A stretch of 64,000 bases of DNA from Promethearchaeota archaeon. Its GTDB lineage: Archaea; Asgardarchaeota; Lokiarchaeia; Sigyniarchaeales; SOKP01. The position numbers and the translations under genes are program-made. A model generated the notes under the pieces. The model searched no databases. It was not told the origin of the DNA and worked only from the letters and a program-made list of their open reading frames with translations. How positions within the stretch are numbered: the stretch's first letter is position 1; every line of letters begins with the position of its first letter. Location of the stretch: assembly GCA_048937405.1 (NCBI GenBank), contig JBHLNF010000003.1, positions 32,001 through 96,000 on the forward strand, given 5' to 3'. Positions 1-64,000 of the stretch are shown here, piece after piece.

Positions 1-747
1 TCTTTGCAATTTATTTATAACTTGTCTTAAAGGCCAAATAGATTTTCTTAGATCAATACTAAATCTTTTTAATCGATATATTGATTGCATAATCTCGGGT
101 TCTGGATTTTTAATAACTTTATCCTCTAACTCATCAATAAGTTCTCCAAAAATTTCTAAAATTAAAAAGTAATTATCTATTATAACATCAATCAAAGCAT
201 ATGCTAAATAATCTGCTTTCATAAATCTAATTCTTCCTCTTGCTGTTATAATTCTCTCTATTATAGGTTTAAAAGTATCACTTTCTAATTCTGAGAAACT
301 TATTACAAAATTTTCTCCTAAAATTAAGCTTATTTGTTCGCTTTCAAAAATTTCTTTTGACTCATCCCATAAAAGCTTATTTAATACTATAAAGATATAA
401 TTTCCATAATCTTCGAATTTTGGACGCTGATTAGGATTTAATATATCCTCTAAAACAAGTGGATGAATTTTAAACTGATTTCCGATTTCTTCAATTCTAT
501 CAACTTCAGTTAATCCTGTAATTTCAACCCACCTGATATTATTTTTTTCTATCACTTGTAAATTTTTCTCTAAGGGAAATTCTTCTATAATTGAATAATT
601 TTCGTCATTATAGTCGGTAATTCTTATTTTTGTTGGTATCTTTGGTTTTTCCCCTGTGTATATTAATGTTCCTGGAGGTACACCAATTTTCTTCTTTTTT
701 TTATTATGAGACCTCGCAGTTCTTATCGGTCTAGAAAATCTCTTCAA
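1..747 (-). CDS. corA: Magnesium/cobalt transporter CorA (3' end outside window)
   Basis: Not in the ORF track. The minus-strand frame from TTG at 747 reads MKRFSRPIRTARSHNKKKKKIGVPPGTLIYTGEK..., then HPLVLEDILNPNQRPKFEDY and ADYLAYALIDVIID, which are typical CorA motifs. It runs off the window. Confidence 0.9.
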   Translation of the reverse strand, partial: MKRFSRPIRTARSHNKKKKKIGVPPGTLIYTGEKPKIPTKIRITDYNDENYSIIEEFPLEKNLQVIEKNNIRWVEITGLTEVDRIEEIGNQFKIHPLVLEDILNPNQRPKFEDYGNYIFIVLNKLLWDESKEIFESEQISLILGENFVISFSELESDTFKPIIERIITARGRIRFMKADYLAYALIDVIIDNYFLILEIFGELIDELEDKVIKNPEPEIMQSIYRLKRFSIDLRKSIWPLRQVINKLQR

Positions 748-889
748 TTTCTCTCACTATTCTTTTTTAAGATATATTTTACTAATAATTTACCAAACTA
801 AATTTTAAAATTATGGTCTTCTTATAATTTTTCTATCTTATAATTATAATTTAGGTAAAAATTAAAACAATAGAATAAGTTGTTTTCTT

Positions 890-1813
890 ATGAAAAGAAT
901 TTACAAAATACCTCTTTGGATATCTTTTATTGGGATATTTTTCTTAATTTATCTTTATTTTGGTTTTAGTTTTAAGAACTTAATAATGAATTTAGTTCTT
1001 TTAAATATTGTTGTTTACGTAATAAGATCAATATTAATTGATGTATCTCAGAGTTTAATTAAAAATTTGTTTATTCGATATATATCCATGATAATAATAA
1101 ACATTATATGGTTAGTATTTCCATTTTGGTTGATTCTTGAAATTTCAGAGATTTTTTTTGTGGCAATTATATCTTTTTTAGTAGTTGCAATATCCTTAAC
1201 TTTTCAAAATATTATTAATAACATCGCTTCGGGGATAATGATGTTATCCTCAGAAGGATTTGAGGTTGGTGATTTAATAGAAACAAATGGAACTGTGGGC
1301 ATCGTTAAAGAAATTACTTTAAATAACTTGAAATTAGAGGATTTTGATGGTTCTATTACTTATATCCCGAACAAGATTGCTTTTAACTCATCAGTGGTTC
1401 GTTTCACTCACAAACCTATTAAAAGAGAAAAAAAAATAGATCTTTCGACAGTATTTAAAAAATTCAGTAAATTAATAACTAGCGAAAAAAAAATCACGCG
1501 TTATATTAAAGTAATAGAACTTTTGCCATCAGTAGATACAGAAAACCTAGAAGAATTATTAAAGCCTATATTTGATACTTATGAACCTATATTTGGAACA
1601 AGACCTTTTTTCTATGCCAATAATACCGTGAGTGGAATCGTAAACCGATTAAGTATTACGATACAAATTATAACAGATAATCCAAAGTTAGTCTTAACTT
1701 ATACAGATCCTTTATTGAAGGATATTTTATTTAAAATTTATGAAACAGAAATAAATTATGGTCAAGACTCTATCAATAAAAATTATTCAAGAAATATTCT
1801 GGAGGATGATTAA
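890..1813 (+). CDS. MscS-family mechanosensitive channel
   Basis: N-terminal TM helices followed by FQNIINNIASGIMMLSSEGFEVGDLIE...GIVKEITL...DGSITYIPNK (MscS TM3/beta-domain signature). Confidence 0.85.
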   Translation: MKRIYKIPLWISFIGIFFLIYLYFGFSFKNLIMNLVLLNIVVYVIRSILIDVSQSLIKNLFIRYISMIIINIIWLVFPFWLILEISEIFFVAIISFLVVAISLTFQNIINNIASGIMMLSSEGFEVGDLIETNGTVGIVKEITLNNLKLEDFDGSITYIPNKIAFNSSVVRFTHKPIKREKKIDLSTVFKKFSKLITSEKKITRYIKVIELLPSVDTENLEELLKPIFDTYEPIFGTRPFFYANNTVSGIVNRLSITIQIITDNPKLVLTYTDPLLKDILFKIYETEINYGQDSINKNYSRNILEDD

Positions 1814-1815
1814 TA

Positions 1816-2718
1816 ATGGTACTATTTAGAACTGATTTTGAAGCGTTAATCTATCTTATAATCATTGGGATTAGTTTATATCTATTAAATAAAATTATTT
1901 CCTCAACTATAGGGAAGATTAATAAAATATCAATAAAACAAAAAACTATTATAGGTTTTTCCTTAAAAATTGCTACGGTTCTTATTTTTGCATATTTTAT
2001 TATTGAGGGTTTTCCTATAATTTCTCAAATAGACCCAACTTATACAGCAGTAATTACTGGAGCAATTAGCACTGCGATTGCCTTTGCATCTAGCGGTATA
2101 TTCGCAAATTTTATTTCAGGTATCGTTCTAATGTTAATAAGACCCTTTGAAGTTGATGATTTAGTAAAAATTGAAGGAGATAAAGGAATTGTACGAGAAA
2201 TTAGTTTAACAAAGACGATGTTAGAAACTTTTGATAATATTATAATTGAAAAATCTAACAATCAAGTTCTTTCATCTAAAATTGTTAATTACACAATTAG
2301 GCTCGGAAAAAAAAAGTCTTTTAATCATTTTAAAAACAAGATTTTAGCACCTCAAGATATTGGATTTAAAGAAATGTATGATATTAGTCCAGATTCTAAA
2401 AAAGAGTTTGAAAATAGTTTATTAAAAGCACATAATTCCTTTACTACAAAATATTATCCCAAGTTATATAATTTCACATTTAGGATGGCTTTTCCCTATA
2501 AAGGATTTCGTATAATTATGAATAAAGTTACAGAACTTTGTGATATATATAATGAGAAAGATATCTTTAGGATTAAGCCTCAGTTCGATGTAGTAAATTT
2601 AAATATAAGTATAATAGTTAAATTTCGATTATTAACATTCAATCCTCAAAAAATTTTTGATTTTCAACCAAAATTTGCTCAGGAAGTTTATGATATAATA
2701 TATAAGTATAAAACATAA
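1816..2718 (+). CDS. MscS-family mechanosensitive channel (second, tandem)
   Basis: FANFISGIVLMLIRPFEVDDLVKIEGDKGIVREISL motif; starts 2 nt after the previous stop. Confidence 0.85.
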   Translation: MVLFRTDFEALIYLIIIGISLYLLNKIISSTIGKINKISIKQKTIIGFSLKIATVLIFAYFIIEGFPIISQIDPTYTAVITGAISTAIAFASSGIFANFISGIVLMLIRPFEVDDLVKIEGDKGIVREISLTKTMLETFDNIIIEKSNNQVLSSKIVNYTIRLGKKKSFNHFKNKILAPQDIGFKEMYDISPDSKKEFENSLLKAHNSFTTKYYPKLYNFTFRMAFPYKGFRIIMNKVTELCDIYNEKDIFRIKPQFDVVNLNISIIVKFRLLTFNPQKIFDFQPKFAQEVYDIIYKYKT

Positions 2719-2737
2719 TTAAAAAAAAAGAATTAAT

Positions 2738-2940
2738 TTAGTTTTGTTTTTTAAATTTTTCTTTTCCTGTAAATCCAAGTAAAAATCTGGCAAATCCACT
2801 TAGAAAAATAGCTATCAAAAACATTGAAAAAGTTGTTGAATCATTCAGATCTAACAAAAATAGGATTATTAATGTTAAAATAACCACAATAATACCTATA
2901 ATTAAATTGAGAATTCGAAACTAATTTTTTTAGTAACCAT
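2738..2940 (-). pseudogene. Remnant of a small 2-TM (HdeD/DUF308-like) membrane protein
   Basis: The frame reads *FRILNLIIGIIVVILTLIILFLLDLNDSTTFSMFLIAIFLSGFARFLLGFTGKEKFKKQN*. The ATG at 2940 is out of frame and a TAG precedes FRIL. Confidence 0.35.
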
Positions 2941-2971
2941 ATTAAATTAAATTATATAAAAGTAAATTTGT

Positions 2972-3607
2972 TTAAAAATCTATTATGACCCCGTAATTTT
3001 TAAGATCTTCTATTAATTTTTCTGTATAATAATAATGGATTCCTTTAAATCCTAACGATCGAGCAATTTTTATATTTTTCTTCTCATCATCTATTAATAA
3101 CGCTTCTGATGGGGTACATTTGATATGTTTAATTAATTCTTCATAGAATTCAATGTCATTTTTATTTTTATGATAATCAAAACTAAATACAGTATCATCA
3201 AAATATTTTAAAAAATCGCATTTTTTATTTAGGTATTCAACGCGTTCTCTGATATTTCCACTGAATATTAACAATCTATATTTCATTTTTAACCTTTTTA
3301 TTAAATCTTCAATACCATAATGAATACAATAAGATCCAAACCATATATATCGAGTATGCTTTCTTTCTTTTTTGTTAATTTCTAATTTTGAAAATAATTT
3401 TTCTTCAAACTCATCAATAGTCATAAATCCCCTCCTTAATAAATTACCTTCTGAATTTGGTTCATCACTAAAAAAGTCTCGAAGTAATTTTTCATTTTTA
3501 ATATCATAAATTTCTCTAATTTTCTCAATAGCCAAAAATGATCCTGGTGTAAAATAGACACCTCCTAAATCAAAAATTATCGTCTTAATCTTTTTCATTA
3601 CTGACAA
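2972..3607 (-). CDS. HAD-superfamily hydrolase (HAD-IA)
   Basis: IIFDLGGV motif I, SGN motif II, K motif III, LIDD...NI..ARSLG motif IV. Confidence 0.85.
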   Translation of the reverse strand: MSVMKKIKTIIFDLGGVYFTPGSFLAIEKIREIYDIKNEKLLRDFFSDEPNSEGNLLRRGFMTIDEFEEKLFSKLEINKKERKHTRYIWFGSYCIHYGIEDLIKRLKMKYRLLIFSGNIRERVEYLNKKCDFLKYFDDTVFSFDYHKNKNDIEFYEELIKHIKCTPSEALLIDDEKKNIKIARSLGFKGIHYYYTEKLIEDLKNYGVIIDF

Positions 3608-3751
3608 ATTTCATACCTTTTTATTTAAAACTCAAAGAATTAATAAGATAAAGTTAATGCTTATTACTTTAAAAACAAGATTATTTCATAATTACCTAGG
3701 TTATGTTTATGACATGAATTATGAATATAAAAATGTAAAAATTAAATTGAT

Positions 3752-4399
3752 TTAAACATTTTTTCTACTTCTCTGAATACTCCTATAATATTTCTTTTTC
3801 CGTTGTTCCAACGGTTTCACATAACCTAATAAATCATCAAATACTATTTTTTGCTGTAATTGTGGACGAAAAATAAACTTATGATATTTTTTTTTCCAAT
3901 AGAAGCGCAAACTATTAAGATATATTAATATTTCTTTTATCTGTTGAGTTTTAATTTCTGTATACGAGGTTATTATATTTTCCTCGGTATTAGACTCAAT
4001 ATTTCTTCTTAATAAAGTACCATCAATTTTTAAAATATAGATAGTTCCATTTAAATAAGATTTATTTTCTTTATTGTGAGTTAATCCAAGGTAATGAGCG
4101 TAGAATTTAAAATTTTGACTAATTTTAGTGTTTAAATAATTCTTTTGAATAATATCTCGATTCTTATCTTTGATTAAGGCTTTTAATTCTTGCTCTTCCA
4201 TTTTTTCTTTATTTAATTGGAGAATTTCATAATATTTCACTTGTAAGTTGGTAAATATTAACATTTCTATGTTATTATAAAAATCCTGAATTTCATGAGC
4301 TAAAATCCTATCATCTTTGATATGATCCCAAATTATAAAGAAAAGTACTGCAATTGATACACCTAAACTTACATATACAAGAATATCTTCTGGTGCCAT
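3752..4399 (-). CDS. Hypothetical protein with a single N-terminal TM helix
   Basis: 215-aa ORF; hydrophobic ILVYVSLGVSIAVLFFIIW; basic C-terminus. Confidence 0.6.
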   Translation of the reverse strand: MAPEDILVYVSLGVSIAVLFFIIWDHIKDDRILAHEIQDFYNNIEMLIFTNLQVKYYEILQLNKEKMEEQELKALIKDKNRDIIQKNYLNTKISQNFKFYAHYLGLTHNKENKSYLNGTIYILKIDGTLLRRNIESNTEENIITSYTEIKTQQIKEILIYLNSLRFYWKKKYHKFIFRPQLQQKIVFDDLLGYVKPLEQRKKKYYRSIQRSRKNV

Positions 4400-4781
4400 T
4401 ATAGTGATAAAAAATTTTATTAATTTAAATGATTATTTAGTTTAAAATGGTCAAATTATATTGATTATTTCTCAGTTTAATAATTTTATCTATATAAAGT
4501 TTATATTTAAGTTTGAAGTTTGATGAATTCCCTCTGATGCTCATAAAACACTTTTAATGAACTTTATAGGTAAATAATAGATTGATTGTAATTTTCTGTT
4601 GGATGAGGCAGAAAGCAATTAAAAGATAAAGATATAATATTAAGCTTTTTTTCACTTTTTTTGATTATTTTTTTTTTTTATTTATTTACTACTCAAAACA
4701 AGAAGAGAGAAAATTTTTAAGAAGAATTACATTTTAAAATACAAATTACTATTAAAAATAATCAAAAAATGTTGATATAAT

Positions 4782-5666
4782 ATGGCAAAAGCAGAAGAAT
4801 ATAAGATGTTTCAAGGATGCGTTATTGGTAATAGAATTCCATTTATTGAAGCTTCTGCAAGAAAGGTGTTTGATAAACTTGGAATAAAAACTTCTGATGC
4901 CGCATTTGCTTGTTGTCCAGATCCCGTTGGATTTAATAGTACTGATCATTTAAGTTGGATGGCATTGAGCGCAAATAATCTTACTATCGCCGAAGCAGAA
5001 GGAAAAGATATAATTTCTTTATGTAATGGATGTTTTCAAACTCTAAAACTTGTTAATGAAGAACTAAAGCACAGTGATCATGAAAAAGAAACTATTAATA
5101 AAATTCTTAAGACAGTTGGCAAAGAATTCAAAGGAACAATTAATGTGAAGCATTTTGTAGAGGTTTTACATGACTATTTAGATAAAATAAAAGAGAACTT
5201 AAAGAAAGAATTAAGTGATTTGAAAGTTGCCTGTCATACTGGATGTCATTATAATAGACCCTCAGAAAAAATGCAAACTGATGATCCTATGAAACCTTTG
5301 AAATTAAGAGAAATTGTTGCGGCAACTGGAGCTACCCCTGTTGATTATGAGGAAGAAATGCTATGTTGCGGTTCTGGAGTTGGAAATACCGAAGAAGAAT
5401 CAGCGATGCAAATATTAGCAAATAAATTGACAAGTGCTATAAATGCTGGCGCAGAAGCTATGATCGTTAATTGTCCTGCATGTTTCCAACAATTTGATAA
5501 TAATCAGAAAAAAGCAGGAGAGATTGGGGGTCAAACATTTTCGATTCCTGTTTTATACGTAACTGAATTATTAGCTTTGGCATTTGGAGAAAAGCCAGAT
5601 GATTTAGGCTTAAAATTCCATCGAACTAGAGTAACTTCATTTTTAGAACAAAAAGGTTTAAAATAA
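4782..5666 (+). CDS. hdrB: CoB-CoM heterodisulfide reductase subunit B (CCG domains)
   Basis: FQGC, ACCP, CNGC, HTGCH, LCCG and NCPACFQQFD motifs of HdrB. Confidence 0.9.
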   Translation: MAKAEEYKMFQGCVIGNRIPFIEASARKVFDKLGIKTSDAAFACCPDPVGFNSTDHLSWMALSANNLTIAEAEGKDIISLCNGCFQTLKLVNEELKHSDHEKETINKILKTVGKEFKGTINVKHFVEVLHDYLDKIKENLKKELSDLKVACHTGCHYNRPSEKMQTDDPMKPLKLREIVAATGATPVDYEEEMLCCGSGVGNTEEESAMQILANKLTSAINAGAEAMIVNCPACFQQFDNNQKKAGEIGGQTFSIPVLYVTELLALAFGEKPDDLGLKFHRTRVTSFLEQKGLK

Positions 5667-5733
5667 ACCTAAAAAACTATTATTATTAAATTTATTTACT
5701 TCTACTTTTTAACCATTTGATATTTTAGAGTAA

Positions 5734-6897
5734 TTAATTCAGAAGTAATTCAATTTCGGATAAAAGGTTTTCAGGCATTTTTTTTAAAAATCCTTGAGAA
5801 GATTTAGAATTTCCTCCTCCTTTTCCTCCAAATTTTTGTATTAATTTTTGCATTAATTTACGGGAATCTATTATTTCAGTCGGAGAGAGTAATCTTATTT
5901 TATTACCTTCAAAAATAACAATAATAAGTGATTTTGGAGGAAAATTATCTAAAGATTTATTTAAAATCTTCATATTCACATCAAAATCAATATAAAACAA
6001 TGAAATATCATTAATTGTTCTAATAGGTGTTTTAAAAATCGAATTTAATAATTTAATGGATAAATTTTTATGTTCTTCCTGTAAATTTTCAAAATTCTTT
6101 AAACGCTTTTTAATTAATTCTTTAAATTTATTTAAAGGAGAATTGATTTCATTTGCTAATTCAATTAAATCTAAATCTATTTTAGAACATATTTCTAAAG
6201 CTTTATTTCCTACGACATATCTAATCTCAGTTCCTTTTTTAAAATCATAAATAAAGATTGTACCTATTTCAGTAGTATTTTTAACATGAGTTCCTCCACA
6301 ACATACCAAATCTAAACCCTCAATCTCCATCAATCTTACTTGAGATTCATTAGGGATTGCACTTCTAATTTTTTTGGATGATTTTTCAGCTTCTTTATGT
6401 GAAATTATTTTTGTATTTACTTTTAGACAATTATTAGTACAAATTTTATTAACTTCAGTTAAAATCTCATTTAATTGCCCATAATCTATTTCTTGAGAGA
6501 TTTGAAGGAAAACATCTTCAAAATTAATTATAGCACGATTTGTATCAATATTATATTTATTTTTAATAACTGCTGAAAAGATATGCTGAGAGGAATGAGC
6601 TTTCATTATACCATATCTATTATCCCAATCAATCTCTCCTTCAACAATATCTCCAACATTTATTTTATTTTTAAATTCAGAAGAAATATGGTGTATAATA
6701 TAGTCTACATCTTTTGTAACTTTCACTACATTAAATTCTTCATCTCTAATTTTTAAATTTCCTACATCACTAGATTGATTTCCACTTTCGGGATAAAATA
6801 ACGTTTTATTTAGCACAATACCTCCTTGATTGATCAATTTTACTTTTGCTGTAAACTTAGTTTCATAAGCATTATCCCAATATAATTTTTCTGTCAT
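5734..6897 (-). CDS. Alanyl-tRNA editing protein AlaX-L type (editing + DHHA1 domains)
   Basis: LYW..AY, TLFYPESGNQ.SD.G, HSSQH and CCGGTH zinc motifs, C-terminal GGKGGG (DHHA1). Confidence 0.85.
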   Translation of the reverse strand: MTEKLYWDNAYETKFTAKVKLINQGGIVLNKTLFYPESGNQSSDVGNLKIRDEEFNVVKVTKDVDYIIHHISSEFKNKINVGDIVEGEIDWDNRYGIMKAHSSQHIFSAVIKNKYNIDTNRAIINFEDVFLQISQEIDYGQLNEILTEVNKICTNNCLKVNTKIISHKEAEKSSKKIRSAIPNESQVRLMEIEGLDLVCCGGTHVKNTTEIGTIFIYDFKKGTEIRYVVGNKALEICSKIDLDLIELANEINSPLNKFKELIKKRLKNFENLQEEHKNLSIKLLNSIFKTPIRTINDISLFYIDFDVNMKILNKSLDNFPPKSLIIVIFEGNKIRLLSPTEIIDSRKLMQKLIQKFGGKGGGNSKSSQGFLKKMPENLLSEIELLLN

Positions 6898-6939
6898 ATT
6901 TTGACCTATGTTTGTTCATTTTTCTTATTTTATAATATA

Positions 6940-8253
6940 TTAAATAATTTCCCCATACAAATTGAATCCGACTATTTTATAAATTTTTACATTTACAAAT
7001 TCCCCATATTTTCCTCCATAATCATCAATAAAGACATTCTTATAGGCATAATTCCTGCCAAAACTTTGATCTGGTTCTGTTCCTTTATGCAAAACTAATA
7101 CTTTTCCACTCCAATTTCGCCACTTTTTATTCATACCAATCAAGCTATTACGATATACTTTCGATAATCTTATTGATCTTTCCTTTATTAACCTGCTATC
7201 TAATTGTTCCATATTTTTTGCTTTAGTTCCAGGTCTAGCAGTAAATTTTGATATATTTAAAATTTCAGGTTTTAACCATTTTATAAAATTGATTGTTCTA
7301 TTAAAATCATACTCAGTTTCACCAGGAAATCCACAGATTATATCAGTAGATATTGTCAAATTTTTAAATTCTTTTCTTATAGTGTCAATATTATCAATAA
7401 TATTGGAGATTAAATATTTCCTTTTCATTCGCTTGAGGATTTCATTACTTCCAGATTGAATAGGAATGTGTAGGAACTGATAAACTTTTTCCTGCCTGAA
7501 GATCGATATTAATTGTGCTACATCATTAATTAGAAAACTTGGATTGATCATTCCTATTCTTAAGAAGAATTTATAATCCAAATTAGTAATTTTAATTACT
7601 AAATGTTCTAATGTTGACCCATTATATTGATAAATACTACAATCTTGTGATGTAAGATAAATTTGTTTTATTCCTTGGTTTAGTTGATATTTAGCATTTT
7701 CAACAATCTTTTCAGGATCATAACAATTTAATTTACCTCTGGCATTTTTTACGCAACAGTATGTACAAGAACCTAAACATCCTTCTGAAATCGGAATTAT
7801 TCCAGTTATTTTTCCAGGAGAATGATTTATTTTATATTTGGCTTTATCAATTAGTCCATTTAATTTAGTTATTAGATTCTTCTTTCCATTCTTTATCTCT
7901 TGGAATATTACGGGAAGATTAATGATATTATTTAGATCAACTATAGCAGAAAATGATGGAATAATATTTTTTACTACCTCTATGTAGTTTGAAGCTATGT
8001 AAGGTAAACATCCTGCAATTATAATATGTTTATCATGATCTTTATGATAAGTTCTATGCAAGTCCGCTAAACGTGCTTTTATTTTATTTTCTGTCTGTTC
8101 TTTAACTGCACATGTATTAATAATTAAAAATTGAGCTCTTTCAAATGAAGTTTCTGTGTAATTCGATTTTCGTAAAACATTTGAAATTATATATGAATCT
8201 GCTTTATTAGATGTACATCCATATGTTTCAATATAGAATGAATTTTCTTGCAC
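6940..8253 (-). CDS. tRNA t6A37 methylthiotransferase (archaeal MtaB/CDKAL1-type radical SAM)
   Basis: UPF0004 ETYGC..N..DS, INTCAVK and AGC; radical SAM CLGSCTYC; HIPIQSGS; TDIICGFPGET; C-terminal TRAM domain. Confidence 0.9.
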   Translation of the reverse strand: MQENSFYIETYGCTSNKADSYIISNVLRKSNYTETSFERAQFLIINTCAVKEQTENKIKARLADLHRTYHKDHDKHIIIAGCLPYIASNYIEVVKNIIPSFSAIVDLNNIINLPVIFQEIKNGKKNLITKLNGLIDKAKYKINHSPGKITGIIPISEGCLGSCTYCCVKNARGKLNCYDPEKIVENAKYQLNQGIKQIYLTSQDCSIYQYNGSTLEHLVIKITNLDYKFFLRIGMINPSFLINDVAQLISIFRQEKVYQFLHIPIQSGSNEILKRMKRKYLISNIIDNIDTIRKEFKNLTISTDIICGFPGETEYDFNRTINFIKWLKPEILNISKFTARPGTKAKNMEQLDSRLIKERSIRLSKVYRNSLIGMNKKWRNWSGKVLVLHKGTEPDQSFGRNYAYKNVFIDDYGGKYGEFVNVKIYKIVGFNLYGEII

Positions 8254-8365
8254 ATTAATCCATTTATAAACAATCTAATAATTTATAAAAAGAACTAGCT
8301 TATTAGGTATTAAAAACGTTTTTTAATTAAAATAATCTATCATTAAAGAAATACAAGTTAATTAT

Positions 8366-8833
8366 TTGACGTGTAACATCATGACAAAAAAAGTAAAATA
8401 TGCGTATTGTAAAGTTTGTAAACGTGAAGTAGAAAAATCGAGTAGAAAACCATTAGATACCTCTCAAAAAATAAGATGGGTAATCATAACTATTGCCACA
8501 ATTGGAATCGGATTAATAGCATATGTGATATATTTATCTAATCGTCCCAAATCTTATTGCCCTGAATGTTTCACGAAATTGGAATATTCTGATAAACCAT
8601 TTGAAAAGCCAAAAAAGAAAAAAGAGACAATGTCCCCTAGAGAGAAAATACTTGATAAAGCAGGATTATTAGAAGAAACCGAGGAGGAAGAAGAAACTGT
8701 AGAAGAGAAACCAAAACCAAAGAAAAAAGAAAAAGAGAAAAAAAAAGAGAAAAATTATTGTAGCTATTGTGGCGCAGAATTAGAGGAAGATTATGCTACT
8801 TGCCCTTTCTGTCAAGCAACTCTAAAATCTTAA
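8366..8833 (+). CDS. Zinc-ribbon membrane protein (LITAF-like CxxC-hydrophobic-CxxC plus C-terminal zinc ribbon)
   Basis: CKVC...WVIITIATIGIGLIAYVIY...CPEC, charged linker, then CSYC...CPFC; true start may be the ATG at 8381. Confidence 0.65.
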   Translation: MTCNIMTKKVKYAYCKVCKREVEKSSRKPLDTSQKIRWVIITIATIGIGLIAYVIYLSNRPKSYCPECFTKLEYSDKPFEKPKKKKETMSPREKILDKAGLLEETEEEEETVEEKPKPKKKEKEKKKEKNYCSYCGAELEEDYATCPFCQATLKS

Positions 8834-8981
8834 TTTTCTGATAAAATTTAAAAAAAAAAAATCATATTCTTATCAATTAATTAACTAATAAAAATAAATA
8901 ATAGTAAAACTAATTATTAAAATATAGAATTTTGAAAATCTAATCAAAATTTAATTTAAAATATAAAAAGATGGATTAATT

Positions 8982-9761
8982 ATGCCACGCGCAGGAAGAA
9001 CAGCACCAGCAAGAGAGTTTCATCCCCTTGATGTATACAGTGCATGGGATCTTCGCTATGCTAAAACTATTTATTATGGATTTATACTTGCCACTGTGGT
9101 TGTTGTATTAGGAGTATGGGGAGTAATTCTTGGTTTATTGTTCGCTGGGGGTGCCTGGGAGGCTTTTTTGGAACTTGATCTTGGATTTCAAGTAGGTATT
9201 ATTGCAGGTGCAATCACAGGACATCTATTTTTACTAGTCCTTTTTTATACTCTCTTCCGTGGAGGAATGGTACGACTATGTCAGATATTATTTAAGGATC
9301 GCCTTGTAGCAAGTAAATGGGAGGACTTTTACGGACTTCGAATGCTTATTGGTGTAGCTCTCTTAGGACTTTACGTAACATTAATCAGTATAATCATTGG
9401 ATTGCTCCCAGCTACATTTTCTGATGTTGTAAAAAAAATTTGGGACTGGCAAGTTGAAACATTTGCTAAATATCCAGGATTATGGATTATGTGGGTTGGA
9501 TTACTTATTTTTCTTTTCGTTGCTGTAATTTTTATTGGGATCATGCTTTGGAATAAGGGGGTATTCTGGGTATTGCGCCACGTCAAAGAAATTGAAGAAG
9601 AGATTGAAATTGAAGAGACTATTAAGAAAGAAGCTATTAAGAATTCTGATGAAAGAACTCTCAGGGATATTTATAAAAAAGAAACTGGACAAAAAGCTAT
9701 ACACCGAGGACGAGAAACTCGTGGATATAAGGAGTGGAAGGATAAACTAGGAATAAAATAA
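8982..9761 (+). CDS. Hypothetical 4-TM membrane protein with charged C-terminal tail
   Basis: Four long hydrophobic segments; 259-aa ORF. Confidence 0.7.
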   Translation: MPRAGRTAPAREFHPLDVYSAWDLRYAKTIYYGFILATVVVVLGVWGVILGLLFAGGAWEAFLELDLGFQVGIIAGAITGHLFLLVLFYTLFRGGMVRLCQILFKDRLVASKWEDFYGLRMLIGVALLGLYVTLISIIIGLLPATFSDVVKKIWDWQVETFAKYPGLWIMWVGLLIFLFVAVIFIGIMLWNKGVFWVLRHVKEIEEEIEIEETIKKEAIKNSDERTLRDIYKKETGQKAIHRGRETRGYKEWKDKLGIK

Positions 9762-9807
9762 TCAAACTTTAAAAAATAAAAAAGTAATTTATAATTTTTT
9801 TTATATC

Positions 9808-10746
9808 TTATCTTCTCATCATACGTGGATTTCTAAACAAATCTAACTCTTGTTTTGGCATTTTATAATCTGTTGTTGCTGACTTTTTCATCTGCTTATA
9901 ATATTTCTTTACTAATTTTTCAGCTTCTCTCATGAAATTGCAGATACATCCAAATAATATCATATAAAGCACAAAACTTTTATCTTTAGCGTATTCTTCA
10001 TAGAAAATCTGAATTTCAAAATTCTTTTGCACTCTTTGACCATCTACTCGTGCCACCTTTTGATCTCCTATATACAACCAATAATTTCTTCCAGGACCTA
10101 TTACCCCTCTAGCTGTAACTATCTGTAATTTATCATCCTTTTGTTCTGGGAGAAGCGGGAAAGTCCAACGAGTTCCCAATAATCTCCAACCTCTTACTAC
10201 CCGCGCTAAATGAACCATTCTTGGATTCTGCATGAAAAATACAGGAGCAGGATGTTTTATTTCATAACTTTGAACCAAGGAATGAGCAATACTTAATTCA
10301 AAACCACCCTTGAAATTACCTCCTTTAGGTTGGGCATCCATTGATTCTTCCATTATAGTAAAAATTCGACATGTTAATTTCTTCTCTTCTAATGGTTTTT
10401 CTTCCCATTGGTCTTTAGTAAATGCTATGATATATTTTTTCTCTCCATCTTCTTCAATTACACCTTCAATATCAAAATACTTACTGAACCAACGTGTTTT
10501 TGCTTGATATTTGAGCTGTTGGTGAACTCCCAACTCTTCATCATGTAATCGAGTTCTCCAAAAATTAACTTTTAGCTTCTTATAAACTGCTTTTTTTGGT
10601 GGAACTGGCGTCTCTGGAGCAACTGGTTCTTTGGATGGCTTAGAAACTTTCTTTTTTGCTGGTTTTGCTCTTGATGTCGTTCTAGGTTTTTTTGCCGCCT
10701 TCTCAGCAGTTTTCTCGATTTCTTCAACTGGATCCTCTTCTGACAT
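9808..10746 (-). CDS. Hypothetical protein; Lys/Pro-rich N-terminus, possible LURP1/tubby/scramblase-like beta-barrel
   Basis: Alternating beta-strands ending RNYWLYIGDQKVARVDG...FEIQI followed by a hydrophobic helix FVLYMILFGCIC. Confidence 0.55.
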   Translation of the reverse strand: MSEEDPVEEIEKTAEKAAKKPRTTSRAKPAKKKVSKPSKEPVAPETPVPPKKAVYKKLKVNFWRTRLHDEELGVHQQLKYQAKTRWFSKYFDIEGVIEEDGEKKYIIAFTKDQWEEKPLEEKKLTCRIFTIMEESMDAQPKGGNFKGGFELSIAHSLVQSYEIKHPAPVFFMQNPRMVHLARVVRGWRLLGTRWTFPLLPEQKDDKLQIVTARGVIGPGRNYWLYIGDQKVARVDGQRVQKNFEIQIFYEEYAKDKSFVLYMILFGCICNFMREAEKLVKKYYKQMKKSATTDYKMPKQELDLFRNPRMMRR

Positions 10747-10954
10747 TTAAAAAATCACATCTGTAAATTATTTTTTAAAATATTTATTTGTTAAATTTAT
10801 TTTCATTTGGATTATTAATATTTTTTATCGTTAAACTATTTTTATAACATCATATAAAATTTTTTATTTAAAAGATTTTTGAGAATTGATTAGAATATTC
10901 AACAATTTAAAAATGAGTAATTTAATAAAAATATTATAGAATAAGCTATTGATA

Positions 10955-13900
10955 CTAAAAACGAATTTCACATCTGTCAGAATCACAAAATTTCTCACCT
11001 ATCGCTCTATCTTTTGTTTCGTCTAAGTTGAATGGCCTAAGATTACTGATTATTTCTTCATATTGTTCCTTAGTAATTTCTTCATAAGGTGCTTGTTTAT
11101 ATCCGTGTTCCTTTATAGGTAAAAAACTTACACTCTTTAGTTTATCTTCATAACATTCAAGAACATGTTTGATTTGGTCTGCTTCTTCTTCTTTAAACGT
11201 AATCGTTATCGAGACTTGATTATCTGACCAATATCGTTGGTATGCAGCGGCATTTTCTGCTTGTTCCCAAATAGATACTTCATTTTTAGAACGCTCAAAA
11301 TATTTTTCATGGATAGGAAATTCTGCTACAACTGTATTAGGCGAATATAGATCATCCTCGATTTTGTATCCAGCATTTTTAATATGCTTAATTAGATCAG
11401 AATTTTTGGAAAGGCGAATTCTCCTAATATAATATTCTGAATGTGGATAGTGAATTCCTGGTGGTACACCTGGGAGTAAACTCACCGTACCACTTGGTTT
11501 TACTGTTGATATCTTTATTGAACGTGGTATACAAAGCCAACCGGAATATTGTTCATCTAACTCTTGTAAATAGTTATAACCTCGACTACACCACTCTAAC
11601 ATTTTTTTTCTTCCATGTCTTACAAAAGCTTCTATTATTCCTGTTTGTGAAATACCCATTCGTCTATTTTTTAACATAACAGCATTTGTTTCTTGCCAAT
11701 GAGTATTTACAAGGGTGACCGATTTCGAATATAAATACGCATATTTTAAGGTTTCTTGGAATTCCTCATATGATTCATGTCTGGATGGAAAAGTCTCCAC
11801 AAGACAGCAAAGTTCAAATGATTCTAATGTCTGTTCGCCACAATTCGCTGTAAAAATCATTTCTAATTTTGGTCTTCCTGTATTTGTTCTTTTTTCATTA
11901 AGAACGATACCATAATTATGAAATTCATCAACAGTACCATTATATACATCTTTATTTCCAATATATACAACTGAAACAACTTTATGATTACTACATAATC
12001 CCTTAGATATTAATTGAGTAGCCATTTCTTTACGATATGATTCTTTATTTAGAGATCGTACCGAAATCTTATTACTTAAATACCTCTGAGTAATTATATC
12101 AAGAATATATTGATAACCTTTGTAAATTCCTGCAGTTCTAAAATCATTAATATTACTCTCCTTTAGAATTGATAAAAACTTGGACAATGTAGGTACTTCA
12201 TAATTATCACATACATATTCTTCAAATATTTCAAAAAGTCTTTTTCTTGCGATTTCTCTTTGATTTTTTCCTTTTTCCTTCATTGCTGCTCCTGCTTTTA
12301 AAGCGGAAATTTTATTTGAGCAATTATGAGAACAGTATGATCTTTCTCTATCTCCATATTTTACATGAAATTCAGAATTGCATAACTCACAGCGTTTCAC
12401 AAGCCAAATACCTTTGTTAAAAATTACTTCATATTCACTTGTTTCTAATAATTTAATATATCTTTTATACTCCCTCATCATTGCAGGATTTTTTAAGTGC
12501 TCAAAACCAGATTCAATATTAGCCTTTTTAATTAAATTTACTAATTTTCCTCTAAATTCATTGAAGTTATGAATATATCCATATTTTCTTGAATGATCAA
12601 CCCAAGAAGTAGTAGTTAGAGGAATCCCTGTTTTTTTTATTATTGAAAGCATTTCTTGATACAAATGTTGATTAGTAAAACCAGAATAACGGGGATTACT
12701 TTCTTTTGCGGTTGCTTTAGACATTCTTTTATGATATCTTTGCTTTTCCTCTTTACTAGCATGAGGATACCAATATCGCATAGGATTATTATCTCCTGAA
12801 ATATCATGAAGAGAATCATGTTCATCTTTCAATAGAAGTTCTAAGTTAGAGATATTATTATTAAGACTGTTCCGATCTTTGTGATGAATAATATATCCTG
12901 GTTTAATTTTCGTTTTATTTAATTTTTCATAGATCAGTGTATGTTCAAAGATATTCTTTTTTCCATTATTTACTAACCAATATGTTGATTTTTTCTTTTT
13001 ATCTTCATCCATTATTTCTGACCAAGTGGTTTGCCACTTAGGAGTTATAAGTAAACTATCGTTAGGTTTTAAATTAATGGCAGATTTTTGAGAGCCATCT
13101 TTCATTAGAAACTTATGATTTCCTGTGCATTTGACACTACTACCATCATCAAGGGTTACTTCATATATTTTTTCATTAAATCCTGTAATTCGGGGATTTC
13201 TCATTATTCTAATAGTTGTAATCCCTTCATTATTTTTACAATATACAGGTATATCACTTCCTTCTTCAGCTAATTTTTTTATTGGCACAGCACTCCTAAC
13301 ATCAGCAACAGCTATTAATGTATCACCTGTAATACAAGGATTGACCCCTGCTGCTTTCTTGTCCTTAAAGTCTGGTGCATCTCCCATCCTTGAATATGCT
13401 CTAGCATTTTCCAACCAAAATACTCCTGGTTCCCCATTAACTGCAATTTGATTTGCGATAAATGAATAATCCAAACCTCTAACTGCAAAAACAGAATTAT
13501 TGCTTGCCCATCTATGAGAGTATAATGCCTCCTCATCTTGTTTACATAATACAAAATCCATATCTGTAGGATCACCTAATGCAATTTCAGCACTTCTCCG
13601 AACATTTCCAGCTACGACGCATTTGCCTATATAATTCATGATGTCGACGATATCAACAGAAGTAATGGTTTGACCTATGTGTGCTTTTAAAATATTTTGA
13701 ATATCTTCCAACATACCTTTTAAAGGTTGAGGTCCAGAAGCAACTCCCCCAAATCCCCTTATAGGTTTTCCAGATGGTCTGATTAGACTGAAATCGTATT
13801 GGGGAACCTGCTTTCCTAGGAAATAGGCTTCCAATATTAATTTCAATGATTCAACCCATCCTTCTCTACTATCTGGAATTTGAAAGTCAAAATGACCTTC

Positions 13901-14695
13901 TTTAGGTTGCTTTATCATTATTTTTCCAGCCCCTTTTGTATCAAATCCTACACCAACTCCAAGCATAAGGGCATCCATGACGAATTCAAACGCCTTAGAA
14001 TACTTTAGATTAATGTCTTCGGTAGATGCGAATCCACAGTTATTTAATGACATTGAGCCATGGCGTGCGATGAATTCTGTGCCCATCATCCACAATCCTC
14101 GACCTGGAGGAAGAAATTTAAAATTCCAAATTTTATTAAACATTGTTTGGGCAGATTTTTGAGCCTTTTCATCACTCCAAGGCAAACTTAATTTAATGCA
14201 ATGCTCTTTTTGAACAGAATAACATCCTTCAATTACTCTTTTAATAGTTTCCCAAAATTCTTCTTTTCTATTTTCTTTTTCAATAATTCTTGCATATGTT
14301 CGCTTATAGGTAATATATCCTAATGGTCCCCAATCAGGTTGTTTACCCTTAAAATTATTTAGAAAATCTTCATCTAAGCTAAATGAGATATTTTCCAAGT
14401 TAATTGCTCTTGCAAAGAGATTTCTATATTTATTTAGCCCTCTTTGAGTTAACTCAACACAAACTAATTCTCTTATATAGTTAGTAGTAATCTCGTCCAT
14501 TCCAAGACCTATAATTTTTCGAATGACATCTTCAGCGACTTTTTCAGATATATGCATATCCAGCCCCGTTTCTTTGTTTAAAATCTTAGCAATGTTATTT
14601 TCATCAAATTTTTGCTTTTCTCCTTTAGAATTGATTACATACTTAGGGTACAAATCTATTAACGAAAACGAGTTATTGGGCATGTTAATCATCAA
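10955..14695 (-). CDS. nrdJ: Class II (adenosylcobalamin-dependent) ribonucleotide reductase with N-terminal ATP-cone; intein-containing
   Basis: YKRTYAR, FLPPGRGLW, LNNC, GVGVGFD, VVAGNVRRSAEI, NP|CGEQ, ELCCLVE, TVKPSGTVSLL and C-terminal FCDSDRC. Confidence 0.95.
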   Translation of the reverse strand: MMINMPNNSFSLIDLYPKYVINSKGEKQKFDENNIAKILNKETGLDMHISEKVAEDVIRKIIGLGMDEITTNYIRELVCVELTQRGLNKYRNLFARAINLENISFSLDEDFLNNFKGKQPDWGPLGYITYKRTYARIIEKENRKEEFWETIKRVIEGCYSVQKEHCIKLSLPWSDEKAQKSAQTMFNKIWNFKFLPPGRGLWMMGTEFIARHGSMSLNNCGFASTEDINLKYSKAFEFVMDALMLGVGVGFDTKGAGKIMIKQPKEGHFDFQIPDSREGWVESLKLILEAYFLGKQVPQYDFSLIRPSGKPIRGFGGVASGPQPLKGMLEDIQNILKAHIGQTITSVDIVDIMNYIGKCVVAGNVRRSAEIALGDPTDMDFVLCKQDEEALYSHRWASNNSVFAVRGLDYSFIANQIAVNGEPGVFWLENARAYSRMGDAPDFKDKKAAGVNPCITGDTLIAVADVRSAVPIKKLAEEGSDIPVYCKNNEGITTIRIMRNPRITGFNEKIYEVTLDDGSSVKCTGNHKFLMKDGSQKSAINLKPNDSLLITPKWQTTWSEIMDEDKKKKSTYWLVNNGKKNIFEHTLIYEKLNKTKIKPGYIIHHKDRNSLNNNISNLELLLKDEHDSLHDISGDNNPMRYWYPHASKEEKQRYHKRMSKATAKESNPRYSGFTNQHLYQEMLSIIKKTGIPLTTTSWVDHSRKYGYIHNFNEFRGKLVNLIKKANIESGFEHLKNPAMMREYKRYIKLLETSEYEVIFNKGIWLVKRCELCNSEFHVKYGDRERSYCSHNCSNKISALKAGAAMKEKGKNQREIARKRLFEIFEEYVCDNYEVPTLSKFLSILKESNINDFRTAGIYKGYQYILDIITQRYLSNKISVRSLNKESYRKEMATQLISKGLCSNHKVVSVVYIGNKDVYNGTVDEFHNYGIVLNEKRTNTGRPKLEMIFTANCGEQTLESFELCCLVETFPSRHESYEEFQETLKYAYLYSKSVTLVNTHWQETNAVMLKNRRMGISQTGIIEAFVRHGRKKMLEWCSRGYNYLQELDEQYSGWLCIPRSIKISTVKPSGTVSLLPGVPPGIHYPHSEYYIRRIRLSKNSDLIKHIKNAGYKIEDDLYSPNTVVAEFPIHEKYFERSKNEVSIWEQAENAAAYQRYWSDNQVSITITFKEEEADQIKHVLECYEDKLKSVSFLPIKEHGYKQAPYEEITKEQYEEIISNLRPFNLDETKDRAIGEKFCDSDRCEIRF
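11843..13336 (-). mobile_element. Intein (498 aa) with HNH homing endonuclease, inserted at the RNR active-site NP/C
   Basis: Starts CITGDT (block A); VKCTGNHKF (block B); HHKDRNSLNNNISNLELL...H (HNH); VYNGTVDEFHNY (block F); ends ...IFTAN before extein CGEQ. Confidence 0.93.
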
Positions 14696-15326
14696 TATTT
14701 TTATTAAGTATTATTATTGTAATTTTATCGTCTAAATTAATTATTAACTATTTTATAAAGCCTTAACCGTCCTATAAACTTATGATTTCTTTTAATTTAA
14801 AATTAATGTTTACTTTATATTAAGCTATTGATTAAGCTCTTTAATTATTACTTATTTATGTTTTGATAAATCTATGGTACATACATAGATTTGTAAATAT
14901 ATTTGTATTGGTTTTGTTTAATAAACTATTTGTTAATATTTTGTCGAATTAATGTCGATATTTATTCAATATTTAAAATAATCATTAATATTTAAAGAAA
15001 AATTCATATAAAGATTAGTAATTTTTGTATTATTAATTGTTGAACCAATATTCATTATAAATATAATAATCAATATTCAAATAATAGTCAATTAGACCCT
15101 CATCATGAAAATGATGATGGATATACAAAATATTAAAAAAAAGTACCCAGCTTTCTTTTGGTGGTAAAAAAAAAGAATAAATTAAAACTTAGAGTATTAT
15201 TATTGATTTTTTTTTGCTTTTCCTACAATTCTCAATCTGAAAATTTTTAAATATTCAAAAGTATATAATCAAGAAACATATAAAATCGCGAAAGATAATG
15301 AAATAATTGACATTTGTGAGAAAAAA

Positions 15327-16250
15327 ATGGTACAATCCAATTCAGATCATAAAGAAATTCCTGAAGCAAATGTTATTAAAGAAGAAATTAAATTAAAATT
15401 ACATTTTTGGTTACCTGCGTTCTTCTTTATCTATTTTTGCTCATTTTTAATACCAGGTATAATTTTCATGCTCTATATAATGTTATTTTATTTACCATAT
15501 TTCTTAACAGAAACAGAATTTATTTCTCTTTTTACAAATTTTCCTTCTCTAATTGCCATAATAACAATTCCGTTTGTTATTATAATTAGCTATTTAATCC
15601 ATTTATTTATCGTAGCTATAATAACTCGATGGTTTTGGAGTTTTTCAGAAAAAAGATCACCGACTAAATCAGGAGTGATTCCTAGAAATATCCCAAGTAA
15701 AACTTTAAATTACTATCATTTTCGTAGTTTTATAATAAAATATCCAAAGAATGCATTTTCACGAGGTCCTTTTCCATGGTTATTAAAATGGATGTATAAC
15801 TTTACTAAGACAAACGTAATAGGAAAGGGATCTGTTATAGAGGAACAGCTTGCTGGAGATAGATTTGTAGAAATTGGGGAAAATTGTTACATTGGTACAA
15901 ATGCTGGTGTGAGTTCTCATACTGTTGAAGGTATTTTTGGTAATGTTTCATTTGCAAAAGTAAAAATGAGAAATAATTTCACTACTGCTGGTTTTAATTG
16001 TGTAGCTCCGGGGGTGGATACAGGCGATAATTCATGCTGGTTACCGATGACAGGAGCGACGAAATATAATATCTTGAAAGGAAATGGAGTCTATTTTGGA
16101 GTACCACTTAGGAGAATTTTTAAAAAAAAGATTATGGAGTACCTTCAAGTTACTGAGGATGATTTAAAAAGAGCAGAAAATCTAACTCAAAAGTTAAATT
16201 TATCACAAATTAAGAAAAAGAAAAAAAGAGAGAATATATTAAATGAGTGA
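15327..16250 (+). CDS. Membrane-anchored left-handed beta-helix acyltransferase-like protein, type A
   Basis: 2 TM helices, SPTKSGVIPRN..YYH.R motif, hexapeptide repeats (VIGKGS, EIGENCYIG), SSHTVEG, YFGVP. Confidence 0.8.
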   Translation: MVQSNSDHKEIPEANVIKEEIKLKLHFWLPAFFFIYFCSFLIPGIIFMLYIMLFYLPYFLTETEFISLFTNFPSLIAIITIPFVIIISYLIHLFIVAIITRWFWSFSEKRSPTKSGVIPRNIPSKTLNYYHFRSFIIKYPKNAFSRGPFPWLLKWMYNFTKTNVIGKGSVIEEQLAGDRFVEIGENCYIGTNAGVSSHTVEGIFGNVSFAKVKMRNNFTTAGFNCVAPGVDTGDNSCWLPMTGATKYNILKGNGVYFGVPLRRIFKKKIMEYLQVTEDDLKRAENLTQKLNLSQIKKKKKRENILNE

Positions 16251-17133
16251 AATTTTAGAAACGAATGAGACTGATAAGAATAAAATAGATTATACTGTTG
16301 ATTTTGTTACAAGTAGTGCTATCAGTCGAATTGGTATTAAATTTCTCGCTTTCTATATCCCTATCCTTTGGATGTCTGGATACATGGCGATTGCTGTGTT
16401 TTTTGACTTATCACGATATATTCCATGGTATATAAATTTGTTTTTACTACCTGTATGGTTATTCATTTTATACTTCATTTTTATATTTGGTATTGCGATC
16501 TTCACAAAAGCATTCATTCTTATAATCAATATGATTCATGAACCAAAAGAGGGTATTTTCAGAGCTGAAGAAGGTGACCAAGATTATGAATTTTGGAGAT
16601 TAAGAGTTGAACTTAAAAAATTAGTATTATGGTTTATGAGTAGAGGTCCTATTCCTTGGGTAGTAATGTGGGGATTTCGATGGCTAGGTGTCAGAATGGA
16701 CTTTTCAAGTCATGCTCAGGATGGTTGGGTTGATGGAGAATTTATTGAATTTGGAAGAAATGTTACTGTTGGTCAAGGAACCTGTGTAATGAGTTCAATG
16801 GTTGTAGGAAACTATTTGATAATCAAAAAAGTCATTTTGGGAGATCACACAGTGGTTGGAGGAATGTCAAATATATCTCCCGGTACTATAATGAGAAAAG
16901 AATCTGTTCTTGGTGGTTTTACTACTACCGTTCTTAACCAAATGATAGAACAATCATGGATTTATCTGGGGCAACCTATAGCAAGAAAATTAAAACCAAA
17001 TAAATATGCCGAACAAAGACGAGATATAATAATTAAAAAACAAGTTGATGAAGAAATAAAATACGAAGTTAAACAAGAAGTTAATATTGATGAAGATAAG
17101 AAAAAGTATTTGAATAATAATAGGGTGAATTAA
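16243..17133 (+). CDS. Membrane-anchored LbH acyltransferase-like protein, type B
   Basis: DFVTSSAISR, 2 TM, HEPKEGIF...DYEFW.LR, hexapeptide repeats; overlaps the type A stop. Confidence 0.8.
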   Translation: MSEILETNETDKNKIDYTVDFVTSSAISRIGIKFLAFYIPILWMSGYMAIAVFFDLSRYIPWYINLFLLPVWLFILYFIFIFGIAIFTKAFILIINMIHEPKEGIFRAEEGDQDYEFWRLRVELKKLVLWFMSRGPIPWVVMWGFRWLGVRMDFSSHAQDGWVDGEFIEFGRNVTVGQGTCVMSSMVVGNYLIIKKVILGDHTVVGGMSNISPGTIMRKESVLGGFTTTVLNQMIEQSWIYLGQPIARKLKPNKYAEQRRDIIIKKQVDEEIKYEVKQEVNIDEDKKKYLNNNRVN

Positions 17134-17137
17134 ATAA

Positions 17138-17986
17138 ATGTCTGTACCATCTAGTTTAAACGTTGGACCAAATACTACTCTTATACTAGTAAAGAAGAGA
17201 TACTTAATTTTTTATATATTTTTAATTTGGATAAGTATTTTTTCAATTCAATTTGAATTATGGTTGTTATGGAGACTTTATGAACCAAAATTTATTCATT
17301 TCATATTTTTCTTTCCACCTCTAATATTTATAATGTATTTAACATCTGTATTCGTTTCTTTGTTTTTTGCTAAACTTCTACTAATAATTATTAATTTAAT
17401 TCATAAACCCAAAGAAGGTGTCTTTCTTAGGCATCATTCTGATAAGGATTATAGATATTGGAGTTTGAGAAGTACAATAAAAAAGTGGCCATTATGGTTA
17501 TCTCATAAATTTCCCTTTCCATTTTTAGATAATATTTGTTTAAAAGTTTTTGGAGTTAAAACAAAATACTCAAATTCTCTTTTTGAAGGATTCATAGATA
17601 CTGAATTTATAGATTTTGGCAAGCACGTGATAGTAGGCCAAAGTGCTATAATCCAATCTGCACTTATAGTCGGAAATTTATTTATTTTAAGAAAAACAGT
17701 TATAGAAGACAATGCAGTAATTGGAGCTCATAGTGTTGTTATGCCAGGAACTCATATGAAAAAAAACTCTATTTTAGCAGGAAGTTCAATGACAACTGTT
17801 GGACAAAAATTAGAGGAGAATTGGATTTATTTGGGTGGACCTGCAAAAAAATATAAAAAAAATGTATTTTTAGAAGATGATTTAGAGGAAGTAATTAAAA
17901 AACAAATCGATGAAAAAATAAGATTGGATATAAAATCTGAAGGATTATATACACTAAGGAAAGATAAACAAGTAAAAATTGAATAA
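17138..17986 (+). CDS. Membrane-anchored LbH acyltransferase-like protein, type C
   Basis: MSVP...VKKRYLIF, 2 TM, HKPKEGVF...DYRYWSLR, hexapeptide repeats, YLGGPAK. Confidence 0.8.
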   Translation: MSVPSSLNVGPNTTLILVKKRYLIFYIFLIWISIFSIQFELWLLWRLYEPKFIHFIFFFPPLIFIMYLTSVFVSLFFAKLLLIIINLIHKPKEGVFLRHHSDKDYRYWSLRSTIKKWPLWLSHKFPFPFLDNICLKVFGVKTKYSNSLFEGFIDTEFIDFGKHVIVGQSAIIQSALIVGNLFILRKTVIEDNAVIGAHSVVMPGTHMKKNSILAGSSMTTVGQKLEENWIYLGGPAKKYKKNVFLEDDLEEVIKKQIDEKIRLDIKSEGLYTLRKDKQVKIE

Positions 17987-17988
17987 TT

Positions 17989-18777
17989 ATGAAAATTGGC
18001 TATATTCAGACATCTCCTATTTTTGGGGATAAAGAAAGGAACATTAAACAAGTAGAACAATTAATATCTGAAACAACTGCTGATTTACTTGTATTACCAG
18101 AACTATTTGCAACTGGTTATGCCTTTACATCAAGAAATGAAGCATTATCATTAGCGGAAGATGAGAAGGGTAGAACTGCTAAATTTTTAATGAAATTAGC
18201 TAAAGACACGAAAGCAACCGTAGTTGGTGGTTATATAGAAAAATCAGGAGAAAAAATATATAATGCTGCTATGATTGTCTCAAGCAAAGAAGTGATAGGA
18301 ACATATCGTAAAATTCATTTATATTATAAGGAGAAACTATGGTTTTCTCCTGGAGATAAATCATTTCAAATATTTCGAATCAATGGGATTAATATTGGGA
18401 TAATGATTTGTTTTGATTGGATTTTCCCAGAAACTGTACGGTCTCTTGCTCTTTTAGGCGCAGAAATTATTGCCCACCCCGCAAATTTAGTACTTCCATA
18501 CTGTCAAAATGCTATGGTAACAAGATGTTTAGAAAATAGAGTATACGCTATAACTTCAAATAGGATAGGACGTGAAAAGCGAGGTTCAGATGATTTTAAA
18601 TTTACTGGACGAAGCCAAATAACTTCATATAATGGCGAAATTTTATCTTCAGGCCCAAAAGAGAAAAAATTTATACATGTTGTTGATATTGATATTGATA
18701 AAGCAAAAAATAAAAATCTCAATGATTTTAATAATTTATTTGAAGATAGACGTCCTAATTTTTATTTAAATATCTAA
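17989..18777 (+). CDS. Carbon-nitrogen hydrolase (nitrilase/amidase family)
   Basis: LPELFATGY, YRKIHL and ICFDW give the Glu-Lys-Cys triad. Confidence 0.92.
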   Translation: MKIGYIQTSPIFGDKERNIKQVEQLISETTADLLVLPELFATGYAFTSRNEALSLAEDEKGRTAKFLMKLAKDTKATVVGGYIEKSGEKIYNAAMIVSSKEVIGTYRKIHLYYKEKLWFSPGDKSFQIFRINGINIGIMICFDWIFPETVRSLALLGAEIIAHPANLVLPYCQNAMVTRCLENRVYAITSNRIGREKRGSDDFKFTGRSQITSYNGEILSSGPKEKKFIHVVDIDIDKAKNKNLNDFNNLFEDRRPNFYLNI

Positions 18778-18808
18778 AAAAGTAAAAAATAAAAAATAAA
18801 AAATTAAA

Positions 18809-19627
18809 TTATTGCGGTTGTAATATCCCTGAAAACGCTAACCATGCTAGCAATGATTTTGCTACTAGGCTTAAGACTATATAAATACGTTCACCGAAAA
18901 GATAATCCTTCCACTTGCCTATTCCTTTATATTGAAGTATTTGGTTAATGGCAAAACTATTAAACAATATCAGATAAGTATAAAATATCCAATATACAAA
19001 ATCAGGTATACCTTCCGCATCCACACCATAAAAGTAGCCTAAAATCACGATCCAAGGAATAGCGCCAGATATACATCCCAAAATGAAAGGCATCCAATTA
19101 GTTTTTTCAGTATATTGATTAACAAGCTCCATCATATATCCAAACATTATCATCATAGCATTCAATACAAAAATCATAAGCAGTGACCAGAACTCCCAAA
19201 CTCCAAAAAGCAACGATAGAAAAACAATCATAATTGAACTAGAAAAAGCATATTCGTACCAACGATATGGATTAAAACCCTTTTTCAAATTGTTATTATA
19301 CTTTTCATTCAAGGGATAAGCAATTAAGAAATGAGCTAAGGCAGATATTAATAAGAATGAAGCCAAAACTGCTCCAAAATATGAAACAGTAAATAATACC
19401 TGAGGATCTGGGTATATATTAAAAGAATCTGGTGGAACAATCTCATAAGTTAAATAAAAAGTATAAATATCTCTAGAGAAATCTAAAATAAGTCCTACAG
19501 TGAGCATTAGTATTCCTTGTATTAGGTGAAGGATTCCCATATTTCTGTTAAACTTTTGCAAATAATCGAAGGATATATTAGAATTAGCTATAATTTCTTG
19601 TCGTTCTTTAAAATTCATTTTAACCAT
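18809..19627 (-). CDS. Heliorhodopsin
   Basis: 7 TM; LHLIQG, AHF, NPYRWYEYAFSSSIM, SFAINQ, ERIYIVLSLVAKSLLAW with the retinal-binding Lys. Confidence 0.93.
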   Translation of the reverse strand: MVKMNFKERQEIIANSNISFDYLQKFNRNMGILHLIQGILMLTVGLILDFSRDIYTFYLTYEIVPPDSFNIYPDPQVLFTVSYFGAVLASFLLISALAHFLIAYPLNEKYNNNLKKGFNPYRWYEYAFSSSIMIVFLSLLFGVWEFWSLLMIFVLNAMMIMFGYMMELVNQYTEKTNWMPFILGCISGAIPWIVILGYFYGVDAEGIPDFVYWIFYTYLILFNSFAINQILQYKGIGKWKDYLFGERIYIVLSLVAKSLLAWLAFSGILQPQ

Positions 19628-19818
19628 ATTTTTTTTAATTTAAAATTTCTAATTTTAATTATTCAGAGCTCAAACTTAAATTATCTTTCTAGAAATTATT
19701 AAAATTTCATTTTAATTAGTTTTAGAATAAACGAATTTAGGGCAAATTTATAATGATTAATTAATAAATCAAAAAATAAAGTACTAGTTATCATAATTAT
19801 TAAGTACTTTTTAGATAT

Positions 19819-19841
19819 TCATTAGGTTTAAAACCTAATGA
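19819..19841. repeat. Perfect inverted repeat, 11-bp arms
   Basis: TCATTAGGTTT-A-AAACCTAATGA between the Prx-like gene and heliorhodopsin. Confidence 0.7.
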
Positions 19842-19920
19842 TATATTGATATGGAAAAGTGTGGCTAACTTTAAAGAATAAAATCTCATTTTTTATTATT
19901 TTATTCTCACCAAATCATTA

Positions 19921-20394
19921 TTAATTGTTAATTTTTTTAAGAATTTTTAAAATTTCATCGTTTTCCGGGATATCATGCATATTTTTTCCATAATATGCAT
20001 ATTGAATAATCCCTTTCTTGTCAATTATTAATAGTCCAGGCATTCGACCCAATTTAATCCACCTTTTTTCTTGTTTTAACATCGTAGAAACTTTCTTTGA
20101 CTCATCATAAAAAATAGCATATTTTCGCGCATATTTCTGTTCCATTTTTTTTGCATTTTTTTCATTATCTACCAAGATTGGATATAAGAAAGTATCTAAA
20201 TTTTCAAATTTATCAATATCTCTTCTTAATCTAGCAGCATGCCATCGACAAAATGGTCAATTGATATCTCTAAATAACACAATCACAACGTTTTTTTTAT
20301 TTTCAAAATCTCTAATATTTAATGTTTCACCTCTAGAATTTGGCAGACTAAATTCATCGATTCTAGTACCAACTAAATTGAATTTATCTTTCAA
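19921..20394 (-). CDS. Peroxiredoxin-like (AhpC/TSA, PrxL) selenoprotein with UxxC; Sec at codon 46
   Basis: The frame extends upstream of the 84-aa track ORF through TGA (20257-20259): LKDKFNLVGTRIDEFSLPNSRGETLNIRDFENKKNVVIVLFRDIN-U-PFCRWHAARL...PGLLIIDKKGIIQYAYYG; TTG start inferred. Confidence 0.85.
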
Positions 20395-20578
20395 TTTGAT
20401 ATCTCTTTGGTTTTTATTTATTTTTTTGATAAAAAAAGATCAAAATGATTTAATAATATCTCTATTAAGAATTATAAACTTCAACTCCTAAAATAAAATC
20501 ATGATTATGAAACAAAACCATAGATAAAATAATAACTCTAGATTATTTTTATTGTTTCATTTTTATTTTTAGCGGGAT

Positions 20579-22231
20579 TCAAGCTTCTAAAACATAAAGT
20601 GGCCATTTTTTTAAAACACCTTTAGGATTTTTCCCACTTCTGACTTTCTCTAACATCTCAGAACGTGTAGCTAAGAAGTCAACTGGATTATTCTTAATTA
20701 ATTCTATTTCTATATCATTATTCAAGATAGCTTCTTTAAAATTTTCATTTCTAATACATTCAAGTAAGACTTTCTTATAGCTATTTAAATCAGAACAATT
20801 TTTTTCTTTATTACTATAAAGAAATAATTTCAAACTATTTTTGACAGAATTTTTATAATTTACTAATAATAGGGAATCAATATTTAAGATACAATTTTCC
20901 TTCAAACAATTTAATAATAAACGAGGATTTATAATTTCGAAATCAGGAAAATTGAAATAATCACCAGCAAAAACTTTATAATACGATTTAATATCAATTT
21001 CTTTTAATAGTTTTATAGGATATTTTAATTCAAAAGTTGAACGTAAAATAGTTCCATCTATTTGAGGTAAACCTTCCTGATTTTTTATCGAAATAACATC
21101 ACCCATGTCTATATTAATTAAAACTCTTGAGTTATTAAGCCTAGAAACATAAAGCTTGCCAAATTCATTTTTAGTTCTAGAAATTAAAGCTTTTCTTCCT
21201 TTATATTCTAATACTGGAAGTGTTAAAGGAAAAATGTACATCCTGTTTAAACGTGATAATGTAAAATCACCTTCATTTATACTAGCAGCAAATGGTCCTA
21301 TTTCAGAGGCTACATAAAGATTAATAAATTTTTCTTGACCTTTCTCCCAATTCATTAATTTTCTAATTAATTTCCAATCAAATTCAGAGAGTGAGCTTAT
21401 ACTGAATATTAAGGTAGCATTCCTTATTTTTTCAGATAATCTTTTTTGAATATCTTTTGAAATAGAATCTATTCCCTTTTTTTTTATGTCGAGTAAAAAT
21501 TTCTCCGTAAGAGGATTGTCGGTTTGTTTTATCGAATTAAGTGAACTTTTTAATCCAATTTTAAGTCTGTTAATATCTGCCCATCCCAAGATAGTTATAG
21601 CAGGAGCGGAAATAACGGAGACATTCTCAATCATTAAAATATTAGAAAGGATCTCTAAATTCTTTGAATTTTTGTATTCATAAAAAGAATAAGACTGTGG
21701 CTTAATAATAGAGAGCATTATTCGTTGGGAAAATTCTGAAGAATAAAGTGACACATATTCTTTATCTTCATACTTATTAAATCCATCAAATTTAAGGCGT
21801 GATGGGACAAAAATAATAGCTGATGATCTAGAATTTAATCCACTTGATTCAAAAATTGCTTGCATTCCAGGAGCCCATTGCCTTTTTACGATATCATGTG
21901 CCATATAGAACCATTTTAACATAGATAAATTACTATTAGTAGTACCTGAAGTATGACAGAAAATTAAAGGACTAAAATCGTCGGTTCTATCTAAAAATTT
22001 TTTTAAATCTATCGAAAAATGGCTAGAAGAAGTAGTTTCAATTTTTACTTTTTCTATAATATCTTCAACAGATGATAATCCTGAAAGATTCAATGCTAAT
22101 TCTTCATATTCTTCTTTAGAACGAATTTCCAGCCAATCTCGCCAACTTACTGACTTAATGTTTGAAAAAGAAGCATTAAAGGCTTCTTGAACTTTAACAT
22201 CAAAATCAAATGAGTTCAAAATATTCTCCAA
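20579..22231 (-). CDS. GH3/PaaK-like adenylate-forming (ANL superfamily) enzyme
   Basis: P-loop FCHTSGTTNS, YVASEIG and IDMGDVI, matching the three ANL/GH3 core motifs. Confidence 0.65.
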   Translation of the reverse strand: MENILNSFDFDVKVQEAFNASFSNIKSVSWRDWLEIRSKEEYEELALNLSGLSSVEDIIEKVKIETTSSSHFSIDLKKFLDRTDDFSPLIFCHTSGTTNSNLSMLKWFYMAHDIVKRQWAPGMQAIFESSGLNSRSSAIIFVPSRLKFDGFNKYEDKEYVSLYSSEFSQRIMLSIIKPQSYSFYEYKNSKNLEILSNILMIENVSVISAPAITILGWADINRLKIGLKSSLNSIKQTDNPLTEKFLLDIKKKGIDSISKDIQKRLSEKIRNATLIFSISSLSEFDWKLIRKLMNWEKGQEKFINLYVASEIGPFAASINEGDFTLSRLNRMYIFPLTLPVLEYKGRKALISRTKNEFGKLYVSRLNNSRVLINIDMGDVISIKNQEGLPQIDGTILRSTFELKYPIKLLKEIDIKSYYKVFAGDYFNFPDFEIINPRLLLNCLKENCILNIDSLLLVNYKNSVKNSLKLFLYSNKEKNCSDLNSYKKVLLECIRNENFKEAILNNDIEIELIKNNPVDFLATRSEMLEKVRSGKNPKGVLKKWPLYVLEA

Positions 22232-22349
22232 AATAGTAATCTATATTCCAGATAATATAACAATCATATGTGTGATTATTTCTTTTATCTAATAGAATTA
22301 ATAAAGAAAATAAAAATTAAATTGTTTTTTCAAGTATAATTTATAGAAA

Positions 22350-22880
22350 TCAATTAATTCCATATAAACCAGTCTCAGAATCTTGAAAAATTGGCAAGTG
22401 TGGTGGTAGATAGGTAAAAATTATCATTAGTAATCCTAACCCTACAATAACTAGCCAGGAAACAATATTTATCCATTTGGGAAGTGTATCTAAGCTAATA
22501 ATTCTATAACTAATCAATTGACCAATAATAACACCTATAAAAAAACTTAATATATCGATTATAAGAATTTCAGTACCTATTATTGCTGTATAAGTATAAA
22601 AGACAATTAAAATTGTACCAATACTTATTAATGCAGACAGAGCTTTTCCAATTATTATATTGTTTGCTTTATCTTTTATAAAATGACATTCTATTAAAGA
22701 AAGAAAGATTAAAGGCCAATAGGGAAGTTTTAAATGTTCCCATACGCTTTCATTGACAGGAGCAATTGCTCCAATAGGGGACCAAGAAAAAAGCCATTCG
22801 AATAGAAAATGGAACAAAGTACCAGTAATTAATATAAAGATTATACCAGCAATTTCCCATTTTAGTATACTGTTTTTCAT
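22350..22880 (-). CDS. DUF6512-like membrane protein
   Basis: GTLFHFLFEW...PVNESVWEHLKL; about 5 TM; C-terminal TYLPPHLPIFQD...YG. Confidence 0.7.
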   Translation of the reverse strand: MKNSILKWEIAGIIFILITGTLFHFLFEWLFSWSPIGAIAPVNESVWEHLKLPYWPLIFLSLIECHFIKDKANNIIIGKALSALISIGTILIVFYTYTAIIGTEILIIDILSFFIGVIIGQLISYRIISLDTLPKWINIVSWLVIVGLGLLMIIFTYLPPHLPIFQDSETGLYGIN

Positions 22881-23157
22881 TTTTCAATCAATATTATTGT
22901 AATTCAATTTAAAAAATTCTCATAAATAGATTATAATAAGAAATATACCAAAACTCTGATAATCTAAAACAGAATTTGTTTAAAAAAAATTTGGTTTTAT
23001 CTTAATAAAAAATATCTAACAGAAAGTTTATTATAATCAGAGTTTATTGTAATTATTTTATAATTTATATTTCAATTACTTAAAGCCTAAGAAAAGAGAA
23101 ATAATAAGAGAAAAAAATCATTTAAGGATATAAGGTAGGAAGCAAATTTTATAAATA

Positions 23158-23654
23158 TCAGATTTTTTCATATCTTTCAACTTCTACTTTCCCCCACGCT
23201 TCGAATTTCTTGTCCAATTCATCAATAAAGTTGTATATCGTTTCTTGATTAATGATAAGGATGTCGTTATCAATCTTGAACCCATATTCTTTTGCCCATT
23301 CAAATATTTTTGAATTAAATTCATCTTTATTCATCAGGAGAGGGCATTTCTCATCATTTCAAGGTTTAGTTTTGAAGATATACTCGTCATTTCTCTCAAC
23401 TTTTCTAAAATCTTCTTGTCCTTTTTTCTTTCAATTCTTTATTTTACTTCCCCCTCTGGAGATTTTACCTTGACGAAAAAATCACCCTCAATTACAAAAC
23501 CATATTCCATTGCCCATTTGAGAATTTTGACATCAAATAATCTTTGATAATCTGGAATTTTATAATCAATATTAAGATACTTTTTCATCAAGTTAATATT
23601 AATTCTGTCAGATGTCCGGAACATTTCTTTTGCTTTTTTTTCTAATTCTGTCAT
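23158..23654 (-). pseudogene. Disrupted gene with two tandem copies of a Loki-type helical domain (KI.(E/K)WA.EYGF.I)
   Basis: The frame continues past TAA at 23439-23441 (RIERKKDKKILEKLREMTSISSKLNLEMMRNA). After a frameshift near 23340 it reads LLMNKDEFNSKIFEWAKEYGFKIDNDILIINQETIYNFIDELDKKFEAW...KI*. Confidence 0.7.
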
Positions 23655-23956
23655 TTTTCAATTTAAGTAAAATTTATTTTACTATTTATTAATTAAATAT
23701 ATCTAACGTATATAAAAGTTAGTTTAAGGGTGTAATACATTATTAGAACTCATATGATTACCTACTAATTCAAGTATATTTCTAAAGAACAGTGTTTGAA
23801 TTCTAACATCTACTCTCTGTGTGGTAATCTATGCTTTATCTCAACAAAAAAGTTCTAATTGAAAAATAATGTAATTAGATTTTATTTGGATTACTTTCTA
23901 ATTTATACTTTAAGTATCAAAAATCTAAAAAAAATTGAAGTAGTTTAAGAAAAAAT

Positions 23957-24142
23957 TCATTTATGGATATTAACATTTTTCTTTAAATCATTTAATGCTG
24001 TTATTATAATTTCCAATATTGTTTCTCTAACTTTTGGATTTCCCTCGGTAAAATTCTTTATCTTGGAAACTATATCATCTATAAAATTCATTTGTTCGTA
24101 ATTTAATCCCATCATTTCCGCCTTTTTCACGATTTCAATCAA
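23957..24142 (-). CDS. Small helical hypothetical protein (possibly 5'-truncated)
   Basis: 61-aa ORF with TTG start; an in-frame ATG at 24163 is cut off by TAA at its third codon. Confidence 0.4.
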   Translation of the reverse strand: MIEIVKKAEMMGLNYEQMNFIDDIVSKIKNFTEGNPKVRETILEIIITALNDLKKNVNIHK

Positions 24143-24320
24143 ATTTTTTCTGTTTTATGCCATCAAATCATAAACTAGAATATTAATAAATATAGATATA
24201 ATGTTTTAAATTTTTTTCTCCTCAATTAATAAAATTTTCACGATAAAAGCGTATTAATAAGGTAATCGAAGTAGAAATTTGTATAGTTCAAAAACATAAC
24301 AAATTTTTTTGATCTTACGA

Positions 24321-25286
24321 TTATGGTGTTAATTTATGTAACCCCTGTGAGAAAATCTTTTCTTTATACCATGATATTTGATTTCGAAGTACCGCTTCCA
24401 AACTAGTATGAGGTTCATAACCCAATATCTGCCGGGCTTTATTAATATTAGCTCGAGTATGTAACTGATCTCCTGGTCGTTTAGGTTTCATATCAAAACG
24501 AGCTTTTTTTCCCATTATTTTTTCAACAATAGTGATACCTTCCTTGGTTGTGATTTCTTTATCAGAACCAATATTAAAAATCTCGCCAATACATTTTTCA
24601 GGATGCTTAAGAACTAATAAAAAACCAGTCAAGATATCGGAAATTGCTGTATAACTACGTGAGTGACTTAGACTATCTTCATATAATGGAAAAGGCTCAT
24701 CTATTAAAATAGAACGTATAAGCTTTGTGTATAACTTCTCTGGTCGCTCACGTGGACCTAGAACTGAGAAGATTCTTAAAGAACATGCAGGTAATCCTTT
24801 TTCTCTTTGATAGACTAAAACTAATTGTTCAGCGGCTAATTTAGTAACACCATAGTATGAAGTCGGTTTTGGAGCACTATCTTCCGCATCATATGCAAAT
24901 TTACCATAAATGGATGATGTAGCAACATTGACAAAACATTTTAAACCAGAGAGAAATTTTACAGCCTCCAGTAATTTATAAGTTGCATTTAAGTTATTGC
25001 GTACATATTCTTCATATGCAGTTGTGCTTGAAATACCAGGTTGAGCAGCTAAATGAAAAATAAACTGGACATTTTTAACAACATCAGATAAATCATCACT
25101 AACTAAATCAATTTCTAAAATCTGTACACCTTTAGCGGAAATTTCTTCCGCATTAAGACGTTTTAATTCAGGAGCGTAATATGGATTGAAATTGTCAATA
25201 CCTATGACTTCATGCCCCATTTCGGATAAAGTTTCAGATAAGTGAGAACCTATAAATCCTGCAGCACCAGTAACAAGAATTTTCAT
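24321..25286 (-). CDS. NAD-dependent nucleotide-sugar epimerase/dehydratase (UDP-glucuronate epimerase-like)
   Basis: TGAAGFIG, HLAAQPG, TSSIYG, YGVTK, GPRERP. Confidence 0.9.
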   Translation of the reverse strand: MKILVTGAAGFIGSHLSETLSEMGHEVIGIDNFNPYYAPELKRLNAEEISAKGVQILEIDLVSDDLSDVVKNVQFIFHLAAQPGISSTTAYEEYVRNNLNATYKLLEAVKFLSGLKCFVNVATSSIYGKFAYDAEDSAPKPTSYYGVTKLAAEQLVLVYQREKGLPACSLRIFSVLGPRERPEKLYTKLIRSILIDEPFPLYEDSLSHSRSYTAISDILTGFLLVLKHPEKCIGEIFNIGSDKEITTKEGITIVEKIMGKKARFDMKPKRPGDQLHTRANINKARQILGYEPHTSLEAVLRNQISWYKEKIFSQGLHKLTP

Positions 25287-25462
25287 AATTCAATCGTATT
25301 TAATTTAAAAAGTATTTATATCTTACTTTTAATAATTTAAAGAAAGTCAAAAAGATAATGTATTACAATTTGGATAATAAATTAAATATTTTTCAGAAAA
25401 TATTTAAAATTCTTTCCTTCTTGATTTAATCTATTATCATATTTTTTTGGTAACCCTAAATA

Positions 25463-26470
25463 ATGAAGGCTGCTGTATTTAATGGGAAAGAAATAACGAT
25501 AAGAAATGTATCTGAACCTAAAATAAAAGGCTCTGAAGTTTTGGTTCGTGTTAAAGTAGCTGGAATCTGTGGTACAGATCTTGCTATCGTTAATGGAGAT
25601 CTCCCAACACCAACTCCAATTATTTTAGGGCATGAATTTGTTGGTATAGTTGAAAAAGTAGGTAAGGATGTTGATAAATCTTGGATAAATAAGAGAATAA
25701 CTTCAGAAATTAATACTAATATTGATTTTAACTGTTATTATTGCAAATTAGGGTTATATACTCAATGTGTTTCTCGTAAGGCGATTGGAATTGATATTAA
25801 CGGTGCTCTAGCTGAATATATTGCTTTAGAATCATACTTATTACATGAAATTCCAGATTCTATTTCAGATGATGATGCTACATTTATTGAACCTCTTGCT
25901 GCCGCCTTCCAAACCTTCGAAATGATGCCTATAGGTGAAGATGATAACGTTATCGCTATTTTTGGGCTTGGTAAGCTTGGATTATTGATAAGTCAAGTCG
26001 CTAAATTAAAAGGATTAGAAATAATTGCGGTGGATGAGTCAGAAAGGAAATTAAAGTTAGCAAAAAAATTGGGAGTTAAAGAAATAATTAATAGATTACA
26101 GGAAAAAAACATTCCGAAAGTAATACAAAACTTCACAAATGGGCTAGGAGCAGATATTGTGATAGATGCGACAGGTAATCCGAATGCATTAGGGGAAATA
26201 GTTGCTTCTTGTAGAACGAGAGGAAAAATACATATAAAAAGTACACATGGTTTAGAAACACCTATTAATCTCACTGATATTGTTGTAAGAGAATTAACTC
26301 TTTATAGTAGTAGATGTGGTCCATTTGATAAAGCTATAGAGGGAATAAAATCGGGAAAAATAAAAGTTAATGAATTAATATCTAAGAAATTTCAATTAAA
26401 TAATATAAAAGAAGCCATTGAATCTTATAAAATAAGCAAGGATCATATTAAGACGATAATTCAAATATAA
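25463..26470 (+). CDS. Zn-dependent alcohol dehydrogenase (MDR family)
   Basis: GICGTD, GHEF, EPLAAA, GLGKLG. Confidence 0.9.
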   Translation: MKAAVFNGKEITIRNVSEPKIKGSEVLVRVKVAGICGTDLAIVNGDLPTPTPIILGHEFVGIVEKVGKDVDKSWINKRITSEINTNIDFNCYYCKLGLYTQCVSRKAIGIDINGALAEYIALESYLLHEIPDSISDDDATFIEPLAAAFQTFEMMPIGEDDNVIAIFGLGKLGLLISQVAKLKGLEIIAVDESERKLKLAKKLGVKEIINRLQEKNIPKVIQNFTNGLGADIVIDATGNPNALGEIVASCRTRGKIHIKSTHGLETPINLTDIVVRELTLYSSRCGPFDKAIEGIKSGKIKVNELISKKFQLNNIKEAIESYKISKDHIKTIIQI

Positions 26471-26587
26471 AGCTTATGTATTCTTACCAGTTTTAGTTAA
26501 AATTTAAATTTAGAAAAAAAAACATTGAATTTTTTAGAAACAAACTCTTAATTACTAATAATATAGTAAAATCAATGATTTTATAGA

Positions 26588-28414
26588 ATGCAAAAAGTTG
26601 TACAACAATCATCAGAAAGTATTTCAAAAGAAGATGTTCCAAAAGAAGAAATAAAATTTCAATACTTTTGGTATCTAGTTATTTTTTTTACAATATACTT
26701 AATATCGTTGATAGTACCCGCATTTATATTCATGACTTATATATTCCTCTTTTTTTTACCATATTTTTTAAAAATTAGAAATTTTTTTACTCTTTTTACT
26801 GAAATTAATTCAATTATAGCTTTAGTATCGATGCCATTAATTATCATTGGTTGTTATTTTATTCGATTGTTTTTAATTGGATTCATTACTCGTGGATTTT
26901 GGACTTTAAGCGAAAAAAAATCACCAAGCAAAAATGGTATAATACCTAGGAATTTTTCGAGTAAAACATTGAATTATTACCACATTAGAAGCATGATGAT
27001 TAAATACGGAAAGAATATGTTTACTAAAGGAATTCTACCATGGTTTAGTAATTGGTTTTTTAACTATGTGGGATCAATTAAAATTGGAAAAGGTACAACT
27101 TTAGAAGAAAGTATAATGAATGATAAATTTGCTATTGTTGGAAATAATTGTTATTTTGGCGTCAATTCTGCTTTAGCTAGTCATATGGTAGACGGTACTC
27201 TTGGAAATATTAATTATTTCCAAGTAAAGATCGGAGATAATGTAACAACTGCAGGAACAAATCTAATAGCAGCGGGATCAGAGGTAAATGGGAATTCCTA
27301 TTTACTTCCTTTAGCTTCAACTGGTAAACACAGTATGATAAAGAAAGAAAATAATTATTTTTTTGGAATCCCTATGAGAAGAATTTTCAGAAAGAAATTG
27401 ATGAAGTATTTAGATTTAACTCCAAGACATTTTGATATTAATGAAAATATTGAGAAGTACAGGGATAAAAAAACAATAAATAAATTAAAAACTGAGATAA
27501 ATAATATTAGACCACAACCTGAGAGTAAACTTAAAATTGAGAAGTCTCAAGAAGAAAAAATTGATATAAATAAGTTGACTGAAAATGATTTAAAAATTGA
27601 TTTTACAACAAGTAGTGCCATTTCAAGAGTTAATATTAAATTCTTAGCGGTATATCTTCCAATTTTTTGGCTTTCTGGAATGGTAGACACTATAGTTTTC
27701 TATACATTTATATATTATGTTCCAAATGGTTTTTTAATGGCATTTTTTCTTCCAGCAATGATAATTATTATGTGGTTTGTATTTATTATGGGTTGTTTCT
27801 TTTTTAGCAAACTATTTTTAGTGTTGATAAATTTAATCCATAAGCCAAAAGAAGGCATATTTAAGGCAGAAATTGGAGATACTGATTTTGAATTTTGGTG
27901 TTTGCGTACTGAATTAAAAAAAATTGTTCTGTGGCTCATAAGAAATTGGCCTATTCCTTGGATGGATATTTTAGCTTTTAAATGGTTTGGAATAAAGATG
28001 ACTTTAAACAGTTCATTATATGATTCATGGTGTGATGGTGAGTTTATTACATTTGGTCGAAGAGTTTTGGTGGGTCAAGGAGCTTCTATAAATTCTTCTA
28101 TGGTATTAGGAAAGTACTTAATTATAAAAAGAGTAATATGTGGTGATTATTCTCTTATTGGTGGACAATCCACAATCTCACCTGGTAGTATCATAGGGAA
28201 GGAAACATTTGTTAGTGCGATTTCAAATACTGTTTATAATCAGGTACTTGAATCGGGCTGGCTCTATATGGGAATTCCAGTTACAAAATTAAAAAGAAAT
28301 AAATATGCTAAAGAAAGAAGAGATATAATCATAAAAAGAGATATAAATGAACAAATGAAATTTGAAATCGAACATGAAGTAAATGTTGATGAAGATAAGA
28401 ATCATGTGGCATAA
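26588..28414 (+). CDS. Fused A-B membrane LbH acyltransferase-like protein
   Basis: N-half aligns with 15327-16250 (SPSKNGIIPRN, LASHMVDG); C-half from DFTTSSAISR (~27599) aligns with 16243-17133. Confidence 0.82.
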   Translation: MQKVVQQSSESISKEDVPKEEIKFQYFWYLVIFFTIYLISLIVPAFIFMTYIFLFFLPYFLKIRNFFTLFTEINSIIALVSMPLIIIGCYFIRLFLIGFITRGFWTLSEKKSPSKNGIIPRNFSSKTLNYYHIRSMMIKYGKNMFTKGILPWFSNWFFNYVGSIKIGKGTTLEESIMNDKFAIVGNNCYFGVNSALASHMVDGTLGNINYFQVKIGDNVTTAGTNLIAAGSEVNGNSYLLPLASTGKHSMIKKENNYFFGIPMRRIFRKKLMKYLDLTPRHFDINENIEKYRDKKTINKLKTEINNIRPQPESKLKIEKSQEEKIDINKLTENDLKIDFTTSSAISRVNIKFLAVYLPIFWLSGMVDTIVFYTFIYYVPNGFLMAFFLPAMIIIMWFVFIMGCFFFSKLFLVLINLIHKPKEGIFKAEIGDTDFEFWCLRTELKKIVLWLIRNWPIPWMDILAFKWFGIKMTLNSSLYDSWCDGEFITFGRRVLVGQGASINSSMVLGKYLIIKRVICGDYSLIGGQSTISPGSIIGKETFVSAISNTVYNQVLESGWLYMGIPVTKLKRNKYAKERRDIIIKRDINEQMKFEIEHEVNVDEDKNHVA

Positions 28415-28429
28415 TAAATCGTTTAGATT

Positions 28430-28825
28430 TTAGTTTATTTTTAAATTTAATTGCTTTTTTAAAAAACTCTTTAAATTTTGGCAATTAAGTTTGTATTCTT
28501 TTCTGTTTTTATAAAAAAGATTAGTTCTTGGGCAATCCTTATCAAGTGTGCATTTCTTTTTGCTAGTGTCATAAATCATTGGATAGAATCTACATCCCTG
28601 AGGTCGAGATTTATAAATCTTACATTTCATTAAGTTATTGTCAAAAAAGACGCATTTTTCTATAGAATTTTTTAACTGAAAAAAACCATTTTGATTTTTA
28701 AAGATGAATTCTTCCTCTTCTAATTTTTTTGGATAGTTTTGGATTATTAAATCAATATCCTGCTGAGATAAAATCATTTCTGTATTGATACAGCATTTTC
28801 CACAAGACTCACATTTGTTTTTCAT
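28430..28825 (-). CDS. YkgJ-family cysteine-cluster (CxxCxxCC) protein
   Basis: CESCGKCC...CVFF...CKIYKSRPQGCRFYP. Confidence 0.85.
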   Translation of the reverse strand: MKNKCESCGKCCINTEMILSQQDIDLIIQNYPKKLEEEEFIFKNQNGFFQLKNSIEKCVFFDNNLMKCKIYKSRPQGCRFYPMIYDTSKKKCTLDKDCPRTNLFYKNRKEYKLNCQNLKSFLKKQLNLKIN

Positions 28826-28957
28826 TGTAAATTATTATTTTTGTGTTAATTTAATAAATTTTAAAGGAAGGTAAATATCTAGTAAAATATAATAATTATT
28901 AATTGCTTTTTAATTGAGTAAAATATAATCTAAAATGACAATTAAGACAAAAAAGTA

Positions 28958-30829
28958 ATGAACAGAGAAGATAAAGAAACGAAAACTCTTGAAGATGAAG
29001 AAAACACTGATGAAGTATTAAAAGAAGAAGTTAGTCTACAATTTCATTTATATATTTTTATTTTTGCTATAATTTATTATGTCTCATGGATATTACCTGG
29101 ATTTCTTTTTTGGTTTTATTTTATGATACCATTTCGCATATTTTTTCTTGAAAATTTGAATTTTTTCTCAATTTTTATAAATATTAATTCTCTGATAACT
29201 CTATTATTAATGCCAATTGTCCTTATTAGCTGTTATCTCCTCCATTTGTTATTAATTGGTTTAACAACACGTATTATTTGGCAAATTACTGAAAAGACTT
29301 CACCATCAAAATCAGGTGTTATACCAAGAAATATTAGAAGTAGAGCCGCAAATTATTATCATATTAGGAGTTTTATGATCAAATATGGAAAAAATACTTT
29401 TACTAAAGGAATGTTCCCTTGGTTATCTAATTGGTTTTTTAGTACAGTCGGTTCAAACAAAATTGGTAAAGGTACAACAATAGAAGAGTCTGTAGGTAAT
29501 GATAAATTTATTGATATTGGAAAAAATTGTTATGTTGGTGTAAATTCTACATTAGCGAGTCATTTACTTCAAGGAATCTTTGGCAATATTACTTATTTTG
29601 AGATTAAGGTAGGAGATAATGTTACAACTGCTGCGATGAATCAGGTTGGTCCAGGAACAGAACTAAATGATAATACTTTTTTATTACCATTAGCTTCTAC
29701 AAATAAACATAGTATTGCCAAGGGAGGTTATTATTATGGGATTCCATTTAGAAAGATCTTTAGAAAAAAAATTATCAATTATCTAGAATTATCACCTAAG
29801 GATTTGGAAAAGAACGATAATATTGAAGGATATAAGGATAAAAAACTCATTAAGGAACTTAAAAAAAAGAAATCTTTGGAAAAAGAAACTGATTCTAATC
29901 TTAGAGATGTGGGTGTAATATCTGAGGAAACGGAAAAACAATTCGAGTTTAATAAATTCTCAAATGAAGATTTAGCTATTGATTTTGCCACTAGCTCAGC
30001 AATAAGTCGAATCAATATAAAGTTTTTAATTGTATATTTACCACTCTTATGGGTTGCTGGATTAATAACTACAATAATTTGGTATTGGTATTCTGAAAAT
30101 GTACTGAGCACAATGAAATTTCGATTAGAATTTTTCCTTTTCTTTCCATTAATTTTATTCGGTCTAATATATATATTTATTGTTGCATGCTTGGTTTTTA
30201 GTAAGCTACTTTTATTGTTAGTTAATCTCATTCATAAACCTAAGGAAGGAGTATTTAAAGCTAAAAAAGGAAATACTGACTATGAATTTTGGATATTGAG
30301 AACAGTTTTAAAAAAAATTGGTTTATGGTTTATGAGAAATTCTCCTTTACCTTGGACTGATGTAGTTGCTTTAAAATTATTTGGGGTTGATATGGATTCA
30401 TCAAGTCATTTACCTGATGCGTGGTGCGATTCAGAATTTATAAAATTTGGCAGAAAGAACCTAATTGGTCAGGGTGCTTTAATAATGTCAAGTATGGTAA
30501 TTGGAAAATATTTACTAATAAAAAAGGTTTTTTTTGATGATTACGTAATGGTTGGTGGTCATACAACAATTTCTCCAGGTACAATTATAGGTAAAGAATC
30601 TGTAATAGGTGCTCTTAGTTCCACAACATATAATCAAGTTTTAGAGTCAGGATGGGTTTACTTTGGATTTCCAGCAATTAAGTTAAAAGAAAACAAGTAT
30701 GCAGAAGAAAGGAGAGATATTATCATCAAACGTGATGTAGATGAATCAAAAAAATTTACGGCAACACATGAAGTAAACATTGATGAAGATAAAAAAGAAT
30801 TAATAAAAACTCAAAAAGAAGAGGTATAA
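28958..30829 (+). CDS. Fused A-B membrane LbH acyltransferase-like protein (second)
   Basis: SPSKSGVIPRN, LASHLLQG; B half from DFATSSAISR (~29981). Confidence 0.82.
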   Translation: MNREDKETKTLEDEENTDEVLKEEVSLQFHLYIFIFAIIYYVSWILPGFLFWFYFMIPFRIFFLENLNFFSIFININSLITLLLMPIVLISCYLLHLLLIGLTTRIIWQITEKTSPSKSGVIPRNIRSRAANYYHIRSFMIKYGKNTFTKGMFPWLSNWFFSTVGSNKIGKGTTIEESVGNDKFIDIGKNCYVGVNSTLASHLLQGIFGNITYFEIKVGDNVTTAAMNQVGPGTELNDNTFLLPLASTNKHSIAKGGYYYGIPFRKIFRKKIINYLELSPKDLEKNDNIEGYKDKKLIKELKKKKSLEKETDSNLRDVGVISEETEKQFEFNKFSNEDLAIDFATSSAISRINIKFLIVYLPLLWVAGLITTIIWYWYSENVLSTMKFRLEFFLFFPLILFGLIYIFIVACLVFSKLLLLLVNLIHKPKEGVFKAKKGNTDYEFWILRTVLKKIGLWFMRNSPLPWTDVVALKLFGVDMDSSSHLPDAWCDSEFIKFGRKNLIGQGALIMSSMVIGKYLLIKKVFFDDYVMVGGHTTISPGTIIGKESVIGALSSTTYNQVLESGWVYFGFPAIKLKENKYAEERRDIIIKRDVDESKKFTATHEVNIDEDKKELIKTQKEEV

Positions 30830-30834
30830 TTATA

Positions 30835-31782
30835 ATGAGTGTACCAAATACAATGAGAGTAGGACCTTTTACACCCACAGTGTTAGTAAAAAAAAGATAT
30901 TTAATATTCTATTTTTTCTTAATTTGGATAAGTATTATCCCTATCCTTTTAGAATTTTGGGTATATTGGCATTTTCTATGGAGTTATGAAAGACCCATTC
31001 ACTTCTATACTTTTCTCCCCCTTTTATTTTTTGGAATGTATGTATCAATAGTATTTTTCTCTATTTTTTTTGCTAAAATATTGTTAATAATAGTTAATGC
31101 AATACATAAACCACGAGAAGGTATATTCTTACGCATTCCAGAAGATAGAGATTATAGATACTGGAGTCTTCGAAATACAATTAAACGATGGCCTATTTGG
31201 CTAGCACATAAATTTCCATTTCCTTTCTTAGATAATATCTGCTTTAAAGTATTCGGCGTAAAAACGAAGTTTTCAAATTCCCTTTTTGAAGGATGGGTTG
31301 ATACAGAATTTATAGAATTTGGCAAAGATGTTGTAGTTGGGCAGGGTGCAATTGTCCAATCGGCAGTAATTATTGGGAATTTATTGATAATTCGAAAAAC
31401 TGTGATTGAAGATGATGTAAGGATTGGCTCACACGCAATAGTTATGCCTGGTACTCATATTGGAAATAAATGTATCTTAGCAGCTAATTCTGTAACAACA
31501 GTTGGACAGGTTTTAGATAAAAATTATGTATATGTAGGTATTCCAGCAAAAAAGTTCAAAAAGAACTATTTCTTTGAAGATGGATTGGAAACCAAAATTG
31601 GTTACGTAGAAGATATCGAAAAATTACGAGAAAAATATGAGGAGATTTATACAAAACGTTATGATGAACTTACTCGCAAGGATCGTAGAGAATTAAAAAG
31701 AGAAAAAAAAGAGGGAGAAAAAAAGAGATTTGATACTGAGCAAGAGGAATGGGAAGATCCTGATGATGGTTTCAATATATAA
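30835..31782 (+). CDS. Membrane-anchored LbH acyltransferase-like protein, type C (second)
   Basis: Close paralog of 17138-17986 (HKFPFPFLDNIC.KVFGVKTK.SNSLFEG). Confidence 0.82.
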   Translation: MSVPNTMRVGPFTPTVLVKKRYLIFYFFLIWISIIPILLEFWVYWHFLWSYERPIHFYTFLPLLFFGMYVSIVFFSIFFAKILLIIVNAIHKPREGIFLRIPEDRDYRYWSLRNTIKRWPIWLAHKFPFPFLDNICFKVFGVKTKFSNSLFEGWVDTEFIEFGKDVVVGQGAIVQSAVIIGNLLIIRKTVIEDDVRIGSHAIVMPGTHIGNKCILAANSVTTVGQVLDKNYVYVGIPAKKFKKNYFFEDGLETKIGYVEDIEKLREKYEEIYTKRYDELTRKDRRELKREKKEGEKKRFDTEQEEWEDPDDGFNI

Positions 31783-31820
31783 CTATCTTTTAATTACCTA
31801 TATAATCGAAAAATTAAATT

Positions 31821-32528
31821 TTACTCTAAAATAAAGTACATTCTTCTATTATTTTTTCCTTTATTAACAGTTTTAATTATTTCAATTTTTCCAATTTCTT
31901 TAAGATTACTAATATGAGTCCCCCCATCAACTTGTTCATCGATATCCCCTATTCTAACAATACGAAATTCCTTAATTTTTTCTGGTAATCCTACGGCTAA
32001 ACGTGCTAATTCTGGTTTTCCTATTACTTCTTCTTTTGACATATAATCTATAGTAATTAATAGATCCTGTTCTATAATTTTGTTTGCCTCATCGACAAAA
32101 TCCCGTAGTTTTTCAGGAGAATAATCTTGCATTGAGAAATCCATTCTCGTTTTATCTAATTCAATTTGATTACCTGTAATTTTTGCATCAGCTCTTTTAT
32201 AAAGAATACTGCTAATTAGATGTGAAGCTGTATGATATCGCATGAATGTATACCTTCTTTCCCAATCAATTTCACAACTAACTTCATCTCCCTCCTTTAA
32301 TCCAATTTTATCTACTTCATGACTTATTTCTCCAGAGAATTTACCAACATAGACGACTTTAAATTGTTGATCATTTTTTTTAATAAGACCCTCATCCCAA
32401 GGTTGACCTCCTCCCTTGGGATAAAATGCTGTTTGTTCAAGAGTTATATATTTTCCATCTTTAACACCAACAACCTTAGTATTCCAAGTCTTAAGATAAG
32501 CATCATCCATATATAAAGCTCTCTTCAT
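31821..32528 (-). CDS. alaXM: Alanyl-tRNA editing protein AlaX-M
   Basis: LYMDDAY, TAFYPKGGGQPWDEG, MRYHTASH, DGGTH, KGKNNRRMY. Confidence 0.9.
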   Translation of the reverse strand: MKRALYMDDAYLKTWNTKVVGVKDGKYITLEQTAFYPKGGGQPWDEGLIKKNDQQFKVVYVGKFSGEISHEVDKIGLKEGDEVSCEIDWERRYTFMRYHTASHLISSILYKRADAKITGNQIELDKTRMDFSMQDYSPEKLRDFVDEANKIIEQDLLITIDYMSKEEVIGKPELARLAVGLPEKIKEFRIVRIGDIDEQVDGGTHISNLKEIGKIEIIKTVNKGKNNRRMYFILE

Positions 32529-32849
32529 AAAAAAAGAAAAGTATCCAAATTTAAAATATTAACTTTTATCAGTCTTAGGATTTCTCAGAAAATTATAATT
32601 TATATTTTATATTAATTCAGTAGAAAGACCATAATCTCAAAATAAATAAATCTTAAAGCTTTAAAGCAATTTTAAAAGTATCACATAAGGGAATGAGGTT
32701 AAATATACATCATATATTTATTCAATCTCTATTTTTGTGATTTAAATTATAAATATATAAATATGATTAGAGCAAAATAATAATCGAAGTTTTATTCAAG
32801 TATAGAATTTCAAATTTTCAATTTAAAAAAAAATTAATGTTGATTTTGT

Positions 32850-34766
32850 ATGGAAAAAGAAAGAAAAACAAAAATGTATTTGATAATTTGTACGGCGTTC
32901 ATACTTTTCTGCGGATTAATGGCTGCTTCAATTCAAACAAATTTTAATACTATTGATGTAAGTGAGGTTGAAATTACAACACCAAATGGAGATAATATTG
33001 TAGGGAAATTATTTCGTCCAAAAGATGTAGATGCAGTAAACACGGCTCCTGGAATTCTAGGATTACATGGGTATAATAATGATAAGAATATTCAAAGAGG
33101 AACCGCTTTAGAATTAGCTAAAGCAGGATTTGTAGTATTAATAATTGATGAACTTGGTCACGGAGATTCGGATGGCCCTGGATCATTCGATTTAGCTTCA
33201 TGCCTTGCTGGCTATGATTGGTTGGAAGCTCAACCATTTGTGAATGGGACTACTGTAAATGGTGAAAAAATGATGGGTATTTATGGACACTCTATGGGAT
33301 ATATTATGGGCTATTACACCGCTATATCTAGACCTAGTCATGATGCTTGTGCATTCGAATCCTTTGCTCCACAAAGACTTGATAGTTTACTTGAAGTTGC
33401 CCCAAGTGTATTTATAAGGTTACGGCTTCAGCACAATGTTCTTCATACTTGGGCGGAATATGAAGAATGGTATGATGTAGACTTCGTCACTGGTGCAAAT
33501 TACACATCGGATATGAGTGTTAAGGAAGTATATGATCAAGGATTAAATGTGATAGATTTCAATGCCTTATTAACAGGAGATCCAACATATAGTGGGACTC
33601 CAGAAGTAGACACAACTTATGGAGATTTTTCTCTTGGAACGGCTTATCGGGAACATTATGTTAAAGGTATTACACATCCAGGATTAACTATGGACCAATC
33701 CTGTAATAAAGAGATTGTTGCATGGTTCTTACAGGCGTTAATGGGGGAAACTGAAGCTGACGCAATGAGTACTGCATCTGTAAGCGGTCAAACATATATT
33801 ATCGTGGAAGTTTTCCAGTGTTTGGCACTACTTGCCACTTTTGCTTCACTGATCTTCTTAACTAAATGGCTATTAATGACAAACTTTTTCAAAGAAGTTG
33901 TACAACCAATGCCAGAACGCACAACATTTATTTCAGAAAAGAAGTGGGCGTGGTGGGCGGCTGCTACAGTTAATAATCTCATAGCTGCAATTGCTTATAT
34001 ATTTTGTGTAAATGCTAACGAGGCTTGGAAGATTGATTCTGAGGCACCATTATTAATGGGAATGATGAATAATTTCTTAGGGTTTTATCTTTATTGTTCC
34101 TTAGTTGGTCTTATTTTCGTCGCTTTGTGGTATTTCGTAACTTGGAGACAAAATAGAGAGAGCATAGCCCCATATGATCTTGGAATTACCTATGGTAAGG
34201 AGAATAAGAAGGAAGCTTTGCAGATATTCTTAAAGACTTGTCTAATAGCTGTAATTCTTTTTACGTGGATGTATTTGTTGGTAAGCTTCTTTCAGATATT
34301 CTTCGTAATTGAATTCGGAGTTTTCTGGACGTTCATGAAGATGTTCACACTAGAACGATTATTTATGTTCTTACTCTACCTACCAATGATTTTACCATTT
34401 TTCTTAATAATAGGTGGAGTATTTGCATTTGCAGAACTTCGACAAAAAGAAGCAAGTTCCGGAATCAAAACACAACTCATTTGGTGGGCAAAACTCAGTT
34501 ACGCTATGGTATTTGGTCTTTTCATAGTATTTATAATTCAATACGCTGGATTTTGGGTTGGACAAAATCCTACACTCAAGAGTCTGGAAACAACACCAAT
34601 AATGCCCCTTCAATTATGGGCCGTAGTTCCACTTACTATGTTAATATTATTCTTTATGGTCTTTTGGTATCGTAAAACGGGGAAAATTTATCTTGGAACC
34701 ATTATGGCTACACTCATCACAACTTGGTTTTTGACGGTTTCTGGTGTAATGGGTGCGACTTTATAA
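32850..34766 (+). CDS. Membrane-integral alpha/beta hydrolase
   Basis: N-terminal TM, LHGY, GHGDS, nucleophile elbow GHSMG, THPG, then about 8 C-terminal TM helices. Confidence 0.75.
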   Translation: MEKERKTKMYLIICTAFILFCGLMAASIQTNFNTIDVSEVEITTPNGDNIVGKLFRPKDVDAVNTAPGILGLHGYNNDKNIQRGTALELAKAGFVVLIIDELGHGDSDGPGSFDLASCLAGYDWLEAQPFVNGTTVNGEKMMGIYGHSMGYIMGYYTAISRPSHDACAFESFAPQRLDSLLEVAPSVFIRLRLQHNVLHTWAEYEEWYDVDFVTGANYTSDMSVKEVYDQGLNVIDFNALLTGDPTYSGTPEVDTTYGDFSLGTAYREHYVKGITHPGLTMDQSCNKEIVAWFLQALMGETEADAMSTASVSGQTYIIVEVFQCLALLATFASLIFLTKWLLMTNFFKEVVQPMPERTTFISEKKWAWWAAATVNNLIAAIAYIFCVNANEAWKIDSEAPLLMGMMNNFLGFYLYCSLVGLIFVALWYFVTWRQNRESIAPYDLGITYGKENKKEALQIFLKTCLIAVILFTWMYLLVSFFQIFFVIEFGVFWTFMKMFTLERLFMFLLYLPMILPFFLIIGGVFAFAELRQKEASSGIKTQLIWWAKLSYAMVFGLFIVFIIQYAGFWVGQNPTLKSLETTPIMPLQLWAVVPLTMLILFFMVFWYRKTGKIYLGTIMATLITTWFLTVSGVMGATL

Positions 34767-35294
34767 CTAATATTTAACTTATTTTTTTTTTTAATTCGTT
34801 CATGATCTCTAGAATAAAATGCAGTTTTATTGAGAAATACAAATTTAGAATCTGAACCATTTACAACTTTATTATTTCAATCTTTAAGATAAGATTCATC
34901 CATTTAGAGTATTGTTGCCGTGAAAAATAAAAAATTACTTTAATTTATAGCATTAATCATTTTAATGGATTTTAGAAAGTTTTACACTATCAAATAATTC
35001 TAATTTTAGAATTTAAACTTTTTTGCTATATTGAGGAAAATAATAAGAACATTATAGTATGTTTTCAAAACTAAGAACGTATTCTTTGCCAATCGCATAG
35101 AGGAGCATATTTATACATTATCAAATTGAATTTGAAGAAATTCTATTTATAAAATGTAAAAATGATTAAATTTGGAACTAATTTTTATAGGTTTTTCATA
35201 AAGAAAATAAATAAATAAAAATCAAGTATAATTAATTTATATCTACTGAATGTAATAAAAAATTATCAATGTCTAATTAGAAAAAACACTTAAA

Positions 35295-36341
35295 GTGCTT
35301 TTAATGAACACTGTGGAATTAGCGGGGAGTAGTTTTGAAGTAAAAAATGGATTCCTGGACTTAAGCCTTTTAGAGATAAAAGACATAACTGAAATACAAG
35401 GATTATCAAAATTATCTGATTTAAAGAATTTAGAATTGAGTTCCAATGATATATTACATATAAAAGGATTAGAATCGTTAACTGAATTAGAAATATTAAA
35501 TCTAGGAAATAATCAGATTATCGATATTAAGGGCTTAGAGGGACTAGAAAACCTCAAAGTGCTACATCTTATCAGTAACCAAATAAAGGAGATTAAAGGA
35601 TTAAAGAATTTAAATAATTTAGAAGAATTATATTTAAGAGGAAATCAAATAAAAAATTTAAAAGGATTTGATAATCTAAAATCTTTAAAAAGATTGGATC
35701 TTTCTTGGAATGAAATCTCCGAAATTCAAGGATTTGAAAATCTAATAAATCTGGAAGTTTTATGGATTGCTGGCAACCAATTAAGAGAAATAAAAAATCT
35801 AGAGAATTTAAGAAACTTAGAAGTATTAAATTTGGCAGGAAATAATATTAATAAAATTAATGGTTTAAAAAATCTTAGTAAATTGAAAAGCCTTTACTTA
35901 AATAATAATTCAATCAAAAAAATCGAAGGTTTTGAAGCGTTAGAGAGTCTAGAAACTCTTTGGCTTAATACAAATAAGATTTCAGAAATTGAAGGATTAG
36001 ATAAATGTAAAGATTTAAGAATTTTAAATTTAAAACAGAATAATATTAAGCATATTAAAGGTTTGTATTTACTGAAGAATTTAGAAAATCTTTTTCTCTC
36101 AGAAAATAAAATTGGGGAGATTAAAGGTCTTGAGACATTAATAAAATTAGAAACCCTCGATTTGGGTCAAAATGAGATAATTCAGATCAAAGGATTAGAA
36201 TCTTTAGTTAATTTAAAAGACTTATGGCTCGCGGATAATCTTGTCCCTCAGAAAATTCTAGATCAGCTCGGAGGGCTTGATAGTGGAGGTTATGCAAATG
36301 AACCTCTAAAATTTGTGCAATATTGCATTATAAACCTGTAG
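35295..36341 (+). CDS. Leucine-rich repeat protein (SDS22/internalin-like)
   Basis: About 13 tandem 22-aa repeats of LxxLxxLxLxxNxIxxIxG. Confidence 0.92.
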   Translation: MLLMNTVELAGSSFEVKNGFLDLSLLEIKDITEIQGLSKLSDLKNLELSSNDILHIKGLESLTELEILNLGNNQIIDIKGLEGLENLKVLHLISNQIKEIKGLKNLNNLEELYLRGNQIKNLKGFDNLKSLKRLDLSWNEISEIQGFENLINLEVLWIAGNQLREIKNLENLRNLEVLNLAGNNINKINGLKNLSKLKSLYLNNNSIKKIEGFEALESLETLWLNTNKISEIEGLDKCKDLRILNLKQNNIKHIKGLYLLKNLENLFLSENKIGEIKGLETLIKLETLDLGQNEIIQIKGLESLVNLKDLWLADNLVPQKILDQLGGLDSGGYANEPLKFVQYCIINL

Positions 36342-36457
36342 ATTGTTTTCTGATTATTTTTATGAATCCAAAAAAAAAAATAAAAATAGACTTAACGTAT
36401 TTAGTATATTACTAATAATCAATATTTCAAATTAGAATTTTAAAAAGGTAAAATCTT

Positions 36458-37708
36458 ATGGAATTGAGTGCTTTTGAAGTAGCAAAAAAACAAATTGATA
36501 TTGTATCAAAAGAAATGGGATTGGATCCTAATTTAACTAAATACCTTAAAAGAGTGGAACGTGCTTTAATAGTTACTATTCCTATTAAGTTGGATGATGG
36601 ATCTCTTGAGATGTTTGAAGGATATAGAGTTCATCATAGTACTGTTAGAGGTCCTGGGAAAGGAGGAATAAGATTTTCCCCCGAAGTAAATTTAGATGAA
36701 GTTAAAGCTTTAGCTACATGGATGACTTGGAAATGTAGTCTTTTAAATTTACCTCTTGGTGGAGCTAAAGGAGGGATATGTGTAGATCCTCGAAAACTAT
36801 CGAAAAGTGAATTAGAGCGTCTTACGAGGAGATATACCTCTGAAATAATTAATATCATTGGACCTGATATTGACATCCCTGCTCCAGATGTTAATACCAA
36901 TGCGCAGATTATGGCTTGGATTATGGATACATATTCAATGAATAAAGGAAGATCTATTCCAGGAGTTGTTACTGGTAAACCTATTGAGATTGGAGGTTCT
37001 GTGGGAAGAGAACCAGCAACAGGGATGGGTTTATTTTTTACATTGGAAGCTATATGTGAAAAAGTAAATTTGGAACTGAAATCACAAAAAATCATTATTC
37101 AAGGTTTTGGAAATGTAGGTGGTACTATTGCTGAATTACTATTCAAAGAAGGATGTAAGGTAATAGCAGTTTCAGATATATCGGGGGGTTTATTTTATAA
37201 TGAAGGGCTACAGGTTGATAAATTATTAGAATGGACTAAAGATGGTAATTATTTAAAAGATTATGAAGATGAAAGATATAAATTTATAACTAATGATGAG
37301 TTAATTACAACTGAATGCGATATTTTAATTCCAGCTGCTCTTGAAAATCAAATAACAAGAAATAATGCAAAAAATGTAAAATGTAAAATCATTATAGAGG
37401 GAGCAAACGGACCTACAACACCTGAAGCTGATAAAATATTATTTGATAAAGGAATTCACGTTGTTCCAGATATTCTTGCTAATGCGGGAGGTGTTTGTGT
37501 CTCATATTTCGAATATGTTCAAGATATTCATGCTTATTTCTGGGAATTAGAGCGAATTAACCTCGAACTGAAAAAAATAATTTTGAACGCTTTTGAGGAG
37601 GTATTTAAGATATCACAAGAAAGAAATTTACCACTTCGAACTGCAGCATATATTATAGCCGTATCGAGGATTGCAAGAGCTATTGAACTTAGAGGAATAT
37701 TTCCGTAA
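36458..37708 (+). CDS. gdhA: Glutamate dehydrogenase (Glu/Leu/Phe/Val DH)
   Basis: RGPGKGGIRF, MTWKC, GGAKGG, PAPDVNT, QGFGNVG, EGANGPTT, PDILANAGGV. Confidence 0.95.
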   Translation: MELSAFEVAKKQIDIVSKEMGLDPNLTKYLKRVERALIVTIPIKLDDGSLEMFEGYRVHHSTVRGPGKGGIRFSPEVNLDEVKALATWMTWKCSLLNLPLGGAKGGICVDPRKLSKSELERLTRRYTSEIINIIGPDIDIPAPDVNTNAQIMAWIMDTYSMNKGRSIPGVVTGKPIEIGGSVGREPATGMGLFFTLEAICEKVNLELKSQKIIIQGFGNVGGTIAELLFKEGCKVIAVSDISGGLFYNEGLQVDKLLEWTKDGNYLKDYEDERYKFITNDELITTECDILIPAALENQITRNNAKNVKCKIIIEGANGPTTPEADKILFDKGIHVVPDILANAGGVCVSYFEYVQDIHAYFWELERINLELKKIILNAFEEVFKISQERNLPLRTAAYIIAVSRIARAIELRGIFP

Positions 37709-37737
37709 TTTTTCAAATCAAATACTTAATTTTTATT

Positions 37738-38019
37738 ATGAAATTAAGATATATCTTAATTATTCTTTTTTCCTTTATATTAGGAATAATAATCACGTTA
37801 TTAACCGGATTCATTTCTAATACTACGACTAATCTTCTTGGTGCTAATAAATGGGGATTTCCATTCTATTGGATGAGTCAGCCTGTTTATCCTGGAGCAG
37901 ATAGGATAATTATATGGTCGAATTTGCTTATTGATATATTGATTTGGAGTTTCTTACTTTTTATGATTATTTGTCTAGGATATTATTTACTAACAAAATT
38001 AAAGCGTAAAAAAAAGTAA
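37738..38019 (+). CDS. Small 2-TM protein
   Basis: Two hydrophobic helices around a WGFPFYW loop; basic C-terminus. Confidence 0.6.
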   Translation: MKLRYILIILFSFILGIIITLLTGFISNTTTNLLGANKWGFPFYWMSQPVYPGADRIIIWSNLLIDILIWSFLLFMIICLGYYLLTKLKRKKK

Positions 38020-38084
38020 AAAAAAAATTTTTAAAAAATAATTATTAGATTTGAGTTAAAATTTTTGATAATATGCGAATATTA

Positions 38085-38510
38085 TTATTCTGATTCACTC
38101 AATACTTCCATTACCATAGCAGTAATTTCACCATATGCAATCGCATCTTGAAGATTCCCTTCAATTTGCAAATCTCCACTCATATATGCACTAGTGCCAT
38201 CAACCTCACCTGAAGCCATGCCTGCCCAAGTAGCAGTTGATGCCTTCATGGTTGTGCTTGGATCATCAATTTGACCTTCACCATAATCTACTTGTCCCTC
38301 TCCAAATTTCAACCAATACTTATAATCAGCATCAGTAACTTCAAATTGAATAACTGTAAGGTCAGCATCTTCAATTTCTTCTTTAATATCCTCATCTTCT
38401 ACAGCTAACTGCTTTAAAGCTTCTGCAATTAAGAGAGCATCAGAAGGTTTTCTTTCAATTTCGCCTTCTCTTATTGCTTTTAATTTTTGAAGTAAATCAT
38501 CACTAACCAT
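38085..38510 (-). CDS. SCP2 sterol/lipid-binding domain protein
   Basis: IQFEV...GEVDGTSAYMSGDLQIEGNLQDA. Confidence 0.88.
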   Translation of the reverse strand: MVSDDLLQKLKAIREGEIERKPSDALLIAEALKQLAVEDEDIKEEIEDADLTVIQFEVTDADYKYWLKFGEGQVDYGEGQIDDPSTTMKASTATWAGMASGEVDGTSAYMSGDLQIEGNLQDAIAYGEITAMVMEVLSESE

Positions 38511-38728
38511 TTTTTTACACTACCTTTTTTATTGAAGTAAAAAATCTATAATCAAAAGATGAATAGTTTAATTTTAACTATATTAAAAGTTTTTATTGTT
38601 ATATTATTGATTTTAAATGGTAAAATTATATTTTTTGATTCTTTTGATGGAAAATTATGTTATTTTCAGAAAAAAATCTAGTAACTGAGAATTAAAATAT
38701 AATAAAAATAAAAAGTTAAAATTAGACT

Positions 38729-39838
38729 CTATAAATTCTCTCCATTCACTTCTATACTACCAGTTGAAGTAGTCAAACTTAATATATATAAATTAATTGC
38801 TGAATCATAATCATCTGAAATAATTACTTTACTGGTAGAACTGCCAGATTCAATAAAGCCCCCAAAACCAATAGGTTCATAATCAATTGAACCAGTCGAC
38901 GTTGAAGCTGTGAATTTAGCTCCAATATTTATAGAATTATCTTTATATTCAACATTAATACTTCCTGTAGATGTTTTTATAGCCCCATTAACCTTAGCAG
39001 TTATTTCAACATATTGGATAATATTAACATCGATACTTCCTGTGGATGTAGTAAGGTCCCAATTATAATCATCAGAATATTTCATATTATAACTGTTGAA
39101 TTTTATTGAACCTGTAGAGCATTTTCCAATAAAATTTTTTCCAATTTTAGAATTTGAAAAATTAAGTTTAAGAGAACCTGTTGAAGTATGTGCATTCAAA
39201 CTTTGAGTAAAATCAGTATGTTTCGCATATAATTCTACAGAACCAGTACTTGTGGAGATATCAACATCTCCTAGAAAATTTGTTTGTTCTGCTACATTTA
39301 ATGATACTGAACCTGTAGAAGTTGACAAAATGGTATTATTCAAAATACTATTATTTGGAATATCCATTTTTATAGAGCCAGTACTAGTATGGGCATTTAG
39401 ATCATATATTATATCAGTTCTCAGGATTAAATTAATATTGACTCTTTGAGAAATGCTGAAAGTTAACCAAGTTGAAGCTTTTGCATCCAATATAAAGGAA
39501 ATTATTTGTGAGCTTTCATTTTGCCAAATTATAGGATAAAAGAAATCTTGAAATGATTTTCCCTCAACTAACATTCCTTTTATTCGAATATCTAAATCAA
39601 TTTGAGCATAATAATCGGTTGGTGTTTCATTATAGTTGATTCTTATTGAACCAATATCACAATTTATATTAATTTGTTCGATCAGAGAAGGAGTATTAGG
39701 TTTATAATAAAAAGTGTTTTCATAAGGTACTGATCCCCATGTACTCAATATTAAAACTCCGAATGCGGTTCCTCCAGAGACTATACAAACAGATACAATA
39801 ACCAAAAGAATTCTATTACTTTTTTTCAAATAGATCAC
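38729..39838 (-). CDS. Membrane-anchored DUF4097-like beta-strand repeat protein
   Basis: N-terminal TM; repeated (T/S)STGS(I/V) motif about every 22-26 aa. Confidence 0.75.
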   Translation of the reverse strand: MIYLKKSNRILLVIVSVCIVSGGTAFGVLILSTWGSVPYENTFYYKPNTPSLIEQININCDIGSIRINYNETPTDYYAQIDLDIRIKGMLVEGKSFQDFFYPIIWQNESSQIISFILDAKASTWLTFSISQRVNINLILRTDIIYDLNAHTSTGSIKMDIPNNSILNNTILSTSTGSVSLNVAEQTNFLGDVDISTSTGSVELYAKHTDFTQSLNAHTSTGSLKLNFSNSKIGKNFIGKCSTGSIKFNSYNMKYSDDYNWDLTTSTGSIDVNIIQYVEITAKVNGAIKTSTGSINVEYKDNSINIGAKFTASTSTGSIDYEPIGFGGFIESGSSTSKVIISDDYDSAINLYILSLTTSTGSIEVNGENL

Positions 39839-40038
39839 ATTCTTTAAAATGTTTTAAATTTAAGTTAACACAAATTAAACAGATATTTAAATGAACTTTA
39901 GACTGATTTTTGATTTATAATTAAGAAGTTGAATTGTGTGTCATTAAAGTTGTTCCAATGATCTATTACATAATAATTATAGATCAATCATTAAAAAAAA
40001 TAAATAAGTCTTTTAAAAAAATTCAGAATTTAAGGTAC

Positions 40039-41130
40039 TTAATTGCTTTGTCCATCTATATTTATATTCCCTGTAGTAGTTGTCAGATCAAATAGAAATG
40101 TATAATTTGCACTACTCCAATCAAGTGAACTGAATTGTGTTAATCCAACATTTTCAAATCCACCTGAATTGGTTGGATTGAATTGTCCTGTAGTTGTTGT
40201 GCCTAAAAATGTAGCTCCTATAATAGATGAAGTATCTATATAATCAATATTAATATTTCCTGTTGAAACAACCCCTTCACAGTCGACATTTCCACCCATC
40301 TCTACATTTTGGATTATATCACAATTAATACTTCCTGTTGTAGTTTCAAGATCCCAGTCTACATTCGCTAAACACCTAAAATTATAAGAATTAAATACTA
40401 ATGTTCCTGTGGTTATTTCTGCATCAATATCACCATTTATTAAACAACTAGAAAAGTTCAGTCTAAGATTCCCTGTAGTAGCAGTAGCTATTATACCACT
40501 AGTAAAATTTGACTTTTTTGCATATACAGATATTTCTCCGGTGGTTGCTTCTATTCTAAAACTCCTAACTGATGCTTGATCTAAATTAATCAACGAATTG
40601 CCTGTAGTAGTCTCAAGATATAATCCATCAATAGTTACCTCATTTGGAATATCATTAACCATCTTACCTGTAGTAGCATACTCTTCTATTGAATAGATAA
40701 GATCCGTTCGAAGAGTCACATTAATTTCAATTTGCTTTATGGAGAACCAATTTGTTGGGTCTAAAGAAACTCCAGGTTTAGTTCTTAAAACAAAAGTTGT
40801 TTTATCACTCGCAACGTACGTTATATTATCCCATTCAATTACGAAAAAGTCTGTTATTGACTTTCCAATCATATACGTACCACTCATTCTTATGTTATAA
40901 TCTACTTTAACTACATTTTCAGTTTCACTTGTGTTATATCTTACATTGATCTTTCCAATATCAGTTCGTATTAGGATTGGTTCTGGAGATCGAATTAAAC
41001 CTGGAGTATAAAATTGGGAACCTGAAGAAAAAATCGTACCATAGGTTAAAAATCCAATCAGGAAAAATAATCCTGTACCTGTTGCCACTAAAACTGCTAT
41101 TATTATTCCTATAATTTTACCTCTTCTCAT
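40039..41130 (-). CDS. Membrane-anchored DUF4097-like beta-strand repeat protein (tandem paralog)
   Basis: N-terminal TM; repeated TTG motif; shares DIG.I.(I/V).YN and LRTD.IY with its neighbour. Confidence 0.75.
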   Translation of the reverse strand: MRRGKIIGIIIAVLVATGTGLFFLIGFLTYGTIFSSGSQFYTPGLIRSPEPILIRTDIGKINVRYNTSETENVVKVDYNIRMSGTYMIGKSITDFFVIEWDNITYVASDKTTFVLRTKPGVSLDPTNWFSIKQIEINVTLRTDLIYSIEEYATTGKMVNDIPNEVTIDGLYLETTTGNSLINLDQASVRSFRIEATTGEISVYAKKSNFTSGIIATATTGNLRLNFSSCLINGDIDAEITTGTLVFNSYNFRCLANVDWDLETTTGSINCDIIQNVEMGGNVDCEGVVSTGNINIDYIDTSSIIGATFLGTTTTGQFNPTNSGGFENVGLTQFSSLDWSSANYTFLFDLTTTTGNINIDGQSN

Positions 41131-41237
41131 TTAATCAAATCACACTTTTTTAAGAATATTTTAATTGAATTAATAATACTCACATTCAAATAAAAATTAC
41201 TACAATTCCAACTAAAAAAAATATTTGAGTACCAATT

Positions 41238-42173
41238 TTAGGATTCAATTTTTAAATTAAAAAAATTAATAGCATTTTCTACTGTTTTTTCACTCACTGA
41301 CTGTTGGGAAACATCATGAGAATAAGCAATAGCTGCAATAGAATATCTCACATTTGATGGAACATTTATAGGACCTCTTTCAAATGGATGTTGATAATAG
41401 GAATCTGTTTCTGTAAGTAATGATTCTAATGGAGAAAATTTCGAAACTTTTCGCCATCTGTCAAATCCATAAGCAGAACTTGGAACTGATAACATGAAAT
41501 CTTGATTTGGTAGAGTTCTTCCATATTCTACAGGTCCTGAAAAACAGTGCCACATAACCTTTTTAGGGTCAATTTTAAATTCCTCCAAAATACAAAGAAT
41601 TTCCTTATTAGCGCCATCTCTTTTATTAAACCTATGTTTTGGATTTTGTCTATCGAATTCATTTTCAGCAGCATTCCTGACGTGTAGAACATATGGTTTA
41701 TTAAGTTCCTTTGTTAATTCGAAAATTTTTCTTAATTCATCAACTTGATTATTTCTTTTTTCTAAAGTTTTTGCGTGGTGAAAATCTAATCCAATTTCAC
41801 CAATCCCTAGATATTTTTCAGTTTGATTCCGAATAAAATCAATCCATTTTTTCCATTCTAAATCATAGATATTTTTTGGAGTGTATGTTACTGTTTGAGG
41901 TGCCCAACCGCATGTAAATCCAAAATTCTTATCATACTTCTTCATGAAGTTTAATGTTAAATCCAAAGTCTGTATATCTATTGTGCTCGTAATTAAAAAT
42001 TGACCACCCATTTTAAAGAAACTTAAAATTTGATCCTCGTTTGAGGGTAGTTTATCATTTTTAGGACGATGAAAAGGCAAATGACAATGAACATCAATAA
42101 ACTTTAGATTACTTTCAGGCTCTGGAATCTTTACATTTTTTGACATTCTAATTTTTAATAAGAATTCTCTCAT
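41238..42173 (-). CDS. TatD-family metallohydrolase
   Basis: IDVHCH, IGEIGLD, LHVR, WHCFSG, LTETDS. Confidence 0.88.
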   Translation of the reverse strand: MREFLLKIRMSKNVKIPEPESNLKFIDVHCHLPFHRPKNDKLPSNEDQILSFFKMGGQFLITSTIDIQTLDLTLNFMKKYDKNFGFTCGWAPQTVTYTPKNIYDLEWKKWIDFIRNQTEKYLGIGEIGLDFHHAKTLEKRNNQVDELRKIFELTKELNKPYVLHVRNAAENEFDRQNPKHRFNKRDGANKEILCILEEFKIDPKKVMWHCFSGPVEYGRTLPNQDFMLSVPSSAYGFDRWRKVSKFSPLESLLTETDSYYQHPFERGPINVPSNVRYSIAAIAYSHDVSQQSVSEKTVENAINFFNLKIES

Positions 42174-42237
42174 AAATTATGTTTAGTTAAATTTTTAAAT
42201 GAGTTGAAGTATTAAGATTTTATCAAATCTATTTAGA

Positions 42238-43166
42238 ATGAATTAAAGATGAACAGAAAAAACGGATAGAATTGATGGAAATTCAAAATTTCTTAATATT
42301 ATAGTAAATTTTGCAATTTCATTAATGATTTTTGTAATTATATATTTTTTAGCCATAATCCAGCACGAAAAAAACACTCCGGAACCTTTAATTCCAATAG
42401 AATACGTTAAATATTTTGTAGCAATATTGCCTGGGGAACTATGGACAGATACAATTCTATTGTATATTTTTGCGTTGATTGCATTTGGAATTTTTTATTT
42501 AATTGCTCCATATATTACTACTTTCTTACTAAAACAACATAGATTAATATAGAGATCTAAAAAAAAATTTCATTATGGGATTATAGAACTAGGAAAACAA
42601 GTTAAACCTTTTACTTTATTCATAAGATCTGTTATAGCTAGTCTTTTTGCTTTTACAGTTAGTGCTTTGATGGTTCAAGCAGGTTTAAGATCATTATTTA
42701 GAGCAGGTGAATTTATAAGTCCTGCTTTAAATGAAGCGGAAGCTATTTTTTTGGTACATTTTTTATTATTTCTTTTGTTCTTTTAATATTTTTCCCAATA
42801 TGGTTTTTAGAAGCCTCAGGAGTTGTAATATGCAAACTCTATAAGGGACAGAGAAGACCACCTGTTATTGAAGGTACTTATGCACCGTATGTAAATATAC
42901 TACAAGGTTATGCAGGAATTTCAACAATTATAATATTAATAACTTACATTTTTGCTACTATCAAAGAATCTGGTTTAGGAAATGCGATTTTAACACCTAT
43001 AATTTTAATATTTCTTCCATTTATTATAACTGGACTTTTTGCATTTCCAATGTATATTTATGAACGTACATTACCAAAACTTTTAAGTCGAATTCAAAAT
43101 AGCCTTGAGAAATTAAACTTATCTGAGATAACCATCCCAACATTTAAGGATATGAAAAAAACTTAA
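42238..43166 (+). pseudogene. Disrupted multi-TM membrane protein gene
   Basis: The frame reads through TAG at 42550-42552 (RSKKKFHYGIIELG...EAEAIF), frameshifts in the T-run near 42750 and continues ...FFPIWFLEASGVV...PPVIEG...GYAGISTII...KKT* to 43166. The 5' end is also interrupted. Confidence 0.7.
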
Positions 43167-43271
43167 AACCTTTTTTTTTTCTTTTTATAGAATTTTCATA
43201 ATAAGTTCTATATACTTTTCCTGTATAACTTTAACTAATTCTTTAAATAATGTTGTTGATTTAAGAGTATT

Positions 43272-43685
43272 ATGATTGATAAGTTAAAATCCATGCTTAA
43301 AGAGTTAGAAATTAAAAAAAAAGAACTGCAACCAAAAATCAATGAGATTAATTTGAAGCGAGAGGAAGAAATTCAAAAAATAAATCAAAAATATGATCAT
43401 TTGTTATATGATGTTAATTATACAACACGGCAATTAGAAAATGAATTTTATAATGATCTAATCAAATCATTTATAATGATTGTTACCCGAGAATTTGATT
43501 TAAAAAGGAGTTCAGATATATATGACATATCCAATGAATTCAAGGTTTACAAAGATGAAATTGCTCAATTTTCCGAATTTCCTGAAGACTTAATCGAGAA
43601 GATGGATAAAGTTATAAATGGTGCCCCTATTGAGAATATCATGTATGAGCTTGAAAAAATTCAAAAGAAATTCATGAAACCTTAG
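43272..43685 (+). CDS. Coiled-coil hypothetical protein
   Basis: 137 aa, E/K-rich heptads. Confidence 0.65.
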   Translation: MIDKLKSMLKELEIKKKELQPKINEINLKREEEIQKINQKYDHLLYDVNYTTRQLENEFYNDLIKSFIMIVTREFDLKRSSDIYDISNEFKVYKDEIAQFSEFPEDLIEKMDKVINGAPIENIMYELEKIQKKFMKP

Positions 43686-43835
43686 ATTCTAATATCTCCT
43701 TATTTAATTTATATAATATTAACTATTCTGAAAGAAATACAGAACTAATTATATAATATTTAGATATCACTTAGATAAATATGTGTAATTAATTCTCTTG
43801 AAATATAGAACGTTACAATAATAGGTAAAATTAGA

Positions 43836-43979
43836 ATGGAGTTATTTGAGGAAGAAGTTGAAATTTATAATTCTAAAATGCGCCTTTTAAGTTGGTTATA
43901 TGATGAATTAAGGATTCAATCAGATACATCTAAAGATGTAATTAATGAAAAAGGTCAAAAATTACCATTAAACTTATAA
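43836..43979 (+). CDS. Possible small protein (47 aa)
   Basis: ATG-started frame MELFEEEVEIYNSKMRLLSWLYDELRIQSDTSKDVINEKGQKLPLNL*, below the ORF-track cutoff. Confidence 0.3.
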   Translation: MELFEEEVEIYNSKMRLLSWLYDELRIQSDTSKDVINEKGQKLPLNL

Positions 43980-44546
43980 ATTCTTCTTTAAATATAATTT
44001 AATAATTACACTTATTATTATCTGAATTTTTTCAACAAGTTCTAATAAATCTCCCTTATTTGGAATGTGAATAAAAATAACAGGATATTCTTTTTTTGAT
44101 ATATAAAGAGCCCAGTAATAAAGATAATTACATAAATAATAACCAGCAAAATGAGAGATTGAAATATTTATTTCTTTATTAAGAATAAAATAAGCTTTTT
44201 CTATATTTAACGTCGTTTTAATCCAAGGGTAGAAGGAATATTTTATGGGCCCAAATTTAAATTTATTATCAATATCTTTTCCCATTTTAAAATTCCATCC
44301 TATTTTTTCAAGATGAAACTTATTACTTAGATGAATACCTAAAAGAATTATTAATAGAGGATTTGATGATATTTTTAAAAAAATGTCCTTATAAGTTCTA
44401 ATACTTCTTTTCCAGCTAACAGGTATAATTTCTTTTACAATTGATAGCCCTTCATTTTCAATTGAGAATCTCTTGATAATTTCACCACTCAAATTGATAG
44501 GAAAATTATCATATGATCCAAATCCTGTTAAAATTAAAGTTTTCAA
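43974..44546 (-). CDS. Pyroglutamyl-peptidase I (C15) family
   Basis: LTGFGSY...N.S, LEK, AGYYLCNYLYY, FIHIP (Glu-Cys-His triad). Confidence 0.8.
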   Translation of the reverse strand: MKTLILTGFGSYDNFPINLSGEIIKRFSIENEGLSIVKEIIPVSWKRSIRTYKDIFLKISSNPLLIILLGIHLSNKFHLEKIGWNFKMGKDIDNKFKFGPIKYSFYPWIKTTLNIEKAYFILNKEINISISHFAGYYLCNYLYYWALYISKKEYPVIFIHIPNKGDLLELVEKIQIIISVIIKLYLKKNL

Positions 44547-44635
44547 TTTCTTTAAGAAAAAAAATTTTAATAGATAAGTTAAAAATTAAAAAAAAGATTA
44601 CTAAGGGAGTTGTTATATTGATTATTTCTTTTTTA

Positions 44636-45052
44636 TTATTCTGCCATTTCTTTAGCTTTAGCTTTTTCTATAGCGGAAATTTCTTTTTGTAAAGCTTTAA
44701 TTTCTGATTGAACTGCTTTAACGCTAGCTTTCTTCTCCCCTTCAATTTCTTTCAATTTAGCGTTTAAAGCTTTTTCTTTTTCACTTTTTAAGGTTTTAAG
44801 CGTTTTATCTGCCTCTTTTGCAGCAGTAATTCTTTCTTTCTTTTTAGCAGCCCATTCTGCTGCTTTCTCAATAGCTTCCTCTTTTAAACCTTCTGCGTCT
44901 TTCAACTTTGCTTCAGCATTCTCAATTTTAGGATTATATTCCCCTTCTATTTCACTTTCTGCAGAAGCCTCTTTTTTAGATGCTTCTTCTTCAATACGAG
45001 TAATTTCATCTTCTTTGGCACTAATTTGCCCTCTTAAATTTTCTTCGGACAT
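44636..45052 (-). CDS. Ala/Glu/Lys-rich all-coiled-coil protein
   Basis: 138 aa of continuous heptads, almost no aromatic residues. Confidence 0.7.
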   Translation of the reverse strand: MSEENLRGQISAKEDEITRIEEEASKKEASAESEIEGEYNPKIENAEAKLKDAEGLKEEAIEKAAEWAAKKKERITAAKEADKTLKTLKSEKEKALNAKLKEIEGEKKASVKAVQSEIKALQKEISAIEKAKAKEMAE

Positions 45053-45235
45053 AAAACATCATTTTTTTTTATTTTTTTTTTATTGTTAAAATATAATATA
45101 TTTTCAGTTCTATTAAATGAATAGCATGTTATAATAGTGTTAGGTTTGTCATCCTTTTAAACTTTTTATCAAATTTTTTTCGAATGTTTTACAAAATTAT
45201 TGCTTTTGGGTGTATTTTCTATTGTTTTATTATGA

Positions 45236-45273
45236 TCATCGATTATGGATAGATCCAGAGTGGTAATCGATGA
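45236..45273. repeat. Inverted repeat / stem-loop
   Basis: TCATCGATTA...TAATCGATGA 10-bp arms enclosing TGGAT-AG-ATCCA. Confidence 0.6.
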
Positions 45274-45303
45274 ATATAATATAAGCTATATCTCTTGTTT
45301 CCA

Positions 45304-45837
45304 CTATGCTTCCGAATTAATCGTGAATTCCCATGCACAAAAATAATTTTCAGGGTGTGATCCTGGAGGACAAGCAATACATTTAGTTTTTATTCGAGTA
45401 TCTATGGTGCTTGCAAATAATCCATATTCTATTATACCTACTGGTTTACATGGAAAATCTGGAAGGCCTCTACGCTTTCTAGAAGATTGAACACGGCAAT
45501 TATTCATTCTGAACACACATCTATTATCAGTAATCTCAATTATTTCCTGTTTATTAATATTTGCATATACTCTGTATTTCAAGGCCTTTATTAAAGCAGG
45601 AATTCCCCCATTTTTAGGAATTTTGAATCGATCCATGATTCTTTTTGCTTCAATTACTGTAAATCTTTCCCATTGCTTAACATCAAGTTCTATGGCCTTT
45701 TCAAGACCGTATTCTCTTTCTACAACTTGAAACCAAGTTCCATCAATTGCGAGCCAATTTTTGGATAGATCTTCAATATAATCCAATAATTCCTCTTTTG
45801 AAAGTGATTGTAAATCTCTTCTCATATCAATTATCAC
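45304..45837 (-). CDS. DUF6125-like protein (metal-binding Cys pattern)
   Basis: WLAIDGTWF, CRVQ..R.RRG...FPCK, CIACPP..HP...CAWEF. Confidence 0.75.
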   Translation of the reverse strand: MIIDMRRDLQSLSKEELLDYIEDLSKNWLAIDGTWFQVVEREYGLEKAIELDVKQWERFTVIEAKRIMDRFKIPKNGGIPALIKALKYRVYANINKQEIIEITDNRCVFRMNNCRVQSSRKRRGLPDFPCKPVGIIEYGLFASTIDTRIKTKCIACPPGSHPENYFCAWEFTINSEA

Positions 45838-46037
45838 TATAAAGTTAAAAGCTAATTAGGAGAATCATTTAAAATTTAAAAAGTTGAACCAAAATGATGG
45901 GTAAATTGGTAGATTAATTATTATAATATGGTATAATAGTTGATTTCAAAAGTAAAATTTAATAACATTTTAATTTTAATTATTTTAGAATCTATTTTAT
46001 CCGGAAAAGTAATTATTAAAAGAATAGAGGAATAAAA

Positions 46038-47963
46038 ATGGGAAAAACACTCACAGAAAAAATTTTAGAAAATCATTTGGTTGAAGGAAATTTAGAAAAA
46101 GGTACAGAAATAGCTATTAAAATTGACCAAACTTTAACCCAAGATGCAACTGGTACTATGGCTTATTTACAATTTGAATCGATGGGTGTCCCTAGGGTTC
46201 AAACCGAATTATCAGTAAGTTATGTTGATCATAATACATTACAGACTGATTTCAAAAATCCTGATGATCATAGATATCTCCAAAGTATTGCTGCAAAATA
46301 TGGGTTATATTTTTCACGTCCTGGAAATGGCATTTGTCATCAAGTACATCTTGAACGATTTGCTCGTCCAGGAAGAACATTATTGGGCAGTGATAGTCAT
46401 ACACCAACAGGAGGAGGTGTTGGTTCAATTGCGATTGGAGCGGGTGGACTTGATGTAGCAGCCGCTATGGCAGGAGAACCCTTTAGATTAAAAATGCCTA
46501 AAGTTGTCAAAGTGTACCTCACAGGAAATCTTCCTGATTTTGTTTCAGCAAAAGATGTGATTTTAGAGGTATTGAGAAGAATTGGTGTAAAAGGGGCGGT
46601 AAATAAGGTACTAGAATATACTGGCCCAGGAATAAAGACATTAACAGTCCCAGAAAGAGGAACAATAACTAATATGGGAACCGAGACTGGTGCTACAACA
46701 TCAATTTTCCCCTCGGACGATGTTACTAAAGAATTTTTAGAAGCTCAGAAGAGAGGAGATCAATGGATTAAATTATTACCTGACGAAGATGCCAGTTATG
46801 ATGTAATAATCGAGATAAATTTAAATGAATTGGAACCACTTATTGCTGAACCTCATAGCCCAGGGAATGTTAAAACTGTTAAAGAATTAGAGGGGTTGAA
46901 CGTAGATCAAGTATGTATTGGAAGTTGTACTAATTCTTCTCTAAGAGATCTTAAAATTGTTGCTAATATGTTAAAAGGGAAAACTATACATCTAAATACC
47001 GTTTTAACGGTATCTCCTGGTTCTCGACAAGTTGTAGATCATATGATAGAATCTGGTGAAATGGGTTATTTGGTAAAAGCAGGAGCTAGAATTTTAGAAA
47101 ATGCATGTGGTCCATGCATTGGAATGGGTCTAGCTCCTAAAAGTGAAGCTGTTTCTTTAAGAACTTTCAATAGAAACTTTCTTGGGAGATCAGGAACAAA
47201 AAGTGCTAATGCTTATTTAGTAAGTCCTGAAACTGCTGCTATTGCAGCAATTGAAGGTAAAATAACAGATCCTAGAAGGTTTGGTAGCTTGCCCAAAATA
47301 GAAATACCTAAACGGTTTATGGTTAATGATAATATGATTGTTCCGCCATTACCTCCTGAAGAGGCTAAAAATATAGAAATTGTTAGAGGTCCAAATATAA
47401 AACCTTTACCAGAATTTAAACCTTTACCAGAAAAATTAGAAGGGGAAGTTCTTTTAAAAGTTGAGGATGACATAACAACAGATCATATTATGCCAGCTGG
47501 AGCAAAAATATTACCTTTAAGAAGTAATATTCCAGAGATTAGTAAATTTGTCTTCAATGTGGTGGATGAAGCATTTCATGATAGATCTCTTGAAAAGGGA
47601 GGAGGATTTATTATTGGAGGAGAAAATTACGGCCAAGGTTCAAGTCGAGAGCATGCAGCAATTGCACCTAAATACTTAGGAATTAAAGCTGTAATAGTTA
47701 AGAGTTTTGCACGTATTCATTTAGCAAATCTAGTAAATTTTGGAATTGTGCCATTAACTTTTGTAAATAAAGAAGATTATAACAATATTGAAGCTGGTGA
47801 TCAATTTGAGATTGATTTATCGAATATCAAATCTGGTAAAGTTTCACTGAAAAATAAAACTAAAAATTTAGATATCGAGTTAACTCATTCACTAAGTGAG
47901 CAAGATTTAGAAGAATTAATGGCTGGAGGGAAGTTGACTCTTATAAAACAAAAACACATATAA
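46038..47963 (+). CDS. Aconitate hydratase (short single-chain type)
   Basis: QDATGT, YVDHN, GICHQV, GSDSHT, IGSCTN, CGPCIG, RTFNRNF.GRSG, TTDHI, NYGQGSSREHAA. Confidence 0.95.
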   Translation: MGKTLTEKILENHLVEGNLEKGTEIAIKIDQTLTQDATGTMAYLQFESMGVPRVQTELSVSYVDHNTLQTDFKNPDDHRYLQSIAAKYGLYFSRPGNGICHQVHLERFARPGRTLLGSDSHTPTGGGVGSIAIGAGGLDVAAAMAGEPFRLKMPKVVKVYLTGNLPDFVSAKDVILEVLRRIGVKGAVNKVLEYTGPGIKTLTVPERGTITNMGTETGATTSIFPSDDVTKEFLEAQKRGDQWIKLLPDEDASYDVIIEINLNELEPLIAEPHSPGNVKTVKELEGLNVDQVCIGSCTNSSLRDLKIVANMLKGKTIHLNTVLTVSPGSRQVVDHMIESGEMGYLVKAGARILENACGPCIGMGLAPKSEAVSLRTFNRNFLGRSGTKSANAYLVSPETAAIAAIEGKITDPRRFGSLPKIEIPKRFMVNDNMIVPPLPPEEAKNIEIVRGPNIKPLPEFKPLPEKLEGEVLLKVEDDITTDHIMPAGAKILPLRSNIPEISKFVFNVVDEAFHDRSLEKGGGFIIGGENYGQGSSREHAAIAPKYLGIKAVIVKSFARIHLANLVNFGIVPLTFVNKEDYNNIEAGDQFEIDLSNIKSGKVSLKNKTKNLDIELTHSLSEQDLEELMAGGKLTLIKQKHI

Positions 47964-48003
47964 AGAAATAACAGATTTTTTTTTTTCAAATTTTATTAAT
48001 ACA

Positions 48004-48786
48004 GTGTTTGATAAAATGTTTAAACAAGATCCAAAAAAGCGTTTTTCTTCAAGAGTAGAACAATATGTGAAATTTAGACCTTCTTATCCAAAAGAAATCA
48101 TTCCATTCTTAAAAAAAAAACAAATATTATCAAAAAATTCCGTAATTGCTGATATAGGATCAGGTACAGGCATTTTAAGCGAAATTTTTTTAAAGGAAGG
48201 GAACAAGGTCTATGGAATTGAACCAAACATTGATATGAGAAAAGCTGGAGAAGTTCAACTAAAAAAATACTCTAATTTTATAAGTATTGACGGTTCAGCT
48301 GAAAATTCTTTGCTCGAATCTAAAAGTGTTGATATCATTACTGTAGGACAAGCTTTCCATTGGTTTGATTTAGATAAAACAAAAATCGAATTTTCGAGAA
48401 TTCTTAAACCTAATGGTTGGGTTGTTTTGATTTGGAATCATCGAAATAATCAGAATAATGAGTTTTTAAAGGACTATGAAAAATTTCTCATAAAGTTTGG
48501 GACAGACTTTAGCAATATCGAAAAAAGAATACAAGATTGTCAAAAATTTTTCGGAGGAAATCATCTAGAGAAGACATATGAATATCAAATGTTTTATAAT
48601 TCTCAAATTTTCGATTATAAAGGTTTAGAAGGTAGAGTACTTTCTACTTCTTATCTTCCTTTAGCAGATCATCCTTTATTTAATTCAATGATTATTGAAC
48701 TAAAGGAACTTTTTGAGAAGCATCAACAAAATGGTTCAGTTAAATTTGAATATAAGACAGAAGTTTTTTACGGACAGTTAATATAG
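48004..48786 (+). CDS. Class I SAM-dependent methyltransferase
   Basis: YVKFRPSYP, DIGSGTG, IEPN, GQAFHWF. Confidence 0.9.
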   Translation: MFDKMFKQDPKKRFSSRVEQYVKFRPSYPKEIIPFLKKKQILSKNSVIADIGSGTGILSEIFLKEGNKVYGIEPNIDMRKAGEVQLKKYSNFISIDGSAENSLLESKSVDIITVGQAFHWFDLDKTKIEFSRILKPNGWVVLIWNHRNNQNNEFLKDYEKFLIKFGTDFSNIEKRIQDCQKFFGGNHLEKTYEYQMFYNSQIFDYKGLEGRVLSTSYLPLADHPLFNSMIIELKELFEKHQQNGSVKFEYKTEVFYGQLI

Positions 48787-48803
48787 TTTAAAATTATTTT
48801 TGG

Positions 48804-49802
48804 TTAGTTTTTATAATCTTTCAGATAACTGTGAATTGTTTTAAATTTTTCAAGAGAAGAGATAATTCTACCCTCTTTCAATAATTTTAAACCTTCATCA
48901 TTTAATTTTGTAATAGAATTCTTAAGCTCTTTAAACTTAAGTTGTTCCTGAAGTATTTTAAGTAATTTGGAATATTCCTCTACAGTCTCGTTTTCTTTTA
49001 TTGATTCAGCAAGTTGAATAATTTTTTTGCTATTTTTGATTGCATCTTTAAAATTCTTCTTATCTTGGAGGTATTTAACATCATTAATTAATTGTTCTAT
49101 TCTGAGTAAGGTCTTTTGATACTCTTTTTCAGCATTTATAACATCATTTTCAATAACTCTTATTTCTTTTAAATAATCAGTAATCTCGTTTTCTTCCAAT
49201 TCTTTAATAAGTTCACTTAACTTTTCCTTTAAATCTTCAAAAAGATATTTCTCCTTTAAAATAATGCTTTCTTCTATTAAATTTCCAGACTTTTCTATTA
49301 GTTCTTTTCTAATTTTCGATTTTAAAGCGTTATTTTCATACTTCTCCCATTTGCTCTTTATTTTATCATCATCAAGATCAGAAATTAGGTTTTTAGCAGT
49401 TTCTAATATTACTTCTGTTTTTTTAAAATCGTCTAATTTTAGAGCTATATTAAACTCGCTTTCTAAATGACTTAATTCTAATTTTATTTTCTTAATTTTC
49501 TCAAGTCTTAACTTTTCTTGTTCAACCCTGATTCTTTCTCTTTCGTTTTCTTCTCTTTCTTTTAAGATCTTCTTGATTCTATCAATTAAACTTTCTTGCT
49601 CTCTAATAAACGATCTTAAGTCTTCCAGTTCAGCTAATTCTATGATTTCATAAGCAAGAAATAATGCTTCGTTCAACTTTCCTTTCATATATGCTTGTCC
49701 TTGAATTGCAATTTTGTCATCAATTTCAGAAATTATCTTAATCTTTCTTTTTTCTTCTTTTTCTTCTTCTGCTTCAATTTCCTCGGATCTTTCTTCAGCC
49801 AA
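48804..49802 (-). CDS. Helical-repeat/coiled-coil protein, paralogous to the rod of the upstream gelsolin-domain protein
   Basis: Aligns by eye with residues ~120-540 of 49806-51428. Confidence 0.7.
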   Translation of the reverse strand: MAEERSEEIEAEEEKEEKRKIKIISEIDDKIAIQGQAYMKGKLNEALFLAYEIIELAELEDLRSFIREQESLIDRIKKILKEREENERERIRVEQEKLRLEKIKKIKLELSHLESEFNIALKLDDFKKTEVILETAKNLISDLDDDKIKSKWEKYENNALKSKIRKELIEKSGNLIEESIILKEKYLFEDLKEKLSELIKELEENEITDYLKEIRVIENDVINAEKEYQKTLLRIEQLINDVKYLQDKKNFKDAIKNSKKIIQLAESIKENETVEEYSKLLKILQEQLKFKELKNSITKLNDEGLKLLKEGRIISSLEKFKTIHSYLKDYKN

Positions 49803-49805
49803 TTT

Positions 49806-51428
49806 TTACACCTTATAGGCTTGTAATTGATCTATAATTTGTTCAAAAAATTTTAATGACTTTTCAAAGGAACCCTTATCTAAAGCGACTATACCATTTT
49901 TACTTAAAAATTCAATATTTTCTAAAAGTCGTCTAGCGGTATGAAATTTTGTTTTGAAATTATCCCATTTATCAATAATATCATCATCAACTAATTCATT
50001 AAGGATTTTTTCACTCTTCTCAAAAACTTCATTTGCGGCTTTTATCTCCATCCTTTTAATGTTTAAAGTAATTATTTTTTCTAATTTTGAGAGTTCTTCT
50101 TTCAATTTATTTTGTCTTTCTTCAAATTCTTTCCTTTTTTTAATTTGTTTTTTAGATTGTTCTAAAATATTTTTATAATTATCGATTACTTCAGATTTGT
50201 TTATAGATTTTCCTAATTCAATGATTTTTTCACAATCTTTGATAACTTCTTCTAAAAGAGTATTTTTTTGATTATTTATAATATTATTATCTAACCTCTT
50301 AATTTCTTCTAATGTCATATTATATAGTTCTTCAGCAGAATCAATTTCTTTGGATATCACCTCTAATTTGTCACGATACTCTAAAAAATCTATGGATTCA
50401 ACTTCTTTTATTAAGGTCTCAATTTTTGTTTTTATTTCATTGTATAGATACGCTTCCTTTAATTTTATTATCTCTTCAGAAAATTTCTCGAATCTATTTA
50501 TAAACTCGATTTTGTCTTTTGCCTTTTGGATTTTTTTATGAAATTCTTCCCATTTATTCTTAGTCTTTTTTTCAATTAAATTAGATATAAGATTCATTGC
50601 TTTATCATAGATTTCAGTAGCTTCTGAAATCTCCAAGTTATCTATAGATTCATTAAAATCTTTTTCTAATATGGAAAGATCATTTTTTATTCTTTCTTGT
50701 TCAGCTTTCCACTTCTTTTTTTCTTTTAAAATTAATTCTTTAGCACTCGGAACTAGAGTTAGATCATATACTTTCTCATATTTTTCTCTAAAGAATTCGA
50801 CTAACTCATGAGCACTTAATATATTTTTTACGTTTATTAACTTGTTATATTCCTTTTCAATTCTTATTGTTTCTTGTTCAATTTCAGATATGATCTTTTG
50901 ATTCTCATATTTCTCAGTTAATTCTGATAATAAAGTTTCTTGTTCTGTTTTAAGTGCATCATTTTGTATTTTTTCTGCTAATCCCATTATTTCTTTCAAT
51001 AGCTCAATTGCATTTTCAAAATCTTCAGATTCTATAGATTTTTCTGATTTTCCTTTTAGATCATCTATTTTTTCTAATACTGGTAGTACAGTTTTTTCTT
51101 GATATTCAATAATCTCATATAATTCATCTTTTGTGATATTTAAATTCTTGAAAAATTCATATGGTTCTGATCTCATCTCAAATGTAATATTTCTGATAAT
51201 TCTAAATTGAGGAAATTCTTCCTTTAACAACACTCGAATTTGGGCAACATGGTTTTTTAGAGTTTGAGTTGCATTTCTTCCTATCCAGATATACATTGTT
51301 TTTATTTTCTGCATATGGATAGCTAAAATATTAACAATTGTGAATACATCTTTTATGTTTTCATAAGCAATCTCATCAAAAGTCCCGTCATAATTTAATT
51401 TGAAGGTTTTTATTATATTTTCAACCAT
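49806..51428 (-). CDS. Gelsolin-like domain fused to a long helical-repeat rod
   Basis: First ~95 aa contain NILAI...MYIWIGRNA...FEMRSEPYEFF (gelsolin-repeat pattern); remainder alpha-helical. Confidence 0.65.
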   Translation of the reverse strand: MVENIIKTFKLNYDGTFDEIAYENIKDVFTIVNILAIHMQKIKTMYIWIGRNATQTLKNHVAQIRVLLKEEFPQFRIIRNITFEMRSEPYEFFKNLNITKDELYEIIEYQEKTVLPVLEKIDDLKGKSEKSIESEDFENAIELLKEIMGLAEKIQNDALKTEQETLLSELTEKYENQKIISEIEQETIRIEKEYNKLINVKNILSAHELVEFFREKYEKVYDLTLVPSAKELILKEKKKWKAEQERIKNDLSILEKDFNESIDNLEISEATEIYDKAMNLISNLIEKKTKNKWEEFHKKIQKAKDKIEFINRFEKFSEEIIKLKEAYLYNEIKTKIETLIKEVESIDFLEYRDKLEVISKEIDSAEELYNMTLEEIKRLDNNIINNQKNTLLEEVIKDCEKIIELGKSINKSEVIDNYKNILEQSKKQIKKRKEFEERQNKLKEELSKLEKIITLNIKRMEIKAANEVFEKSEKILNELVDDDIIDKWDNFKTKFHTARRLLENIEFLSKNGIVALDKGSFEKSLKFFEQIIDQLQAYKV

Positions 51429-51530
51429 TAAATTTCCTCCGAACTTATCATAACAAAATAGTTAAAGAATTTGCTTTTAAAGGTTTGCGAATAGAAAGGA
51501 GGAAATTACGCTATAGTTCCATCTTATAAT

Positions 51531-52910
51531 TTAAACCATTTTTTTGGGGTCTAATAAATTATCCAAATTGTCTATTTTCAATCCCATTTCCTTAATGACA
51601 GTCTTAATTGTCTTTCCTTCTTTATATGCTCGTTGAGCTATCTCGGAACATTTATCATAACCTAAAATGGGCGTTAAATTTGTAATAATCATCAGCATTT
51701 GTTCTAAATTTTCATTTATTTGCGAAACATTAGCCTTTAATCCAATTAAACAATGTTCTATAAATGAATTAATTCCACCAATTAGTATTTCAATAGATTC
51801 AAGTAAATTAATGATCATTACAGGTTTACATACATTCAAATCTAATATACTACCATATGCCTCTCCATATGAAATTACTGAATCATTTCCAATAACTTGA
51901 AGACAAACCTGAATTAATGCCTCGGACTGCGTAGGATTTATTTTACCTGGCATGATTGATGAACCAGGTTCATTTTGAGGTAATTTTAATTCATATAATC
52001 CCGCTCTTGGTCCACTTCCCATCCAACGTATATCATTAGCCATCTTTAATAAAGATAAAGCTAATAACCTAAGATTTCCACTTAGATTGACTACCGAATT
52101 ATGGGAAGCAATACCTTCTGCTTTCACAGGATTAGTTTTAAATAATATATTTGTAATTTGAGATAAATGAGATATTGTGAGTCTTGCAAAATCCTTATGC
52201 GCATTCAAGCCAGTTCCTAATGCAGTTCCCCCAATTGGAATGTAATATAATTCATTACAAGCATTTTGCAATCTTTCTGTATTAGTTTGAATTTGCTTTT
52301 TATAGACTTTAAATTCCAAAGACAGTGGTATAGGAATGGCGTCTTGTAGATGAGTCCTCCCTATTTTAATAATATCTTCAAAATCACTAATCTTTTTATT
52401 TATGTTTTCTATTAATTTTTCCAATGTTAGAAATAACTTTTGAATCATATGCAAAGCAGCTACATGCATCGTAGTTGGGATCACATCATTCGATGATTGA
52501 CTTTTATTTACATGATCATTAGGGTGTATAGGATATTTTTCACCCATTGGGTATCCTAATATTTCATTTGCTCGATTCGCTAATACTTCATTCATATTCA
52601 TATTTGTTTGGGTTCCTGAGCCAGTTTGAAAAATATCTATAGGGAATTGATTGAGATGTTTTTTTTCATTTAATATCTCATCTGCAGCTTTAAGAATGGC
52701 CTTTCCTTTTTCTTCATCAACCAGAGCTAAATCAATATTTGCCAAGAGACAAGCCTTTTTTACTTGGACTAAAGAAGTTATAAAAATTGAGGGAAACTTC
52801 TTACCACTAATTTGAAAATTCAAGATGGCTCGTTGAGTATTAGCACCCCAATAAACATCAGAAGGAACTTTTATTTCACCTAACATATCATTTTCAATAC
52901 GATAATTCAA
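51531..52910 (-). CDS. fumC: Fumarate hydratase class II
   Basis: QTGSGTQTNMN, HPNDHVN.SQSSND, GRTHLQDA, GSSIMPGKINP. Confidence 0.93.
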   Translation of the reverse strand: MNYRIENDMLGEIKVPSDVYWGANTQRAILNFQISGKKFPSIFITSLVQVKKACLLANIDLALVDEEKGKAILKAADEILNEKKHLNQFPIDIFQTGSGTQTNMNMNEVLANRANEILGYPMGEKYPIHPNDHVNKSQSSNDVIPTTMHVAALHMIQKLFLTLEKLIENINKKISDFEDIIKIGRTHLQDAIPIPLSLEFKVYKKQIQTNTERLQNACNELYYIPIGGTALGTGLNAHKDFARLTISHLSQITNILFKTNPVKAEGIASHNSVVNLSGNLRLLALSLLKMANDIRWMGSGPRAGLYELKLPQNEPGSSIMPGKINPTQSEALIQVCLQVIGNDSVISYGEAYGSILDLNVCKPVMIINLLESIEILIGGINSFIEHCLIGLKANVSQINENLEQMLMIITNLTPILGYDKCSEIAQRAYKEGKTIKTVIKEMGLKIDNLDNLLDPKKMV

Positions 52911-53034
52911 AGTTCAATCATCTTTTTTTGTATTTTAATATTGTAATAAGGATTGAGAATATAAAAAAAGTTCATAACAATAAATAATAAATTGAGAAAA
53001 TCCTAATTCATATGGAATTATTTTTCAATGAGAA

Positions 53035-53667
53035 TTAGTCCGAATTTTTTAATTGTCCAAAAAATTAATCTGTGTCATCAATTCCCGATTTTAACAATGC
53101 ATATTCTCGTATTATTTCAAGTTCCTTGCTAATTAATTCTAAATATTCCTTGTCAATTTCATCCTGAAAACGTAACCAACAACCAAGTGCATCAGTATAG
53201 TCTTACCACCCTCCAAAGACTAATTTACTTAAAATAAAATCTTCAATTGAAGTAACCCAGCATTCAATCCCAAAGATTTTTTCTCGAACTCTCCTTTTTA
53301 ATCCTATTGGGCCCATTTTTTTATATTTGTTATCACTGAATTTTATTACTATATGATTGTCATAACTTACAGTGTCATTTTTGTCTAAAAATTGAATAAT
53401 ATTAGTTTCTCTTGCCAAATTTAATGTTGTTCTCCAATCTCGTATTGGATGAAAACTGTTTTTTTCTAGAAGTGAAATATAATCTTCTAGAGTAATATTA
53501 GATGATTGCAAGTCGATTACAATATCAATATCACGAGTAATCCTAAAATCAGAATATAAATTTACTAAGATTCCTCCTACTAAATAATATTTAAAAGTTT
53601 TTTTATCTTCAAGATCTTCTAAAAAAATAATTATTTATAAAAATGCTTGCTTATAAGTACTCTCCAT
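53035..53667 (-). pseudogene. Nucleotidyltransferase (AbiEii/DUF6036-like toxin) pseudogene with three in-frame TAA codons
   Basis: One unbroken frame from ATG 53667: MESTYKQAFL*IIIF...YLVGGILVNLYSDFRITRDIDIVI...IEDFILSKLVFGGW*DYTDALGC...EIDKEYLE...TD*FFGQLKNSD*. Confidence 0.75.
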
Positions 53668-53904
53668 TTATCTTTTTCTCCTTCTTAAGTTATCATGAAA
53701 TTGATACTTATTTAAAATAATTTCTTTATATGTTTTTTCAGGATATCTCTCTTTTTCCTTTTGAATGTAATCTTGTAATCCTAATTCATAGATTTCTAAA
53801 AACATTGATTCAATTTTTTTTAAATCTGTTTTATTCCTTAACTCTATCCTTCCTTTAAAATCTCTAATAATTTTTCTAAATTTATTATCTGATTTAGCTG
53901 TCAT
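53668..53904 (-). CDS. Small protein, probable antitoxin/partner of the downstream nucleotidyltransferase
   Basis: 78 aa; its stop directly abuts the ATG of the NTase pseudogene. Confidence 0.5.
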   Translation of the reverse strand: MTAKSDNKFRKIIRDFKGRIELRNKTDLKKIESMFLEIYELGLQDYIQKEKERYPEKTYKEIILNKYQFHDNLRRRKR

Positions 53905-54456
53905 CTATAATTTTGTATTATTAATTCCTTTAAATATAATAATAGGAAAATGATTTATTAATAACTTGCAATTGACATATTTTCTTAGAGGTTTTTTAAA
54001 TTACTCACTGGCACAAAAGCTATAATGATATTTAAAAAAATGTATTCTATAAGAGAATTTAACAAGATTTTTTCCATATAATATCAATATTCAAAGTTTT
54101 CCCATATGACAGTATAGATAATTATATAATTGTCCTATTTATGTATTTTATTCGAAAAATACGACAAAATAGAGTATATTCAAAATAATATCGAGATTTA
54201 CAAAAATAAACTTTAAATATAAGTCGTAAATTAATTATGTTCGTATCTTCAATAGAGGGTAAATAATTGAAATTTAATGTTTATTATTCAAAAACAATAG
54301 AAAGAAAGGAAGATGTCCAAGGTTTTAGATATTTTCATACTGGTCCTCGGAATTTTTTGAATAATGAAATCATCATTTTCCTCTATATAAAAAGTATTTT
54401 TCATTAAGAGTATAAAGAAAATTTAAATAAAAATGATCAAATAGGTGCCAGATTAT

Positions 54457-57400
54457 ATGAGTAAAATAAAACAGGAACCAAATGAACTTAAATTGTCTAA
54501 TATGAAAAACAAGGAGAGATTCTACAACATAAAATTATCAAAAATTACTAATAAAAATAGGCTTTGTCAATATAATGGACAATTTAATGAAATTAGAAGA
54601 TTTAGGCAATGGCTATATAGAAATAATCTGTCTTTTTTAAAATTTAAAGAAGAGTTGCAAAATATCTGGAGTATTTTCAAGCGATATGAAGAAACTAAGA
54701 TGTACACCACACATGATCTTCTTTTTATGAAGATAATTAGACAACGAAATATTAATTCCTCCTCACTTATCATCTCTAAAGAATTCCATTCTATTTTGAA
54801 TAAAGAGAAAATGCAATTGTATCAATTATTAAAAAGAATTTCTGAAAATTATAAGCATCAAACTCATGTAGGGTTTTTAGATTATTATTCTTCAGATAAT
54901 CAAGAAAGACCTATTACCTCATCAAGTGCAAGTGGTCTATTAACTAAAGAAATAGGATGGAAACAAAATCGAATTATTCCCTATGATGATCCAACAAGTA
55001 GGGAAGTATGGGAGGAAAACCAAATTCTAGAATATCACCTTGCACAAAAAGAAGAAATTACTCAAAAACGCTTATTGGAAAGAAAAAAACTTTATAAAAA
55101 AGATCTGCAAATACAAAAAAAACTCGAAATAGAATACCGAACAAAATTAGATGAAGTCTCTAATGATTTACGTTGGATAAGATTGTTAAACAATAATAAT
55201 GATTTTAATGTTATATCAATTCTCAAGGAAAAGGAAAAATTTGAACACTTTTTTGTAGAAAACAACTTACCAGATCAAGAGTATATTGCTTTTCTTAGAC
55301 TATATAAGGAGATAAAAAAAAGATATAATTTTTTAAAAAAAATCGGATACCAAAAACACACTTCGTTATCATATAGAGAGGCTCAGTTAAATTTCCTAAA
55401 AGAACAGGAATGTTTAATTAATGATTATTTTAATGGTATTAAAAGAAATAATGAATTTATAAAGCAAACATCTTCTTTCAATAAACAAGCCCGTCAATTT
55501 ATTAGAAACATTATTAAAAATAATTCCTCTCTTAATTTAACTTCAGAACACCCAGAATTCTTGTTTATTAATCATGATAAAGAAAAGATTGAGAAAATAC
55601 CATATTACTTAGATTGTATAAACGATTTGTTGATTTTAGCTCAAAATAGAAAATATGTTAAAAAAATCTTGACAAAGAATATTAATTCTATTAAAATACA
55701 GAAGAAGAACAATCATAAAAAACAAGAGAAATCATCAGAAAAAGAAAACCTCTATTCAAAAAAAATTTTTAAAAATAAATTTGCCAAAAATTTTGTGAAA
55801 TCTTTACCTTTGATAAGTTTGGTTTTGGTACCTCTTTTAATGGTGTTTTCTCCTGGAGATAACTTTTATTCTGGATATTTATTAACTTACTTTCCTTTTA
55901 TGCAAGTTCTAATCTTTACTATTTGTCTTTTAATATACACTTGGGATCTAGTTTTGTCAAAAGCTCAATTATTATTTGTTACAGTATCGCCGATAATTCT
56001 TTTTAATCTTATAGTACTGATCAGTGAAATTTTCGGAGCGAGAGTATCTTTGTATATAACTCCAATTATGCTGATCCCTTCATATTTTGTATTAAGAAAT
56101 ATCCCTAAAAAAATCGAACGTGAATCTGAAAATTTAAAGCATTTATACCACAAAAGTAAAATATTAATTCTGTGGGTTTTGCTATCTATATCTTTTGTTC
56201 TTTTTTGGATAATTTTTGTTTTTTTTCCACGACTTCTATTTGTACCTGCATTTATAATAATTGTATCTATTGTTTTGTTTACTAAAAAATGTAATTATCA
56301 AAAGAGCAGAATTGTTGACCAATTAAAGAAAAAGTACTTTGACTATCGCTATCGAAAAAGTTCTCAAAAAGAGTTTTCATGCTATAATGCGAACAATTAT
56401 AGAGCCGCCCTATTAATGGCAATATTTCTTGTATTTATGCCATTACTTTTCTCAATTAATTCTATTGTTCGTATTGACTGTCCAGATCTTCAATTTTCGC
56501 GAATACCCCAGGATTTAAGACTTAAAACAAGTGATATAGATTATGATAACTTAGAATATCTTTCTTCACTCGATGTATTAGAAGACTTATCATTCAATGG
56601 CAAGTTTATTGCAAGATGCCAAATATCACCTAATTGGGGTGCAAGCGCTTCAATTAGAGTTCGCTTAATACCTAAAAACGTGACTCCAGTAGAAGGGTAT
56701 CAATTAAAAAAATTCTATGATATTTATTCCAAAGATAAAACAGGTCCTTTAAAAAATTATAGTCTAATTACTCATATTTCATTAAACGAATTAGATCTAT
56801 TACCAGGGAAATATGAGGCAAAGGTATACTACACTGAAATATCAGGATTTTCATATAGAATTGCTGAACCAAAAATATATGAAGTAACGTTAGAAAAAGA
56901 TGCCTTGAAAATCCTACCCACCCACCCATTTGATTTAGGAGAAGATGTAAATTACGGAGCGGTCTATACTTTTGAATATGAAAATTCCTGGAATATCACT
57001 TTTGATGGGAGATTAACAAATTCATTGGAAGAAGGTATTCAAGCAAATTTAACCTTATTTCTTGAGGACCATAACAAATGGGTCAATATTGCAAATATTA
57101 CCACGACAGAAAATGGCTCATTTTTCTTTGAGTATGCAAAATTTGGCTCCTTCGAGGTAAATGCGTTGGCTAAAATTGAGTTTGCGGGGGATGATCTTTA
57201 TGAACCCCTTATGTACGAAGAATATGCGGGACTTGAATTTTCCATTGATGGAGGAAGATTTTTTAGGGATGAGGATGGAGATGGGTATCCTGATTGGCCA
57301 TATAGTTTGTATGATTTGCTTGAAGCGCTAAAAGCGCAGGATGAGTATTATTCGAATGCTCTCGATTTTTTTGATGAGTTTGATACGGGGTACGGTTCTA

Positions 57401-60400
57401 CCACAACAGAAACCATCCACGGTTATACCGGTACCTTGAACGGCAATACAGCATGGGGATCGGGTGTTCGGGATTACGGACTTGTTCTTGATGGAGATGG
57501 TAATATTATGTATGATATCAATGAGTTCTTTAATATCTATATGTATGCTACTTATTCAATTCTTTCCTATGAATATTTTAGTGGTGGTGGAACATATGGA
57601 TCAACAGGTTCACCGACCACCACTTCCAGCGAGATAAGGACAGCGGGTGGTGAACCTGTAGCTGAGATATATTCTGCCCAGACTGCACTGGATATCAATA
57701 GAATAGTGGGTGGTGGGGGTAGCTTTGATAGCACCTTATCGGCGGGAACCGTAGCAAATGTAAATAGGGACATATACATAAGTGAATCAACAGAGTTACA
57801 TCCTACATCGTCGACCACAAGTGTTGAGAGAGGTGGTGAGGACTGGTCGAACCCAGGGAATGTGCAGTCCCAGGATAATGTCTACGCTTCTGCCGATTTG
57901 GTAGAAGGTGGTGGGAGCGGTGTTATCATTGAGGATTATGTGGATAGTGATACCTCGGATGTGGATGGGGTACCTGATGAGGGGACCTTAAGTGATTTCA
58001 ATAATATGCAAACGGTGGATGCCACCCATTCGACTATTACCGAGGAGGGTATTGGTGGTAGTGGAGGTACTTTCGGGTATGGGATAGGAGAGGGGAATAC
58101 AGTGACATCAAACGGCTTTTTGTATGTGGCCGGTGTTACGGGTTCCACGATTGCCACCTTTACGGGAGATGGGGTGGTAGAGAGTATTTGGATAGACATT
58201 TATGAGGATTACGGTGGAGTGCTTGATTTTTATCTGGGTACCATATCTGGAACTAGTTTTGTGTTCAAACAGTACGATCCGATTTGTTCTATTGATCCTT
58301 CGGTTGTGGGTTGGCAGGAGTTTACAGCCCCTGATGATTTTACGGCGTTTATGGTGGAAGCGGGGGATGTGTTGGGCTTTTATAGCAGTACCAGTGCGGT
58401 AACGGTAGGAAGATCTAGTTCGGGGTCGTATATGTCCTATCATTACAGTAGTGCGACTCGTCCGTATAGCGGAAGTGTTACGCTTAGCTCTTCGACGAGT
58501 AGGAGATTAGAGATCTTGGCAACGGCAAGTCCGCTTTCGTCTGATTATGTAGCAGAGCAAGAAGTGCAATTTACTGATGTAATGGACTTTATGGCAGTGG
58601 AAGAGCTGTGTATTAACACGGGTAGTATGGGTGCAGAAGACCTGGCGGTGGAATACTGGGACGGAGATTCTTGGGAGGTGATTGCCTCAGATTTAACCGC
58701 ATCAGCCTGGAATAATTATTCTGTGTCATTAGATAGTTCAGCTTTTACGGTTCGTTTTAGCGACGGTACCAAGACGGGAGATACCACTACGCAGGATAGC
58801 TGGACTATCGATGCAATGTTGTTGAAATACTCCGGGGGGGGTGTTAATGAGGATTATGTGGATAGTGATACCTCGGATGTGGATGGAGCGGGAGATCTCG
58901 GAGCATTGGCTGATTTTGATGATATGAAGGCAACAGATAGTTCTTATTCGACGCTGACCGAAACATCTGGATCAGTGGTGTGGTATAATGGTACGACTCC
59001 CAGTGATTTAATATTGGTTACGAGTCCTGATATATCCGGTACAGCGGTAACTTATACCACTTTTAATGAGGGCAATCTTGCTACTGATGATGATGCGTAT
59101 GGAGGTTTTAATATCCAAGACGAAGGTAGTGGGAATCCAACACAACAGGTGTTTCACTATTTTGATTTTGATATATCCGGTCTTGGAATTAGCGGTTCTG
59201 AATTAGACCAATTAATATTTGAGGCGGAGTATTATTTCCACGGTGGTACCTCTCTTGCTCCTGTTTCATCTGCTGATGTGTGGGAAATGGAAGGTAATTC
59301 CATCGATAGCGCTATTATGATTTATGATTGGACTGCATTATCGTGGTCGGTAATGGGGAGTATGGATTTCTTGAATGAAAACAATCTAGCAAATTGGGAC
59401 CAAACCAGTGATACAAATGCCGAGAGACCGTTGATTCGATCTAAAACCTCGGGATTCACGGACGGTCATATTAGTGGTAGTGGAATTATCCGCATCATGT
59501 GTAATATCACAGGCACTTTTCAAGGAACTTCCTATGACGGAGTCGGAGTAGTTGATTATGCTAAAATAGATTTCTGTTACTCCTCGGGAAGTGAGTATCA
59601 ACTGGAGCAGGAGGTACAATTTGAAGACATTCCTGATGAGGCGGATCAGATGCCAATAAAGGAGTTATGTATTAAAACGGGTAGCATGGGAGCGGAAGAC
59701 TTGGCGGTGGAATACTGGAACGGTGATTCTTGGGAAACATTATTCTCAGATCTAACAGCTTCTTCGTGGAATAATATCAGCATCTTAGGTTATCTATCAG
59801 CACCGACCTTTATTATTCGTTTCAGCGATGGTGCCAAAACTTCGGATGTATCAGGAGATGTGTGGAATATCGATGTGGTGTTGATTCATCTTGAGAATTC
59901 CGGCGGCGGAAGTGGTGGAGGAAACTCAGAATCGGATTGTTTACGTATTGATTTAGATTACATTTTGCCCGGAGCGGATCTTATAGAGGGATTAACTATA
60001 GATGGTATTGAGGTTCGCATTGATAGGCACGCAAGTGTAGCAAGTGCTCTTCTGGATTATTGGGTACAGCTACGCAATGCGTCGGGTCCGAAAGGTGATA
60101 ATAAGGCAAGTGCGGTGTACTGGGATGCTACTGACACGGACACCTATACGGTGTATGGAAGTTCGTTCGATGTATGGGGAACATCATGGACGGTAGCCGA
60201 GATTAACAGTGGTGGATTTGGAATAGACATAGTGGTAAACGCAAGTACTAACAGTATTGCTTATATAGATCATGTGATTGTATTGGTGTATTATTCAGGG
60301 TTTGTGTCTGGAAGGGAGTGGCAGAATCCAACAGGTGCGCAGGTACAAGATGATATAGTTACCTTTACAGAGTTTGAGGGATTGATCGAAAGTGAATCTG

Positions 60401-63400
60401 ATTGGTTGAGGTTAACTGATTTTGGCTTTATGATCCCCAGTACGGCAATCATTACCGGAATTGAGGTGGCTATGGATAGGTATGCGAATGTAAGTTCTAT
60501 TTATAGTAATGGTTTGTATTTACTCAAGTCTGGTGTGGAAGTTGGAATTGGAAAAGATATTGGAACTATATGGGACACCGTTGATGATGATAATTATGAT
60601 GTGTTCGGAGGTCCCGGAGAGTTGTGGGATGAGTCGTGGAGTTATTCTGATATTAATGATCCTGAATTTGGGATTCAATTGTCCGTATCTTCTATAGAAT
60701 CTTTTGATAGAAAAGCCTGTATTGATGATTTGAATATAACTATATATTATATCGAGCCGGAAGTTACTGCTGAGGTGTGGTTTGATGCGTTAAATTCCTT
60801 GGCACAAGACGATAATAGCGTCTATGTAGTGTTTAATGCAACGACAGAAAATAGTTCAAATTGGCTACGGTTGAGTAATTTTGGCTTTTCACTTCCCTCT
60901 GATGTGGTTATTAATGGTATTACGGTGGAGGTAGATAGAGCGGCAACTCAGAGTGCTGCGATCAGAGACGGCGAGATCTATCTGCGGAAGACAAGCGGTC
61001 GGGTTGGTGATAATAAGGCAAGTGCCTCGTGGTGGGATACTGTGGATGATGATGTGTATGATAGCTATGGTGGATCAACAGATTTGTGGGGGACTACATG
61101 GTCTTATTCTGATATTAACGATCCAGAGTTCGGAGTGGATCTGTATGTGGAAAATTTCGGAACGGGTGATGTCAATGCCAGTATCGATCATATAGTAATT
61201 ACGGTGGATTATACTCTACTCCCTCAGAATCAGCAACCCTGGGTGAATTCTCACTATGCGGGAGATCAGGATGATGATGAAACTTATGCCTCGTTTAGCA
61301 CGTCAACAGAAAGCAGTTCTGATTGGCTGATGCTGACAAATTTTGGTTTCTCTTTGCCATCAGATGCGGTAATCGATGGTATTACAGTAGAAATAGATAG
61401 GTTCGCAACCCAAGCATCTTCGATTAGAGACGTGGCGGTGTATCTAATGAATACAAGTGGCCCAGTTGGTGATAATAAAGCCAGCGCCTCGTGGTGGGAT
61501 ACCATGGATGATGATAACTACGATAGTTATGGCGGTGCATCTGATTTGTGGGGGATTACTTGGGACTATTCAGATATCAACAATCCTGATTTCGGTATGG
61601 TGATGTATGTGGAGTATCTAGGGTCTATGGCTACTGAAGCCAGAATTGATCATGTTCGTATTATCGTCAATTATACGATTCAGCCTACATTACAGCAGGA
61701 TAGCGGTGTTGTACGTCCTGATGGGGATGTTATGACTCAGTGGAATGCGTCGACAGCAGGGGATCATTATCTCTTACTTAATGAAGGTATTATCGATCCC
61801 ACGGTACCCAATACTAATAGCGGGTATATCTTTACTTCCAGTTCCAGTAGTGGATCATATATTATTGATGAATTTACGATGGAAACACTTGATATCAGCA
61901 GCGGAAATATCACACAAATCGAGATTAAAGTCTACGGCAATGAAACAATAAGTATTGATTCTACCATAGATGTATATTGCGGTGGTAGCTGGCTAGGAGC
62001 GCAACAACTAAATATGGGCACAAACGGATGGTATACCTATACCTGGAATGGGTTAAGTTTATCACAGGCGGATTTAGATGGAATGCAGGTAAAGTTTAAT
62101 TCAATCGTTCCCGATCCGATTCTTTCCAATCCAACCTACGAAGATTTTGATTTTGTACAATACGGAGATATTGTAGATCATATTCTCGGAAGTTCAAATA
62201 GCCAAACCGTAATTACCTCGTGGATTTTTCCAACCGCATTAACTTCAAATGTGAGTGAAAACGGATTGAATAATGTATTTATTTCAAAAAATGGTAATCT
62301 AGAATTGGGAATCAGCGAAGATGGACATCTACAGGTGTATATGAAGACAGTCGGTGCTGAAGCAACCGCCGAATATGGTACTTTTGGAGGAATAGACTTG
62401 GACCAATGGACCTATATTGCGGTGCGATATGATAAGGGTGATGTTGATGTGCTTATCGGGGATGCTTGGTACACCTCGGCAATCGGTGATGTTCCAGAAC
62501 CATGGAACGGTGGTGGAAATTTTATTAGTGGTGCTGAATTTATCATCGGTGCAGAACTTACTAACTATATCTGCTTTACAGGAAGATTAGATGAGGTAAG
62601 TCTGTTTAATCGATCGGTTTCTGATTCAGAGATTGAGCATCACGGTACTCGATCAATTCCTCCCTCACTTGATTTTCATCTTGAGTTTGAAGAAAATACT
62701 GGTTACTCTACCTTCGATTCCGTGCATAATTACGAAGGGACTTTAGAAGGAAATACAGCGTGGGTTAGTGGGTATGATGGTTACGGTCTCAATTTTGATG
62801 GACAGGGTACTATTGTGTATGAAGAAAGATTTGCATCATATATGTATGCCACCTATTCGATTATTTCCTATGAATATTTTAGTGGTGGGGGTAGCTTTGA
62901 TAACACCTTATCGGCGGGAACCGCAGCAAATGTGGATAGGGATTTAGGTAGTAGCAGTACAGAACTTACTCGGTCTCCAGCTACAACGACCTCGGTTGAC
63001 AGAGGCGGTGAAGACTGGTCGAACCTAGAGAATGTGCAGTCCCAGGATAATGTCTACGCTTCTGCCGATTTGGTAGAAGGTGGTGGGAGCGGTGTTATCA
63101 TTGAGGATTATGTGGATAGTGATACCTCGGATGTGGATGGAGTTCCTGATGAGGGGACCTTAATTGATTTCAATAATATGCAGGCATTGGATGTAATATA
63201 TGCAACTATCACAGAGGTTGGTGATAGTGGAGAGGGAGGTACTTTCGGGTACGGGATAGGAGAGGGGGATACAGTGACATCAAACGGCTTTTTGTATGTG
63301 GCTGGGGTTACGGGTTCCACGGTTGCCACCTTTACGGGAGATGGGATGGTAGAGAGTATTTGGATAGATATTTATGAGGATTATGGAGGAGTGCTTGATT

Positions 63401-64000
63401 TTTATCTGGGTACCATATCTGGAACTAGTTTTGTGTTCAAGCAGTACGATCCGATTTGTTCTATTGATCCTTCGGCTGTGGGTTGGCAGGAGTTTACAGC
63501 CCCTGATGATTTTACGGCGTTTATGGTGGAAGCGGGGGATGCGCTGGGCTTTTATAGTAGTACCAGTGCGGTAACGGTAGGAAGGTCAAGCTCAGGGTCG
63601 TATATGTCCTATCATTACAGTAGTGCGACTCGTCCGTATAGCGGAAGTGTTACGCTTAGTTCTTCGACGAGTAGGAGATTAGAGATCTTGGCAACGGCAA
63701 GTCCGCTTTCGTCTGATTATGTGGTGGAGCAAGAAGTGCAATTTACTGATGTAATGGACTTTATGGCAGTGGAAGAGCTGTGTATTAACACGGGTAGTAT
63801 GAGTGCAGAAGACCTGGCGGTGGAATACTGGGACGGAGATTCCTGGGAGGTGATTGCCTCAGATTTAACCGCATCAGCCTGGAATAATTATTCTGTGTCA
63901 TTGGATAGCTCAACCTTTACCGTTCGGTTTAGTGATAGTACCAAGACGGGAGATACCACTACGCAGGATAGTTGGACTATCGATGCAATGTTGTTGAAGT
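54457..64000 (+). CDS. Giant (>3180 aa) 7-TM cell-surface protein with LamG-like and repeated jelly-roll ectodomains (3' end outside window)
   Basis: Frame +1 is open from ATG 54457 (MSKIKQEPNEL...) to the window end, so it is absent from the ORF track. Basic N-terminal ~450 aa; hydrophobic helices at 55801-56470; acidic Gly/Ser/Thr/Asp-rich ectodomain with many N-x-S/T sequons; DEDGDGYPD Ca-type loop (57268-57294); LamG C-part ...WTYIAVRY...FTGRLDEVSLFNR. Confidence 0.88.
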   Translation, partial: MSKIKQEPNELKLSNMKNKERFYNIKLSKITNKNRLCQYNGQFNEIRRFRQWLYRNNLSFLKFKEELQNIWSIFKRYEETKMYTTHDLLFMKIIRQRNINSSSLIISKEFHSILNKEKMQLYQLLKRISENYKHQTHVGFLDYYSSDNQERPITSSSASGLLTKEIGWKQNRIIPYDDPTSREVWEENQILEYHLAQKEEITQKRLLERKKLYKKDLQIQKKLEIEYRTKLDEVSNDLRWIRLLNNNNDFNVISILKEKEKFEHFFVENNLPDQEYIAFLRLYKEIKKRYNFLKKIGYQKHTSLSYREAQLNFLKEQECLINDYFNGIKRNNEFIKQTSSFNKQARQFIRNIIKNNSSLNLTSEHPEFLFINHDKEKIEKIPYYLDCINDLLILAQNRKYVKKILTKNINSIKIQKKNNHKKQEKSSEKENLYSKKIFKNKFAKNFVKSLPLISLVLVPLLMVFSPGDNFYSGYLLTYFPFMQVLIFTICLLIYTWDLVLSKAQLLFVTVSPIILFNLIVLISEIFGARVSLYITPIMLIPSYFVLRNIPKKIERESENLKHLYHKSKILILWVLLSISFVLFWIIFVFFPRLLFVPAFIIIVSIVLFTKKCNYQKSRIVDQLKKKYFDYRYRKSSQKEFSCYNANNYRAALLMAIFLVFMPLLFSINSIVRIDCPDLQFSRIPQDLRLKTSDIDYDNLEYLSSLDVLEDLSFNGKFIARCQISPNWGASASIRVRLIPKNVTPVEGYQLKKFYDIYSKDKTGPLKNYSLITHISLNELDLLPGKYEAKVYYTEISGFSYRIAEPKIYEVTLEKDALKILPTHPFDLGEDVNYGAVYTFEYENSWNITFDGRLTNSLEEGIQANLTLFLEDHNKWVNIANITTTENGSFFFEYAKFGSFEVNALAKIEFAGDDLYEPLMYEEYAGLEFSIDGGRFFRDEDGDGYPDWPYSLYDLLEALKAQDEYYSNALDFFDEFDTGYGSTTTETIHGYTGTLNGNTAWGSGVRDYGLVLDGDGNIMYDINEFFNIYMYATYSILSYEYFSGGGTYGSTGSPTTTSSEIRTAGGEPVAEIYSAQTALDINRIVGGGGSFDSTLSAGTVANVNRDIYISESTELHPTSSTTSVERGGEDWSNPGNVQSQDNVYASADLVEGGGSGVIIEDYVDSDTSDVDGVPDEGTLSDFNNMQTVDATHSTITEEGIGGSGGTFGYGIGEGNTVTSNGFLYVAGVTGSTIATFTGDGVVESIWIDIYEDYGGVLDFYLGTISGTSFVFKQYDPICSIDPSVVGWQEFTAPDDFTAFMVEAGDVLGFYSSTSAVTVGRSSSGSYMSYHYSSATRPYSGSVTLSSSTSRRLEILATASPLSSDYVAEQEVQFTDVMDFMAVEELCINTGSMGAEDLAVEYWDGDSWEVIASDLTASAWNNYSVSLDSSAFTVRFSDGTKTGDTTTQDSWTIDAMLLKYSGGGVNEDYVDSDTSDVDGAGDLGALADFDDMKATDSSYSTLTETSGSVVWYNGTTPSDLILVTSPDISGTAVTYTTFNEGNLATDDDAYGGFNIQDEGSGNPTQQVFHYFDFDISGLGISGSELDQLIFEAEYYFHGGTSLAPVSSADVWEMEGNSIDSAIMIYDWTALSWSVMGSMDFLNENNLANWDQTSDTNAERPLIRSKTSGFTDGHISGSGIIRIMCNITGTFQGTSYDGVGVVDYAKIDFCYSSGSEYQLEQEVQFEDIPDEADQMPIKELCIKTGSMGAEDLAVEYWNGDSWETLFSDLTASSWNNISILGYLSAPTFIIRFSDGAKTSDVSGDVWNIDVVLIHLENSGGGSGGGNSESDCLRIDLDYILPGADLIEGLTIDGIEVRIDRHASVASALLDYWVQLRNASGPKGDNKASAVYWDATDTDTYTVYGSSFDVWGTSWTVAEINSGGFGIDIVVNASTNSIAYIDHVIVLVYYSGFVSGREWQNPTGAQVQDDIVTFTEFEGLIESESDWLRLTDFGFMIPSTAIITGIEVAMDRYANVSSIYSNGLYLLKSGVEVGIGKDIGTIWDTVDDDNYDVFGGPGELWDESWSYSDINDPEFGIQLSVSSIESFDRKACIDDLNITIYYIEPEVTAEVWFDALNSLAQDDNSVYVVFNATTENSSNWLRLSNFGFSLPSDVVINGITVEVDRAATQSAAIRDGEIYLRKTSGRVGDNKASASWWDTVDDDVYDSYGGSTDLWGTTWSYSDINDPEFGVDLYVENFGTGDVNASIDHIVITVDYTLLPQNQQPWVNSHYAGDQDDDETYASFSTSTESSSDWLMLTNFGFSLPSDAVIDGITVEIDRFATQASSIRDVAVYLMNTSGPVGDNKASASWWDTMDDDNYDSYGGASDLWGITWDYSDINNPDFGMVMYVEYLGSMATEARIDHVRIIVNYTIQPTLQQDSGVVRPDGDVMTQWNASTAGDHYLLLNEGIIDPTVPNTNSGYIFTSSSSSGSYIIDEFTMETLDISSGNITQIEIKVYGNETISIDSTIDVYCGGSWLGAQQLNMGTNGWYTYTWNGLSLSQADLDGMQVKFNSIVPDPILSNPTYEDFDFVQYGDIVDHILGSSNSQTVITSWIFPTALTSNVSENGLNNVFISKNGNLELGISEDGHLQVYMKTVGAEATAEYGTFGGIDLDQWTYIAVRYDKGDVDVLIGDAWYTSAIGDVPEPWNGGGNFISGAEFIIGAELTNYICFTGRLDEVSLFNRSVSDSEIEHHGTRSIPPSLDFHLEFEENTGYSTFDSVHNYEGTLEGNTAWVSGYDGYGLNFDGQGTIVYEERFASYMYATYSIISYEYFSGGGSFDNTLSAGTAANVDRDLGSSSTELTRSPATTTSVDRGGEDWSNLENVQSQDNVYASADLVEGGGSGVIIEDYVDSDTSDVDGVPDEGTLIDFNNMQALDVIYATITEVGDSGEGGTFGYGIGEGDTVTSNGFLYVAGVTGSTVATFTGDGMVESIWIDIYEDYGGVLDFYLGTISGTSFVFKQYDPICSIDPSAVGWQEFTAPDDFTAFMVEAGDALGFYSSTSAVTVGRSSSGSYMSYHYSSATRPYSGSVTLSSSTSRRLEILATASPLSSDYVVEQEVQFTDVMDFMAVEELCINTGSMSAEDLAVEYWDGDSWEVIASDLTASAWNNYSVSLDSSTFTVRFSDSTKTGDTTTQDSWTIDAMLLK
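57829..58828 (+). repeat. Long intragenic direct repeat, copy 1
   Basis: Near-identical to 63001-64000 at a constant offset of 5172 bp (57901/63073, 58201/63373, 58801/63973). Confidence 0.92.
63001..64000 (+). repeat. Long intragenic direct repeat, copy 2 (continues beyond window)
   Basis: See copy 1; weaker homology extends back to 62668 versus 57361. Confidence 0.92.

Follow-up and report, generated by a model that had tools for sequence, protein, structure and literature searches.

Six genes of the window, the 64,000-nucleotide stretch of archaeal DNA analysed here, encode eight copies of one membrane module. Our preferred reading, to which we assign a probability of roughly 0.6, is that such modules assemble into a membrane-anchored acyltransferase of the left-handed beta-helix (LbH) type, organised as an A·B·C ring of pseudo-threefold symmetry, in which class A would be catalytic and acyl-CoA would serve as the donor. 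Members of the family turned up in each of the 68 genomes sampled from the archaeon's taxonomic family, as well as in 7/7 sampled genomes of the neighbouring family of the same order, and existing annotation gives them no name more specific than 'hypothetical protein' or 'isoleucine patch' enzyme. Because the family is universal in the sampled taxonomic family, contributes 17 modules to this genome and is annotated only generically, it makes up a considerable share of the membrane biochemistry of Loki-type Asgard archaea that still lacks an explanation, at a time of intense work on the lipids and surfaces of Asgard archaea.

Genes and modules of the window

The first-pass annotation had described six open reading frames (ORFs) carrying eight modules of three sequence classes, and both the ORF calls and the class alignment reproduced this at the coordinates in Table 1. 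The genes are arranged as A+B+C, AB and AB+C, corresponding to 1+1+1, 2 and 2+1 modules, respectively. The accompanying count of three copies holds for the window only, as the whole genome contains 17 modules in six places.

Each module is composed of two transmembrane (TM) helices, two short helices and an LbH. Specifically, a pair of hydrophobic helices lies near the start; next come a P..G...Y..(W/H) stretch and the hexapeptide coils, and a Y.G.P motif closes the module. The region after TM2 is rich in lysine and arginine, which argues for a cytoplasmic location of the LbH. Among the modules of the window, identity was 44–62% within a class (E 1e-100 to 1e-129), 33–39% between classes B and C, and 17–26% between class A and either B or C (E 1e-7 to 1e-18); judged from these alignments, the similarity among the classes is far beyond chance. 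The hexapeptide repeat model PF00132 (cut-off 27 bits) recognised C3 (41.6 bits) and AB3 (37.0 bits), scored C1 (25.4) and AB2 (19.4) slightly under its cut-off, and left A1 and B1 undetected.

Within the operons the genes are closely spaced. A1 and B1 overlap by 8 nt, and the remaining gaps are 2–5 nt (B1–C1, 4 nt; C1 to the carbon-nitrogen hydrolase, 2 nt; AB3–C3, 5 nt). The hydrolase, which reached 300 bits with NF040852, under that model's cut-off, probably belongs to the A1-B1-C1 operon as its fourth gene, and the order A-B-C-hydrolase recurs in a second MAG (L015). AB2 is not followed by a class C gene of its own, an observation that runs against the ring arrangement; to judge from gene content, C3 is probably common to AB2 and AB3.

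Regarding the other neighbours, all those previously listed are present: the carbon-nitrogen hydrolase, the NAD-dependent epimerase/dehydratase and the Zn-dependent dehydrogenase were identified with Pfam, and the ANL-like gene was identified by its fold. The dehydrogenase scored 177 bits with TIGR00692, under the cut-off, and a dehydrogenase gene is also found immediately upstream of AB in the syntenic blocks of L013, L015 and L016, three further MAGs. The same blocks keep the position of the PF03692 gene, which separates the two AB genes and runs on the strand opposite to theirs. The epimerase/dehydratase resembles dTDP-glucose 4,6-dehydratase and GalE, with scores under the cut-offs, and was rejected as a component of the system because it is missing from these three blocks. 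Likewise, an rRNA candidate at the high-GC end of the window was discarded, since Rfam gave no match and a giant ORF begins in this segment. Neighbour genes vary among the six loci of this genome, so the context says little on the substrate.

Table 1. Features of the module region, with positions counted from the first nucleotide of the window.
Feature	Coordinates	Strand	Description
A1	15327-16250	+	307 aa, class A module: 2 TM + helices + LbH
B1	16243-17133	+	296 aa, class B module; Ser185 at the His column
C1	17138-17986	+	282 aa, class C module; Ala175 at the His column
Carbon-nitrogen hydrolase (nitrilase/amidase superfamily)	17989-18777	+	PF00795, E 5e-45
ANL superfamily PaaK/GH3-like enzyme, Asgard-specific	20579-22231	-	550 aa; AF2 fold + Foldseek
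NAD-dependent sugar epimerase/dehydratase	24321-25286	-	PF01370, E 2e-48
Zn-dependent alcohol/polyol dehydrogenase (Tdh/inosose-dehydrogenase-like)	25463-26470	+	PF00107/PF08240
AB2	26588-28414	+	608 aa, class A + class B fusion
CxxCxxCC small metal-binding protein	28430-28825	-	PF03692, E 1.6e-13
AB3	28958-30829	+	623 aa, class A + class B fusion
C3	30835-31782	+	315 aa, class C module; Ala177 at the His column

Homology to the Pls/PosA polymerisation unit

The link between these modules and the repeated unit of Pls/PosA, also proposed in the first-pass annotation, proved to be a real but distant homology according to hhalign, TIGR02353 hits, bridging sequences and a shape search. When a profile of the 17 modules of this genome was compared with one of 39 Pls modules, hhalign returned a probability of 99.4% (E 4e-21) over 177 columns that span TM2, the helices and the LbH, thus extending beyond the LbH. 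With the model TIGR02353 (curated cut-off 423.1 bits), all proteins of the window remained far under the cut-off, the best being AB3 with 49.6 bits (E 2.1e-13), followed by C3 (38.4 bits, E 4.7e-10), AB2 (34.8 bits), C1 (31.2 bits, E 7.6e-8) and B1 (19.7 bits, E 2.2e-4), and A1 had no match at E ≤ 0.01. These matches start upstream of the LbH. In the shape search, Pls/PosA clusters were the nearest, with a TM-score of about 0.5 over 450–494 residues. PDB sequence searches with AB3, C3 and the bacterial protein P0084 found no Pls/PosA structure, and literature searches yielded nothing relevant on Pls-like domains that are split or stand alone, on TIGR02353, or on LbH heterotrimers in membranes.

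Bacterial stand-alone triple fusions that lack A and T domains, namely P0084, P0088, and P0121, the last with an SDR domain, scored 168–184 bits with TIGR02353 (181–184 for P0084 and P0088). Additionally, P0084 aligns to full-length Pls across about 90% of its own length. At the sequence level, these proteins form a bridge between the Asgard modules and Pls. Their genomic contexts comprise sugar/glycosyltransferase genes or FemAB/EamA genes.

The more specific proposal that A, B and C rebuild the C1, C2 and C3 units of Pls was not borne out. In the tree, Pls C1/C2/C3 formed a clade of their own (SH-aLRT 99), to be read with the deviant composition of the Pls sequences in mind, and a topology forcing class A together with Pls C3 was rejected by the AU test run in IQ-TREE under LG+F+G4 (dlnL 154, p-AU 7.6e-5), with the same deviation in Pls composition. 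These analyses indicate that the three Asgard classes are not orthologues of Pls C1/C2/C3; the ancestry shared is that of the repeated unit, and the triplications arose separately.

Proposed active site, subunit arrangement and acyl donor

The invariant His of the His-bearing modules aligns to the catalytic His115 of E. coli LacA (1kqa; profile E 2.6e-21). In the window, this column holds His in class A and Ser or Ala in classes B and C. The His residues correspond to His198 of A1 (nt 15918-15920), His199 of AB2 (nt 27182-27184) and His202 of AB3 (nt 29561-29563), the latter accompanied by Asn221 and Lys250, and the class B part of AB3 has Ser512. Across the family, His was found in 54/66 class A modules, 2/28 class B modules and 3/56 class C modules, and nearly all single-module relatives keep the His/Asn/Lys set. 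Gln replaces His in 12 of the 66 class A modules, which form a subclade of CA fusions; in the comparison, which covered the A and C modules of these fusions, their C module is also devoid of His, so the His is perhaps not essential or some rings are inactive. Some LbH N-acyltransferases function without a catalytic base. The conserved LbH His is of the LacA type only and restricted to class A; the LbHs of B and C have none, and the other conserved His of these two classes is located in an HKPKEG motif just after TM2. According to the conservation table, the metal-binding His triad of the gamma-CA type is not conserved, and identity as a gamma-carbonic anhydrase was therefore rejected.

Since only class A carries the His, one active site per ring would be expected, and class A is presumed from its sequence to be the catalytic subunit. 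In the proposed A·B·C ring, each module would contribute one TM hairpin and one cytoplasmic LbH, giving six TM helices per ring, and the three LbHs would be packed next to one another, the arrangement of ordinary LbH trimers. The parts would be supplied as single modules (A1, B1, C1, C3) or as fusions (AB2, AB3), and outside the window, this genome and further Asgard MAGs also contain CA and CAB fusions. The class A His, with Asn and Lys, would form the single active site and match the general base of LacA-type acetyltransferases, with B and C acting as conserved non-catalytic partners. The acceptor is probably membrane-associated; candidates are the head group of a lipid, a glycan linked to a lipid, or a small amine.

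A heterotrimer of A, B and C devoid of fused A and T domains, as suggested beforehand, stands as the best reading, supported by the fusions, the operons, the single His class and the AF2 model of a fusion, although not as a reconstruction of Pls C1/C2/C3. We counted 15 A-B, 35 C-A and 3 C-A-B fusions, the last being natural fusions of other Asgard MAGs (P0002, P0271, P0308). All of them fit one cyclic order, with the reverse junction at 0 among the close forms, an argument that amounts to perhaps two or three independent fusion events. CA fusions are always followed by a B-type single gene. The AF2 model of P0002 (pLDDT 82, pTM 0.84) is a single compact body, to be read as that of one fused chain in which the LbHs must pack together, obtained with an alignment of 28 rows. 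This alignment was composed of in-register fusions only, with the single modules left out, as B- and A-type singles had landed on module 1. The secondary structure of the model agrees with that of PosA in PMC10522769, where the C-terminal polymerisation domain consists of TM1-6 and C1-C2-C3.

When considering the donor, neither a carrier nor an A domain was found at the six module loci. Genome-wide, PP-binding and ACPS domains are confined to one megasynthase ORF of 3512 aa on contig C22, and no carrier or PPTase gene was found elsewhere in the genome. The genome has 22 AMP-binding genes, and CoA-ligase genes recur beside the modules. Given the absent carriers and the CoA-ligase neighbours, the donor is more likely an acyl-CoA thioester. 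For the proposed role, acylation of lipids or glycans is more likely than synthesis of an amino-acid polymer, a reading left unsupported by the absence of carrier and A domains at all six loci. LacA, the closest relative of solved structure, depends on acetyl-CoA.

The GH3/ANL ligase reported among the neighbours is real in terms of its PaaK/GH3 fold, yet about a third of the related genomes lack the gene. Its AF2 model (pLDDT 91.5, pTM 0.89) had PaaK1, BT_0428 and GH3.15 as top Foldseek matches (probability 1.0, E 2e-12 to 7e-11), and the gene gave no Pfam (E 0.1), NCBIfam (E 1e-5) or PDB sequence match. AF2, Foldseek and the alignment revealed the two-domain fold of ANL enzymes, the P-loop (S/T)SGTT motif and the C-terminal catalytic Lys; the invariant motifs are HTSGTT and YVASE, and the invariant residues H89-S91-G92-T93-T94, Y302-V303-S305-E306 and K533. 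In this genome, in L015 and in genera g1 and g4, the gene is part of the module super-locus; the syntenic blocks L013 and L016 lack it. It was found in 38/60 genomes of the taxonomic family, against 68/68 for the modules. The enzyme is a possible, not obligate, supplier of an activated acyl group.

This gene is central to a different and rather improbable reading, namely a true Pls-like polymerase, or an amide synthase, that acts in trans: the ANL-like enzyme would activate an amino or acyl acid, and the ring would condense it repeatedly, or join it to an amine, yielding a polyamide or N-acyl compound that is secreted or displayed at the surface. In its favour are the homology of the modules with the polymerisation unit of Pls, the placement of the ANL-fold gene within the super-locus in the cases given above, the amides that GH3-type enzymes make, and the FemAB-like gene and EamA exporter genes that adjoin P0084. 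Moreover, in the archaeal relative P0137 a module is fused to a PP-binding domain, with ACPS and AMP-binding genes 2 kb away. Several points, however, weigh against it: the lack of carrier domains outside the single megasynthase, the incomplete distribution of the ANL-like gene and its absence from two syntenic blocks, the four other loci of this genome that have no adenylating neighbour, the CoA thioesters that PaaK-type enzymes normally yield, and a triplication independent of that of Pls. At similarly long odds, the rings could be membrane-embedded condensing machines instead of simple acetyltransferases. They would receive an amino or acyl acid, activated as adenylate or CoA ester, from the PaaK/GH3-like enzyme, and their six-helix bundle would serve to build or export a polyamide or an N-acylated surface or lipid compound. 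If true, polylysine synthetase would have an archaeal counterpart that is split and works without a carrier.

Separate homotrimers (A3, B3, C3) or a two-ring (AB)3, with the classes as paralogous enzymes of different substrates, are unlikely as well, even if slightly less so. Ordinary LbH enzymes are homotrimeric, many single-module relatives stand alone in their genomes, other Asgard families included, and this genome itself has a lone module on contig C20 and a module pair on contig C28. The A-B linker (about 70 residues) is long and charged and would not prevent two rings. Against this arrangement, single-module relatives retain a His/Asn/Lys set that is missing from B and C, tight operons and natural triple fusions contain the classes at 1:1:1, and Pls, with all three modules in one chain, shows a parallel single-His pattern. 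A non-enzymatic membrane scaffold or regulator, a degenerate LbH trimer similar to the gamma-CA-like heterotrimer of plant complex I, appears very improbable. It would accommodate the loss of the catalytic His in two of three classes, the Gln subclade of class A, the varying neighbours, and the fact that gamma-CA and the CA/CAL chains of complex I rank with the best sequence matches in the PDB, but not easily the retention of the class A His/Asn/Lys set in 54/66 modules across deep divergence, the multi-copy and universal occurrence of the family in the 68 genomes, the strongly conserved motifs of the non-LbH part, or the unconserved metal triad.

Comparison with known systems

The A·B·C acyltransferase ring that we favour can be compared with four known systems. 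The CA1/CA2/CAL heterotrimer of plant mitochondrial complex I provides an analogy only: it is a membrane-attached LbH heterotrimer with some subunits lacking catalytic residues. In contrast to the Asgard modules, it is associated with zinc hydratase chemistry and has no TM hairpin of their kind. LacA/Maa enzymes offer the best solved sequence and fold match to the modules (LacA 1kqa; Foldseek) and share the coil-loop-coil layout around the His. They are soluble homotrimers with three active sites, whereas the Asgard modules carry TM hairpins, have diverged into three subunit classes and apparently form a single active site.

With Pls/PosA, the modules share the TM hairpin, the short strand, the two helices and the five-turn LbH, repeated three times as a six-TM pseudo-trimer (PMC10522769). 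In both systems one of three modules keeps the His, which is class A in Asgard and C3 in Pls (C3 120/120 proteins, C1 6/120, C2 0/120). Unlike Pls, the Asgard proteins have no A or T domain in Pfam searches, their modules are spread over two or three genes, and their donor would probably be an acyl-CoA instead of an aminoacyl-S-carrier. From the sequence pattern we predict that the Pls polymerisation domain derives from a LacA-like homotrimer and that only its C3 His acts as catalytic base. The bacterial triple fusions likewise have three modules with His in one only, module 2, and differ from the Asgard system in being single polypeptides of a separate clade, consistent with a third independent triplication. 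Taken together, three independent triplications, each with a single His-bearing module, provide a clear example of a three-site homotrimer evolving repeatedly into a one-site pseudo-trimer.

Module genes in the window, the genome and related archaea

The six open reading frames (ORFs), the module motifs and the three sequence classes A, B and C proposed in the first-pass annotation were confirmed by the ORFs, the transmembrane (TM) helices, alignment and BLAST. The A1 and B1 genes share 8 nt, and the spacing is 4 nt between B1 and C1, 2 nt between C1 and the hydrolase gene, and 5 nt between AB3 and C3; both C1 and C3 are intact. Every module carries two hydrophobic helices followed by a K/R-rich stretch, which places the remainder in the cytoplasm according to the positive-inside rule, and then the conserved segment P..G...Y..(W/H)..R and a PW motif; hexapeptide coils follow, closed by Y.G.P. 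Classes were assigned by all-against-all BLAST of the window modules, with identities of 44-56% within class A (A1/A2/A3), 50-57% within class B (B1/B2/B3) and 62% within class C (C1/C3), compared to 33-39% between B and C and 17-26% between A and either B or C.

Coordinates of the module genes and other features (window positions unless a contig or locus is named)
Feature	Position	Strand	Length
A1	15327-16250		307 aa
B1	16243-17133		296 aa
C1	17138-17986		282 aa
AB2	26588-28414		608 aa
AB3	28958-30829		623 aa
C3	30835-31782		315 aa
ANL-like gene	20579-22231	-	550 aa
Heliorhodopsin	18809-19627	-	
AlaX-like protein	31821-32528	-	
Class II ribonucleotide reductase	10955-14695	-	1246 aa
Giant ORF (start)	54445-64000, on to G000:C13:148304	+	20,619 codons
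Small GTPase, contig C28	L003:5891-6805	-	
Megasynthase, contig C22	~24000-34600	-	3512 aa
P0137, archaeal relative	L007:4934-10399		1821 aa

Using an HMM built from the eight window modules, we identified 17 modules genome-wide. Outside the window, contigs C19 and C25 each carried a two-module fusion accompanied by a single module, C28 carried a pair of singles with a metallophosphoesterase gene directly behind it, and C20 had a lone single. According to class HMMs and the tree, the C19 and C25 fusions are C-A, each followed by a B-type single. The database fusion P0074 joins a C20-like to a C28-like module, so that the single on C20 could form a dispersed triad with the pair on C28. Neighbours varied among the six loci (C-N hydrolase, histidine phosphatase, metallophosphoesterase, ADP-forming CoA-ligase-like gene, GDPD), and no adenylation or thiolation domain was found among them. 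Two genes from the C28 pair lies a gene for a Gtr1/RagA-type and Arf-like small GTPase; such GTPases count among the eukaryote-signature proteins that typify Asgard archaea.

An exhaustive search of 1.84 billion cluster representatives with C3 returned just 146 clusters at E <= 1e-10. Every one of the 68 genomes sampled from the window's family had strong module matches, as did 7/7 of the next family within the same taxonomic order, and matches were weak or absent in the remaining families of the phylum; five genomes from other families held merely 2-5 singles each, largely dispersed. The names of the module-bearing sources point to Promethearchaeota/Lokiarchaeota-type MAGs.

Elsewhere in the window, an intein that contains an HNH endonuclease domain interrupts the B12-dependent ribonucleotide reductase. 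The uninterrupted giant ORF, probably encoding a giant surface protein, has a GC content of 0.36-0.44 (vs ~0.27 around) and strongly positive GC skew; its first 3185 aa are rich in S/D/G/T and gave no Pfam match.

Relationship to the Pls/PosA terminal domain

The expected profile likeness to the terminal domain of the Pls/PosA homopoly(amino acid) synthetases was found. TIGR02353 (NCBIfam) weakly matched 5/6 window proteins (E 2e-4 to 2e-13), the matches starting upstream of the left-handed beta-helix (LbH), and hhalign of our 17 modules against 39 Pls C1/C2/C3 modules gave a probability of 99.4% (E 4e-21) over 177 columns, from the second TM helix through the LbH. Among the 146 C3 clusters, the bacterial stand-alone triple fusions P0084, P0088 and P0121 (with an SDR domain) bridge the two groups, with TIGR02353 scores of 168-184 bits; P0084 aligned to full-length Pls/PosA over ~90% of its length (E 1e-28). 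Pls/PosA clusters were also nearest in a shape search of the ESM Atlas (TM-score ~0.5), a match that spans more than one module, since 450-494 residues were aligned. Sequence searches of our PDB copy found no solved Pls structure.

The proposal that A, B and C rebuild Pls units C1, C2 and C3 was not supported. In a tree of 146 modules, the Pls units formed one clade (SH-aLRT 99), each monophyletic, the bacterial triple fusions formed a separate clade, and Asgard A and B/C were placed among single-module relatives. Constraining class A with Pls C3 was rejected (dlnL 154, p-AU 7.6e-5; LG+F+G4, 55 rows x 266 columns), and the triplications in Asgard, Pls and bacterial fusions appear to have arisen independently, with some caution given the deviant composition of Pls.

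Probable active-site histidine and proposed subunit arrangement

The profile of His-bearing modules had E. coli LacA as its best match (1kqa, E 2.6e-21), and their invariant His aligned with LacA His115, the general base of that enzyme. This residue was present in 54/66 class A, 2/28 class B and 3/56 class C Asgard modules, in nearly all single-module relatives (plus Asn and Lys), in module 2 only of P0084 and P0088, and in 120/120 C3, 6/120 C1 and 0/120 C2 units of Pls/PosA. In the window, it corresponds to A1 His198, AB2 His199 and AB3 His202, with Ser in B and Ala in C. Gln replaces it in twelve class A modules, which form a subclade of CA fusions; within these fused chains, the C module also lacks His.

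The homology part of the earlier interpretation stood, and an A·B·C heterotrimer is what we infer from fusions, gene pairing and a model of P0002. Three-module fusions occur in other Asgard MAGs (P0002, P0271, P0308). Among 218 modules, the junctions in close Asgard forms were A-B (15 proteins), C-A (35) and C-A-B (3), all consistent with a single cyclic order A -> B -> C -> A, and no B-A, A-C or C-B junction was found; this order weakly favours a ring, because the junctions probably represent two or three fusion events only. A B-type single followed the CA fusion in all loci read (own C19 and C25, L012 and L014), and C followed an AB fusion in the window and in L013, L015 and L016 of other MAGs. 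The AF2 model of P0002, computed from an alignment with 28 in-register fusions, reached a mean pLDDT of 82.3 and a pTM of 0.84; a PDB fold search returned single-LbH enzymes only (maltose and galactoside acetyltransferases, AntD, gamma-CA).

Gene neighbourhood, probable donor and comparison with known systems

The ANL-like ORF had no Pfam, NCBIfam or PDB sequence match, and its homologues were all Asgard 'hypothetical proteins'. Its AF2 model (pLDDT 91.5, pTM 0.89) matched PaaK1, the BT_0428 acyl-CoA ligase and GH3 amido synthetases in Foldseek (probability 1.0, E 2e-12 to 7e-11), in agreement with the ESM Atlas lead; HTSGTT, YVASE and a C-terminal Lys are invariant. The GH3/ANL assignment is borne out by the fold, and the association of the gene with the modules is partial: in L015 and in genera g1 and g4 it is embedded in the module super-locus, and it was found in only 38/60 genomes of the family. 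The core kept across MAGs consists of Zn-ADH, AB, CxxCxxCC (opposite strand), AB and C; the A-B-C-CN_hydrolase operon was shared by the window and L015, and the epimerase was not conserved in the blocks of L013, L015 and L016. The heliorhodopsin gene (PF18761, E 1e-93) separates the A1-B1-C1-hydrolase operon from the ANL-like gene, and in L013 one adjoins the ADH-AB-CxxCxxCC-AB-C block. Immediately past C3, the other strand encodes the stand-alone AlaX-like editing protein (tRNA-synt_2c C-terminal part and tRNA_SAD), a gene type also found ~10 kb from the AB-C block of L016.

PP-binding and ACPS domains were confined genome-wide to one open frame on contig C22, with three tandem PP-binding and two ACPS-like domains, whose domain content is that of a megasynthase carrying its own phosphopantetheinyl transferase; with a bin contamination of 5.7%, this contig could be foreign. 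The genome holds 22 AMP-binding genes. A Succ_CoA_lig/CoA_binding_2 gene adjoins the C20 single and occurs inside the L015 block, and both L015 and L016 have AMP-binding genes downstream. The recurrence of CoA-ligase-type genes near modules, together with the LacA relationship, favours an acyl-CoA donor, and the system is most likely an acyl-CoA-dependent membrane acyltransferase. Carrier-fed members are present in the wider family, as indicated by P0137, in which one TM+LbH module is joined to a PP-binding domain and to long NosD-like repeats of the right-handed beta-helix type, with ACPS and AMP-binding genes 2 kb downstream; it looks like a surface-directed member. The bacterial triple fusions adjoin either glycosyltransferase/SDR/dTDP-sugar genes or FemAB-like and EamA genes.

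In the AlphaFold model published for the PosA terminal domain, six TM helices, all bent, and three LbHs of five turns each are packed with near three-fold symmetry, and two helices and a strand come after each TM pair (PMC10522769). Our P0002 model has the same per-module anatomy (TM hairpin, short strand, two helices, LbH). Unlike Pls/PosA, the Asgard system is split over genes and carrier-less, and it would be related to the Pls polymerisation unit as a putative heterotrimer with a single active site.

Follow-up and report, generated by a model that had tools for sequence, protein, structure and literature searches.

To our knowledge, the actin regulators characterised so far in Asgard archaea are profilins and small gelsolins only, and we know of no Asgard actin cross-linker or spacer. 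ProGel of Thorarchaeota (PDB 7C2F) is a stand-alone protein of 94 aa (Akil et al. 2020, PMC7444086). Thor 1DGelX (KXH72031.1) binds and severs actin independently of calcium, and its domain X is predicted to be helical or coiled-coil (PMC7444086). B35_GelX of L. ossiferum is a comparison protein of the GelX type (bioRxiv 10.1101/2025.11.30.690169). The Asgard 1DGelX/GelX proteins resemble gene 1 of the present locus in that a single gelsolin domain precedes a C-terminal part that is not gelsolin-like. No account of a gelsolin-headed rod together with a headless paralog was found in the literature searched.

The locus consists of two genes on the minus strand of the window, which is the whole stretch of 64,000 nucleotides analysed. 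Its features are listed below.

51429..51530, minus strand: region 5' of gene 1, with GGAGG and a TATA-like box, read from the sequence
49806..51428, minus strand: gene 1 (P0001), gelsolin-headed rod protein, ORF of 540 aa with ATG start
51138..51428, minus strand: gelsolin-homology head of gene 1, residues 1-97 (profile, AlphaFold model, VIA-align, Foldseek)
49809..49814, minus strand: AAGGTG within the last codons of gene 1, Shine-Dalgarno-like and putatively serving gene 2
48804..49802, minus strand: gene 2 (P0002), headless paralogous rod, ORF of 332 aa with TTG start and about five repeats
49578..49769, minus strand: N-terminal module of gene 2, residues about 12-75 (ortholog alignment)

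An earlier note made from the sequence had described two ORFs with gene 2 placed 3 nt after gene 1, and this arrangement was borne out: the junction reads TAA stop, AAA, TTG. GGAGG lies 7 nt 5' of the gene 1 ATG (51436-51440), and an A/T-rich TATA-like box further upstream (about 51474-51481) is a candidate promoter element. Rfam gave no match within the window. The more than 120 homologs of gene 1 are almost all exactly 540 aa long, and the more than 60 orthologs of gene 2 are about 332 aa with an identical start position. A split-gene or pseudogene origin was ruled out, since both ORF lengths are kept in dozens of genomes. At the present locus the two genes share a reading frame, which is so in only 3 of the 9 genus loci and in 4 of 14 of another genus (g4); in-frame junctions thus occur at chance rate across loci, which rules out read-through of the stop codon to a single 874-aa protein.

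The N-terminus of gene 1 is confirmed as a gelsolin-homology domain by profile searches and by the predicted structure. In the AlphaFold model, which is confident (overall pLDDT 89.8; about 85-90 in the head), the head has strands at residues 6-11, 17-20, 34-39, 44-49 and 79-84, a long helix at 55-71 and a short one at 90-96. The mixed beta-sheet is packed between the two helices, and the order beta-beta-(alpha)-beta-beta-long alpha-beta-short alpha is that of the gelsolin-homology fold. A head-only AlphaFold run on 37 close orthologs reached a pLDDT of 60.7 and was replaced by one on a 116-sequence alignment. A profile of 81 diverse heads matched, in the PDB, villin (E 1.2e-7) and, along its full length, ProGel 7C2F (E 2.5e-7), followed by adseverin (9e-5) and Loki 2DGel (9.7e-4). 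Superposition with VIA-align gave ProGel 7C2F the best row (Z 12.5, rmsd 1.9 A, 88/88 residues, 20% identity), and the 14 rows after it are all gelsolin-family (Z 10-11.7). The matches obtained with Foldseek are likewise nearly all gelsolin-family, with a TM of 0.72 normalised to ProGel.

The motifs YIWIGRNA...SEPYEFF carry the two signatures of the gelsolin repeat, W-x-G ahead of the long helix and E-x-x-F behind the last strand. Among 81-116 diverse members W48 never varies, and G50, R79, E88 and F92 vary little or not at all. The head is the best-conserved part of the gene 1 protein, with a mean column identity of 84% against about 55-64% in the rod, as expected if it binds a very conserved partner. 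In the HMMER alignment the type-II calcium-ligand Glu of the villin domains falls on L57, which is invariant in the orthologs, and the type-II site, with its Glu at the start of the long helix, is absent from the head. In the same way ProGel has the W-x-G and E-P-x-x-F motifs and lacks the type-II calcium Glu (PMC7444086); it is a single gelsolin/cofilin-type domain of about 90 residues, and its whole chain superposes on the head.

The curated Pfam model of the gelsolin repeat (PF00626) has no match in P0001, so that routine annotation misses the head domain. Only 6 of the 81 heads match PF00626, at best with E about 1e-3; weak Pfam matches are to PF25466 and PF25480. Single-sequence phmmer searches with gene 1 against Pfam and the PDB gave only E 0.05-0.9, the PDB value of 0.87 not being significant. 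The orthologs of gene 1 are labelled hypothetical or coiled-coil by the annotation sources, in one of them as two-stranded coiled coil, and routine annotation is therefore blind to the gelsolin-headed rod.

Beyond the head, the AlphaFold model is helical throughout the remaining approximately 440 aa, which form seven repeats of about 63 aa, each made up of a long and then a short helix. The repeats are as follows.

50961..51131, minus strand: R1, residues 100-156, type C, helices 100-133 and 137-153; similar to R5 (E 6.6e-6)
50751..50960, minus strand: R2, residues 157-226, helices 157-199 and 203-218
50571..50750, minus strand: R3, residues 227-286, type A, helices 227-263 and 267-281
50385..50570, minus strand: R4, residues 287-348, type B, helices 287-325 and 329-346; similar to R7 (E 3.1e-7)
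50196..50384, minus strand: R5, residues 349-411, type C, helices 349-388 and 392-408
49986..50195, minus strand: R6, residues 412-481, type A, helices 412-458 and 462-478
49809..49985, minus strand: R7, residues 482-540, type B, helices 482-517 and 521-539

Profile comparison of the repeats with one another revealed an A-B-C super-repeat, clearest between R3 and R6 (probability 98.6%, E 6.8e-16). R1 contains a conserved segment after the head (E111, P116) that is common to all headed relatives, and R7 is a conserved C-terminal bundle that aligns with the C-terminus of gene 2. In the model, neighbouring repeats are joined by continuous helices to a chain of small three-helix bundles. The 14 helices of this single-chain prediction, 15-47 residues long, fold back at regular turns, and as modelled the rod is not a classic coiled coil. 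Headed proteins of 345, 540 and 737 aa have rods of 4, 7 and 10 repeats, that is, in steps of three. Matches of the rod to MIT, TPR and designed repeat proteins were too weak and generic to name a family, and that to the plakin repeats of plectin was weak as well (VIA-align Z 8.5, 148 residues). Pfam gave no match of gene 1 to the spectrin repeat (PF00435) at E up to 10.

Gene 2 is confirmed by sequence comparison as a colinear headless paralog of the gene 1 rod. The two proteins are 35% identical over 185 aa in BLASTP (E 8e-22), and hhalign of the two ortholog alignments gave a probability of 99.9% and E 6.2e-33 over 314 colinear columns. Residues 12-332 of gene 2 align with residues 106-540 of gene 1, leaving two repeat-sized gaps; the repeats that have no counterpart are roughly R2 and R6. 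The N-terminal module of gene 2 holds most of the invariant columns of its alignment (EK..KRKI, QGQ, SF..Q) and is found in the partners of genus g4 too. In both genes the ends are the best-conserved parts of the rod. A feature search of the ESM Atlas with gene 2 gave sub-threshold matches only. The gelsolin-like repeat at the start of gene 1, the helical-repeat rod of about 440 aa after it and the colinearity of gene 2 with this rod had all been proposed in the earlier note and agree with these results, and the four pairs of sequence blocks quoted there all fall within the hhalign alignment.

The two genes are inherited and lost as one unit. The pair is kept in about 23 loci of one Lokiarchaeial family (f1), where the spacer between the genes measures -31 to about +116 nt and in most cases less than 30 nt. 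Both genes are present in the same 10 of about 21 sampled genomes of the genus and both are absent in the other 10-11; the module is thus dispensable, about half of the genus being without it. In one relative a single in-frame deletion has left a scar in which residues 1-21 of gene 1 are fused to residues about 264-332 of gene 2. A locus search of the genome contigs returned one partial locus only. That the genes stay side by side with short spacers, and are strictly present or lost together, favours a joint function.

Since the genes are retained or lost jointly, the two products probably form one actin-linked scaffold. The best explanation as a whole is that the genes constitute a two-gene operon for a Lokiarchaeial cytoskeletal accessory module, in which an actin-docking headed rod and an end-bound headless partner would make a tether or cross-linker; taken together this is tentative and is rated at slightly under an even chance. 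Among the gene products of the genome are five members of the actin family, two with E about 1e-130. The head would dock on Lokiactin without calcium control, as proposed because an invariant Leu stands here in place of the type-II calcium Glu and ProGel, too, lacks the site. The rod would be a rigid spacer of roughly 20-25 nm, as estimated from helix lengths. The partner may attach to the headed rod by way of the conserved end bundles and not along its full length, and so would set the number of heads per assembly. Partners of 328-392 aa stand beside gene 1 rods of 4, 7 or 10 repeats, and this constancy of partner length argues against a simple in-register dimer. The assembly would then either tether actin to some other structure or cross-link filaments at a fixed distance. 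A bolder form, considered unlikely, would have the module as the Lokiarchaeial own counterpart of alpha/beta-spectrin or alpha-actinin, with cross-bridges of headed and headless rods, held by their end bundles, linking Lokiactin filaments to one another or to the envelope at a spacing set in three-repeat quanta (4, 7, 10).

The actin-docking reading has points against it in ProGel, whose binding to rabbit actin is very weak (Kd 337 uM), and in Sec23, which has the gelsolin fold without binding actin (PMC7444086). A rather improbable alternative is that the gelsolin fold was recruited for another ligand as in Sec23/24 and that a chain of MIT-like bundles scaffolds, for example, ESCRT-III-type or membrane-associated partners. 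Besides the weak actin binding of ProGel-type heads (PMC7444086), it can draw on a head divergent enough to escape the Pfam gelsolin model and on matches of individual rod bundles to the tandem MIT of calpain-7 and to MIT domains (Z 9.4, rmsd 1.8 A, 65 residues), but with helical bundles a VIA-align Z below about 13 carries no specificity. The best matches of the head in structure and sequence, moreover, are all actin-binding gelsolin domains; the list is led by an Asgard protein crystallised on actin, and Sec23/24 are absent from its top rows. In another alternative the rod would lie along the Lokiactin filament like tropomyosin or nebulin while the head would cap or sever at its end, the rod length measuring filament segments in three-repeat quanta and the headless paralog coating or competing on the same lattice. 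The steps of three repeats (345, 540, 737 aa) would suit this arrangement, a same-repeat headless paralog could occupy the same sites, and a side-binding C-terminal extension has been proposed to explain severing by 1DGelX (PMC7444086). However, the rod yielded no basic or acidic actin-binding motif at regular intervals, and conservation peaks at the rod ends and not in a motif recurring per unit; side-binding is rated distinctly unlikely.

The two proteins may also act separately, for instance with gene 1 homodimers as cross-linkers and gene 2 as an independent scaffold or as a dominant-negative regulator competing for the same non-actin partner. The lengths of gene 1 and its partner do not covary, AlphaFold and the ESM Atlas predict each rod as a self-contained, stable monomer, and the headed rods of sister family f2 have no detectable headless partner. 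A search for long proteins with the gene 2 N-terminal module gave no gene 1-gene 2 fusion, which is weak evidence. Tight spacing and adjacency are nevertheless kept across family f1, and the co-occurrence in the genus is perfect, although all this would also fit co-regulated independent functions and is hence weak counter-evidence; separate action is regarded as unlikely. Under the preferred explanation, an actin-docking headed rod with a headless partner, a gelsolin domain on a spectrin-like rod becomes a concrete candidate cross-linker or spacer for Asgard actin. The system should be easy to test, both proteins being small and soluble-looking. Cultured Lokiarchaeia and antibodies to Lokiactin exist, and close relatives that lack the pair or carry the deletion scar are usable natural knock-outs.

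Compared with known systems, the locus differs from ProGel in that the head (20-26% identity) tops a 440-aa rod built of repeats and comes with a headless paralog. The GelX-like proteins sampled from this and other Asgard genomes have 286-361 aa, with a Pro-rich disordered linker and a small globular or SAP-like domain. Those of the eight loci compared gave no match to the rod profile, and they lack a headless partner gene. The domains of eukaryotic gelsolin, villin and adseverin resemble the head in profile searches (E 1.2e-7 for villin, 9e-5 for adseverin) and in fold (Z 10-11.7), but these proteins are built of three or six gelsolin domains in tandem, are controlled by calcium and lack a rod. 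The comparison with spectrin suggested earlier fits as far as architecture goes: three-helix bundles, continuous helices, headed and headless paralogs. In spectrin, alpha-actinin and plakins, too, three-helix bundles linked through continuous helices carry a head at the N-terminus, which binds actin there and would do so here, and spectrin has headed (beta) and headless (alpha) paralogs working together. The head is there a calponin-homology domain and here a gelsolin domain, and the repeat is about 106 aa there against about 63 aa here, with no Pfam match and no sequence similarity. The resemblance to spectrin is one of design, not demonstrated homology, and the limited range of the module, one order and patchy within the genus, marks it as a lineage-specific elaboration and not as an ancestor of the eukaryotic cross-linkers.

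The two genes lie head-to-tail on the minus strand of a window that is AT-rich (G+C ~27%):

49806-51428, minus strand: gene 1 (protein P0001), the gelsolin-headed rod, 540 aa, ATG start
48804-49802, minus strand: gene 2, the headless paralogous rod, 332 aa, TTG start

The source genome comprises 4.47 Mb in 29 contigs, and its nearest protein matches are annotated as Promethearchaeota or Lokiarchaeota. At the junction the TAA stop of gene 1 is followed by three bases (AAA) and the TTG start of gene 2; AAGGTG is found within the final two codons of gene 1. The ATG of gene 1 is preceded by GGAGG at 7 nt and by an A/T-rich box farther upstream. Housekeeping genes flank the pair: a class II fumarase upstream on the same strand and, downstream, a convergent methyltransferase, aconitase and DUF6125. 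The operon is therefore limited to genes 1 and 2. Beside the DUF6125 gene, three genes downstream of the pair, is a gene (44636-45052, minus strand) for a 138-aa Glu/Lys/Ala-rich, probably all-helical protein without a Pfam match. The stretch 54457-64000 has a G+C of 0.36-0.44 from ~56 kb on; an rRNA identity was ruled out, as Rfam was empty there.

The head (gene 1 residues 1-97) gave only hints as a single sequence (Pfam E 0.05; E 0.87 to 7C2F, the single gelsolin domain ProGel of Thorarchaeota). The Pfam gelsolin model stays below threshold on it, which explains why the sources label the orthologs hypothetical or coiled-coil. A head profile search of 1.8 billion representatives gave 82 clusters with proteins of ~50 to 1417 aa, the domain being N-terminal in nearly all. 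Compared with solved structures, a profile of 81 heads matched villin (1.2e-7), adseverin (9e-5), the Loki two-domain gelsolin 2DGel (9.7e-4) and, over its full length, ProGel (2.5e-7), with no significant match outside gelsolin domains. A first head model, built on a shallow alignment, was of low confidence (pLDDT 60.7), yet the chains it retrieved were almost all gelsolin-family. The full-length gene 1 model from a 116-sequence alignment was confident (pLDDT 89.8), and its head superposed on ProGel with Z 12.5 and rmsd 1.9 A over 88/88 residues. The next fourteen rows were all gelsolin-family (adseverin, gelsolin, fragmin, villin and Asgard 2DGels), and the Foldseek and ESM Atlas shape searches concur. 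By profile and by model the head is thus a gelsolin domain, and the gelsolin-like start that the earlier note had read in gene 1 is borne out.

A diverse set of heads shares an invariant W48, and G50, R79, E88 and F92 show little or no variation in it. L57, invariant among the orthologs, aligns with the calcium-ligating glutamate of villin domains; the head is therefore ProGel-like and is predicted to be calcium-independent. The helix following the head (P0001 residues 100-133, 51030-51131) has invariant Y104, Q110, E111 and P116 and is kept in all headed relatives irrespective of rod length. This helix may belong to the functional head, at the position of the WH2-like motif of 2DGels.

Residues 100-540 were modelled as 14 helices, strictly alternating between long (34-47 residues) and short (15-19 residues), and form seven ~63-aa repeats, R1-R7, starting at 100, 157, 227, 287, 349, 412 and 482. 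Structural matches were local three-helix bundles, each consisting of the end of a long helix, the short helix and the beginning of the next long helix. Among them are an MIT domain (residues 114-178), designed bundles (371-426 and 440-495) and plectin plakin/spectrin repeats (358-507); the Z values, 8.5-9.4, are unspecific for helical proteins. The modelled connectivity is spectrin-like, and no family membership is claimed. Comparison of repeat profiles gave three types (R3 with R6, E 6.8e-16; R4 with R7, 3.1e-7; R1 with R5, 6.6e-6), and at sequence level the rod is an A-B-C super-repeat of ~190 aa, which accounts for both the internal BLAST match and the relatives' length classes of 345, 540 and 737 aa (4, 7 and 10 repeats). 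The first and last bundles are conserved.

Alignments of gene 1 orthologs against gene 2 orthologs are colinear (probability 99.9%, E 6.2e-33). Gene 2 residues 12-332 correspond to gene 1 residues 106-540 without ~177-237 and 431-497; gene 2 is therefore a headless version of the rod that lacks two of the repeats. Its conservation peaks in the initial ~75 residues (invariant EK..KRKI, QGQ and SF..Q), and the C-terminal bundle is also conserved. Both the ~440 aa of helical hairpin repeats and the colinear headless paralog proposed earlier are thus recovered.

Lokiarchaeial assemblies contain numerous orthologs of both genes, with adjacent locus tags in several sources. Gene 1 orthologs, with identities down to 45%, are almost all exactly 540 aa long, and gene 2 orthologs measure ~332 aa. 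In a set of 301 genomes from the phylum, only the family of the window's genome and a sister family gave strong matches to the head type (E < 1e-24); weaker matches outside these were other gelsolin proteins. At ~23 loci of the first family a headed gene has a headless rod gene as its next downstream neighbour in the same orientation; the spacers run from -31 to ~+116 nt and are mostly <30 nt. The paired lengths are 540 + ~332, 345 + 331 and 737 + 328 aa in the genus of the window's genome, and ~350 + ~380 aa and 775 + 704 aa in genera g4 and g6. No headless partner was detectable downstream of the headed rods of the sister family. A split gene or read-through fusion was ruled out, the in-frame layout of the window's pair being found in only 3/9 and 4/14 loci, the chance rate. 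Within the genus the same 10 genomes carry both genes and the other 10-11 (88-100% complete) have neither, a pattern that few evolutionary events may underlie as the genomes are kin.

The site between fumarase and methyltransferase-aconitase is empty in one relative and holds unrelated genes in two, and is therefore a gene-turnover hotspot. The two relatives (L050, 1582-3579; L048, 3749-5737) have a ~665-aa protein there, peptidase-like by eye only, and one has two additional enzyme-like genes. The congeneric genome G243 (locus L049, G243:C180, 1624-1872) retains a remnant ORF of 81 codons that joins gene 1 residues 1-21 directly and in frame to gene 2 residues ~264-332, and the upstream region of gene 1 is still present. 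The scar is a single deletion that took out both genes, and the pair therefore behaves as one dispensable unit.

The gelsolin head, the repeat rod, the headless paralog and the operon-like linkage with joint loss are established. Together with five actin-family genes in the source genome and published work on Asgard gelsolins, they suggest, tentatively, that the pair could be an actin-linked spacer or tether, in which the headless partner would associate through the conserved end bundles and so fix the number of heads. Asgard gelsolin domains bind actin, ProGel occupies the actin cleft between subdomains 1 and 3, and five gelsolin-domain proteins of L. ossiferum co-precipitate with Lokiactin (PMC7444086, PMC13716822). 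ProGel-actin binding is however weak and not every gelsolin fold is an actin binder (PMC7444086); a head ligand other than actin is considered improbable. If actin is the ligand, the protein might instead bind along filaments, with the head capping or severing, which seems equally doubtful. Caveats to partner association are that headed rods with 4, 7 and 10 repeats are paired with partners of 328-392 aa and that both rods were predicted as self-sufficient monomers. That the two proteins act independently is unlikely, if slightly less so than these two alternatives.

In the Asgard GelX proteins a gelsolin domain carries a C-terminal non-gelsolin part. The headed rod is probably not of this described type: the GelX-like proteins compared, from the source genome and other Asgard lineages, combine a proline-rich linker with a small globular or SAP-like domain and did not match the rod profile. 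Three further gelsolin-domain proteins are found in the source genome:

L003, 1489-2574 (contig C9): 361 aa, GH, disordered linker and SAP-like C-terminus
L004, 1477-2688 (contig C17): 403 aa, GH and helical domain
L005, 1411-2427 (contig C14): 338 aa, two-domain gelsolin and C-terminal zinc ribbon

Full-text literature searches gave no paper on the present architecture or on Lokiarch_48210, the ortholog in Lokiarchaeum GC14_75. Fusions of gelsolin domains with other modules are already known from Asgard archaea, and the headed rod with its headless partner is a variant of these.

Follow-up and report, generated by a model that had tools for sequence, protein, structure and literature searches.

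A lineage-restricted seven-helix N-terminal module as the likely polytopic anchor of giant Asgard surface proteins

The gene described here lies at the end of the window, by which we mean the whole stretch of 64,000 nucleotides that was analysed. Its reading frame, the only long one over the region, runs on the forward strand from 54445 to the window end. The rest of the frame was retrieved from the genome, as the initial annotation had proposed, and extends ~52 kb beyond the window to C13:148304. This gives 20,619 codons in all, with no stop and no N, and a protein of ~2.3 MDa before glycans. The second-largest ORF of this genome (4.47 Mb, 29% GC) has 3,512 codons. The giant frame opens with a GTG at 54445 immediately after an in-frame TAG, and a GGTG is found near this point at 54444-54447; the ATG at 54457, also taken as the start in the initial annotation, is more likely to be the start. 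The TATA-box-like stretch upstream of it is a candidate archaeal promoter; with its spacing, transcription would begin a few bases ahead of 54457. Two genes for Arf/Ras-like small GTPases follow directly downstream of the giant gene. The features of the N-terminal part are listed below, with orientations as predicted.

54422..54429, forward strand: TATA-box-like TTTAAATA, a candidate read from the sequence, 27 nt upstream of the ATG
54457..54459, forward strand: probable start codon ATG, from the frame reading; the homologue P0004 starts within ~20 residues of there
54457..55800, forward strand: cytoplasmic N-domain, aa 5-452, Lys-rich, net charge +33, from composition and homology
54955..55029, forward strand: motif GWKxxR..PY(H/D)DxxSRxE(F/W), aa 171-195, also in P0002, P0003, P0004, P0008, P0009 and P0017
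55378..55704, forward strand: conserved helical segment, aa 312-420 (DYFNG..R...AR..IK..I), common to the three closest homologues
55801..55854, forward strand: TM1, aa 453-470, in to out (hydropathy, charge alternation, AlphaFold2 model)
55873..55938, forward strand: TM2, aa 477-498, out to in (hydropathy, charge alternation, AlphaFold2 model)
55963..56028, forward strand: TM3, aa 507-528, in to out (hydropathy, charge alternation, AlphaFold2 model)
56044..56088, forward strand: TM4, aa 534-548, out to in (hydropathy, AlphaFold2 model, homologues)
56089..56160, forward strand: basic cytoplasmic loop 4-5 with YHxxK at its end, family mean K+R 6.9
56155..56277, forward strand: TM5-TM6 hairpin, aa 571-592 and 595-611 (charge alternation, AlphaFold2 model, 29-sequence alignment)
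56278..56394, forward strand: strongly basic cytoplasmic loop 6-7, aa 612-650, family mean K+R 11.3
56395..56460, forward strand: TM7, aa 651-672, in to out, putative reverse signal-anchor (alignment conservation)
56461..57144, forward strand: beta-rich juxtamembrane ectodomain, aa 673-900, with 33-44% identity to each of the five other complete giants
57145..64000, forward strand: start of the acidic, sequon-bearing ectodomain with LamG-type domains, continuing to C13:148304

A Kyte-Doolittle scan along the entire protein located the membrane segments. Up to residue 17,600, strong hydrophobic segments occur only at aa 449-680, and two weaker, Gly/Ala-rich ones follow near aa 17,635 and 18,115. 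The block at aa 449-680 splits into seven helices at 55801-56460, in agreement with the initial annotation, which had placed seven hydrophobic segments at 55801-56470 and had quoted basic loops after TM4 and TM6; both loops are present. The weakest and shortest helix is TM4, with 15 residues and two prolines. TM5 and TM6 are separated by an outer turn of two residues that holds the invariant Pro595. An amphipathic helix at aa 617-634 lies in loop 6-7 and corresponds to helix H185-202 of the AlphaFold2 model. TM7 carries R653, F661, L662, P666 and F669, and a conserved [VIL]-x-[ST] at its end (aa 671-673) reaches one codon beyond the TM7 segment. AlphaFold2, run on the 29-sequence alignment, returned seven membrane helices and one cytoplasmic helix in loop 6-7 at medium confidence (pLDDT 74.8, pTM 0.51).

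The orientation was deduced from hydropathy, the positive-inside rule and this model. Across 29 aligned homologues, the mean K+R per segment from pre-TM1 to post-TM7 is 2.93/0.07/1.72/0.14/6.86/0.07/11.28/2.07. The in/out alternation was seen in all 15 homologues aligned at first and then in all 29. Because this alternation is so clean, the topology is predicted as N-in/C-out, as had been proposed initially, which is the reverse of the N-out/C-in orientation of a GPCR. The initial annotation had made this orientation depend on an odd number of helices, and without TM3 and TM4 as membrane-spanning helices, five would remain instead of seven, so that the C-terminal side would lie outside in either case. 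The last helix has the features of a type II (reverse signal-anchor) segment, namely a basic inner flank and an acidic to neutral chain behind it; the 30 residues past TM7 hold on average 2.1 K+R vs 3.8 D+E in the 29 sequences.

The region in front of TM1 had been described as a cytoplasmic domain of ~450 residues. P0004 aligns with aa 33-435 of it (E 1e-32, 28% identity over 403 residues), and further homologues of the domain are P0002, P0003, P0011, P0018 and G193. Since P0004 and, over part of the domain, five other proteins align, the domain is real coding sequence, and the concern that the true start might lie only after the basic region did not hold, the P0004 alignment starting at aa 33. 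The domain is predicted to be helical by a single-sequence AlphaFold2 model of low confidence; the model of aa 1-700 obtained in this way was uninformative (pLDDT 43). Pfam and NCBIfam gave only sub-threshold noise for aa 1-720 (DUF2956, E 0.069; TIGR03751, E 0.059), and the ESM Atlas feature search with aa 1-450 gave no usable match. The motif at aa 171-195 (in narrower form GWKxxR..PYHDxESRxEF) occurs once in this genome, and a pattern search did not find it in the five other full-length giants. A subfamily-specific inner function of the N-domain is possible.

The range of the family was determined with alignments in which the window protein was the query. An exhaustive phmmer search of 1.84 billion representatives matched 29 proteins; aa ~420-700 are common to all of them and aa 312-420 are found in three as well. 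A profile of the core was then run on 399 genomes of the phylum and was detected in 26 of the 133 genomes of the window's own family within the Promethearchaeia (Lokiarchaeia) vs 2 of 265 elsewhere in the phylum. The protein family is almost confined to this one family of organisms. Most of the full-length profile matches stand at the head of ORFs of 11,000-20,600 residues; in many genomes the module is followed by ORFs of 11,000-14,800 codons. The others belong to shorter frames, of which several are on short contigs, and in some giants the match is confined to TM7 and the juxtamembrane part. A scan for related loci with the single protein found nothing, and with a closer alignment it led to five named Asgard MAG loci. 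One homologue bears only the label 'LamG domain-containing protein, partial' [Promethearchaeota archaeon]. This label and the Arf/Ras-family GTPase genes beside the giant gene mark the host as a Loki-type Asgard archaeon.

Invariant and near-invariant residues cluster in TM5-TM7 (Y568, H569, K572, P595, R653, F661, L662, P666, F669 and S673). At the inner face, TM5 is opened by the YHxxK motif, in which Y568 and H569 are each found in 28 of the 29 sequences and K572 in all of them. The giant carries the complete family signature, which consists of YHxxK, the TM5-Pro-TM6 hairpin, the basic loop, R..FL...PL.F.[VI]xS in TM7 and the juxtamembrane domain. Conservation of the module is well beyond chance.

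For comparison, five further complete giants were taken from four genera; their lengths are 11,373-14,832 residues. A simple scan of their N-terminal ends gave ~12 helices for G193, 11 for G184, 13 for G168, 3 for G157 and 7 for G248, including a weak TM4. For G193 the number is probably 11, because a region homologous to the cytoplasmic domain comes next and the extra module must therefore be even. The three-helix variant G157 retains the TM5-TM6 hairpin. The length of the chain before TM1 varies as well, from 16 residues in G168 and ~15 in L014 to 650 in G248. A seven-helix core was found at eleven further loci, where the first helix starts anywhere from residue 15 to 661. Over the whole family, the range is 3 to ~13 helices and ~15 to ~660 residues of cytoplasmic domain. 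Since helix number and inner-domain size both vary in orthologous giants, neither the seven-helix arrangement nor a large inner domain is required. The constant unit is TM5-TM6-TM7 with the basic loop and the first ectodomain; TM1-TM4, the extra helices and the cytoplasmic domain are optional.

This variation bears on the receptor-like function that had been proposed at the outset, with adhesion coupled to signalling. In such a receptor, the helix bundle would relay events at the ectodomain to the cytoplasmic domain, and this domain would recruit partners, for instance small GTPases, LRR proteins or the cytoskeleton. The invariant Y/H/K/R at the inner interface agree with this, as does the conservation of the cytoplasmic domain with its motif in the subfamily, and the two GTPase genes after the giant gene and an LRR-protein gene after the giant in 4 of the 5 other genomes would supply possible partners. 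However, the cytoplasmic domain is nearly absent in G168 and L014, and the helix number differs between orthologues. The GTPases are not neighbours of other giants, the first of them having no close counterpart beside the giants in the five other genomes. The LRR genes belong to a multi-copy family and are convergent with the giant in 3 of the 4 cases. Pfam, NCBIfam and the ESM Atlas feature search revealed no signalling domain, be it a kinase, cyclase, HAMP, TIR or another, a GAIN/GPS domain beside the membrane core was not found by Pfam at aa 440-1500, and no similarity to a receptor fold was seen. With a variable helix count, a dispensable inner domain, unconserved GTPase neighbours and no known family or fold, the description as an 'inverted adhesion receptor' is unsupported, and we regard a signalling receptor as very unlikely.

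The fold of the helix bundle was searched with the AlphaFold2 core model. Foldseek against the PDB gave nothing below E = 1. GPCR chains head its list, but with the medium-confidence model they appear only at E >= 1 and TM-scores of 0.15-0.22; the best has E = 1 and a TM-score of 0.16, in line with the initial annotation, which had claimed no homology to GPCRs. A wide VIA-align search reached Z <= 8.9 for sub-bundles of three or four helices; soluble and designed proteins were among these matches, and such values are at noise level for helical proteins. The Atlas fold search reached a TM-score of <= 0.39 to MFS transporters. Of the structural check suggested initially, the core model with its seven helices stood, the model of aa 1-700 was of no use and a known fold did not emerge. 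The bundle model has no detectable known fold, which is not proof of a new one. The same searches touch on the idea that the bundle oligomerises or forms a conduit or platform that aids the export, bundling or firing of the giant chain or its tail. A conserved polar cluster at one membrane face, the use of several helices where one would do and a tail that resembles exported cargo would fit such a role; the absence of a channel or transporter fold among the Atlas and VIA matches and the existence of the three-helix variant speak against it, and we consider it highly improbable.

Beyond TM7, the extracellular part comprises ~20,000 residues, far above the more than 2500 residues of acidic, sequon-rich chain claimed initially. 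Its best-conserved portion is the juxtamembrane domain, which is specific to the family. The chain past TM7 is acidic up to ~aa 18,000, with 107-137 D+E vs 20-55 K+R per 750 residues. Sequons occur at or above expectation up to ~aa 17,900 (genome-wide observed/expected, 1.09), a level consistent with a chain that meets the glycosylation machinery outside the cell. Pfam recognised about six Laminin_G_3 domains, a CBM96, a DUF2341 and a sialidase-like CBM, and more than 90% of the ectodomain is without a Pfam match. It is mostly non-repetitive, with the exception of one duplication of ~1,750 residues.

The seven-helix N-terminal module appears to be a previously undescribed, lineage-restricted polytopic anchor of giant Asgard surface proteins. 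How it would work follows the reverse signal-anchor mechanism of the established topology rules. The Lys-rich helical domain of ~450 residues would stay in the cytoplasm, and the seven helices would then cross the membrane. TM7, positioned after a loop with ~11 Lys/Arg, would act as the reverse signal-anchor and pass the ~20,000-residue remainder to the Sec translocon for co-translational export, and the earlier helices would remain as a multi-helix foot. The module would hold one end of the very long, glycosylated fibre in the membrane, so that the anchor is the N-terminus and the free tip the C-terminus, with TM1-TM4 and the cytoplasmic domain as accessories that vary between orthologues. 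We consider it probable that the module is such a polytopic anchor and that its last helix starts the export of the giant chain. Directly observed are the reading frame and its helices, the alternating charges, the pattern of conservation and the range of taxa. We infer the use of Sec, an uncleaved TM7 and a mechanical anchoring by several helices, as well as a binding of the conserved Tyr/His/Lys/Arg at the inner interface to lipid head groups or to a cytoplasmic partner. A purely passive anchor leaves the invariant YHxxK unexplained, and likewise the conserved 400-residue cytoplasmic domain of the subfamily with its motif.

In all 29 sequences the end of TM7 obeys the (-3,-1) rule of signal peptidase, and the ectodomain might therefore be severed from the module. 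TM7 would then be an internal cleavable signal peptide, and signal peptidase would cut after Ser673. The N-terminal module would serve as a leader or exist as a membrane protein in its own right, and the released ectodomain would either be free or be retained by hydrophobic segments near its C-terminus, for which the Gly/Ala-rich stretches near aa 17,635 and 18,115 are at hand. TM7 has the n/h/c layout with a basic n-region and a hydrophobic core; a proline stands at -8 in 27 of the 29 sequences, V/I/L/T at -3 and S/T at -1 in all of them, and similar hydrophobic cores of ~20 residues are found at the N-termini of secreted proteins of this genome. However, hydrophobic residues continue at +1 (L/I/M) and +2 (V/I), and the model has one unbroken helix of 26 residues (aa 649-674). 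TM7 is a full-length span of 22 residues, which is usually left uncleaved. The strong conservation of TM5 and TM6, which bundle with TM7 in the model, is hard to square with a discarded leader, and the outer loops of 2-8 residues are too short to hold a released ectodomain. We consider cleavage unlikely.

For a prokaryote, it is unusual to hold a megadalton fibre by a polytopic anchor at the N-terminus, to which a cytoplasmic domain may be added. Like the giant, CdiA, the RTX adhesins (LapA) and staphylococcal Ebh are megadalton fibres with lectin-like domains, a conserved stalk and a variable C-terminal tail. In contrast to the giant, they use a cleaved signal peptide, T1SS/T5SS retention or a single C-terminal helix. 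To our knowledge, no bacterial giant adhesin or toxin carrier has an N-terminal polytopic anchor together with a cytoplasmic domain. Adhesion GPCRs and polycystin-1 also combine a giant adhesive ectodomain and a multi-pass core in one chain, but there the ectodomain is N-terminal and the N-terminus outside, opposite to the giant. The Omnitrophota 'Archaeovorins' (bioRxiv 10.1101/2023.11.21.568195) are likewise prokaryotic, exceed 10,000 residues and have several predicted membrane helices. These giants are bacterial, have scattered helices and contain many enzyme domains (bioRxiv 10.1101/2023.11.21.568195), whereas the Asgard giant has a compact N-terminal module followed by ~17,000 residues without a strong hydrophobic segment.

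Archaeal proteins of more than 10,000 residues are found mostly in Asgard archaea (bioRxiv 10.1101/2023.11.21.568195). Cryo-tomography of Lokiarchaeum showed complex surface proteins on a single membrane and no S-layer (PMC9834061), and Loki-type Asgard archaea contact their syntrophic partners by protrusions that bear these unidentified 'complex surface proteins' (PMC9834061). The giants, which have 11,000-20,600 residues and far exceed every other protein of their genomes in size, are candidates for them. The N-terminal module shows which end stays bound to the cell, which fixes the polarity of any model with a variable tail, and it offers a testable link from the cell interior to the surface. 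With the compact conserved signature, TM5-TM7 plus the juxtamembrane domain, family members can be picked out of fragmented metagenomes, and antibodies or tags can be designed.

The far C-terminal end of the giant differs from the stalk. Not one N-x-S/T site occurs in its last 2,684 residues (~23 expected), the longest such stretch in the proteome, and the last ~1,400-3,200 residues of all five other giants are likewise free of sequons. The sequons end near the conserved Gly/Ala-rich hydrophobic segments, although the boundary is blurred by one or two sites just after it in G248 and G157. Since other secreted proteins of this genome are sequon-free as well, sequon depletion marks chains that are exported but not glycosylated. 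The region of aa 13,500-18,750 is colinear in the five other giants with 27-56% identity, the last ~1,900 residues match none of these five, and the last 621 residues gave only weak partial matches in 2 of the 133 family genomes. A conserved carrier with C-terminal tails that differ between relatives is the arrangement of polymorphic toxins. A toxin domain was not matched in the tails of the six giants by Pfam, NCBIfam or PDB sequences, nor in the last 288 residues by Pfam at E = 10.

Teneurins, surface proteins of animals with type II topology, have a C-terminus derived from a toxin. They share with the giant a sizeable cytoplasmic N-domain, a very large C-terminal ectodomain and a cargo- or toxin-like far C-terminal tip, but they have a single helix where the archaeal giant has seven, and the giant is about eight times longer. 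No relationship between the two was found in sequence or fold, and Pfam did not report a YD/Rhs shell anywhere along the giant. The module might be the foot, on the producer side, of an archaeal fibre for contact-dependent delivery. It would tie the glycosylated stalk of ~17,000 residues to the cell, possibly with a link to the cytoskeleton via the conserved PYHDxESRxEF motif, and the far C-terminal end, with its glycine-zipper segments and a swappable tail free of N-glycosylation sites, would insert into a neighbouring cell or be delivered to it. We regard this as conceivable but doubtful; if true, a teneurin-like topology would have arisen in the closest archaeal relatives of eukaryotes. According to PMC8416519, which cites Makarova et al. 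2019, polymorphic toxin systems of archaea are predicted and still uncharacterised. As to a toxin domain, the ESM Atlas gave only a weak lead to a 'peptidase C39-like' cluster (score 0.76).

The last 2,684 residues of the giant surface protein (aa 17,937-20,619), encoded outside the window at C13:140,253-148,304 of the genome carrying it (G000), contain no N-x-S/T sites, where about 23 would be expected. The tails of five orthologous giants likewise lack such sites, and the terminal ~1,900 residues were found in G000 alone. Two hydrophobic segments of the giant resemble glycine zippers:

aa 17,635-17,662, glycine-zipper-like hydrophobic segment
aa 18,115-18,145, glycine-zipper-like hydrophobic segment

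Elsewhere in G000, a 2,758-aa protein (C28:270,448-278,724, minus strand) has a very sequon-rich N half with 24 sites in 1,098 aa, a C half of 1,661 aa that is free of sequons, and hydrophobic segments. Sequons are nearly absent from two secreted proteins of 1,449 aa (C11:26,408-30,757, minus strand) and 909 aa (C28:385,790-388,519, plus strand). Together, these three sequences suggest that exported chains are generally split into glycosylated and deliberately bare ones.

The GC content at third codon positions is 0.33-0.39 in aa 1001-4000 of the giant (window 57,445-66,444); both ends of the giant (the cytoplasmic and seven-helix N-module and the tail) and the aconitase gene have 0.17-0.22. 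Judged by composition, the duplicated LamG arms are presumably either foreign or subject to biased gene conversion.

Downstream of the giant gene, at the locus L005, a pair of GTPase genes begins 61 nt past the stop codon:

L005:1927-2784, plus strand, GTPase of 285 aa, N-terminal extension and Arf/Ras-type domain in the C-terminal half
L005:2976-3851, plus strand, GTPase of 291 aa, same layout

Counterparts of these two genes were not found beside the giants of the five other genomes. In four of these five, the giant gene directly precedes a gene for an LRR protein, in which an N-domain of ~170 aa is followed by LRR_14/LRR_8 repeats:

L026:4427-6073, minus strand, LRR protein gene 3' of the giant gene
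L029:6008-7366, minus strand, LRR protein gene 3' of the giant gene
Genomes G248 and G157, equivalent LRR protein genes

Multiple copies of this family are present in G000.

Together with the two GTPase genes, the giant gene lies within a cluster of TCA-cycle genes: those for aconitase and fumarase are on its upstream side (window 46,038-52,910), and those for isocitrate dehydrogenase and the subunits of ATP-citrate lyase are on its downstream side (L005:4274-8693).

On another contig of G000, an ORF of 2,991 codons (C7:657,077-666,052, minus strand) encodes hydrophobic helices nearly throughout. Hydropathy gave at least 45 TM-like segments, and as a polytopic membrane protein the predicted product would be of extraordinary size.
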